DNA of 35,514 nt, from positions 1 to 35,514 of the forward strand of contig OMJE01000017.1 of NCBI GenBank assembly GCA_900299275.1. The letters are read 5' to 3'. The notes under the pieces were generated by a model. It was not told the origin of the DNA, made no database searches, and saw only the letters and a list, made by a program, of their open reading frames with translations. The stretch is from a bacterium. GTDB lineage: Bacteria > Patescibacteriota > Minisyncoccia > Phycocordibacterales > Phycocordibacteraceae. Both the position numbers and the translations under genes were made by a program. Below, piece by piece: positions 1-35,514 of this stretch; position 1 is the first letter of the stretch; each line of letters begins with the position of its first letter.

Positions 1-1651
1 GTGTCACTGGGGACACAAAAACAAGATCAATGGCTGGCAAGGTTGCCGCCGTCGAGCGAACATCCTCCTTCCCTTTTTCAGTAAGATTGTGCACGCGCTC
101 AACGTCTGCTCCGGCACTGGTCACTCCGGCCACATTGCTTTCTGCCTGCCCATGGCGCATCACAACATAGGTGTTGCCCGACTTCTTGGTGCGCGCACGC
201 AGTTCATTGAGCGAGCCAATGACCGTGACGGTTCCTGCAGCATCTTTCCAAATCGGCAACGGACTTGCCCAAAAGCGATTGCGCGAAATGGTCCAGTCTG
301 GTGCTGTTGACACTATGTTTGAAAATCGTCCGTGCTTTAGGTGGTCCGGCATCCAGCGGATGGACTCATTTTCAGACAGCAATGTTTCTTTTACGTCTTG
401 CACCTTGATAAACCACGAGGAGACGGCGTTGTAGATGAGTCGCGCACCGCAACGATAACAGTGCGGATAGGAGTGCGTGTGAGGCGCACTCGACACCACG
501 AGTCCGCGGCGCTCCAGATCTTCACGAATGGCCGCCCCAGCTTTTTTGTAGAAATGACCACGCAGCATTTCTGGCGCATCGTCATTGTAGGTACCATTTG
601 CCGTGAGGAGCGGTACCATGGGCACTCCTTCGCGTTGTCCTACATTGAAGTCATCTTCGCCATAGATGGGCGCGATGTGTACGATGCCCGTACCGTCTTC
701 GGTCGTCACAAAATCAGCCGTGGTCACTTTCCACGCTGCTCCGCCGCTTTGACCTACCGCTTCGATCTCATAGAGCGGCTCATACGAGAGGCCGGTGAGC
801 TCACTCCCCAGGCGCTCCGTTACTTGAGCACCGAGACCAAGACTCTCTGCGCGCTCTACTGCCGCCACATAGTGCTCATCACCGGAAGTGTAGACGCCGT
901 AACGGATCTCGGGACCCACGGCAAGCAGCACGTTTGCGGGCAGCGTCCACGGCGTGGTTGTCCACGCGAGCACATAGGTGTTTTTGGGGAGACCAGCGCT
1001 TTCTGGATCGCGCAGTTTGAACTTGACCGTGAGCGTCTCGTCCGTCACGTCCTTATACGTGTTGTCCATGGCGATTTCAGCCTTCGCAAGCGGCGTCTCA
1101 CAGTGCGGACAGAACATCAGTACCTTTCGTCCTTCGTACAGTTTTCCCTGGTCGTGAATACGCTTCAAGCCCCACCACACACTTTCGATGTACGAGTTGT
1201 CCATCGTCTTATACGAATTATCAAAATCAACGAAACGTCCGATGCGTCGTATATAGCGCTTCCATTCGTGAATGAATTCCAGGACTGTGGCACGCGCTTC
1301 TTTATTGAAAGCCTTCACGCCGATCTCAAGTATTTCTTTTTTGTTTTTTAGACCAAGCTTCTTCTCAACCAGACTTTCAATCGGCAAGCCATGCGTGTCC
1401 CACCCCCAACGACGACGCACAAAGTACCCGCGCATTGTTTTGTACCGACCAAAAAGATCCTTTGAGGTACTGCCCAAAATGTGACCGTGGTGCGGAAGGC
1501 CGGTCGCAAAGGGCGGCCCGTCGTAAAAGACGAATTCTCCGTTCGGCGCATCTTTCGCAAGCGACTTTTCGAATATCTGCTCACGATCCCAAAATGCCAG
1601 GATCTCCTCCTCGCGCTTTGCCACATCGGTCTTGAGAGGCTCGTTAGCCAT
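1..1651 (-). CDS. ileS: Isoleucyl-tRNA synthetase (type 2-like), runs off the left edge, with an inserted histidine phosphatase domain
   Basis: Manual translation from ATG 1651 (absent from the ORF track because no stop lies in the window): FVFYDGPPFATGLPHHGH, WGWDTHGLPIE, WTTTPWTLPAN, EDGTGIVHIAP, DWTISRNRFWASPLPIW, then YVVMRHGQAESN. Confidence 0.95.
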   Translation of the reverse strand, partial: MANEPLKTDVAKREEEILAFWDREQIFEKSLAKDAPNGEFVFYDGPPFATGLPHHGHILGSTSKDLFGRYKTMRGYFVRRRWGWDTHGLPIESLVEKKLGLKNKKEILEIGVKAFNKEARATVLEFIHEWKRYIRRIGRFVDFDNSYKTMDNSYIESVWWGLKRIHDQGKLYEGRKVLMFCPHCETPLAKAEIAMDNTYKDVTDETLTVKFKLRDPESAGLPKNTYVLAWTTTPWTLPANVLLAVGPEIRYGVYTSGDEHYVAAVERAESLGLGAQVTERLGSELTGLSYEPLYEIEAVGQSGGAAWKVTTADFVTTEDGTGIVHIAPIYGEDDFNVGQREGVPMVPLLTANGTYNDDAPEMLRGHFYKKAGAAIREDLERRGLVVSSAPHTHSYPHCYRCGARLIYNAVSSWFIKVQDVKETLLSENESIRWMPDHLKHGRFSNIVSTAPDWTISRNRFWASPLPIWKDAAGTVTVIGSLNELRARTKKSGNTYVVMRHGQAESNVAGVTSAGADVERVHNLTEKGKEDVRSTAATLPAIDLVFVSPVT

Positions 1652-1685
1652 ATTTCCCTATCGTAGCGTTTATGCGCCAAAAATG

Positions 1686-1722
1686 AAAATGGCCACGAGG
1701 TTTGGTACCTCGTGGCCATTTT
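1686..1722. terminator. Intrinsic terminator hairpin
   Basis: Perfect inverted repeat aaaatggccacgaggt / acctcgtggccatttt just after the stop of ORF 1729-1974. Confidence 0.8.
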
Positions 1723-1728
1723 ATTGAA

Positions 1729-1974
1729 TCAGGCCCTGCGCAGTTCTTCGTGCGGCCGCTGCAGGGATTCAAAGTGGTCAGCGAACTTCACGATCGCCCG
1801 TGCGATAAAATCCTTTGCACGCCTCGGACGCTCACCGTTCAGCTGCCGCCGAATCTTCTCTGCCTCCAGCGCGACGTCGATCTCCGCGCCGTGCCTCCGT
1901 ACGAACTCACAGAACCCCTCGATTGAGGTCCGTGCCCGTTTGGCCTGCTTCCTTACATGTTGCGCATCAGACAT
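1729..1974 (-). CDS. Hypothetical basic protein, 81 aa
   Basis: AAGGAGG SD upstream of ATG 1974; fills the argS-ileS gap; has its own terminator. Confidence 0.65.
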   Translation of the reverse strand: MSDAQHVRKQAKRARTSIEGFCEFVRRHGAEIDVALEAEKIRRQLNGERPRRAKDFIARAIVKFADHFESLQRPHEELRRA

Positions 1975-2054
1975 TACTGAGAGCCTCCTTTCCGAACACA
2001 AAAATGTACGAACCGTGTCGAAATGTACCGCGCCTCCCTTCAGCACGCAAGACG

Positions 2055-3740
2055 CTACATCCGGTCTGGTGTGGGTATCCCGAGGAGCGTGAGGCCATTG
2101 GTCATCGTGGTGGCAAAGGCCTTTGCTACGCGCTGCTTGTACGCCTCCTCTGGAGAGCCGAGGATTTGCTCACTTGCATAGAAGGCATTCCAGCTTGCAG
2201 CAAGCTCCGTGAGGTACGTGAGCAGAAGGTTCGGCGCGAGTTCACGCGCGGCGCGCGCTACGACTTCTGGGTAATGCACAATGAGCCGCTCCACCGCATA
2301 GGGCTCCGCCGGCTCTTCTTTACCACCTTCCCCATTGTCGCCATAGGCAAGGATTTTCTTCGCGCGCACCAGTGCATACTGGAGATATGGCCCCGAATCA
2401 CCTTCGAGTGAAAGTGATTTCTCTGGGTCAAAAATAATGTCTGACCCCGCTGACTGCCGGAGCACCATGTACTTAATCGCACCAACTGCTACTTGAGCAG
2501 CAACCACGGCATCGCTGTTACGCTCTGCTGCCTTGGCGACGATATCGTCGTAAAACGCAACTGCAGTAATGACCGTACCCTCGCGTGAAGACATCTTGCC
2601 TTCAGTAAGACGGAAGAATCCATGCGGCACATGCTGCGTTTTTGCCGCCAACTGAGGGGCAAGCTCGCTAAGCGCCGCAAGTACCACCTTGAAATGCCCC
2701 ACTTGTTCGTTCGAGGTAACAATGATGCTTTCGTCCGACGGGATTCGTTCCTCTTTCAAAAATGCGAGACCCACATCCTTTGCTTCATAGGTGGGAGTGC
2801 CGCGACTGGTGATAAACACCAGCGTATGGAGCCCTTTCTTCTCGCCATCATAGATTACCGCTCCCTCGCTTTCGGTAAACACACCCGCAGCGAGCCCATC
2901 GCGAACCACGCGCAGTCCTGGCTCACTGGTGTCGCTATCAAAAAAGTCATAATCGAGCTTCGTACCAAAGAGTGCAAAAACGCGCCGGATCTCTTCCATC
3001 GAAACCTCTCGCCCTTGCTGCCACAATGTGTACAGCGCATGATCATCTTCGTTCAACGATTCGCCACGACCGCCACGCCCGACCACGTCGTATATGCGTA
3101 CGTTCAACGCATCGATCTCACTCTTTGCTTGTTCATCGGTCTCATATGCTGTGGCGCCCGTAACATACGCCGCGCCAATTTCTGCCGCGGTCACAATCTC
3201 AACAAGGCCCTGTTTACGCGCTCCCCACAAAGCCTTCGCGACGTGCGGCCCCACGTCGCCACCAAACGAGCAACCGAGAACCTCCGCACCACGCGAGCGC
3301 TTCAGGCGAGCAAAAGCCTCGCCGAGTATTGCGCTCATCAAGTGCCCTACATGCATTTCTTTAAATGGATTCGGGTTCGCGTAGTCGACGAGCACGCGCT
3401 TACCCTTCGTATCAGTTCCCGCACCCCAATCCTCCCCTTTGGCTGCCGCTTCAGCGACCGCAAGTGTGATCGCGTCGCGTGAGAGCGTGATGTTTATGAA
3501 GCCAGGACCGGCCACCGACACATTCTCTGCAGTCGTCCCCAAATGAAAGGCGATGCCTTCGCCGAGTGTGTTTGCAAGCTCACGCGGATTTTTGGTCAAA
3601 GTCTTCGCCGCAACGAGAGCAGCGTTCGTAGCATAATCACCAAAAGCACTGGCGGTTGGGCGCTCAACAGTAAACTCGACGCCGAGGGCGCCGGCTTCGG
3701 TAAGCGCCGCCTGCACGGCACGAATGATTCGCTCTTCCAT
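2055..3740 (-). CDS. argS: Arginyl-tRNA synthetase
   Basis: FGDYATN, GPGFINI, DYANPNPFKEMHVGH, KMSSREG, GPYLQYA. Confidence 0.97.
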   Translation of the reverse strand: MEERIIRAVQAALTEAGALGVEFTVERPTASAFGDYATNAALVAAKTLTKNPRELANTLGEGIAFHLGTTAENVSVAGPGFINITLSRDAITLAVAEAAAKGEDWGAGTDTKGKRVLVDYANPNPFKEMHVGHLMSAILGEAFARLKRSRGAEVLGCSFGGDVGPHVAKALWGARKQGLVEIVTAAEIGAAYVTGATAYETDEQAKSEIDALNVRIYDVVGRGGRGESLNEDDHALYTLWQQGREVSMEEIRRVFALFGTKLDYDFFDSDTSEPGLRVVRDGLAAGVFTESEGAVIYDGEKKGLHTLVFITSRGTPTYEAKDVGLAFLKEERIPSDESIIVTSNEQVGHFKVVLAALSELAPQLAAKTQHVPHGFFRLTEGKMSSREGTVITAVAFYDDIVAKAAERNSDAVVAAQVAVGAIKYMVLRQSAGSDIIFDPEKSLSLEGDSGPYLQYALVRAKKILAYGDNGEGGKEEPAEPYAVERLIVHYPEVVARAARELAPNLLLTYLTELAASWNAFYASEQILGSPEEAYKQRVAKAFATTMTNGLTLLGIPTPDRM

Positions 3741-3767
3741 ATGAGCGAGTGTAGCAAATCTAACAAA

Positions 3768-5027
3768 TCAGTCGAACGACTCAGGGATCGGGTGAGCTTC
3801 AGACAGCGCTTCGACTTCGATCTTTGCGGTAGTCACATCTTTCGCCTTAGTAAGCACGTCGAGCATGAGTTCGGCAATCTGTGCACTATCGGTCTCCGCA
3901 CATCCGCGTGTCGTAATGGCGGGCGTTCCAAAACGAATACCTGAAGGATCCATCGGCGCACGAACATCATTTGCGATCATATTTTTGTTGAGCGTGATTC
4001 CCGCTGCGTCGAGCATTTTTTCTGCTTCAGCTCCGGTGATGCCGAGCGAACCGTACACATCAGCAAGAATGAGATGATTGCTCGTGCCGCCCGTGATCAT
4101 GCGCACGCCACGCGCCTTACACACCTCTGCCATTGCCGAGGCATTCTTAATCACTTGTGCCGCATAGGTTTTAAACGATGGGCGGAGCGCTTCACCAAAA
4201 GCAACTGCCTTTGCTGCGATCTGATGCATATGCGGGCCACCCTGGAGACCCGGGAAAACTGATTTGTCGATCTTCTTTGCGAGCTCTTCGCTCTCGCGGG
4301 TGAGGATCATCCCGCCGCGTGGGCCACGCAGAGTCTTGTGCGTGGTCATGGTCATAATGTCGAAGCCATAGTCGAAAGGATTCTTCGCTGCCCCACCGGC
4401 AGTGAGTCCTGCGATATGCGCTGCATCCATCACGGCGAGCGCGCCCACCTCGCGCGCTATAGCGACCAACTTTTCGTAATCGAACTCGCGTGGATATGCC
4501 GAGTAGCCCGCAAGCAAGATCTTCGGCTTCACTTCTTTGGCAATACGGAGCATCTCGTCGTAGTCAATTTCCCCAGTCTCAATGTCTTTCATTCCGTAGC
4601 GAACAAAATTAAAGATCTTTGTGAGATACGTCACCGGATGACCATGCGTAAGGTGTCCCCCGTGTGAGAGGTCCATGCCGAGTACCGTATCGCCAGGTTC
4701 AAGCAGTGCGAAGTACATCGCGATGTTGGCATTCGCGCCGCCAAGCGGCTGCACGTTCGCGTAGCCAGCGTTAAAAAGATTTTTTGCGCGCTCTATAGCA
4801 AGCGTCTCGACCTGGTCGGCGTATTCCTGGCCGCCATAGTAGCGTTTGCCGGGATACCCTTCAGAGTATTTGTTGGTGAGGCTCGAGGCCATCGCCTCTT
4901 TGACTGCGGCCGAGACATAGTTTTCGCTCGGAATAAGTTCAAGACCGCGCACCTCGCGCGCATCTTCACCAACAAGTGCCTCATAGACGCTCGCATCCTC
5001 TTCTTGGATATGCCTGTAATCACTCAT
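3768..5027 (-). CDS. glyA: Serine hydroxymethyltransferase
   Basis: LIPSEN, NKYSEGYPGKRYYGG, GGHLTHG, TTHKTLRGPRGG. Confidence 0.98.
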   Translation of the reverse strand: MSDYRHIQEEDASVYEALVGEDAREVRGLELIPSENYVSAAVKEAMASSLTNKYSEGYPGKRYYGGQEYADQVETLAIERAKNLFNAGYANVQPLGGANANIAMYFALLEPGDTVLGMDLSHGGHLTHGHPVTYLTKIFNFVRYGMKDIETGEIDYDEMLRIAKEVKPKILLAGYSAYPREFDYEKLVAIAREVGALAVMDAAHIAGLTAGGAAKNPFDYGFDIMTMTTHKTLRGPRGGMILTRESEELAKKIDKSVFPGLQGGPHMHQIAAKAVAFGEALRPSFKTYAAQVIKNASAMAEVCKARGVRMITGGTSNHLILADVYGSLGITGAEAEKMLDAAGITLNKNMIANDVRAPMDPSGIRFGTPAITTRGCAETDSAQIAELMLDVLTKAKDVTTAKIEVEALSEAHPIPESFD

Positions 5028-5041
5028 AAAGAGATGGTAGC

Positions 5042-5082
5042 AAAAAAGAAACCGGTGCGCCCCTTGTAAGGGCGCACCGGTT
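5042..5082 (-). terminator. Intrinsic terminator of tmk
   Basis: Stem aaccggtgcgccc / gggcgcaccggtt followed by a T-run on the minus strand. Confidence 0.8.
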
Positions 5083-5087
5083 GTTTC

Positions 5088-5729
5088 CTAGCACACGCGG
5101 TGCTCACGCAAGATCGCACGTGTTGCCGCGTGCATCGCTTCCGGTGTCTGTGTGGCATCAACAAACTCAACCACCTCATGCTCGTACGCGAACTTCTTAA
5201 ATCCTTCACGTACGCGCGCATAGTACTCAAGCGGACGATCGTCGAAGTGATTCCGTGCCCGTTTGGCGTCCTTCATCACTCGGTCACGTGCAACCTCTGG
5301 GGGCAAGTCGTAAATGATGTGCAGCTCGGGCTGCCAACGACCGTCTTTCCGGAATACCTCCGCTCGCAGCATGAAGAACAACACTTGCAGATCGCGTCGC
5401 CCTTCGCCGTAGATTTGGTATGCGTACGTTGACGAATATCCACGATCCGAGAACACATTCTTCCCAGCATACAGCGATGGCATGACCAGCTTCTCGACGA
5501 GCTCCTCACGCGCCGCCCAGAAGAGAAGAAAGTTATTAAGCGGCGTCGACTGCCCCGCAAGCGGGTTGTCGCGCACTAGTGACCTAATCTCTTCTGCGAA
5601 GGGCGTGCCGCCGGGCTCCTGCGTAAACACCGTGTTTTTGAGCAACAAGCGTCGCAGCAGGTCGAGTTGCACACCCTTGCCGGATCCGTCCATGCCGTCG
5701 AACACGACATATTTTCCGAACTTACTCAC
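5088..5729 (-). CDS. tmk: Thymidylate kinase
   Basis: P-loop DGMDGSGKG, TQEPGGT, SDRGYSSTYAYQ; AGGAGG SD before the GTG start. Confidence 0.93.
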   Translation of the reverse strand: MSKFGKYVVFDGMDGSGKGVQLDLLRRLLLKNTVFTQEPGGTPFAEEIRSLVRDNPLAGQSTPLNNFLLFWAAREELVEKLVMPSLYAGKNVFSDRGYSSTYAYQIYGEGRRDLQVLFFMLRAEVFRKDGRWQPELHIIYDLPPEVARDRVMKDAKRARNHFDDRPLEYYARVREGFKKFAYEHEVVEFVDATQTPEAMHAATRAILREHRVC

Positions 5730-5802
5730 AAGGAACCTCCTTTGTGTTTCTCACGGTAGCGTAAAGGACGCCCGCTCGGAGAGCAAGCGGTATACTACCC
5801 GA

Positions 5803-6474
5803 ATGGCACTTTCCGATACACGCATCCTTGAAGCCCGCGACCGCGGCGATATTGTTATTGATCCGTTCATTCCTGCAAACCTAGCGACCTCGAGTTACGA
5901 CGTGACGCTTGGCGAGTGGTATTACCGCGAACAACCGCCGGGCAGCCACAGCATCTACAACATTTGGAGCAAGAACCATATGCAACACGTCTGGGGCGCT
6001 CACAAAGTGGAGCGCGCCATATCCGCAAAAGAAGCTTTCAAAGAATACAATTTTGCCTGGGACGGCATCAGCCCAAAGGATAAAGTTATATTGCTGCGCC
6101 CGGGAGAAACTATTCTTGCGCACACCAATGAATTCATTGGCGGAAAAAATTCCATCACGACGATGATGAAGGCGCGCTCCTCGATGGGACGAAACTTTAT
6201 CGAGGTATGTAAATGCGCGGGCTGGGGTGATGTTGGCTACGTGAATCGCTGGACGATGGAAATCACCAACAACTCCACGCATTACTTGATCCCCCTCGTA
6301 GTCGGACGTCGAATCGCACAGATCATCTTTTTTGAAACGGGCCCGATTCGCGCAAGCGATTACGCCGCAGCCGGCAAATACCAAACCACGACTGATATCA
6401 AAGCGCTTAAAAAAGCGTGGAAACCGGAAATGATGCTACCAAAACTGTATCTCGACCGGGACATTACAACATAG
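5803..6474 (+). CDS. dcd: dCTP deaminase (dUTPase-like fold)
   Basis: MALSD..I, SSYDVTLG, ARSSMGR, AGWGDVGY..RWTMEI, RIAQIIF; start reset to ATG 5803, just after TATACT. Confidence 0.88.
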   Translation: MALSDTRILEARDRGDIVIDPFIPANLATSSYDVTLGEWYYREQPPGSHSIYNIWSKNHMQHVWGAHKVERAISAKEAFKEYNFAWDGISPKDKVILLRPGETILAHTNEFIGGKNSITTMMKARSSMGRNFIEVCKCAGWGDVGYVNRWTMEITNNSTHYLIPLVVGRRIAQIIFFETGPIRASDYAAAGKYQTTTDIKALKKAWKPEMMLPKLYLDRDITT

Positions 6475-6503
6475 AAAAACGGCGGCTCCTTGCGGAGCCG
6501 CCG
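6475..6503. terminator. Terminator between convergent dcd and thyX
   Basis: cggcggctcc-ttgc-ggagccgccg with a T-run on the minus strand. Confidence 0.75.
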
Positions 6504-6510
6504 CCTTGTT

Positions 6511-7335
6511 TCAGACCTTCCAGTGCGCGGGTACGAGTGCGCCGTGCTGTTCCTTGAAGTCGCCGAAAAGCTCGGGCACTTCTGCAATCATGATCTTCCC
6601 GATCTTCATGCAGACGTGTGCGATCTCCTCTTCGGCGCTCTCATCGGTACGCATCGCGATGACGTGCCGCAGAGCCCGAAGGTTGAGCGACCAGACGCCG
6701 CCGGTCGCAATGCCCATCCCGATGCCGCGACGAAAAGCCGAGGTGAGCGTCTTCTTGCCATGGAAGGTGCTTTCCGGAGCAAGCTCCTTCTGCCACACCT
6801 TCTCGAAGTCGGCAATCATGGCTTCCTGGCTCTTGAACTGCTCATTGAGCAAGAGCCTGCTCTTAAGCTTCTTCACCATGAGCTCCTCGGAATCACCCTC
6901 CTCGGGACGAAAACACGCCGGCATCCAGTACTCGATGTTTCGGTACCGAATGTAGCGCATGCTTCGTTCCGAGACGCCGACACCGGCACGATGCCGATTC
7001 ATCTCCCCTGTGAACACACGAGAGCAGCCATTGATCCCGAACGTGAAGACGGCATGTTCGAGCACCGAACCGTGCCCTTGCCTGAGCACATTGTCGAGGT
7101 ACGCGATCATGTCCGTGCGAACCTTGTTGACGTTCGGATTCAAACCAGGCTGAAACGCCATGTAGCACTGCTTGGCTGCGAGCGCCACGAGCAGCGCCGG
7201 GTCCGAAATCTCTTCTTCCGTCGGGACCTCAAACTCAGTCACACCCATATCATCGAGCCAGGCATCGACCGCTTCGCGGTCAACCACACTTTTCGCGAGT
7301 CGAAACACGCGAATCTCATCGAACGCTGTTGCCAT
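6511..7335 (-). CDS. thyX: Flavin-dependent thymidylate synthase
   Basis: GHGSVLEH, SRVFTGEMNRHR....SERSMRY (ThyX motif), NLRALRH..MR....AEEEI; AAGGAG SD. Confidence 0.93.
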   Translation of the reverse strand: MATAFDEIRVFRLAKSVVDREAVDAWLDDMGVTEFEVPTEEEISDPALLVALAAKQCYMAFQPGLNPNVNKVRTDMIAYLDNVLRQGHGSVLEHAVFTFGINGCSRVFTGEMNRHRAGVGVSERSMRYIRYRNIEYWMPACFRPEEGDSEELMVKKLKSRLLLNEQFKSQEAMIADFEKVWQKELAPESTFHGKKTLTSAFRRGIGMGIATGGVWSLNLRALRHVIAMRTDESAEEEIAHVCMKIGKIMIAEVPELFGDFKEQHGALVPAHWKV

Positions 7336-7399
7336 TTCTTTCTCCTTGGCGCGTGTGCGCCGTACTCTGGTCCGCAGTCACTCTACGTGACCAGGAAAC

Positions 7400-7442
7400 A
7401 AAAGCAAATACCCGCGGCCAGAGGCCGCGGGTATTTGCTTTT
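7400..7442. terminator. Intrinsic terminator after the rplK operon
   Basis: 20-bp perfect inverted repeat aaaagcaaatacccgcggcc / ggccgcgggtatttgctttt. Confidence 0.85.
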
Positions 7443-7454
7443 ATGCACTGAAAT

Positions 7455-7542
7455 TTACTTAAGCACTTCTACCCACGCATACTTTTCTGCTGAAAAGTTG
7501 CGCGGGCCCGCCTCGGGCCGCCGCCCTCCGGCTTGTGGAAGT
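7455..7542 (-). repeat. Structured interspersed element, copy A (rplK 3' end)
   Basis: Core gccggagggcggcggcccgaggcggg..acttttcagcagaaaagt; 7455-7472 matches rplK end 7543-7560 at 16/18; 7535-7542 is the inverse of 7553-7560. Confidence 0.85.
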
Positions 7543-7965
7543 TTATTTAAGCACTTCCACGCCCATTGAACGTGCCGTTCCCGCAATCGTGCGTGCAGCT
7601 GCTTCTGCAGATGCAGCATTCATGTCGGGCATCTTCTCCTTCACAATGTCCTCGATCTGCTTCATCGTGATCTTGCCCACCTTCTGACTTGGCGTCTTGC
7701 CTGATCCCTTTTCAATGCCGAGCGCCTTCAAAATGAGGCGCGATGCCGGTGGATTCTTCAAGATGAACGTAAAGGTGCGGTCATCGTATACCGAGAGCTC
7801 TACAGGGATGATCATGCCGCGCTTATCCTTTGTTGCCTCGTTGAACTGGGTCACAAATTGACCAATGTTCACGCCAGCAGGACCAAGTGCGGTACCAACC
7901 GGAGGTGCCGGCGTTGCTGCGCCGCCGGGAATCTGGAGTTTTATTTTTTTCGTTACGGTTGCCAT
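7543..7965 (-). CDS. rplK: 50S ribosomal protein L11
   Basis: [33 protein letters not shown]. Confidence 0.98.
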
Positions 7966-8006
7966 ATGACTGTGTGAGGATACCTTACTATCGCTAAATT
8001 GCCAAA

Positions 8007-8645
8007 TCAGAGCTTGCGCACCTGAAGGAAGTCGAGTTCGACCGGCGTCTCGCGGCCAAACATCGAAACCATGACCTTTACCTTGCCGCGATCCTCATCG
8101 ATCTCACCCACCTTACCTTCAAGATCTTTGAATGGCCCGTCGACGATCGCCACAGGATCATCCTTTACGAGGTCAATGCGGTGCTTCGGTGCCTCTGCGT
8201 GCATACGCTTCATAAGCGACGACACTTCGCTCTCTTCCATAGGCACCGGCGTATTCCCTGCCCCTACGAAGCCGGTGACGCGTGGCGTATTGCGCACTAC
8301 AAACCACGAGTCGTCGTCCACGATCATGCGCACAAGGACGTATCCAGGGTAAATCTTTTCCTCTTCCACAATGCGCTTGCCGCCCTTCACGCGAATCTTC
8401 TTTTCCGTCGGCACGATCACATCGAAGATTTTGTTCTCCATGCCCAAAGACTCAATGCGCTGCTTTAAGTTGCGCTCAACCGCATTTTCATACCCTGCAT
8501 AGGTATGAATGGTGTACCAACGCGCGTCCTCCTTATTGTAGGTCGTGTCGTCAATGACTTCCTTGCGCACCACGGGCGCAATGTCTGCCATCCCGTCCTC
8601 GCCGGTCTCTTCCTGATCTATCTTCTGCTCCGTGTCTTCATTCAT
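8007..8645 (-). CDS. nusG: Transcription factor NusG with an acidic N-terminal extension
   Basis: [30 protein letters not shown] motif, [15 protein letters not shown]. Confidence 0.97.
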
Positions 8646-8658
8646 AGTCAAAAAATGA

Positions 8659-8844
8659 TTACGCGCCGATCATGTAGCCGATAATCGCCCGAAGCACTGC
8701 ATCCACACTACCCACAAGTACGGTGATGATAGCAGCAATAGCTACAACCACGAGCGTGTGCGCGATGGCCTTATGGCGTGAGGGCCACACAATGTGAACA
8801 AATTCCGCGCGAACATGCTTTATATACGAAGTGAGTGCGTTCAT
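8659..8844 (-). CDS. secE: Preprotein translocase subunit SecE
   Basis: AEFVHIVWPSR plus one TM helix; directly upstream of nusG. Confidence 0.9.
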   Translation of the reverse strand: MNALTSYIKHVRAEFVHIVWPSRHKAIAHTLVVVAIAAIITVLVGSVDAVLRAIIGYMIGA

Positions 8845-8894
8845 AGGCAAAGTGACTGGTAAATAAAAAAGCCCCGCGGGCTTTCATACCCAAT

Positions 8895-8923
8895 AGGATA
8901 GTACAGGCACAGGCACCCGTCAA
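8895..8923 (-). promoter_or_regulatory. Sigma70-type promoter of secE-nusG-rplK
   Basis: TTGACG-17 nt-TATCCT on the minus strand. Confidence 0.55.
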
Positions 8924-8932
8924 GTACGGGCG

Positions 8933-9733
8933 CTAGCGAATTTCGTAGGTGATCGAGACAGACGCTGAGTAGGTGTTTTCTCCGGCAGGCACAACAGGAG
9001 CGGACTCAGCTTTTGCTTCGCGCATGACCCCTCCCATAGCATAGGCAACAGGATACGGTGTGCCGCTTACATTTTCACTAAAGTTGATGATCTTCACGAG
9101 ACGCACGCCAAGCTCTGCCGAAAGTTCCTTCGCTTGTGCTTTTGCCTTCTCTATCGCCACAGCACGCGCGGCGCTTTGGCCGGCACTTTCATCCTCAAGC
9201 CCGAAGTTTGGTCCCGACACATTCTGTACATTCAGCTTTCCAAGACCGGACAGAATACTACTGACCTTTGTGAGATCGCGAACTTTTAGTTCAATTGTTT
9301 GAGAGACATCATAGCCCGTAATGCGCGAATCCGGCATCGGACATGCGCCACCAGGAAGACACGCCTGTGTATACGTTGCGTAGTGAGGCGTGATGGCATA
9401 GGACGTGGTGCGAATGTCTTTCTCTGCAATACCCGATGTCTTCAGGAAAGCGATCGTATCATTGGTTTGCTTTGTCGTTTCTTCCTGAGCGTCGGACACC
9501 GCTGGCTTGGTATGGAAAATCGTTACCACGAGCCGCGCCACATCGGGCTTCACCGTCGCTTCTCCCTGCCCCGTTACCGTAATAACGTCAGTGGCAGGAT
9601 TCTGCGTTCTCCCGAATCCATTAAAGGTTGCAAATGTTGATACCAAAAGAAAAAGAGCGAGACAGCCAAGGACGGCAACGAACGCTCTGCGGATACCCGT
9701 ATCGGAAACGAACCCATCAAAAAAGTTTTGCAT
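8933..9733 (-). CDS. SIMPL (DUF541/BP26) domain protein
   Basis: ITVTGQGEATVKPDVA, DIRTTSYAITPHY, AIEKAKAQAKELS, VSITYEI; N-terminal TM helix. Confidence 0.9.
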   Translation of the reverse strand: MQNFFDGFVSDTGIRRAFVAVLGCLALFLLVSTFATFNGFGRTQNPATDVITVTGQGEATVKPDVARLVVTIFHTKPAVSDAQEETTKQTNDTIAFLKTSGIAEKDIRTTSYAITPHYATYTQACLPGGACPMPDSRITGYDVSQTIELKVRDLTKVSSILSGLGKLNVQNVSGPNFGLEDESAGQSAARAVAIEKAKAQAKELSAELGVRLVKIINFSENVSGTPYPVAYAMGGVMREAKAESAPVVPAGENTYSASVSITYEIR

Positions 9734-9767
9734 ATAATGTGACGTTACTATCGCCAGTATATCACCG

Positions 9768-10409
9768 CTACTCTGATGCAAGTGTGGCAAGCATTGTGCG
9801 CATTGCTTTCTGAGCCGGCAGTTCGGAAATATTTATAGCGCTGTTCGTACCATCAATGCCGTAGTCTGTCGCATCAAAACGCAGGACGTCAGCTGGACGA
9901 GCCAGGTAGTACGCAACCGTTACCTTTGTCGATGAACGTTCAATGGTGACGGCTGCAAATCGGTACGTTTGCCCCAGCGCAAGTGAGGTGAAATCTGCAG
10001 GACTCACCCGCTCACTCGACGTTCCGCGCATTGCCGTGGCGTGCATAATGTCTACGGCCGTGCTACTTGCCGCAATGGGATAACTACGCACCACCCACTC
10101 TGATCTTTGTTCTGTTGTTGTGGCCGCCGCTCCGTAACGTGCAAGCTCACCCTTTGCTGCGCTTTCTTCCACAAATCCAAACGGCAACGCAAACACTACG
10201 TGTGCCGCGTCGAGTGTCACATTAGGGGGTGCACAGCGTGGAAAATCACATGAATCAGGCGCATGCGCGACCTGACTACCATCTGGACAAGCGCGACTCT
10301 CTACCGGGCATGAGAGCGTATGGGTACGTTCATCAACGCTGATGCGGTACGCAAGACCGCCACCAATGACGAGGAGTAATAAAAATATGATAAACAAGGC
10401 TCGCTTCAT
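9768..10409 (-). CDS. Membrane-anchored hypothetical protein with a Cys-rich CPDGS module
   Basis: N-terminal hydrophobic helix; CPVESRACPDGSQV...CDFPRC. Confidence 0.8.
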   Translation of the reverse strand: MKRALFIIFLLLLVIGGGLAYRISVDERTHTLSCPVESRACPDGSQVAHAPDSCDFPRCAPPNVTLDAAHVVFALPFGFVEESAAKGELARYGAAATTTEQRSEWVVRSYPIAASSTAVDIMHATAMRGTSSERVSPADFTSLALGQTYRFAAVTIERSSTKVTVAYYLARPADVLRFDATDYGIDGTNSAINISELPAQKAMRTMLATLASE

Positions 10410-10451
10410 ATGTCTCCTATCCTAGCACTTGAGCCACGAACGCACGTTCTA

Positions 10452-10621
10452 GGGCGACGTGTGGGGCTCGGTCACAAGTCGTTTTCTGCTGAAAACGCTC
10501 GCGATCCTTACAGGATCTGTACACCTTTCGCATTTAGCAATGCTCAAGGTCTTGCGCTTGGGTCCCTACCCAAGCTCACCCGCCTCGGAGCCAAGCTGCT
10601 CCGGCCTTCGAGCCCCACACG
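10452..10621 (-). repeat. Structured interspersed element, copy B (tRNA-His 3' end), with expanded core
   Basis: 10452-10470 is identical to tRNA 10650-10668; 10607-10621 is an inverted copy of the tRNA T-arm/acceptor; core gccggagc..ccgaggcggg..cgttttcagcagaaaacg..tgtgacc. Confidence 0.85.
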
Positions 10622-10624
10622 AAT

Positions 10625-10646
10625 AAAAACTGCTCACGCAGTTTTT
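10625..10646 (-). terminator. Terminator-like hairpin after tRNA-His
   Basis: aaaaactgc-tcac-gcagttttt. Confidence 0.6.
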
Positions 10647-10647
10647 C

Positions 10648-10724
10648 TGGGGCGACGTGTGGGGCTCGAACCCACGACCGCTGGTACCACAAACCAGAGC
10701 TCTACCAACTGAGCTAACGCCGCC
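10648..10724 (-). tRNA. tRNA-His(GTG)
   Basis: Cloverleaf; anticodon arm CTGGT-TTGTGGT-ACCAG; G-1, C73 and CCA encoded. Confidence 0.95.
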
Positions 10725-10776
10725 ATGATGCCCCGAAGGGCTTCTTAAATTTTATACCACAATACTCAGAAAATGC

Positions 10777-11310
10777 TTAGTATTTTGGATTTTCTTCGCT
10801 TACCCCTGCGAGATGGTTTGCAAGCCGCGCGAGCGCAAAGAGGAGCGAGGAGAGACGATTCATATATGCACGCGCATCTGGCGTGAGGCCACGTAGACCA
10901 ACGTCGGACACTGCCACTAGGCGGCGCTCGGCACGGCGCGCGAGCGTTCGGCACACATCGAGCAGCGCTGAAAGCTCGGTACCACCCGCTATTGAGAATC
11001 CCTTGAGCGGTGGTATCTCTTTTTCGATCGCGTTAATCATATCTTCAACGGCGATAAGGTCTGTGTGCGTTACGTGTTTGTCTGCCCCTGCGAGCTCAGC
11101 CTGCACAATAAACAGTTTCTCCTGGGCTGTGCGCACGGCATCCTGGATACGCTTCTCATGCGAAGCTCGCACTTTTGCGTACCCCAGAAACGCATTGAGT
11201 TCATCAAGTGCACCAAGCGCCTCAGGTATCTCTGATGACTTTGAGATACGCTGTTGGTCGCAGCCAAATAATTGCGTAGTCCCCCCGTCGCCTTTGCCTG
11301 TGTAGAGCAT
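10777..11310 (-). CDS. ATP:cob(I)alamin adenosyltransferase, PduO type
   Basis: LYTGKGDGGTT, GALDELNAFLG, CRTLARRAERR, YMNRLSSLLFALAR. Confidence 0.93.
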   Translation of the reverse strand: MLYTGKGDGGTTQLFGCDQQRISKSSEIPEALGALDELNAFLGYAKVRASHEKRIQDAVRTAQEKLFIVQAELAGADKHVTHTDLIAVEDMINAIEKEIPPLKGFSIAGGTELSALLDVCRTLARRAERRLVAVSDVGLRGLTPDARAYMNRLSSLLFALARLANHLAGVSEENPKY

Positions 11311-11313
11311 AGA

Positions 11314-11778
11314 TTATGATCGTTCGTACGTACCAATAAGACTTGCTTCTGCAAGTACATGTCCTTGCATCGCCTGCATCACCAGTGGCTTCGCTGATCC
11401 GCGCGGCACAGCAAGCTCGACATCAAGGGCAAAAAGTCGAAACACGTAGCGATGACGCGTCGGTACGTGTTCAGGCGGCGGACAAGGCGGTGCGTAGACC
11501 GGGACGCCGCGCGTATTGTTCCCTGCCATACCGACGGTACTGCCTTCTTTGATACCGGTCGTCGAAGGTGAGATATTGAAAAGGATCCAATGATCAAACA
11601 TTTGATCTGACCGAATAGCATTTGGCACGTCGGGATCCTCCACAATAAGTACAAGTGACACTGCGTTCTCAGGCACATCGGAAAACACAAGTGGTGGCGA
11701 CACAGGTTGTTCAGCGTCACACGTGTAGCGCATTGGGATCGACTCGCCTTCTGCAAATGCGGCACTCGAAAGATTCAT
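11314..11778 (-). CDS. YbhB/YbcL (PEBP/RKIP-like) family protein
   Basis: SPPL, LIVEDPDVP, FDHWILFNI, YAPPCPP, HRYVFRLFALD; start reset to ATG 11778. Confidence 0.92.
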   Translation of the reverse strand: MNLSSAAFAEGESIPMRYTCDAEQPVSPPLVFSDVPENAVSLVLIVEDPDVPNAIRSDQMFDHWILFNISPSTTGIKEGSTVGMAGNNTRGVPVYAPPCPPPEHVPTRHRYVFRLFALDVELAVPRGSAKPLVMQAMQGHVLAEASLIGTYERS

Positions 11779-11800
11779 ACAAGACCAGTATATCGCGTAA

Positions 11801-11835
11801 AAGAAAAAGGGACGATGCCTCCGCCATCGTCCCTT
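11801..11835 (-). terminator. Terminator of the DnaA-like gene
   Basis: aagggacgatg / catcgtccctt stem plus a T-run on the minus strand. Confidence 0.7.
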
Positions 11836-11851
11836 CCTTTCTGTTCTCAGA

Positions 11852-12574
11852 TCATCGTGCCGCAGATGATGCGGGGTGCATGCCGCACCGTTTGCGCACA
11901 GCCTGTTCCGCAACCTGCAGCTTCTTCGCGAAGTCCTCATCTTCCTCCATACGAAGGATGGTGCGACGTTCGGCTCGAATGATCGTGGTGTGGTCGTTAA
12001 AGTTGTCGAACGCATCAGCAAGCTTCGGGTACGACAGTCCCGTAAGCTTACGGGCCAGATACGCCGTGGCTTGCCGGGGCCACAGTTTATGGCGGTCGCG
12101 CGTCGAACTCATCATCTCTTCCACGGACAACCCGAACGTTCCTGCGACCATCTCGATGACGACGGGGACGATGTCCAATTTCGCATTGTCCTCGTCCATT
12201 GCAATGTCCTCTGCTATTGAAGGGAGCTCGGCCCAGGACTCCCGTCCGGGAACGGGCGCGCGATCCAACTGGAGAACGAGAGCCTTGAATGTGCGGCGCC
12301 AGCCGCGTTCCTGCAAGGAACTCGCTTCAACGGACAATCCCACGCGCGCCGGAATCTCCCCACCCGCAATCTCACGCAAGAGGGCGCCGTATCTACGACG
12401 CACCGCGTCATAAAAATACGCGAACGGTACTACGAGCCGAAGCTCTCCTTGCGTACCAAGCTCGGGTTCGAGTGGCCACAGCCACGTTTCGAACTCACGC
12501 TCCGGCACCATCTGCCACAATTTCTGCAGCACACGGATCCATTCATGTTCGATATCGTGTTTTCGAGTGTCCAC
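11852..12574 (-). CDS. DnaA-like protein with domains I and IV only (no AAA+ domain)
   Basis: N-term FETWLWPL..ELRLVVPFAYFYDAVRRRY; C-term VAGTFGLSVEEMMS.TR..WPRQATAYLARKLTGLSYPKLADAF..DHTTII; no Walker A; AAGGAG SD. Confidence 0.85.
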   Translation of the reverse strand: MDTRKHDIEHEWIRVLQKLWQMVPEREFETWLWPLEPELGTQGELRLVVPFAYFYDAVRRRYGALLREIAGGEIPARVGLSVEASSLQERGWRRTFKALVLQLDRAPVPGRESWAELPSIAEDIAMDEDNAKLDIVPVVIEMVAGTFGLSVEEMMSSTRDRHKLWPRQATAYLARKLTGLSYPKLADAFDNFNDHTTIIRAERRTILRMEEDEDFAKKLQVAEQAVRKRCGMHPASSAAR

Positions 12575-12659
12575 TCTTTACTCCTTGTCGAGAACCACAT
12601 GATTTCGTATCCGGCCAGAGTGTACCAAACGAGCGGCGCTCGCGCTAGCAAGAACGAAC

Positions 12660-12839
12660 CTAGGCCTTGCGCGTAAGCCAACCTGCGGCCAAGAGTACCG
12701 CCGCAACAAGGTTTACGATGGCGTGCCCCATCATTTGATCTGGTGTCACGCCACCCATGAGCATGTAGATATGCGTGCCGAAGACAACGATGAGACCGAG
12801 CATGTAAAGCCACCAACTGAGTTTGTTATTTGCGTACAT
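12660..12839 (-). CDS. Small two-TM membrane protein, 59 aa
   Basis: MYANNKLSWWLYMLGLIVVFGTHIYMLMGGVTPDQMMGHAIVNLVAAVLLAAGWLTRKA; below the ORF-track length cutoff. Confidence 0.7.
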   Translation of the reverse strand: MYANNKLSWWLYMLGLIVVFGTHIYMLMGGVTPDQMMGHAIVNLVAAVLLAAGWLTRKA

Positions 12840-12929
12840 AGAATGAAATTATTTTGGTATACAAAAAGAGTAGCATGGCAAGCACCTCCTCTCTTTGAAT
12901 AGTTGTATGAAGCGCGGCGGACAAAAAGC

Positions 12930-12953
12930 AAAAAACTCCCTTTCGGGAGTTTT
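12930..12953 (-). terminator. Terminator after tRNA-Leu(GAG)
   Basis: aaaactccc-tttc-gggagtttt. Confidence 0.7.
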
Positions 12954-12955
12954 CA

Positions 12956-13043
12956 TGGTGCCCAGGAGAGGACTCGAACCTCCATGCCCTTAACGGGCGC
13001 TACCACCTCAAGGTAGTACGTCTACCAATTTCGCCACCTGGGC
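12956..13043 (-). tRNA. tRNA-Leu(GAG)
   Basis: CTACC-TTGAGGT-GGTAG; long variable arm; CCA encoded. Confidence 0.95.
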
Positions 13044-13105
13044 ATATTCGTGCCGAAGCACGTAGGTACTATACGAGATACACGAGGAATACTCAATCCC
13101 GCTTG

Positions 13106-13570
13106 CTAGGCAGCAACAGCGTCAGCCTCAACCGGGGCTTCGGTTTCCTCGACCGGGAGGGTCTCATCGCTCTTTACGTTCATCATGCGCGCATTGCGGA
13201 GCTGGCGACGCATTTCCTTAGCAGCCTTCTCGCGGATGAAGTAAAGCTTTGCGCGGCGGACCTTGGAGCGCTTTACGATTTCAATAGAGTCAATCAAAGG
13301 CGTGTAAAGCGGGAACACCTTCTCGACACCCACTCCCGAGAGTGTGGCACGAACTGTGAACGTGGCCCCGGCTTCTGTGCCGTGCTTTACTGCAATAACG
13401 AGTCCTTCAAAGACCTGCTTGCGGGCATTCTTGATCGTTTTCTCCTTCTTGTCTGCGCCCTTACCTTTCTTGAGCTCAATAATATTTTGCGTCACACGAA
13501 CCGTATCGCCCGGGCGAATGCCGAGCGCTGCGCGTCCCTCTGCGTTGACGGGGGTAAGTACCTTTGCCAT
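13106..13570 (-). CDS. rplS: 50S ribosomal protein L19
   Basis: IRPGDTVRV, QVFEGLVIA, GVGVEKVFPL, KVRRAKLYFIR. Confidence 0.97.
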   Translation of the reverse strand: MAKVLTPVNAEGRAALGIRPGDTVRVTQNIIELKKGKGADKKEKTIKNARKQVFEGLVIAVKHGTEAGATFTVRATLSGVGVEKVFPLYTPLIDSIEIVKRSKVRRAKLYFIREKAAKEMRRQLRNARMMNVKSDETLPVEETEAPVEADAVAA

Positions 13571-13649
13571 GTTCCGCGCACTGTAGCATGCAAATGAAAA
13601 GAGGGCAAATATAGGCCCTCCTGCCCCGCCACCAGGCCCTGGTGGTACG

Positions 13650-13680
13650 AAAAACCCCGCGCTTGGTAAGCGCGGGGTTT
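13650..13680 (-). terminator. Terminator of ORF 13700-14185
   Basis: aaaccccgcgctt / aagcgcggggttt. Confidence 0.75.
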
Positions 13681-13699
13681 ATAACTTCGTGTCCAAACG

Positions 13700-14185
13700 T
13701 CACACGGCCGGACGCACGACCAAGAAGCGCGTTCGCTCAAACCAGCACAAGGATGTCTGCTGCACACCCACGCTGGGCCTGTCACCTCCTAAGTAGCTAC
13801 ATGCGTAGTACTGATCCGAAAAAATGCGCGCTGATTGACCAAGGGCTGCGATAGGATAGAGGACATTTACTTCGTTTACGCTGGCTGCATCCGCAAGCAG
13901 ATGGTCGAGCTTCGCAAAGCGCCACGGACGGTGAACGTCCTCACGCTGAATGACCTGCCTCATCTCCGGGTAGAGCACCCGACGATTCGCGACCAGATAC
14001 ATGGCAGAATACCGCACACATCCCCGCTCTTCTGATACGAAGTAGGCCGGACTGATGTGCCGATTGACCCAGCCATACCAGCATGACGCCAGGCGACTAG
14101 GAAACGGCGCACCATGATCGACTACGAGCTCGAACGGTTTACTCATAGTGACGATGAGCGGCCGAGGACGCTCGATAACTGGCAT
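13700..14185 (-). CDS. Hypothetical protein, 161 aa
   Basis: AAGGAGGT SD 7 nt before ATG 14185; motifs YGWVN..IS...F, LDHLLA, YPIAALG, RFLVVR resemble an uncharacterised Parcubacteria family (from recall, unverified). Confidence 0.75.
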   Translation of the reverse strand: MPVIERPRPLIVTMSKPFELVVDHGAPFPSRLASCWYGWVNRHISPAYFVSEERGCVRYSAMYLVANRRVLYPEMRQVIQREDVHRPWRFAKLDHLLADAASVNEVNVLYPIAALGQSARIFSDQYYACSYLGGDRPSVGVQQTSLCWFERTRFLVVRPAV

Positions 14186-14249
14186 AACCTGCACCTCCTT
14201 TGTGCTGAAGTTTTTGGAAAAAGAGCTTGACCCTGCTCGCTATGCTACC

Positions 14250-14939
14250 CTATTTTTCGAATTTAACACCCACCTCACCGAACGCATTGAACGCGGAAGT
14301 AAGCTCGGCAGGTACCGGCGCAACAATGGTCACTTTTTTGCCACTAAGTAGCGGCACCTCTACTTCATACGCATGGAGCGCAAGGCGTGAAAGGCCGAGT
14401 GCCGGCTTATGATTCGGCGCATAGAGCGTGTCACCTATAATGGGGTGATGAATTGCCTTAAGGTGAACACGCAGTTGATGGGTACGCCCCGTCTCGGGGC
14501 GTAATTTTACAAGCGCATGATCTCCACGCTTCCCTACCACTTCATAGCGGGTTATTGCTTCGCGCAGTCTTCCTTTTGCTTTTGGCTGCGCACTACGTAG
14601 CCGAAAGTCGCGTCGTGATCGTCCGATATCAAAATCGATCATGCCGCGCGTCGCGCGTGGCACGCCGTACACAATGGCGTAATATATTTTTCCCACTTCT
14701 CGATCGTGAAATGCTTTGCGCAAGAATTCATAGACCTCGTGATGTTTTGCGAACAAGAGCACGCCGGATGTGTCGCGATCCAGCCGATGCACATATCCCC
14801 CACCCTGCTCGGGGTAGTGCTCTTTAAACCAATCTTCAGCCGTCGGTTCTTTTGTGCGGCCATCGCTATGGGTAATGAGGCCAGCCGGCTTAGCGATAGC
14901 CACCACATCAGCGTCCTCGTAGAGGATGGGAAGATCCAT
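14250..14939 (-). CDS. RluA-family RNA pseudouridine synthase
   Basis: KPAGL, VHRLDRDTSG, TGRTHQLRVH, HPIIGD.LY, LHA. Confidence 0.95.
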   Translation of the reverse strand: MDLPILYEDADVVAIAKPAGLITHSDGRTKEPTAEDWFKEHYPEQGGGYVHRLDRDTSGVLLFAKHHEVYEFLRKAFHDREVGKIYYAIVYGVPRATRGMIDFDIGRSRRDFRLRSAQPKAKGRLREAITRYEVVGKRGDHALVKLRPETGRTHQLRVHLKAIHHPIIGDTLYAPNHKPALGLSRLALHAYEVEVPLLSGKKVTIVAPVPAELTSAFNAFGEVGVKFEK

Positions 14940-14943
14940 TATG

Positions 14944-15016
14944 TGCGCGCTGTAGGACTCGAACCTACGACCATCCCGGTGTAAACGGGGCGCTCTACCA
15001 ACTGAGCTAAGCGCGC
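14944..15016 (-). tRNA. tRNA-Val(TAC)
   Basis: Cloverleaf with loop TTTACAC; CCA not encoded. Confidence 0.93.
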
Positions 15017-15162
15017 GTACCTATATATTTACCACGTTCTAGAACTTAGTGAAGCGCAAGCCGTTTATTATTACCTCTGCACACCAATGCTAAACGCACA
15101 TATTCGCACTGCTCCCTGCCGCTTCCAGATCGCCCAACCTTCTCGTCACTTCCCACTTCCGG

Positions 15163-15244
15163 TGGGCATGGGGAGACTCGAACTCCCAACCCTTACGGGA
15201 TACGCTTCTGAGACGTACGCGTATACCAATTCCGCCACATGCCC
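15163..15244 (-). tRNA. tRNA-Leu(CAG)
   Basis: TACGT-CTCAGAA-GCGTA; variable arm present. Confidence 0.93.
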
Positions 15245-15291
15245 GGAAACCTAAGTATGCCATTTTTTTGATGTCGCGTCACTCTTATTCT

Positions 15292-15366
15292 TGGTGCCCC
15301 CAGGAGGAATCGAACCTACATCAACGGCTTAGAAGTCCGCTGCTCTATCCATTGAGCTATGGGGGC
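15292..15366 (-). tRNA. tRNA-Arg(TCT)
   Basis: Loop CTTCTAA; CCA encoded. Confidence 0.92.
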
Positions 15367-15407
15367 GCTCGCACACACTAGCACAATTATAGTGCGTGTT
15401 TCCCTTT

Positions 15408-15707
15408 CTAGTATAACGAAGGATCCGTGTACGTGTATGTCCTTTGTCGATACTTCTCCTGTTCTGCAGCACGCGTGTCCAGTACTGTTTTTGTATCCAG
15501 CTGTTGCGGTGTCGTTAGGGGAGACGTTGCTACGGGCACCGTTTGCAATACGCTCGCAATGTGTTGATAGTCGCTCGCCGCAACGAATGCTAGTAGTCCT
15601 GTCACGATGCAAAAAATTATAAGCAACACGTGCCAATCTTGTGCTGGATTCGATTCATCGAACCAGTGTTGCGTAGCAAGTTTCGGGAATATCCGAGGAA
15701 TTGTCAT
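15408..15707 (-). CDS. Single-TM hypothetical protein at the end of the pilMNO cluster
   Basis: P..DW followed by a TM helix; C-terminal DPS; operon position. Confidence 0.7.
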   Translation of the reverse strand: MTIPRIFPKLATQHWFDESNPAQDWHVLLIIFCIVTGLLAFVAASDYQHIASVLQTVPVATSPLTTPQQLDTKTVLDTRAAEQEKYRQRTYTYTDPSLY

Positions 15708-15718
15708 ATGGCTAGATA

Positions 15719-16228
15719 TTAGTGCTTAATGCTTGCGCTAGCGGATGCATACAGAACTGTAAACACAACATCTGCCTGCCATTGTGTGCCAGACTTACTG
15801 AGCGTTACCGCTGATGTTGAAATGCCATACGGTGCATATTCAATTAGGCCCAGCGTCTGCATTACCGCTGGGAAATTGCCCGAGATGCTGAGTGTGACAC
15901 GGAGCTTTCCATTGTTGCTCTTCTCTGGTTCAACGCTGGCGACGGTAATCTGAGCGCCCACACTACGCCCACGTCCTTCAATGTCTGCAAGAAATGCGGG
16001 CACTTGCTCCTCTGTCACCTGATACGTACTTACATCCGCATGTTCTTCTGATCCCATTCCTGACGAAGAAAAACGTCCTGTATTACTTTTTGCCTGGACG
16101 GCCAGAGCGCGCACACGCAGTGTTTCGGACAGCAGGTTTCCATTGGCAACATAAAAAGAGAGGTAACTGCCAAAAAGAACGAGCACGATAACGGCGAGCA
16201 CGGTCGTAGTGACTGGAATTTTTTTCAT
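15719..16228 (-). CDS. PilO-like pilus assembly protein
   Basis: N-terminal TM; LSISGNFPAVMQTLGLIEYAPY; ATGA overlap with the pilN-like gene. Confidence 0.65.
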   Translation of the reverse strand: MKKIPVTTTVLAVIVLVLFGSYLSFYVANGNLLSETLRVRALAVQAKSNTGRFSSSGMGSEEHADVSTYQVTEEQVPAFLADIEGRGRSVGAQITVASVEPEKSNNGKLRVTLSISGNFPAVMQTLGLIEYAPYGISTSAVTLSKSGTQWQADVVFTVLYASASASIKH

Positions 16229-16758
16229 GACTTTAAGGTGAGCGTCAGTGTAAATGGCAGATCTGACTCCTTTGCGTATGCCGACACTGGCAACTGCACA
16301 GTTGCCACTTTAGGAAGGGCCTGAAGATTCTTTACGAAAGCAGCGAGCTGTTCTCGTGTTCGCGCCTTACCTGAAACCTGGACACGTTGAGGGACGCCTT
16401 GCAGAGAATATTCAAATTTTGTGATTATGATTCCCTCTCGTGGGACACTAGTCAATTCACGAAGGAACGGGCTCGCGAGCTCTGCGGTCTGCAGCGTTTC
16501 TAGTATGCTGCCCCCTGTCACTTCCTGAGTACCTGAAGCTGCGGTGGCTTGATCTGGAGAGAGGCCCAGTTGTGCAAGCTCTCTCACGGCAGCGTCATAT
16601 GCTGAGCGCGTTTGCATTTGGCTGGGGAGCAAGAAAGTACCGCCCAACACAACGCATACACTAAGCAGCACGAGACTAACATTTGCAACGCGCACCCGAT
16701 ATGCGTGACGCCGCAGTCGCACACGTTCTTCTGGCAGTAAATTGAGCACGTTACTCAT
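16225..16758 (-). CDS. pilN: PilN-like pilus assembly protein
   Basis: N-terminal LNLLP motif, TM helix, VSGKARTREQLAAFVKNL; ATGA overlap with pilM. Confidence 0.75.
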   Translation of the reverse strand: MSNVLNLLPEERVRLRRHAYRVRVANVSLVLLSVCVVLGGTFLLPSQMQTRSAYDAAVRELAQLGLSPDQATAASGTQEVTGGSILETLQTAELASPFLRELTSVPREGIIITKFEYSLQGVPQRVQVSGKARTREQLAAFVKNLQALPKVATVQLPVSAYAKESDLPFTLTLTLKS

Positions 16759-17834
16759 GGCAGGTAATCGCGCAGCGCGAGTCCAATAGGCGTCGCAAAC
16801 GCCAGTGCTTCGGTATACAAAATATCCGGCACCCACACCTCGTGTGACGCAAAGTTCGCAAACACATCCCCGGTTGCTGTTGGTACGCCGAGCGACTTTT
16901 CAAGATATTCAGCAAGACCACGCAGGCTTCCATTGCCTCCCAGCAAAATAACCTTCGTGATGGGCTTATGCCGTCCTCCCGGCGTTGCTTTACTCTGCCA
17001 GTAATTTAAATGGGCCAAAATTTCGTCTCGAATCGCCGATACAGTGGTCAACATAGCCTCAAGACACTCCTCATTGCCCAACATTGGCGCTATACCCTTT
17101 TCAACATTTAATTTCTTTGCCTCTGACTCCGGCACGCCAAAATATTTTTGTAGTGACAGCGTAATCGCATGTCCGCCGATACCAATCGTGGTAGCAAATC
17201 GAACAATGTTTGCTTCTACAATCACTATTTTTGTTGTGAGACGACCAATGTCAACAAGGAGGCTGGTTCCTGAATCGTGTGGTTTTACCGTTGCTCGTGC
17301 CATCGCAAAACTCTCGGCATCGAGAGCTACAACGTCAACCATTGCTGCGTCAAACACGGCAAGCAATTCGTCAATCACACGGCGCGCGAATCCAACTCCA
17401 ACCACCCAGGAATCATTTTTTTGACCTTGTTCAGCAAGTACGATGTCAAACGACGCCGACGCCGGAGGCAGCGGGACAAACTCATCGAGATGCTGCTCTA
17501 CGCTGATGCGCCACTGTCGCTTAGTATCCCCTGTTGTTGCGGTCTCGAATAGATACGATTTTGACTCGGGCAATGCAACGTATGCAGAGGATATGTTCAC
17601 CTTTCGCGCGACAGAAGCAATAGTTTTTGCCACGGCAACCACATCGGCCACATCCCCGTCAACAAACGCGCCTTCGGGCATGGGTTCTGCTGCGTGCGCC
17701 GCAAGAACAATGCCATCCTTGTGCTGCGCGAGTCGCACTGCCTTGACACTGCTCGTCGACAGATCGATGCCGCCCGTCATTGGTGCAAGATAATGCGGCG
17801 GCGGAAAAATACGCGATGATGCTCGCAGTGACAT
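16755..17834 (-). CDS. pilM: Type IV pilus assembly protein PilM (actin-like)
   Basis: GIDLSTSSVKAV, LVDIGRLTT, IGGHAIT, ILLGGNGSL.GL, PIGLALR. Confidence 0.9.
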   Translation of the reverse strand: MSLRASSRIFPPPHYLAPMTGGIDLSTSSVKAVRLAQHKDGIVLAAHAAEPMPEGAFVDGDVADVVAVAKTIASVARKVNISSAYVALPESKSYLFETATTGDTKRQWRISVEQHLDEFVPLPPASASFDIVLAEQGQKNDSWVVGVGFARRVIDELLAVFDAAMVDVVALDAESFAMARATVKPHDSGTSLLVDIGRLTTKIVIVEANIVRFATTIGIGGHAITLSLQKYFGVPESEAKKLNVEKGIAPMLGNEECLEAMLTTVSAIRDEILAHLNYWQSKATPGGRHKPITKVILLGGNGSLRGLAEYLEKSLGVPTATGDVFANFASHEVWVPDILYTEALAFATPIGLALRDYLP

Positions 17835-17874
17835 GCTTGCAGTATAACGCGACACCTTCGCGTCGTCTGTGGGA

Positions 17875-18219
17875 TTAATGTGCACTAGTCCCCGGCGGCA
17901 CGACTCGGTCCGGAGTAAGAAATGCGAACGTCTCATTTGAACCCACGGCAAACAGCATACCGTTACTCTCAAGACCCTTGATCATTCGAGGTTCGAGATT
18001 TGTCACGAAGCATAACTGACGCCCCACAAGTGACGATGGTTCGGGCACGTACGCGGCAATACCTGAAACGATCTGTCGCGGTCCTCCCTCTTCACCAAAA
18101 TCGACCATGAGCCGGAGAAGCTTATCCGTCTCTGGTACGCGTTCCGCACTCTGCACCGTGCCTACAGAAACTTCTATGTTACTAAACTCGTCGATTGAGA
18201 TACGTGGCTTCCCGGTCAT
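17875..18219 (-). CDS. tRNA-binding OB-fold protein (MetRS C-terminal/Trbp111/CsaA family)
   Basis: DKLLRLMVDFG, RQIVSGIA, NLEPRMIKGLESNGM. Confidence 0.9.
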   Translation of the reverse strand: MTGKPRISIDEFSNIEVSVGTVQSAERVPETDKLLRLMVDFGEEGGPRQIVSGIAAYVPEPSSLVGRQLCFVTNLEPRMIKGLESNGMLFAVGSNETFAFLTPDRVVPPGTSAH

Positions 18220-18623
18220 AATGTTCGTGAAAGATAATTAGTAAGTATGAGGGCGGCGGCTGAAGCGTCAACGGGCTCATGCCGCGCGGGTGACCGCGTC
18301 TTCTCCATTTTGCCTGGCGCCTGACGCGCAGCTTCAGTAGTAAAGACTTCCGATTCGTAATACACCGGAAGGTTCGTGCGCGAGGCGAGAGCGTCGCCAA
18401 ACGCGTGCGCCTCGCGTGCAATTGGATTTTGCTCCCCGGAAAGTGCGAGCGATTCGCCAATCACCACAGCACCCACACCCTCCTTTTCTATGAGGGCGAG
18501 TACCGTAGCGAGGGCAGCGGGCGTACTCGCAATGATGCCATGCGGAAAGCCCATCGTTCCCAACTCATCGGAGAGGGCGAGACCTATTTTTTTACTGCCG
18601 TAATCGATACCAAGATGCCGCAT
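18216..18623 (-). CDS. ruvX: YqgF/RuvX family nuclease
   Basis: LGIDYGSKKIGLALSD, E.FTT, VDASAAALIL. Confidence 0.93.
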   Translation of the reverse strand: MRHLGIDYGSKKIGLALSDELGTMGFPHGIIASTPAALATVLALIEKEGVGAVVIGESLALSGEQNPIAREAHAFGDALASRTNLPVYYESEVFTTEAARQAPGKMEKTRSPARHEPVDASAAALILTNYLSRTL

Positions 18624-18736
18624 ATGCTTTAGTGTATAGCACAATCGCTTCTGTCTGTATCAACTGCGCCACCTTCCCGCTCTTCCCACCACCTGCGCAA
18701 TACGGTAAGCTCAAAGACACGGGAGTAATAATCCTT

Positions 18737-18823
18737 GGAGGAGTGGCAGAGCGGTCTAATGCACCGGTCTTGAAAACCGGAGTCCTGGCAACGGGACCGT
18801 GAGTTCGAATCTCACCTCCTCCG
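18737..18823 (+). tRNA. tRNA-Ser(TGA)
   Basis: CCGGT-CTTGAAA-ACCGG; long variable arm; G73. Confidence 0.95.
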
Positions 18824-18893
18824 CATTTTCATTGTGCTTTTTTGCACAAACATATATAAGGTGCGGGAAAAAATTCTGCTACTATGAGCCTAT

Positions 18894-19367
18894 ATGGCTC
18901 ACCCCGTACTGATTGAGTGGCGTGGACACGAATATAATCCGACTCCCAAAGGTGCTGACTGGTATTGGGCGCTGGGTATCGTTGCGGCAGCCAGCACCAT
19001 CGCCGCGCTCCTCTTCCAGAATTATCTGCTTGCGCTTCTCATCCTGGTTGCATCGACAACACTCGCGCTGAGTGCCGCAAAACAGCCCTCACTCCACACC
19101 TTCCAGCTCAATTCGCATGGACTTGTTATTGGTTCGGACCTCTATCCATATGAAAAAATGCATTCGTTTTCGGTACTCGAAGATGTTGAGGGGCGCCTCC
19201 CCATTCTGCTCTCCATAAAGAATGACAGCTGGATTTCCCCACACCTCATGATTCCACTCAACGACGTAGACGTTGATGCTGTGTACTTGCATTTCTTGGA
19301 GCGCGTGCACGAAACTAACCATCGGCACAGCTTGCCTCATGTCGTGAGTGCCTTTCTCGGTTTTTGA
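18894..19367 (+). CDS. Conserved hypothetical membrane protein (2 TM plus possible PH-like domain)
   Basis: W...EY...K..DWYW, two TM helices, YPYEKMHSFSV. Confidence 0.8.
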   Translation: MAHPVLIEWRGHEYNPTPKGADWYWALGIVAAASTIAALLFQNYLLALLILVASTTLALSAAKQPSLHTFQLNSHGLVIGSDLYPYEKMHSFSVLEDVEGRLPILLSIKNDSWISPHLMIPLNDVDVDAVYLHFLERVHETNHRHSLPHVVSAFLGF

Positions 19368-19424
19368 TAAAATCGCAAAAACGCGGTACAGTGCTTCTAG
19401 CTCGCAAGTTTCTTGCGTGCAATC

Positions 19425-19496
19425 GCTCTCGTCGTTCAATGGATAGGACGCCAGCTTGCGGAGCTGGCAATGCAGGTTCGATTCCTGCCGAGAGCA
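19425..19496 (+). tRNA. tRNA-Arg(GCG)
   Basis: CCAGC-TTGCGGA-GCTGG. Confidence 0.92.
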
Positions 19497-19497
19497 C

Positions 19498-19719
19498 ATG
19501 AAAGTACATTTCAAACACCATTTAAGACACTTTATGGAAAATGTGCCCGTGGCACTTGGCATTATCCTTATCTGGCGTGGTATTTGGGTGGCACTCGACT
19601 TTCTCGATCAGTGGCTTTGCAGCGGCAACCACATTATTACTGCAGGTATTGGAATTATCTTGGGCTTCACCCTGCTCTATTATTCGGATGAGGGCCTGAA
19701 GTCGCTCGAGCGGCTCTAG
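19498..19719 (+). CDS. Small two-TM membrane protein, 73 aa
   Basis: GIILIWRGIWVALD, two hydrophobic helices; lies between two tRNA-Arg genes; alternative start at ATG 19534. Confidence 0.75.
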   Translation: MKVHFKHHLRHFMENVPVALGIILIWRGIWVALDFLDQWLCSGNHIITAGIGIILGFTLLYYSDEGLKSLERL

Positions 19720-19730
19720 GTGGACATTGC

Positions 19731-19802
19731 GCTCTCGTCGTTCAATGGATAGGACATCTCCCTCCGAAGGAGAAAATGCAGGTTCGATTCCTACCGAGAG
19801 CA
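19731..19802 (+). tRNA. tRNA-Arg(CCG)
   Basis: TCTCC-CTCCGAA-GGAGA. Confidence 0.92.
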
Positions 19803-19806
19803 CATA

Positions 19807-19838
19807 AATCAAGAGACCCCTTTCGGGGTCTTTTGATT
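19807..19838. terminator. Bidirectional terminator between tRNA-Arg and rpsT
   Basis: aatcaagagaccc / gggtcttttgatt. Confidence 0.7.
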
Positions 19839-20104
19839 TATGCCTGAGCCTTCTTGATCGCTGCCGCAAGTCGTGACTTCTTGCGAGCGGCCGTATTGGC
19901 CTTGATCACACCGCGCTTCTTTGCTTTATCGATTGCCTTGAAAGCCGTAGAGAGGAGCTCCTCTGCCTTCTTAGCATCCTTTGCGGTTACCGCCTGGCGG
20001 ACCGCCTTCGTTGACTTATAAAGGTCTGCCTTGCGGCGGGCATTGAAAACACGCTTCCGTCCCGAGGAGCGAATCGCCTTTTTTGCTGAGCTGGTTATTG
20101 CCAT
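19838..20104 (-). CDS. rpsT: 30S ribosomal protein S20
   Basis: SAKKAIR, AIDKAKKRGVIKANTAARKKSRL. Confidence 0.97.
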   Translation of the reverse strand: MAITSSAKKAIRSSGRKRVFNARRKADLYKSTKAVRQAVTAKDAKKAEELLSTAFKAIDKAKKRGVIKANTAARKKSRLAAAIKKAQA

Positions 20105-20162
20105 ATGTACCCTATATATACGCTATCTCCCGCGAAGTGGCAAATGGTTGTACCATAGATGT

Positions 20163-20708
20163 ATGATTCGCCAGATCCGCGGCACGGTCACAAGTCAGGA
20201 TGCCTTCTCCGCTGTCATCGATGTGCACGGTCTTGGTTTTGAGGTACGAAGCGCCACTCCTCTTTCAGTCGGCATCGGTGAAGAGGTCACCATCGCCACA
20301 CACCTTGCCATAAAGCAAGACGGGGTCGAACTCTATGGTTTCCCCACCGAAGACGATCGAGATTTCTTTGAGCTCATACTTTCCGTGCCGGGCATTGGCC
20401 CAAAAACAGCGCTCAACGTGCTCCGCCGCGCTCCCCGCGAAGCCCTGCATGGCGCTCTTGCTGCACGCGACCTCACCTACCTCACCAAGGTGGTGGGCCT
20501 CGGAAAAAAGAGCGCTGAAAAAATGATCCTCGAGCTTGCTGACAAAGTTGGCGAACGCACGCACGACGATCAAGACGCCGAAGTATTCGACACGCTTGTG
20601 GCACTTGGCTATACAGAGCGCGAAGCGCGCAAGGCGATTCAAGGCATTCCCGCCACCGTCGTGGGCAAAGACGCCCGCCTCAAGGCCTCCCTTTCTGCTC
20701 GACCATGA
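20163..20708 (+). CDS. ruvA: Holliday junction branch migration protein RuvA
   Basis: MIRQIRG, DVHGLGFEV, LYGF, VPGIGPKTAL, LVALGY. Confidence 0.95.
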   Translation: MIRQIRGTVTSQDAFSAVIDVHGLGFEVRSATPLSVGIGEEVTIATHLAIKQDGVELYGFPTEDDRDFFELILSVPGIGPKTALNVLRRAPREALHGALAARDLTYLTKVVGLGKKSAEKMILELADKVGERTHDDQDAEVFDTLVALGYTEREARKAIQGIPATVVGKDARLKASLSARP

Positions 20709-21949
20709 GAAACTTGCGCCGAACCATTCTCCAGCCCTATCACTATCTACTCGCTGCGTACGCGCTCGTGCGCTACGGAATGCCAGCACGAAAAATGACC
20801 GTCATTGGCGTGACCGGCACGAAAGGCAAATCATCGGTGTCTGAAATGCTCTACACCATCCTTATGAAGGCTGGCCACAAAACGGCACTCGCTGGAACAA
20901 TCCGTTTTGCAATCGGCGAGGAGTCGGAACCAAATCGATTCAAGATGACCCTTCCTGGCCGCGGATACATTCAGAAGTTCCTCGCGCGCGCCATGAAGAA
21001 GGGCGCCACATTTGCCGTCATTGAGATCACGAGTGAGGCTGCGCGCCAGTATCGCAATCTTGGCCTTTTTTTGGATGCGCTTATTTTTACGAATCTGCAA
21101 AAAGAGCACCTCGAGTCGCACGGCTCTTTTGAAAATTATTTCCGCGCCAAGTTCGCCATCGGCAAATCGCTTGCGCGCTCGCCGAAGCGACCACGTGCGA
21201 TTATTGCAAACGCCGATGATGAGCGCGGTCCTGCTTTTTTGGCTCTGCCGGTCGAGCGTCACATTCCTTTCGGAGCTCACGACATCCAGATCACCCACCA
21301 AGATCACAAAAGTATTTCCTTCACCTACAAAGGTACCGACTTCCACATTCCGCACCCCGGCACCTTTTCAGCCCTCAATGCCCTCTCCGCCATAAAGGCT
21401 GCTGAAAATTTCGGCGTCCCGCTCTCCGTATGTGCAGAGGCTCTAGGATCGCTTGAGACGATATCGGGACGACTTGAGCGCATCGACGTGGGTCAAGACT
21501 TTCTCGCCATTGTTGATTATGCGCATACACCCGATTCCTTAAAGGCACTTTACGAAGCGTTCCCGGGCAAGAAAAAAATCTGCGTGCTCGGCAACACGGG
21601 CGGTGGCCGCGACACCTGGAAGCGACCCGAGATGGGCAAGATCGCAGAAGCCCACTGCGACCACGTTATTCTGACGAACGAAGATCCGTACGATGAAGAT
21701 CCTAAAAAGATCATCGACGAGATGGCTAGTGGTATGACCAAAAAGCCCGAGATCGAACTCGATCGCCGCACCGCCATCCGCCACGCACTTGCCCGCGCGC
21801 AAACAGGTGACGTCGTGCTTATTAGCGGCAAAGGCGCCGATCCATGCATCATGGGTCCAAAAGGCTCGCGCGAGCCGTGGAGCGATGCGGCCGTTGTACG
21901 TGAAGAATTGACAGCACTCACTCGGGAGAAAGAGCACGAGGCGGTATGA
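20705..21949 (+). CDS. murE: MurE-like Mur ligase
   Basis: GVTGTKGKSS, FTNLQKEHL..H, GRLE, VDYAHTPDSL, TNEDPY.ED, ISGKG. Confidence 0.88.
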   Translation: MRNLRRTILQPYHYLLAAYALVRYGMPARKMTVIGVTGTKGKSSVSEMLYTILMKAGHKTALAGTIRFAIGEESEPNRFKMTLPGRGYIQKFLARAMKKGATFAVIEITSEAARQYRNLGLFLDALIFTNLQKEHLESHGSFENYFRAKFAIGKSLARSPKRPRAIIANADDERGPAFLALPVERHIPFGAHDIQITHQDHKSISFTYKGTDFHIPHPGTFSALNALSAIKAAENFGVPLSVCAEALGSLETISGRLERIDVGQDFLAIVDYAHTPDSLKALYEAFPGKKKICVLGNTGGGRDTWKRPEMGKIAEAHCDHVILTNEDPYDEDPKKIIDEMASGMTKKPEIELDRRTAIRHALARAQTGDVVLISGKGADPCIMGPKGSREPWSDAAVVREELTALTREKEHEAV

Positions 21950-21956
21950 TACAGCT

Positions 21957-22883
21957 ATGAAGGATGTACACGATGCCTGGTTCTTCGCCGGACTTTTTGC
22001 TTTCGTTTTCCTGGTGTGGTTAGCAACGGGAGGCCAGTCGCGCCCCCTTGCCTGGTCGGGCCCAACACTTGCGCAGCCAAACGAGCTTGGTGGCGGCACG
22101 TATTTGCAACTGCCCCGTGCACCATTTGGCATCGGCAACCGCAGCACAAATCTTGGGGGTTCCTATGGCCAAGGTGAATCTCCGCTCAAAGGCATTGCCT
22201 TCGGGTCTCCTTCTCCATCTTCGGGCTCCGTACAGCTTCGTCCTAATGTGAACAACGCCAGCTCAACGTATGCGCAAAACGAATATCTGATTCTCTCGGT
22301 TCCAACTACAAACAAAGCCGTGACTATTTCCGGCTGGTACCTCACAAGCGAAATTACGGGCAAGGCCGGTCTCATACCTAAGGGAACCAGCGTTCCGACA
22401 ACAGGCATCGTCAATGCACAAAAGCCAATCGTCCTTAACCCTGGACAAATAGCGCTTATATTTACAGGACGTTCGCCCATTGGCACCTCATTCCAAGAAA
22501 ACAAGTGCAGTGCCTACCTGCAGAGTTTTCAGAATTTTACACCCTCGTTTTATGGCAACTGCCCCGACCCCCTCGATGAACTCATTGCATTCTATGGCCC
22601 CTACTACGCACGCGACACGAGCTGCGTAGACTACATAAAAAAACTACCGAGCTGCGAGACAGTACTCTTCCCTCCCGACGATCTCTCTTCGACCTGCACC
22701 GCTTTTGTAAAGAAACACTTCAACTACAACGGATGCATCAACACACACTACAAAGACGCCGACTTCCTTGGTAATACATGGCGCGTCTACCTTGGCCTTA
22801 ATGACAGTATGTGGCGCGCTCGAAATGAAGTTGTTAAACTGCTCGACGCAAACAAGCGCACGATCGACGCCTTTGCCTACTAG
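21957..22883 (+). CDS. Membrane-anchored Cys-rich hypothetical protein (possible lamin-tail-like domain)
   Basis: N-terminal TM; NEYLIL, ISGWYL, SFQENKC, NYNGC, VKLLDA...ID. Confidence 0.8.
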   Translation: MKDVHDAWFFAGLFAFVFLVWLATGGQSRPLAWSGPTLAQPNELGGGTYLQLPRAPFGIGNRSTNLGGSYGQGESPLKGIAFGSPSPSSGSVQLRPNVNNASSTYAQNEYLILSVPTTNKAVTISGWYLTSEITGKAGLIPKGTSVPTTGIVNAQKPIVLNPGQIALIFTGRSPIGTSFQENKCSAYLQSFQNFTPSFYGNCPDPLDELIAFYGPYYARDTSCVDYIKKLPSCETVLFPPDDLSSTCTAFVKKHFNYNGCINTHYKDADFLGNTWRVYLGLNDSMWRARNEVVKLLDANKRTIDAFAY

Positions 22884-22917
22884 AAAAAATGCCGCGTAAG
22901 TGCTAGTTTTTATCTAG

Positions 22918-22997
22918 CGCGCCCATATCTTCTCGGACTCGATATGGACGTTCGTTCGGTGAACAAACATCCGAGGCGGTTCTTGTTACCTCACTTC
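22918..22997 (+). repeat. Possible divergent element copy at the tRNA-Lys 5' end
   Basis: cgcgcccatatct (22918-22930) matches 22997-23009 at 12/13; gatatggacg (22941-22950) is its near-inverse; ccgaggcgg at 22971. Confidence 0.5.
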
Positions 22998-23070
22998 GCG
23001 CCCATAGCTCAGTCGGTAGAGCAACTCCCTTTTAAGGAGTGGGTCCCTGGTTCGAGCCCAGGTGGGCGCA
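22998..23070 (+). tRNA. tRNA-Lys(TTT)
   Basis: ACTCC-CTTTTAA-GGAGT; CCA not encoded. Confidence 0.95.
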
Positions 23071-23089
23071 CAAAGCGAATGCGTGGAGT

Positions 23090-23167
23090 TTTGTGCGAGC
23101 CGGAGGGCGACGGCCCGAGGCGGGGTCGCGGAAATTTTCAGCAGAAAATTATCTGTGACCACGAAAG
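23090..23167 (+). repeat. Structured interspersed element, copy C (tRNA-Lys 3' end)
   Basis: tttgtgcg is the inverse of cgcacaaa (23067-23074); core agccggagggcgacggcccgaggcggggtcgcggaaattttcagcagaaaattatctgtgacc. Confidence 0.85.
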
Positions 23168-23194
23168 AAAAAGAGCACCTGCGTGCTCTTTTTT
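23168..23194. terminator. Terminator hairpin between copies C and D
   Basis: aaaaagagcac-ctgc-gtgctcttttt. Confidence 0.75.
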
Positions 23195-23195
23195 G

Positions 23196-23293
23196 TTTGG
23201 TGCGAGCCGCAGCGATGTTTTGCCAGCAGGCAAAACCGCGAGGCAGGATCGCGAAAACTTGCGAGTGACGACGAGCAAATTATTTGTGATCAC
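23196..23293 (+). repeat. Structured interspersed element, copy D
   Basis: gtgcgagccgcagcg..gttttgcc-agca-ggcaaaac.cgcgaggcaggatcgcg...tttgtgatcac. Confidence 0.75.
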
Positions 23294-23317
23294 CTCGGTG
23301 CGAACCGCCACTCCCAT

Positions 23318-23728
23318 CTACCCCACCGAATACCCCTTCGCCCGAAGATTCTGTATCGGTAAAAAGAGCGGCTCGGGCAATTCGTCCCACGAAAACCAAT
23401 CCCACCGCTCACACTTCTCCGGCTCCATAACACACACATCGCCTGCTGCCCACTCGGCTTTCACGAAGAGCGTAATATAATGCTTCTCCTCTTCCGCAAA
23501 AATATCGTTCGTAACTGTTTCGATCGTCACACCCTTGATAGCGATCCCGGTCTCTTCAGCTACTTCCCTTACCGCACAATCTTCGGGACTTTCTCCAAAT
23601 TCCAAATACCCACCAGGAAACGACCATGTAGCGGCCCCATGCGAACCCTTTCTCTTTCCCAGCAACACACGACCATCCTTCATCACAATCACCCCCACTC
23701 CGACGCGTGGTCGCTCATCCATACGCAT
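23318..23728 (-). CDS. Nudix hydrolase (MutT/NUDT15-like)
   Basis: Nudix box PGGYLEFGESPEDCAVREVAEETG; EPEKCERWDWF..LPEPLFLP. Confidence 0.93.
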   Translation of the reverse strand: MRMDERPRVGVGVIVMKDGRVLLGKRKGSHGAATWSFPGGYLEFGESPEDCAVREVAEETGIAIKGVTIETVTNDIFAEEEKHYITLFVKAEWAAGDVCVMEPEKCERWDWFSWDELPEPLFLPIQNLRAKGYSVG

Positions 23729-24412
23729 TTACACCGAAAGCGCAAAACGCTCGAGTGCTTGCGCTAGTTCAAGTCCGCCGCGCCGTGATTCCTGCAGAAG
23801 CGCAATGAGGTTGAGTGAGAGTTTGCGTGCATCGTCTGCCGCCCACACACGACTCCCCTTTTGCATGAGGTCCCGCGCTTTCCAGTGCAGTAGACCATGC
23901 AGCATTTCGGGTTGATCGCCCGCAAGAAGCGCCCGATTGATCTCGAGCCACAGAGCACTACGACTGCGCGCGCCGAGCGCGTTTACGAGTGCCGAATTAA
24001 ACCCTCGCGCGTTCAACCGCTCCGACTTTGTATCAAAGGCATAGACCATCTTCGCTTTCGAGGCAACATTCTTCACCAGCGGAGCTGAAAGTCCGGGCGC
24101 AAGGATAATGAATACGTTGTCGGAATCAGCAAGGTCGCCGAGTCTGCTCGTGAGCACATCATCGCGTACCTCCTCGCTGCCCTCTTCTTCCTCGTTTTTG
24201 CGTTTTGGAAATGGATCATCAAGCACAATGAGCATGCGCTGCACAAAAAGTCCGCCGGACTGAATGAGTTCGTCGAGCGCCACCTGCGCGAGTTCCCTTT
24301 GGTCTAATCGCACATACGCAAGGTTGGGCTCCTTCGTACGCGCCTTCTCTACCCACTCAAATGCCTTTGCACGCACTTTGCCAACGTCCGATCCGTGAAA
24401 GAGATAGATCAT
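23729..24412 (-). CDS. Putative divergent DNA polymerase III delta (HolA-like) subunit
   Basis: MIYLFHG.D, GLF..RMLIVL, C-terminal ALERFAL; ATGA-coupled to polA. Confidence 0.55.
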   Translation of the reverse strand: MIYLFHGSDVGKVRAKAFEWVEKARTKEPNLAYVRLDQRELAQVALDELIQSGGLFVQRMLIVLDDPFPKRKNEEEEGSEEVRDDVLTSRLGDLADSDNVFIILAPGLSAPLVKNVASKAKMVYAFDTKSERLNARGFNSALVNALGARSRSALWLEINRALLAGDQPEMLHGLLHWKARDLMQKGSRVWAADDARKLSLNLIALLQESRRGGLELAQALERFALSV

Positions 24413-26793
24413 GCTTCCATGGTTCCCCAATCACGGCCCGTTTTCATCACGGCTTGTATCGGCACGCCGTGGGTCTCATGACTCTCGAGTACTGATTCCA
24501 TCACGCGCTCAATCGCGCGCCCGAGCTCTTCCACTTTTTCGGAACGTATCTCATACACAAGTTCGTCATGCACTTGCAGCAGAAGATGCGCGTCGTCGCG
24601 GACTTTGCGCTCACTCAGCATGTCATCAACCTCAACCATCGCGCGCTTTATGATGTCGGCCTGAGTTCCCTGTATCGGCGCATTGATCGCCATACGCTCT
24701 GCCTGCGCGCGCACATACGGCAATGACGACTTCATTTCCGGGAACTGACGACGGCGACCAAAGAGCGTCTCCGTGTATCCGTGCTTGCGGGCAAAACCCT
24801 TCGTCGTCTCCAAATATTCAGAGAGTGTTTTGAACGTAGAAAAATAATTTTCAAGAAATTCATGCGCTTCGGCGGTGGTGCTCCCGAGCTGTGCGCGCAG
24901 CGCATTCACGCCCATGCCGTAGAGAATGCCGAAGTTAATAACCTTTGCGCGGCGACGCATTTCAGCATCAACGGCCTCGGGCGCGACGCGAAAGACTTGC
25001 GCCGCCACCTCTCGATGTACGTCGCCACCATTTCTAAAGATTTGGCAGAGCTTAGGATCGCCGGACAAAATGGCCGCAAGACGCAGCTCGATCTGCGAAT
25101 AGTCGAGCCCAACGAGTGTGTAGCCGGGCGACGCAACAAACGCATGCCGTATCGCCTGCCCGCGTTCGGAATGCAGCGGAATGTTCTGCAAGTTAGGGTT
25201 CTGGCTCGACATGCGGCCCGTTGTAGTACCCGTCTGCACGAATTCCGCATGCAGTCGCCCCTCCCCATCAAGCATGGGAGGCAGGTTTTCAATATAGGTC
25301 GAAAGCAGTTTTTTTATCTCGCGATACTCGAGTATCTCTGCCACGATTGGATGTTCGTCTTTAATTTTTTCGAGCTCGCTTTCGCGCGTGGAGCGCTGCC
25401 CGCCCGCCGTGCGTTTTTGTTTTTCAGGAATGATTTTCAGCTCATCAAAGAGCACTTCGCCGAGTTGCTTCGGCGAACTCACATTGAACTCGCGTCCCGC
25501 GAGCTCATAGATGCGCTTTTCCGCGCGCGCAAGATCTTTGCGGTAGGCAGTTGCAAGCTTCGTAAGCACCTCGCGGTCTACCAGCACGCCGCGTTCCTCC
25601 ATGGCACGCACCACCGGAATGAGCGGCTTTTCTATGTCCTCGTATACGGTTTTCACTGCACCGAGTGCTTCTAGCTGTTTTTCGAGCTCAGCATATGCTT
25701 TTTCAAATGAGGACTGCTTTGTGAACGCCAGCACGTCATCGAGCGATGGTTTCGTAAGATCTGAAGAAATGAGCCACAGCATCACCGCAGCCTCTTCGAG
25801 TCGATTCGGGTCAACAACTTCTGCTGGCCCCGCTTCGACTTCGCCTTCTGCCATCCCTGCAACACCGGCGTAGCGTGCGAGAACATTTTTTGTTCTATCC
25901 TTGAGCGTACGGAAGCCAAATTCATCGCACATCGCGAGCACGTTCGGGAGCGTCACTTCCTCATACCACTTTTGTTCGGGTAGCGAAAAAGCAATCGGCG
26001 CATCGGTGCGAATCGTTGCGAGAGATTTTGAAAATCGCGCATCTTCTTCGTGATCGCGTAAAAGCTGCAGCGTACGCGCCTTAATTCCTTTTTCAAGAAG
26101 GGGCGCATCGCCTTTCTTTAACGCGGCGTAGATTTTTTCAATACTACCCACCTTGGTGATGAGATCGGTTGCTGTTTTTTCACCAATACCAGGTACGCCT
26201 TTTATGTTGTCTGACGGATCACCACGAAGTCCTTTCCAGTCGATGAGCATCTCGGGCCCAAAACCAAATCGGTCATTGACCGCCTTTTCGTCATACAAAA
26301 TAGTGTCGTTGATTCCCTTTTTCAGCGTGTATACGCGCACGCGTTCATCACTAACGAGCTGGAGTGCATCCATATCGCCCGTCGCAATGATCACGTCTAC
26401 GTTTTTGTGCGCTCCAAGCTCGTGTGCAATCGTGCCAAGCAAATCGTCGGCTTCATATCCCTCGCGCTCGTAGGTGCGAATGCCGAACGCTGCAAATATT
26501 TTTCGCGCCTCTTTGAGCTGTATCACAAGCGCGTCGTCGGTTTTCTGGCGCGTTCCTTTATACTCTTCATACGCTTCGTGACGCAACGTGGGCTTCGGCA
26601 AATCGAAACACGCGGCGATATAGTCGGGCTTTAGTTCTCCAATGATCTTGAGCAGCATTGCCATAAGGCCATAGAGCGCACCTGTCGGCACACCGCTCGG
26701 ACTCGTAAACTCTGGCAGCGCGTGATACGCACGATGGATGATTGCGTGCGTATCAAGGAGCACAATTCGCTCTTTTTCTATCTTTTTAGGCAT
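24409..26793 (-). CDS. polA: DNA polymerase I
   Basis: 5' nuclease (EADD, GDPSDNIKGVPGIGEKTA); polymerase motifs TGRMSS.NPNLQNIP, DYSQIELR, R..AKVINFGILYG, QVHDEL. Confidence 0.97.
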   Translation of the reverse strand: MPKKIEKERIVLLDTHAIIHRAYHALPEFTSPSGVPTGALYGLMAMLLKIIGELKPDYIAACFDLPKPTLRHEAYEEYKGTRQKTDDALVIQLKEARKIFAAFGIRTYEREGYEADDLLGTIAHELGAHKNVDVIIATGDMDALQLVSDERVRVYTLKKGINDTILYDEKAVNDRFGFGPEMLIDWKGLRGDPSDNIKGVPGIGEKTATDLITKVGSIEKIYAALKKGDAPLLEKGIKARTLQLLRDHEEDARFSKSLATIRTDAPIAFSLPEQKWYEEVTLPNVLAMCDEFGFRTLKDRTKNVLARYAGVAGMAEGEVEAGPAEVVDPNRLEEAAVMLWLISSDLTKPSLDDVLAFTKQSSFEKAYAELEKQLEALGAVKTVYEDIEKPLIPVVRAMEERGVLVDREVLTKLATAYRKDLARAEKRIYELAGREFNVSSPKQLGEVLFDELKIIPEKQKRTAGGQRSTRESELEKIKDEHPIVAEILEYREIKKLLSTYIENLPPMLDGEGRLHAEFVQTGTTTGRMSSQNPNLQNIPLHSERGQAIRHAFVASPGYTLVGLDYSQIELRLAAILSGDPKLCQIFRNGGDVHREVAAQVFRVAPEAVDAEMRRRAKVINFGILYGMGVNALRAQLGSTTAEAHEFLENYFSTFKTLSEYLETTKGFARKHGYTETLFGRRRQFPEMKSSLPYVRAQAERMAINAPIQGTQADIIKRAMVEVDDMLSERKVRDDAHLLLQVHDELVYEIRSEKVEELGRAIERVMESVLESHETHGVPIQAVMKTGRDWGTMEA

Positions 26794-27226
26794 AAGAAAT
26801 GGTGCGCCCTCCGTCTGGCAACACACCGATTGTAAGTGCGTGAGTCGCTTTTGGCAGACTATCAGCAACTTTTTCGGGCCACTCAAGAACAATAAGGTTG
26901 CCGGCGTTCTTCATGCTCTCATCAAAGCCGAGCGGGGCGAGCTCCGCACCTTTTTCAAGGCGATAGGCATCAATGTGAATGAGTCGCTTAAAAGCCCCAC
27001 CCTCCGGCAGTGCATAGATCTTTTCAAGCACAAAGGTTGGGCTGGTGATCACATCTGTGACACCAAGCGCGGCGGCGAGCGCCTTGGTAAAGGCCGTCTT
27101 GCCCGCGCCAAGGTCTCCCGAGAGTGTGACGAGAGTGGCGTTCTCCTGGTTCGCCGTAAGCGCACGCGCGAATCGCGCGGCCTCCGCCTCGAATGCATCT
27201 AGGTTTGGGGCCGTAACTTCCGTCAT
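26786..27226 (-). CDS. tsaE: t6A biosynthesis ATPase TsaE
   Basis: GDLGAGKT, TSPTF, HIDAYRL, LEWPE; start could be 27232. Confidence 0.95.
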   Translation of the reverse strand: MTEVTAPNLDAFEAEAARFARALTANQENATLVTLSGDLGAGKTAFTKALAAALGVTDVITSPTFVLEKIYALPEGGAFKRLIHIDAYRLEKGAELAPLGFDESMKNAGNLIVLEWPEKVADSLPKATHALTIGVLPDGGRTISYA

Positions 27227-27250
27227 ACTCATATTGTACCCCTCAATAAG

Positions 27251-27283
27251 AAAAACGCCCGAGTCTTGCGACTCGGGCGTTTT
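27251..27283 (-). terminator. Terminator of ORF 27291-27614
   Basis: aaaacgcccgagtc-ttgc-gactcgggcgtttt. Confidence 0.8.
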
Positions 27284-27290
27284 GCTGTCT

Positions 27291-27614
27291 TCAGTGATGG
27301 CCGTGCCCACGATCGCCACGATCATGATGACCTCCTCCACCAAAGTGGAAGAAGATGCCTCCGCTGCCCGGGTAACTGTAGTCGAGAGGCGGTCCCCACC
27401 AGATCGGGGGAGTCATCGGAAGCGCGGGCATTACGCACACCCACCGCATACCGTCCCACTGCCACTGACCCGGATATTCACATACCGGACCAACCTCCAC
27501 ACCAGGCGGCGGCCCTGGTGGCAGCGGCACCACGTAGCGCGGCTGGGCTTGGGCGACCACACAGCCGGAAACAAGCAGAATTGTGCTGAAAAAGAGCAGT
27601 TTGAGTGCTTTCAT
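27291..27614 (-). CDS. Exported Pro/Trp/Gly/His-rich small protein, possible lipoprotein
   Basis: Signal peptide with LLVSGC; GAGGAGG SD; consensus promoter; own terminator. Confidence 0.8.
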   Translation of the reverse strand: MKALKLLFFSTILLVSGCVVAQAQPRYVVPLPPGPPPGVEVGPVCEYPGQWQWDGMRWVCVMPALPMTPPIWWGPPLDYSYPGSGGIFFHFGGGGHHDRGDRGHGHH

Positions 27615-27634
27615 TGCGTAAACCTCCTCTTCAC

Positions 27635-27663
27635 ATTATATACCCATTTTGCTTGTTTGTCAA
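27635..27663 (-). promoter_or_regulatory. Perfect sigma70 consensus promoter
   Basis: TTGACA-17 nt-TATAAT on the minus strand. Confidence 0.8.
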
Positions 27664-27706
27664 TTACTTCCCCCTCGCACATTTGTGCTCTGGTATGATG
27701 GGACAC

Positions 27707-29377
27707 ATGGATTCACCATTTGATACTCAAAAAGAGGAAGCTCATTTGCAAGAGATTCGTGAGCGCGAAGAAGAGGACGTTGTACAGATCATTTCCCAAA
27801 AATATGGCATGCCCTACGTCGACCTCTCCTTGAAAGATATCGATGCTGACGCTTTGCGCGTCATTCCAGAAGCAATAGCAAAAGAAGCGGAGGCCGGCGC
27901 CTTCGGGCGAACCTCGCACCAGCTTTCTCTTGCTGTACACAACCCAAACAACCCCACTCTTCCAAAGCTGCTTGAGGATTTAAAAAGCCGAGAATTCGTG
28001 GTGAAGCAGTTTATGGTCTCAAAGCGCAGCCTTGATAAAGTTCTTGCGCGCTACGCCGACCTCTCACTGACCGTAGAATCAAAACCTGGCGTGTTCATTG
28101 TTGAGCAAAAAACGATAGAAAAATTAAAAAGCGAGAGCGGGCGCAAGGCACTCGATGCCGAAATGGAGGCCGCCCTTGCCTCGAAAGCCCTTGACCGTGT
28201 CACGTACCTTTTTGAGGTGATTCTTGCCGGCGCCTTTGCACTACGCGCTTCGGACATTCACTTCGAGCCTGAAGAGTCGCAAACGCGCCTACGCCTCCGC
28301 ATCGACGGTCTTCTGACGGACATCCGCTTCTTCGATCCAAAGACCTACCACATGCTTAATTCCCGCATCAAACTTCTGTCGGGTATCAAACTCAATGTCA
28401 CCAACCGCGCTCAAGACGGTCGTTTTAGTATTGTGCGCCCTGACAGCGAGATTGAAATGCGCGTTTCCTTCATTCCCGGCAATTACGGAGAGTCGATCGT
28501 GATGCGTATTCTTGATCCAAAAGCGACGCAGGTCTCGTACAAAGAGCTCGGTATCAACGAGAAACTTTTGAAGCGCCTCGAGACGGAGATCCGCCGCCCT
28601 AACGGCATGCTGCTCACCACTGGACCAACCGGCAGCGGCAAAACGACAACGCTCTACTCGTTTCTTCGCGAGATCCACACGCCGGACATCAAGATCATCA
28701 CGATTGAAGATCCGGTGGAATATCACCTCGAAGGTATCGTGCAAACACAGGTGGAAGGCACGAAATACACCTTCGCCGAAGGCCTGCGCTCGATTGTGCG
28801 CCAAGATCCCGACGTGATCATGGTCGGCGAAATTCGTGATGGCGAGACTGCTGGGATTGCTATTCAAGCATCGCTGACCGGTCACTTTGTGTTCTCAACG
28901 ATTCACACCAACGACGCCGCCGGCACCTTCCCTCGCCTCGCTGACCTTGGTGTTGATCCAAAATCTTTTGGTTCTGCAGTGACGGTGGCTATGGCGCAGC
29001 GACTCGTACGGCGCCTCGAACCCACAACAAAAAAAGAACGTCCGCTCACTGACCAGGAGAAAGCAATGATCGCAAAAGTATTTGAGCCGCTCGCTGACAA
29101 ATCACTTATTCCGAAAAATATGGAGACGGTATGGGAGCCTGCCCCCACAGCCGAGGGCGACACAGGCTACAAAGGCCGCGTTGGTTTGTATGAAGCAATC
29201 TTTATGGACGACGAGCTCGCAGAATTCCTCCGCAACAATCCTCCTTCAAATGAGATAAATAAACTCGCCGCAAAACAGGGCTATCTCACTATGGCACAAG
29301 ACGGCATTGTGAAGGTTCTTGAAGGTCTCACGTCGCTCGAAGAGGTAGCGGCCACCGTTTATCTTCCCCAGATATAA
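27707..29377 (+). CDS. pilB: Type IV pilus/T2SS assembly ATPase (PilB/GspE family)
   Basis: ASDIHFEP, QDGRF, GPTGSGKTTTLY, TIEDPVEY, RQDPDVIMVGEIRD, TGH..FSTIHTNDA. Confidence 0.9.
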   Translation: MDSPFDTQKEEAHLQEIREREEEDVVQIISQKYGMPYVDLSLKDIDADALRVIPEAIAKEAEAGAFGRTSHQLSLAVHNPNNPTLPKLLEDLKSREFVVKQFMVSKRSLDKVLARYADLSLTVESKPGVFIVEQKTIEKLKSESGRKALDAEMEAALASKALDRVTYLFEVILAGAFALRASDIHFEPEESQTRLRLRIDGLLTDIRFFDPKTYHMLNSRIKLLSGIKLNVTNRAQDGRFSIVRPDSEIEMRVSFIPGNYGESIVMRILDPKATQVSYKELGINEKLLKRLETEIRRPNGMLLTTGPTGSGKTTTLYSFLREIHTPDIKIITIEDPVEYHLEGIVQTQVEGTKYTFAEGLRSIVRQDPDVIMVGEIRDGETAGIAIQASLTGHFVFSTIHTNDAAGTFPRLADLGVDPKSFGSAVTVAMAQRLVRRLEPTTKKERPLTDQEKAMIAKVFEPLADKSLIPKNMETVWEPAPTAEGDTGYKGRVGLYEAIFMDDELAEFLRNNPPSNEINKLAAKQGYLTMAQDGIVKVLEGLTSLEEVAATVYLPQI

Positions 29378-29379
29378 AA

Positions 29380-29564
29380 AGGTTCGTAAATGGATCCTGT
29401 ACGTATTCCTCCAGGCAATAACCCACAAATAGCGTGGGGGGAGTGAGACACCTGAGGATGGTCACAGTGTCGCTGCCGAAGCAACGAACCACGACGTCCT
29501 TGGGGAAACCCTCGAAGCCGTCAAGCCTTGCCCAGAGGAATATACACAAGATCAAAAAACCTGT
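29380..29564 (-). ncRNA. 6S RNA-like rod-shaped ncRNA
   Basis: On the minus strand 29528-29553 pairs with 29393-29418 (25/26 including G-U); apical cUUCGg loop; central bubble with a 3' hairpin; TG.TAACAT -10 box upstream. Confidence 0.6.
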
Positions 29565-29593
29565 GATACAATGTTAGCACACGGTAAGTTTTT

Positions 29594-30586
29594 ATGTCAA
29601 CCCCATCACTCAATTCTGGCGCGGTATCACAAGGGTTAGACGCGGCACTGCGCCCCTCTGATTGGGACACCTACGTGGGCCAACGCCAGGTAAAAGCGAA
29701 CGTTCGCATTGCTATTGATGCCGCCATAAAGCGCGGCGGCATGCCGGAACACTTTCTTTTCTATGGTCCGCCAGGCGTCGGCAAGACCACCCTCGCCCAC
29801 TTAGTAGCCACAGCCCTCGGTTCACCACTTAAAACCACCTCTGGTGTAGCTATTGAGCGCGCGGCAGACCTTGCCGCCATTCTGACGAATCTCGAGCCAG
29901 GCACTGTTCTCTTCATTGACGAGATCCATCGCCTTTCCCATAAAATTGAGGAGTTGCTCTACCCCGCTCTCGAGGGCGCACACCTCGACATCGTGCTTGG
30001 CAAAGGACCCTCGGCACGCACCGTTGAGCTCGCACTTCCGCCATTCACACTTGTGGGCGCCACAACGCGCGTGGCAAACATTTCAGGGCCTTTGCGTTCT
30101 CGCTTTGGCGGCGGAGTGTACCAGCTCGATTTTTATACAGATGAGGATCTGCGCGATATCATTGCTCGTTCTGCAGAAATCTTGGGCTTGAGCGCCCCAC
30201 GTGAAGTAGTTGAAAGCATTGCTGCACGCAGCCGTGCGACACCCCGCATCGCAAACGCCCTTTTAAAGCGCGTTCGTGATTATTCCGAGGTGCATGAGCA
30301 GCCACTCTCTGCTTCTCTTTGTGATGAGGCATGCAAAATGTTTGGCATTGATTCGCTGGGCCTTACGAAAGATGATCGCCGCTATCTCGAAACACTCAAG
30401 ACCGGTTTTCATGGTGGCCCCGCTGGTGTCCGCGCCCTTTCCGCTGCACTTCATGAAGATGAAGAGACGCTTGAGGGCGTCTATGAGCCATTTCTTCTCC
30501 GTCTTGGTTTTATCGAACGGTCCTCGCGTGGCCGCATACTCACGAAAGCAGGTCGCGAGTATTTAGAAGGATATTCGGTATACTAA
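29594..30586 (+). CDS. ruvB: Holliday junction helicase RuvB
   Basis: LRP..W..YVGQ, GPPGVGKTTLA, FIDEIHRL, FTLVGATTR, TPRIANALLKRVRD. Confidence 0.97.
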   Translation: MSTPSLNSGAVSQGLDAALRPSDWDTYVGQRQVKANVRIAIDAAIKRGGMPEHFLFYGPPGVGKTTLAHLVATALGSPLKTTSGVAIERAADLAAILTNLEPGTVLFIDEIHRLSHKIEELLYPALEGAHLDIVLGKGPSARTVELALPPFTLVGATTRVANISGPLRSRFGGGVYQLDFYTDEDLRDIIARSAEILGLSAPREVVESIAARSRATPRIANALLKRVRDYSEVHEQPLSASLCDEACKMFGIDSLGLTKDDRRYLETLKTGFHGGPAGVRALSAALHEDEETLEGVYEPFLLRLGFIERSSRGRILTKAGREYLEGYSVY

Positions 30587-30590
30587 ATCT

Positions 30591-31148
30591 ATGGCGGGAC
30601 ACAGCAAGTGGGCACAAATAAAACGACAGAAGGCGGTCACCGATGCAGCTAAGGGCCGTATATTTGCTAAATTCTCTCGCGAGATAACCCTTGAATCGAA
30701 GAAGGCGGCCGGCAACGTGTCCTCCCCCGCCCTCGCAGCGGTTATTGCACGCGCTAAGGCAGCAAACATGCCGAAAGACAACATTGATCGTGCCGTTACT
30801 AAAGGCGTGAGCAAGGACGCCGGAGATGTGGAGCAAGTGGTGTATGAGTTTTACGGCCCGGGCAGTATTGCTATTGTGGTATCGGCGCTCACCGATAGCC
30901 GCAATCGCACAACGCAAGAAATAAAACTTATTTTGACAAAAAACGGCTACGACCTCGGCACACCGGGCAGCGCTTCGTGGGCGTTCACAAAATCTCCGGA
31001 CGGGCGATTCACACCAAACGAACCTCTGATGGATATTGCTGGCGAGGACGAAGAAAAACTTTCGCACATTATGACACTGCTCGACGAACAGGATGACGTG
31101 CAGCTCATTGCAACCAACGCGCGCGGCTATGAGAGTTCTGGGGATTGA
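30591..31148 (+). CDS. yebC: YebC/PmpR family protein (short form)
   Basis: MAGHSKWAQIKRQK, NMPKDNI, YE.YGPG, TDSRNRT. Confidence 0.95.
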   Translation: MAGHSKWAQIKRQKAVTDAAKGRIFAKFSREITLESKKAAGNVSSPALAAVIARAKAANMPKDNIDRAVTKGVSKDAGDVEQVVYEFYGPGSIAIVVSALTDSRNRTTQEIKLILTKNGYDLGTPGSASWAFTKSPDGRFTPNEPLMDIAGEDEEKLSHIMTLLDEQDDVQLIATNARGYESSGD

Positions 31149-31599
31149 TCCTGGCTACGATCGGCTCGGTATTGCGATCATCGAAGGAGATCCGTCCCGC
31201 CCCACCCTCGTCATGAGCACGTGTGTTACCCCTGAAAAAGGCGCGGCGAGTATGCGCCTTGCCGCGGTTTCAAGCGCTATAAGCGAAGCTATAGCAGTAC
31301 ACCACCCCGACGTGCTTGCCCTCGAAACACTTTTCTTCAGCATCAACAAGAAAACAGCGATTGGCGTGGCGGAGGCGCGCGGTGCAATTCTTGCTGCAGC
31401 AGGTCTCGCTTCTATACCGGTTATCGAGTGTCGCCCTCAGGAAGTGAAGCTTGCGGTCACAGGCCATGGTGGCGCCGACAAAAAAGCAATCGCCTTAATG
31501 GTCCCAAAACTTATTTCTCTACCACCCAAAAAACGCCTTGATGACGAACTTGATGCCATTGCGATTGGTATCACGGCCCTCGCAAAAGGTAGATTTTAA
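31129..31599 (+). CDS. ruvC: Holliday junction resolvase RuvC
   Basis: LGIDPG, ALETLFF, VAEARG, VKLAVTGHG.ADK, DDELDAIAI. Confidence 0.96.
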   Translation: MRVLGIDPGYDRLGIAIIEGDPSRPTLVMSTCVTPEKGAASMRLAAVSSAISEAIAVHHPDVLALETLFFSINKKTAIGVAEARGAILAAAGLASIPVIECRPQEVKLAVTGHGGADKKAIALMVPKLISLPPKKRLDDELDAIAIGITALAKGRF

Positions 31600-31705
31600 G
31601 CTGTTATTTTGACGTAATCCACACAACTCTCCAGAAGCCCTTGCAAGAATATTTATATTCGATTAAATATACCCGTCGTGCCTTACTAACCGTAATTTTT
31701 TCACT

Positions 31706-31831
31706 ATGGACGAAGATTTTGACAAGAACCCAATGGATGACGAAGAAGAAACAGACGATGCAGCGATGGATGATGATACTGAAGAGGAGGAAGACGATTT
31801 TTCTGACGACAACGACGACGATACGATGTAA
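31706..31831 (+). CDS. Hyperacidic microprotein, 41 aa
   Basis: MDEDFDKNPMDDEEETDDAAMDDDTEEEEDDFSDDNDDDTM; strong GAN codon periodicity. Confidence 0.65.
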   Translation: MDEDFDKNPMDDEEETDDAAMDDDTEEEEDDFSDDNDDDTM

Positions 31832-31867
31832 CGGTAAAAAATAAGGGTCCATGGTAGCATACGCACC

Positions 31868-34006
31868 ATGAGCACTACCCCGCACACACGCAAGCCAGCG
31901 CATCGCGTTGGCTTGCGCCTGTTTAAAAGCAATCGCGCACGGACGCTTGCCTTTTGGTTTTTTGGCCTCGCTTTTTTTGCTGCTGGCATACTCCTACTTA
32001 TTGTTGCTGTTGCCCCCACACCTGATATCACTTCGCTTGAAAATCGACAGATCGAGCAGTCTACAAAAATCTATGATCGGACCGGGCAGATCTTACTCTA
32101 CGACTACAATCGAGATGCGCGACGCAACGTTGTGGCACTAAAAGACATTTCACCCAACGCCATCAACGCTACGATTGCCATCGAGGACTCGGGTTTCTAT
32201 AGTCATGGCGGCATCCGTCTCACTTCCATCATGCGTGCGATGATCATTGACGTGATGGGTGGTTCTCTAAGTCAGGGCGGGTCAACGATCACGCAGCAGG
32301 TCGTCAAAAACACTCTTCTTACTAATGAGAAGAGTTTTATTCGCAAAGTACATGAGATGGTACTCGCGATGAAGTTGGAAGAAGTGTATTCGAAAGATCA
32401 AATTCTTGAGGCGTATTTGAACAATATTCCGTATGGTGGTGTGCTCTACGGTATCGAGTCAGCGTCGCAAGCATATTTTGGTGTCCCTGCGCGCGACCTC
32501 TCCGTGCCCCAAGCCGCCTACCTTGCCGCCATGATTCAGGCGCCGAGCTACTACTCACCATTTGGTCCGAACCGTGCAAAACTCGATGAACGCAAAAATC
32601 TTGTTCTCGATCGTATGGCATCGCTTGGCTTTATTGATTCCGCTACGCGTGACGCCTCAAAAAACACAATGGTTGCCTTCTCTTCCTCCGGAGAAAACTC
32701 GGTTCTGGCGCCGCATTTTGTGTTCTACATCCTTGATCAGCTTCAAAAGGAATTCGGTGACACTGCGCTGAAGACGGGCCTCAAGGTCACAACCACACTT
32801 GATGCTGACCTGCAGGTACAAGCGGAATCTATCGTACGCCGTTATGCGGCAGAAAATACCACAAAGTTCCGCGCATCGAACGCTGCCCTCACTGCTATTG
32901 ATCCGAAAACAGGCCAAATCCTTTCAATGGTGGGCTCCCGTAACTTCTTCGATACCACCATCGATGGTCAGTACAACACTGCCCTCGCGCTTCGCCAGCC
33001 TGGTTCCACCATGAAGCCATTCGTGTACGCCCTTGCCCTTAAAAACGGCTTTACTCGTAAAACAATTTTGTTTGACGTACCCACACAGTTCTCGACCGCT
33101 TGTAGCCCATCTGACACGTCGAATATGACCGCACCTTGTTATGCGCCGCAGAACTTCGACAATCAGTTCCGCGGCCCAATGACGGCTGAATCCGCTCTTG
33201 CACAATCAATCAACATTCCAGCCATTAAGGCGCTTTATTTGGTCGGCATCAATAACGCGGTCAACTTTGCAAAGACATTTGGCCTCACCACACTCGGTGA
33301 TGCAAATCAGTATGGTCTTACCCTTGTGCTCGGAGGTGGCGAAGTGCGACTCCTCGATCTTGTGGGTGCCTATAGTGTTTTTGCAAACGATGGAGTACTT
33401 AATAAGCCAACCGGCATTCTTGAGGTCACTGATGCACAGGGTACAACTCTTAAAAAATACGAGGCTTCACCTTCTACTGTTCTTGATGCAAGTGTTGCGC
33501 GCGACATGTCTGAGATATTATCGAATCCAAACGCTCGTCTTCCTGAATATCCACTCGATTCAGCACTTACGGTTTCTGGATACGAAGTTGCCGTTAAAAC
33601 AGGTACTACAAACGATACACGCGACGCGTGGGTTGTCGGCTACACCCCATCGATTGCCCTTGGTGTGTGGGTTGGTAACAATGACAACAGCCCGATGGTG
33701 AAATCGATCGCCGGTATGATCGCTGCCCCGATGTGGAATTCTGCAATGAGCTATGCCGTCAGTAAATATCCAAAGGAATATTTCGGCGAACCAACCACCA
33801 TATCATCATCTCTTCCGCAAATGTTACAAGGAAATTGGCGTATTCCTGATGCGACTGGAAGCATCGTGCCTCATAGCGAGCTTTACTGGTACAACAAAAA
33901 TAATCCTGCAGGTAGTGCACCTTCATATCCAGCACAAGACCCTCAATTCAACAATTGGGAGTATGGGGTCAGTGCTTGGTACAACCGCTTCCCTAATCTT
34001 TTTTAG
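31868..34006 (+). CDS. Class A penicillin-binding protein (PBP1A family)
   Basis: TM helix; glycosyltransferase motifs AIEDSGFY.H.G, GGSTITQQVVKN; transpeptidase motifs STMK, SIN, KTGT. Confidence 0.95.
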   Translation: MSTTPHTRKPAHRVGLRLFKSNRARTLAFWFFGLAFFAAGILLLIVAVAPTPDITSLENRQIEQSTKIYDRTGQILLYDYNRDARRNVVALKDISPNAINATIAIEDSGFYSHGGIRLTSIMRAMIIDVMGGSLSQGGSTITQQVVKNTLLTNEKSFIRKVHEMVLAMKLEEVYSKDQILEAYLNNIPYGGVLYGIESASQAYFGVPARDLSVPQAAYLAAMIQAPSYYSPFGPNRAKLDERKNLVLDRMASLGFIDSATRDASKNTMVAFSSSGENSVLAPHFVFYILDQLQKEFGDTALKTGLKVTTTLDADLQVQAESIVRRYAAENTTKFRASNAALTAIDPKTGQILSMVGSRNFFDTTIDGQYNTALALRQPGSTMKPFVYALALKNGFTRKTILFDVPTQFSTACSPSDTSNMTAPCYAPQNFDNQFRGPMTAESALAQSINIPAIKALYLVGINNAVNFAKTFGLTTLGDANQYGLTLVLGGGEVRLLDLVGAYSVFANDGVLNKPTGILEVTDAQGTTLKKYEASPSTVLDASVARDMSEILSNPNARLPEYPLDSALTVSGYEVAVKTGTTNDTRDAWVVGYTPSIALGVWVGNNDNSPMVKSIAGMIAAPMWNSAMSYAVSKYPKEYFGEPTTISSSLPQMLQGNWRIPDATGSIVPHSELYWYNKNNPAGSAPSYPAQDPQFNNWEYGVSAWYNRFPNLF

Positions 34007-34021
34007 TCACCGTACAGATCC

Positions 34022-35122
34022 TTACTGGTTCATTGGTGAGATGAGATAGAGCAATGAGTTGTCACCTACGCCGCGCATAATAAGCGGTCGACCTATACCT
34101 GACGCCGTGAGCGTTACACTATCAGCATTGGTAAGACCAAATACCGTTGCTATGAAGCGATGATTAAAAGAGATGGTAAGTGCTACTCCAGAAACTTTTG
34201 CAAGCAATGATTCTGTAGACTCTCCAACCTCACTATTCTTCGCAAAAAGGGCGAGTGCGTTTTTCTTTGGGTCAAATTCAAATAAGACTTTGGAAAAGGC
34301 ATCTGAAAATATAGTCGTTCTTTTGAGTGCTAACTCTAGATCTTTTCGCAGCACCACCGCTTCTGCCACGTGCTCTTTCGGAATAATTTGTTGATAGTCG
34401 GGGTAAGTCGCATTTGTGAGACGCGACACCATCGTTCCCTCTTCACTCACAAACGCACACTGGTGCTCGTCAAAAATAATCGTTACCTCACTGTCTGGTA
34501 GTGCTTGCGCAATTTCTAGTGCATTCTTTGCCGGAATTAGGAATTTTCCTTGCAAACCAGTGTTCCCTATTGGTATTTTCTTCTCGGCAAGGCGGAATGA
34601 ATCAGTAGCAACAATAGTGAGCGTTGCATTTTGAATAGTGAAATATAGACTCGCGAGCTCAGGGCGTACGGTCGAGGATGAGGCACAGCTACCTACTGAG
34701 GAAATAACTGCTCGTAACGCATGTCCGGGTACCACCATCGAATTTTCCGTACGTTCCGGCATGGGGATAAGAGGAAAATCCTCATGCGGTGTTGTTTTAA
34801 CAAGACTTCTGCTTGTACCGGTCGTGATAGAAACTGTGTCACCGGTATGTTCTATTCGCACATCACCTTCGCCAGAAAACGAGCTCGCAATCTGTTGGAG
34901 TACAGTTGCTGGTATTGCCACCACCCCATCAGTCTCACATTCACCACGCACTTTATAATCAATCCCTGTTTCAAGATTTGTTGCGCGCAGTTTTATACCA
35001 TCATCACCTGCAACAATAAGTATCGAAGCAAGAGCGGGGAGTGTCGCATGCTTTCTTTCGGCGAATCGAGACACGATATGCACAGCCTCTCCTAGTATTT
35101 TCTTTTCTATTGAAATATTCAT
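34022..35122 (-). CDS. dnaN: DNA polymerase III beta clamp
   Basis: ATNLE, ATDSFRLAE, YPDYQQIIP, LYLISPM; downstream of dnaA. Confidence 0.96.
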   Translation of the reverse strand: MNISIEKKILGEAVHIVSRFAERKHATLPALASILIVAGDDGIKLRATNLETGIDYKVRGECETDGVVAIPATVLQQIASSFSGEGDVRIEHTGDTVSITTGTSRSLVKTTPHEDFPLIPMPERTENSMVVPGHALRAVISSVGSCASSSTVRPELASLYFTIQNATLTIVATDSFRLAEKKIPIGNTGLQGKFLIPAKNALEIAQALPDSEVTIIFDEHQCAFVSEEGTMVSRLTNATYPDYQQIIPKEHVAEAVVLRKDLELALKRTTIFSDAFSKVLFEFDPKKNALALFAKNSEVGESTESLLAKVSGVALTISFNHRFIATVFGLTNADSVTLTASGIGRPLIMRGVGDNSLLYLISPMNQ

Positions 35123-35235
35123 ACGGAAGTTATTAGGGGTGTTGATACTCGGGATAACGTAAAAAAACTAAAGAACTGTGCGGTGGATTTGTTGGTGAAT
35201 TCGGGGACATGGTGTTGATAGAGCATGGGAATACG
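35123..35235. promoter_or_regulatory. Degenerate DnaA-box cluster, candidate part of oriC
   Basis: Co-oriented TGTGGATAA-like 9-mers at about 35140, 35149, 35182, 35194, 35213 and 35226, between dnaA and dnaN. Confidence 0.55.
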
Positions 35236-35514
35236 CTACACAAGTAATGCGCGAATACTTTGTATCTCTTTTGCCAACTCGGTGTCCACAGCTAATTCAC
35301 TCTTTATCTTCTCACAGGAGTGGATAACGGTGGTGTGATCACGGCCACCCAATTTTGCACCGATGGAAGGATAAGAAATATGAAAATCTTCTCGTAGTAA
35401 GAACATGATCACTTGTCGCGGACGCACCACTTCCCTACGGCGTGTCTTCTCGTACACACTATCCTCGCTTATGCCATAGAATTCTGCGACGCGATCTACA
35501 ATATTTTTTACCGA
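35236..35514 (-). CDS. dnaA: Chromosomal replication initiator DnaA (C-terminal part)
   Basis: IVDRVAEFYGI..RRREVVRPRQVIMFLLRE..SYPSIGAKLGGRDHTTVIHSCEKI. Confidence 0.96.
   Translation of the reverse strand, partial: SVKNIVDRVAEFYGISEDSVYEKTRRREVVRPRQVIMFLLREDFHISYPSIGAKLGGRDHTTVIHSCEKIKSELAVDTELAKEIQSIRALLV

Follow-up and report, generated by a model that had tools for sequence, protein, structure and literature searches.

Introduction

MITEs and other IS-derived non-autonomous elements are short, lack open reading frames, occur repeatedly and in variable copy number, break assemblies and duplicate their target. Integrative elements that use tRNA and tmRNA genes, tycheposons included, reportedly leave attL and attR as duplications of the tRNA 3' end. 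The attP site of CTX-phi and the attC sites of integrons are folded single-strand sites served by a known recombinase and tied to one fixed site (dif or attI), and integration through the folded hairpin of CTX-phi leaves a target, then a spacer, an inverted arm, the body and the target again. Both template-switch mutagenesis at quasipalindromes and fold-back inversions place an inverted copy of adjacent sequence beside a hairpin. The IS110 bridge RNA is a structured RNA with two segments that match the two strands of one DNA target, and the retron ncRNA is a structured RNA closed by flanking inverted repeats. TIGR units consist of 8-12-nt repeats and 9-nt spacers (PMC12045711).

We analysed a stretch of 35,514 nt (the window) in which a first-pass annotation had reported four short structured cores. 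In what follows T is the end of the host gene, T' an inverted copy of it before the core, and T2 a direct copy after the core. The best reading of the four cores is that they form one family of small, non-autonomous, strand-specific three-way-junction elements of Patescibacteria, whose insertion signature, with inverted and direct flank copies both taken from the locus itself, fits no described mobile element. Like MITEs, the element is short, has no ORF, is repeated in variable number and is flanked by a duplicated target; unlike them it has no fixed terminal inverted repeats (the T'/T2 pair is locus-specific target sequence), its duplication extends about 7-36 nt from a fixed host start, it is 100% sense, its body is a covarying strand-specific fold and no cognate transposase was found. 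It shares with the tRNA-targeting integrative elements a direct repeat running from the T-loop, or from near the 3' end, through the end of the tRNA, the use of tmRNA and arrays of partial tRNA ends, but it is 62-140 nt long, carries no integrase, has an extra inverted copy abutting the body and occupies at least 29 different host tRNAs, each with matching flanks.

The order target, inverted arm, body, target, the strand-specific hairpin basis and the tandem arrays recall CTX-phi attP and integron attC, whereas the arms of the element are locus-specific and its T' includes 2 target-complementary nucleotides outside the duplicated block. As in template-switch mutagenesis, palindromic sequence reaches into the end of the adjacent gene; unlike such events, the element is a conserved 62-nt cargo with exact junctions. 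Two of its segments correspond to both strands of one target, as in the IS110 bridge RNA and the tigRNA, but in the element these segments are mutually complementary and overlap, and five copy-rich genomes yielded neither a Nop nor a DEDD IS110 protein. A structured core closed by inverted flanks is also seen in retron ncRNA; unlike retrons, the element has no adjacent reverse transcriptase.

Fold and conservation of the core

The core spans from the first GCC to the final GUGAC and measures 62 nt in the short form and about 86 nt in the long form, with variants up to about 140 nt. Its common motif consists of GCCGGAG, a hairpin, GAGGCRGG and a second stem with the GUGAC end and an AGCA loop, and only one of its two strands folds as a three-way junction, in which a 3-bp stem bears an asymmetric GGA/GA loop and hairpin P2, followed by a GG linker and hairpin P3 with an invariant G.U pair. 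In the long-form alignment 94.6% of cells were paired and 22 of 31 pairs had changed on both sides, a covariation reached by none of 500 shuffles (slid controls gave 3-7 both-side-changed pairs), and one G.U pair was unchanged in 14 of 14 rows. The short-form alignment, which was fitted to the model and is thus biased towards structure, was 98.9% paired with 19 of 23 pairs changed on both sides; the G.U pair was present in all 49 rows with letters on both sides. Copies outside the seed alignment scored 80-92 bits.

The shared motif, which the first-pass annotation had read from four cores, is real: a degenerate pattern of it gave 30 matches across 41 related genomes, 16 of which had at least one, compared to 1 match in a backwards-read control. 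One of the 30 matches (L005) was a coding-sequence false positive. Short cores were 82-100% identical between species with coding sequences at most 75% identical. No named family had been recognised at the outset, and the element has no match in Rfam and is absent from the literature searched.

Distribution and copy number

Covariance-model scans of related genomes extended the family far beyond the four window copies: of 151 genomes from the Patescibacteria genus to which the window belongs, 103 had a match. Covariance model R1 gave 0-17 matches per congener, with none in 48 of the 151, and copy number ranged from 0 to about 30 per genome. Five near-complete, few-contig congeners had zero matches with either covariance model, and the complete single-contig genome G017 carried the element at about 34 places. 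In a phylum-wide sample it was found in 6 of 151 genomes, 3 of these in other classes, with an identical architecture in all; its presence elsewhere in the phylum is patchy. By our count at least 16 among the 150 matches listed begin within 300 nt of a contig start, the behaviour expected of assembly-breaking repeats. G017 shows no sign of a recent burst, since nearest neighbours at different loci are only 60-91% identical; its tandem copies are 98% identical. The nearest core across genomes had the same host tRNA in 4 of 37 cases (shuffled mean 1.8).

Host genes and orientation

The usual site is just 3' of, and in sense to, a gene for a tRNA or tmRNA or one of a few protein-coding genes, rplK among them; the hosts comprise at least 29 anticodons plus tmRNA and rplK. 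Among 95 distinct copies, 32 had no tRNA within 700 nt. The other 63 had one on their own strand: it lay upstream in 56 and downstream in 6, and in 1 case an ARAGORN tmRNA call overlapped the copy. A tRNA on the opposite strand was found within 700 nt of 0 of the 95, and the sense orientation first seen in the window extends to every copy. Host tRNAs vary between species, one tRNA can bear different core forms, and a T-run hairpin often lies between host gene and core.

The four copies in the window

Covariance-model matches placed all four cores within 1-2 nt of their first delimitation, the tRNA-His copy being matched in part and otherwise read by eye. The order T, inverted T, core, direct T was recovered at rplK, tRNA-His and tRNA-Lys, in a short and degenerate version at the last.

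At rplK (minus strand), T (7543-7560) consists of the last codons and stop codon of the ORF encoding L11 (7543-7965). As read from the sequence, it is followed by T', an 8-nt inverted part-copy (7535-7542), and a 2-nt joiner (7533-7534). The 62-nt short-form core (7471-7532; R1 85.4 bits; fold z = -5.7) shares its last base with T2, a direct, slightly decayed copy of T (7455-7471), after which a terminator hairpin lies at about 7404-7441. The minimum-free-energy fold pairs T with T'. This core is an rplK-type variant with compensated changes in the outer P3 stem, and the variant also lies 3' of rplK in G033 (L017), L043 and G085 (L146). Covariation of T and T' is seen in the G033 copy, and a comparison of G000, G033 and L043 shows it for T, T' and T2 alike. 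Empty rplK sites, in which the stop codon is followed by the terminator, occur in L039-L042 and L045, and the nearest RplK relatives are without the element.

The second copy lies 3' of tRNA-His (10648-10723, minus strand; ARAGORN and Rfam), where T, read from the sequence, is the 3' part of the gene from the T-loop plus about 4 nt of trailer (10645-10668). A spacer hairpin (about 10625-10646) precedes T' (10607-10621), a 15-nt exact inverted copy from about tRNA position 54 onward, and a 1-nt linker (10606) leads to the core (10470-10605; partial R1 match 10470-10521). T2 (10447-10470) runs from tRNA position 56 through the 3' end into the trailer with a 19-nt exact block. P2 is short in this core, and about 75 nt of additional hairpins are inserted between it and P3; over 89 nt this insertion matches a locus in G232 at 91% identity, whereas coding sequences in the same search reached no more than 75%. 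The copy folds with z = -6.4, T' and T2 pairing as a closing stem of 13 bp. In other species the orthologous sites at tRNA-His and rplK are unoccupied.

Two copies follow tRNA-Lys(ttt) on the plus strand. The first (Lys1) has a short-form core that starts 27 nt past the tRNA (23099-23160; R1 90.8 bits, and fold). It is preceded by T (23066-23075; the last tRNA-Lys nucleotides and trailer), a loop (23076-23087), T' (23088-23097) and a 1-nt linker (23098), and is followed by a short, degenerate T2 (23160-23167) and a terminator-like hairpin (about 23168-23194). That hairpin forms the apex of the T/T' hairpin of the second copy (Lys2), whose T', an imperfect inverted copy of the tRNA-Lys end and trailer, occupies 23195-23205 with its 1-nt linker (11 nt exact versus T). 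The Lys2 core is an 86-nt long form (23206-23291; R2 100.1 bits) included in alignment A4. A related-strain contig (X1) joins 23071 to 23168, skipping 23072-23167, and corresponds to Lys1 without the element: the tRNA end is followed by 6 other letters and then by sequence from 23168. This empty allele comes from a single contig, covered at depth 6.7 and reaching 30 nt on one side, whose strain has 6 differences in tRNA-Lys; no filled/empty pair from near-identical strains was found.

Flanks and junctions

The proposal that the flanks derive from each host locus is borne out. T' matched T exactly over at least 10 nt in 45 of 90 cognate compared to 14 of 450 non-cognate flanks, T2 did so in 30 of 90 compared to 12 of 450, and 48 of 55 tRNA-hosted copies had at least one flank relation of at least 8 nt. 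In G000 a downstream inverted copy of at least 10 nt was present at 7 of 39 tRNAs, 6 of the 7 with a core (upstream control, 1). At the two tRNA-His loci with a core the direct matches were 19 nt and the inverted matches 15 and 11 nt, compared to at most 9 and 8 nt, respectively, at eight tRNA-His loci without one. T' arrives together with the core.

The junctions follow a rule. T' stops 1 nt short of the core, with a 1-nt linker in 38 of 41 copies, and T2 begins at the last base of the model in 14 of 20 copies; measured on the host sequence, the start of T2 lies 2 nt downstream of the T' end. Among the 52 copies with an exact 8-nt T', the +2 offset gave the best match between 3' flank and host in 38 (7 of 9 with a short spacer, 22 of 29 with a long one and 9 of 14 for which no tRNA was found), with a mean identity of 6.69 of 10 compared to 1.5-3.3 at other offsets. 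The two joiner nucleotides beside the core are complementary to the host and are not conserved. In tRNA hosts T' reaches to about position 54 and T2 starts from position 56, in the T-loop; in a second class the proposed break would fall a few nucleotides short of the tRNA 3' end. The duplicated stretch is about 7-36 nt long, with a fixed start in the host and a variable end, and T2 reaches past the T'-paired part into the acceptor strand, the trailer and the encoded CCA. In old copies (tmRNA in G000; rplK) T2 has decayed and T' is still complementary to T, which suggests selection on the T:T' pairing and not a passive scar.

Arrays in which different core forms lie between the same locus-specific flanks were found at Lys1/Lys2, in the four-copy array L151, at Gly-tcc and at Ala. 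Because of this mixing, and because the nearest cores across genomes seldom share a host tRNA, the core alone looks like the mobile unit.

Search for a mobilising enzyme

A Pfam scan of all 30 ORFs of the window returned housekeeping proteins or no match and, as first reported, no mobilising enzyme. Genome G000 encodes one tyrosine recombinase and gave no matches for reverse transcriptase, serine recombinase, TnpB, IS110 or Y1. Across the 151 genomes of the genus the element is not associated with reverse transcriptase (42 of 62 genomes versus 61 of 89) or with serine recombinase (62 of 96 versus 41 of 55), and viral contigs held no true copy of it.

Origin of the element

We favour, with moderate confidence, a non-autonomous insertion element of which the core alone would be mobile and would be joined to both strands of a staggered end by fold-back or template switching. 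The reading draws on the observed fold and covariation, distribution, orientation, locus-derived flanks and junction rule. One end of the target would be broken to leave a 2-nt 3' overhang, and fold-back or template-switch synthesis would join both strands of that end, plus one extra nucleotide, to the core, possibly through an RNA or single-stranded DNA intermediate; a strand switch at a staggered end would be expected to produce the 1-nt linker and 2-nt offset. If synthesis often turned back at the hairpin 3' of the gene, the duplication would have a fixed host start and a variable end. The first-pass annotation had reached a similar reading, of which the locus-derived flanks, the sense orientation and the fit to insertion (copy number from 0 to about 30, empty orthologous sites, the contig without Lys1, mixed-core arrays) stand, and for which no enzyme was found. 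Counted against insertion are the missing filled/empty pair from near-identical strains, the lack of a sign of a recent burst, the selection suggested by a T' that outlasts T2, the negative enzyme results and the L151 array, whose flanks look tRNA-derived and yet have no upstream tRNA.

The high core identity and the covariation would be fitted equally well by a selected functional RNA. We regard it as rather unlikely that the element is instead a functional RNA linked to tRNA genes, either a small RNA or a cis-acting module, co-transcribed with tRNA, tmRNA and rplK or processed from their transcripts, with the closing stem T':T2 and the alternative T:T' pairing maintained by selection and gene conversion, and with old, mostly vertical copies frequently and precisely lost between the direct repeats T and T2. 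Such a role would agree with the invariant G.U pair, with cores that are better conserved than coding sequence and retained across classes, with within-genome copies that have diverged and kept their fold, with the co-varying rplK flanks, with a T' that outlasts T2, and with a sense-only position 3' of strongly expressed genes. It sits poorly with the 48 congeners that lack an R1 match, the five near-complete ones that lack either model and the wide range in copy number, with hosts that change between species and the same tRNA bearing different core forms, with unconserved, host-complementary joiners and with the T-run hairpin that often separates host gene from core; pairing selection also leaves the reach of T2 into acceptor strand, trailer and CCA unexplained.

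Improbable, in our view, is a Campbell-type integration of a circle or hairpin of about 90-250 nt with a folded T+T' attachment site, the folded hairpin mimicking a double-stranded target for a host recombinase or homologous recombination, or the erosion of integrase-borne islands. The order of parts is that expected from a folded-hairpin attachment site, the direct repeat from T-loop through tRNA 3' end (and the use of tmRNA) resembles classical tRNA sites, and perfect tandem arrays occur, such as that of L157 with at least 4 repeats of a 189-nt unit; G017 has a gene-sized stretch between tmRNA and one further copy, and G000 also has core-less tRNA 3'-end repeats. However, the 2 extra nucleotides of T' find their complement in the chromosome to the left of where T2 begins, which a circle would not provide, a resetting of the arms to match at least 29 tRNA identities and rplK goes unexplained, and different cores are mixed between identical locus flanks. 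No integrase lies in or beside the copies, the tyrosine recombinase of G000 being its single one, and viral contigs are free of true copies. Finally, although MAG assemblies often break at copies of the element, chance resemblance or an assembly artefact is refuted by the presence of the family in more than 100 independent genomes, including the complete single-contig G017, by the covariation and reversed-pattern controls, and by a contig from an independent assembler that spans the tRNA-His copy (10179-10943) with zero differences.

Elements Downstream of Three Host Genes

The window carries four copies of a structured core at three loci: one downstream of rplK (7543-7965, minus strand; L11 by Pfam), one downstream of tRNA-His (10648-10723, minus strand; ARAGORN and Rfam) and two, Lys1 and Lys2, downstream of tRNA-Lys (22998-23071, plus strand; ARAGORN and Rfam). 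All four cores are on the strand of their own host gene. The layout described in the first-pass annotation, with the 3' end of the host gene (T), an inverted copy of it before the core (T') and a direct copy after the core (T2), was recovered at all three loci by sequence, ARAGORN and Rfam. The same annotation saw no mobilizing enzyme, and Pfam found no transposase, integrase or reverse transcriptase among the 30 larger ORFs of the window, which either encode housekeeping functions or are unmatched in Pfam and include tRNA synthetases, SHMT, ThyX, NusG, RuvABX, Pol I, pilus genes and a PBP. A promoter and terminator scan of 7000-24000, which missed the spacer hairpins, returned no promoter-like site directly 5' of the cores.

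Two features of gene content were noted in passing. The gene next after rplK is thyX (6511-7335) and not rplA, with a strong terminator separating the two. The ORF at 11852-12574 encodes the N-terminal and C-terminal domains of DnaA without the AAA+ domain, and overlaps the adjacent PBP-family ORF.

Core Structure and Covariation

Single-sequence folds compared with shuffles gave z scores of -4.9 to -6.4 for three window cores and -2.8 for the fourth. A degenerate pattern drawn from the four cores was run against 41 related genomes and matched 30 places, spread over 16 of them, compared to one place when read backwards; a match at locus L005 was dropped as it lay inside coding sequence. Because MAFFT misaligned the tRNA-His copy, separate covariance models were built for the short form (R1; 13 sequences, 62 positions, 23 pairs) and the long form (R2; 14 sequences, 86 positions, 31 pairs), and alignment A3, in which some rows were misaligned or duplicated, was left out. 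The core folds as a three-way junction whose closing stem, P1, is variable and built from T' and T2. Within it a 3-bp stem (GCC/GGC) and an asymmetric GGA/GA loop are followed by hairpin P2, a GG linker and hairpin P3. P2 and P3 each occur in a short and a long version, AGCA and GACG loops recur, and a tandem G-A motif is present.

In the long-form alignment 94.6% of cells were paired and both sides had changed in 22 of 31 pairs, a level of covariation reached by none of 500 shuffles, with slid controls giving 3-7 both-sided pairs. Among 50 short-form copies 98.9% were paired with both-sided change in 19 of 23 pairs, in an alignment that was fitted to the model and so favors the structure. A covariance model and a scan of related genomes had been suggested in the first-pass annotation; the scan found related cores and the fold covaries. 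One G.U pair was invariant (14/14 long-form and 49/49 short-form rows), and as this pair would be a C-A mismatch on the opposite strand, the fold is specific to the sense strand.

Host-Derived Flanks and the Junction Rule

Exact matches of at least 10 nt between T' and T were found in 45 of 90 cognate comparisons and 14 of 450 non-cognate ones, with corresponding values of 30/90 and 12/450 for T2 against T, and of 35/90 and 42/450 for a P1 closing stem of at least 8 bp. Cognate matches were thus far above non-cognate ones, which bears out the proposal that the flanks derive from each host. At least one flank relation of 8 nt or more was present in 48 of 55 tRNA-hosted copies. Ten tRNA-His loci were compared: at the two with a core (G000, the genome to which the window belongs, and G024; different core forms) the direct match was 19 nt long and the inverted match 15 and 11 nt, and the eight without a core reached at most 9 nt (direct) and 8 nt (inverted). 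In G000 an inverted copy of at least 10 nt was found downstream of 7 of 39 tRNAs compared to one in the upstream control, and a core was present at six of these seven. T' comes with the core. In many copies T' is a complete inversion of T and its trailer, broken by a small hairpin, and the hairpin 3' of the host gene is the apex of T/T'. The exact duplicated block measured ~14 to at least 27 nt in recent tRNA-hosted copies, ~36 nt in locus L121 and ~7 nt in the short-spacer class. It has a fixed start in the host and a variable right end, 0-13 nt past the tRNA in recent copies and further in L121.

The most informative finding is a rule that the positions of the junctions follow. Of the 41 copies with a placeable exact 8-mer, 38 have a T' that stops exactly 1 nt short of the core. 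The start of T2 coincided with the last base of the model in 14 of 20 copies and stood 19 nt before the ARAGORN end, which is position 56 in the T-loop, in 13 of 20. In tRNA coordinates T' runs to ~54 and T2 from 56, within the T-loop; in a second class, with spacers of 25-31 nt, the break is a few nt before the tRNA 3' end. The ten bases from the last base of the core were compared with the host at successive offsets in the 52 copies with an exact 8-nt T'. The host match was best at +2 nt from the leftmost base of T in 38 of 52 copies, with a mean identity of 6.69/10 at this offset and 1.5-3.3 at the others, and matches of at least 8/10 numbered 21 at +2, three at +3 and none elsewhere. Offset +2 was best in each class (short spacer 7/9, long spacer 22/29, no tRNA found 9/14), and the rplK copies of genomes G033 and G085 obey the rule by eye. 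The two joiner bases beside the core thus complement the host and show no conservation. Taken together, the junctions resemble the two strands of a single target end that bears a 2-nt 3' overhang, both joined to the core with one additional base.

Several motifs and repeats were seen near these flanks. Of 90 copies, 13 have the heptamer GCGAAGC, which forms an unusually stable DNA mini-hairpin, in their 60-nt spacer, and none has its reverse complement there; the genome-wide expectation in G000 is ~0.008 per 60 nt. The heptamer was also found in G000 contig C20, directly 5' of the copy behind tmRNA. CCTGCG hairpin loops were enriched in spacers (15/90). Outside the window, on G000 contig C26 (~10082-10420), tRNA-Gly(ccc) is followed by two more direct copies of its last ~30 nt, ~75 nt apart and each behind a small hairpin, with neither core nor inverted copy; these represent a different kind of repeat, possibly old attachment sites. 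In locus L177 (G232), in the region ~100 nt past tRNA-His, the gene is succeeded after ~20 nt by the 3' half of a different tRNA-His, which looks like a displaced tRNA end of the kind that an integrative element leaves behind.

Distribution, Hosts and Orientation

Of 151 genomes of the genus scanned with R1, 103 had a match, and the number per genome ranged from 0 to 17. The complete genome G017 (993 kb) gave 25 matches with R1 and 29 with R2, which merged to ~34 places, many of them clustered. Five near-complete congeners assembled in few contigs had no match with R1 or R2. In a sample of the phylum the element was present in 6 of 151 genomes, three of them in other classes, where the copies have identical architecture and T2 takes in the encoded CCA. 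The models detected seven copies in G000, behind rplK, tRNA-His, tRNA-Lys (two), tRNA-Asp, tRNA-Val(cac) and tmRNA. A degenerate copy at tRNA-Gln(ttg) and a third core form at tRNA-Ser(gct) and tRNA-Tyr were recognized by eye. This third form (contig C31 after tRNA-Ser(gct), C36 after tRNA-Tyr) differs in its P3 and carries an additional conserved 3' segment ahead of T2. Both models miss it, and the copy numbers here are therefore underestimates. G017 also holds diverged mini-cores of 52-54 nt at L148 (~22492-22545), L154 (~231280-231331) and L159 (~469933-469985), all three located between protein genes and away from tRNAs. Two of them have closing stems of their own (9 and 15 bp), and the stem sequence was not seen again upstream.

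For genomic context, 95 distinct copies were collected from 80 loci. The nearest tRNA within 700 nt was upstream on the same strand in 56 of the 95 and downstream on the same strand in six (tRNA clusters), and one copy overlapped an ARAGORN tmRNA call. The remaining 32 had no tRNA within 700 nt and comprised rplK, tmRNA, contig-edge and other cases. The tRNA hosts span 29 anticodons. The sense-only orientation first noticed in the window extends to this sample, as none of the 95 copies had an opposite-strand tRNA within 700 nt, and the two opposite-strand tRNAs that do occur are 711 and 1007 nt away. Adjacent copies in G017 can be on opposite strands, each behind its own tRNA; orientation thus follows the host gene and not the direction of replication.

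Evidence for and Against Movement

The best supported reading, which agrees in outline with that of the first-pass annotation and to which we give about an even chance, is that of a non-autonomous insertion element in which the core alone is mobile and both strands of a staggered target end are copied at each insertion. Copy number among congeners ranges from none to tens, which counts in favor of movement. A comparison of orthologous sites had been called for, and empty sites were found: in the nearest relatives (L039-L042, L045) rplK is followed directly by a terminator, without the element, and an rplK-type core is present in G000, G033, L043 and G085. One contig of run X1 has six other letters in place of the stretch between 23071 and 23168, so that Lys1 is absent; the strain it comes from differs at six positions in tRNA-Lys. 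Arrays contain differing core forms between identical locus flanks. Across genomes, the nearest core was on the same host tRNA only four times in 37 (shuffled mean 1.8). Within the tRNA-His core, the internal insertion has 91% identity over 89 nt to G232:C1:198220-198308, with at most 75% for coding sequence. A DNA search with the tRNA-His locus against 222 congeners gave no close filled and empty pair, the genus being too diverged, and a search of metagenome contigs with a 26-nt flank of the tRNA-His copy gave 0 records. Contig joints at 10692 -> 14992 and 10718 -> 15322 were discounted as conserved tRNA genes of other organisms. All four runs consisted of contigs, and among the pieces listed for X5 and for the RNA runs X6 and X8 none spanned a core.

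Other observations count against movement. Nearest neighbors among G017 copies at different loci are just 60-91% identical, indicating no recent burst, and short cores are 82-100% identical between species. The covariation shows long-term constraint on each lineage. In some copies T2 has decayed and T' is still complementary to T, and the L151 array has tRNA-like flanks yet no upstream tRNA. A selected RNA linked to tRNAs would cover both the conservation and the retained T:T' pairing. It leaves unexplained the dispensability of the element, the reach of T2 past the paired part and the host-derived joiner bases, and we consider it unlikely, although it is the stronger of the two rivals to the insertion reading.

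Search for a Mobilizing Enzyme

G000 (93.65% complete) encodes one tyrosine recombinase; the other families searched there, namely RVT_1, the TnpB zinc ribbon, Y1_Tnp, Transposase_20, DEDD_Tnp_IS110, Nop and Resolvase, gave no match. A reverse transcriptase was present in 62 of 151 congeners, with the element in 42 of these 62 and in 61 of the 89 without the enzyme. The first-pass proposal to look for co-occurring enzymes was thus taken up for reverse transcriptase, which has no association with the element across the 151 congeners, and for Y1 transposases in G000, where none matched. A serine recombinase was present in 96 of 151, and the element in 62 of 96 with and 41 of 55 without, again no association, assuming that the R1 and recombinase scans cover the same 151 genomes. 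None of five copy-rich genomes had a member of the Nop or IS110 families. Viral contigs yielded 120 stretches with a loose pattern, with no R1 match among the 80 listed, and one stretch with a stricter pattern, a GC-rich coding sequence without a tRNA; no true copy was found in the viral contigs scanned.

In G017 (C1:113846-115849; L134, L151) a reverse transcriptase gene on the minus strand (115250-115849) has a four-copy array ~770 nt downstream. The sequence directly before this L151 array recurs before the copy at ~838400-838723 (L166). The two may be the template and variable repeat of a DGR, with elements behind both.

Comparison With Known Systems

At gathering threshold Rfam 15 found tRNAs only in the window. 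With an E-value limit of 10 the tRNA-His locus had no match, and the rplK and tRNA-Lys loci had a few weak matches touching the core, far below gathering scores; thirteen further loci gave only tRNA, tmRNA and SSU rRNA. The core thus stands outside the curated Rfam families, as had been supposed. No self-cleaving ribozyme family (hammerhead, twister, pistol, hatchet, HDV-like) matched at the three loci in the relaxed search, and full-text literature searches, covering titles and abstract openings, returned no account of the element.

MITEs and other IS-derived elements have shared fixed terminal inverted repeats, a target-site duplication of fixed length and a cognate transposase in the genome. 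The element resembles MITEs in its short size, repetition and target duplication, but its inverted pair is locus-specific, with T' matching its own host, its duplication varies in length, and G000 has no match to the transposase families searched (TnpB zinc ribbon, Y1_Tnp, Transposase_20 and DEDD_Tnp_IS110). Work by Williams (2002) and on tycheposons reportedly describes tRNA-integrating islands with a repeat starting in the T-loop and with tmRNA among the targets. The element likewise has a direct repeat of the 3' part of the tRNA, from the T-loop or near the 3' end, but is 62-140 nt long, carries no integrase and has hosts of 29 anticodons instead of one att specificity. In REP/BIME systems a RAYT (a Y1 HUH transposase) acts with short REP palindromes, whereas G000 has no Y1_Tnp match and the core is a three-way junction and not a simple palindrome. 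Template switching at quasipalindromes extends an inverted copy, a property that the element shares. Retrons have a reverse transcriptase gene adjoining the ncRNA; in G000 the enzyme is absent, its occurrence is uncorrelated with the element, and one G017 array lies ~770 nt downstream of such a gene.

Folded sites of the CTX-phi and attC type share with the element the order of target, inverted arm, body and target. There the mobile element carries both arms and acquires nothing of the chromosome beyond the crossover block, whereas here T' runs 2 nt past the start of T2 and is host-complementary there in all three classes. Integration of a circle through such a folded hairpin would give this order of parts and tandem arrays, but it leaves the many matched arms and the mixed arrays unaccounted for, as well as the two additional bases of T' that are complementary to the host, and we regard it as improbable.

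Bridge RNAs and TIGR guide RNAs (PMC12045711) have segments matching both strands, and the element resembles them in this. The five copy-rich genomes have neither the DEDD recombinase of IS110 nor a Nop-domain Tas, and the array format differs from that of TIGR-Tas (PMC12045711). An L1 or L11 autoregulatory mimic, C/D-box or H/ACA guide, T-box, split or permuted tRNA, RNase P guide, known self-cleaving ribozyme and TnpB omega-RNA were all dropped, as none covers the hosts, the flanks and the missing partner protein together. The element fails a defining test of each known system compared, and the distinction drawn earlier from plain target-site duplication (IS/MITE) and from att duplication (integrases) stands.

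Proposed Insertion Mechanism

In the insertion reading the core would be inserted with both strands of the staggered target end copied alongside. A more specific form, which we offer tentatively and rate below the general one, is that the element belongs to a class of prokaryotic mobile elements not described before, in which a 62-nt structured RNA, or its single-stranded copy, is captured at a 2-nt staggered break. Capture would take place behind tRNA and other strongly transcribed genes, with the core sealed to both strands of one DNA end, and every insertion would therefore write an inverted and a direct copy of the target. If true, ultra-small Patescibacteria would possess a hitherto unrecognized break-and-join or RNA-templated repair pathway that works without any enzyme encoded by the element. 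In a bolder variant, T' and T2 would serve as a two-strand guide that opens a matching duplex.

Patescibacteria have tiny genomes with very few recognizable mobile elements. An element this abundant and conserved, with so exact an insertion signature, would represent either a new DNA insertion mechanism relying on the host only or a tRNA-linked RNA of a new class. With its 1-nt linker, 2-nt offset and break in the T-loop, the junction rule allows a direct test, since both the structure of the intermediate and the sequence at each empty site are predicted by it. At tRNA genes the element causes assemblies to break, and it can mislead tRNA and attachment-site annotation of metagenome-assembled genomes; the R1 and R2 models provide a marker to track it.

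The rplK locus of another genome, G388 (L044:1006-1125), has the same geometry of T, inverted T', insert and direct T2, including the 2-nt offset. The insert is 87 nt long, forms two hairpins, is unrelated to the core and is single-copy in G388; it is at most a candidate for a second family. Judging by this locus, the insertion route may not be specific to the core.
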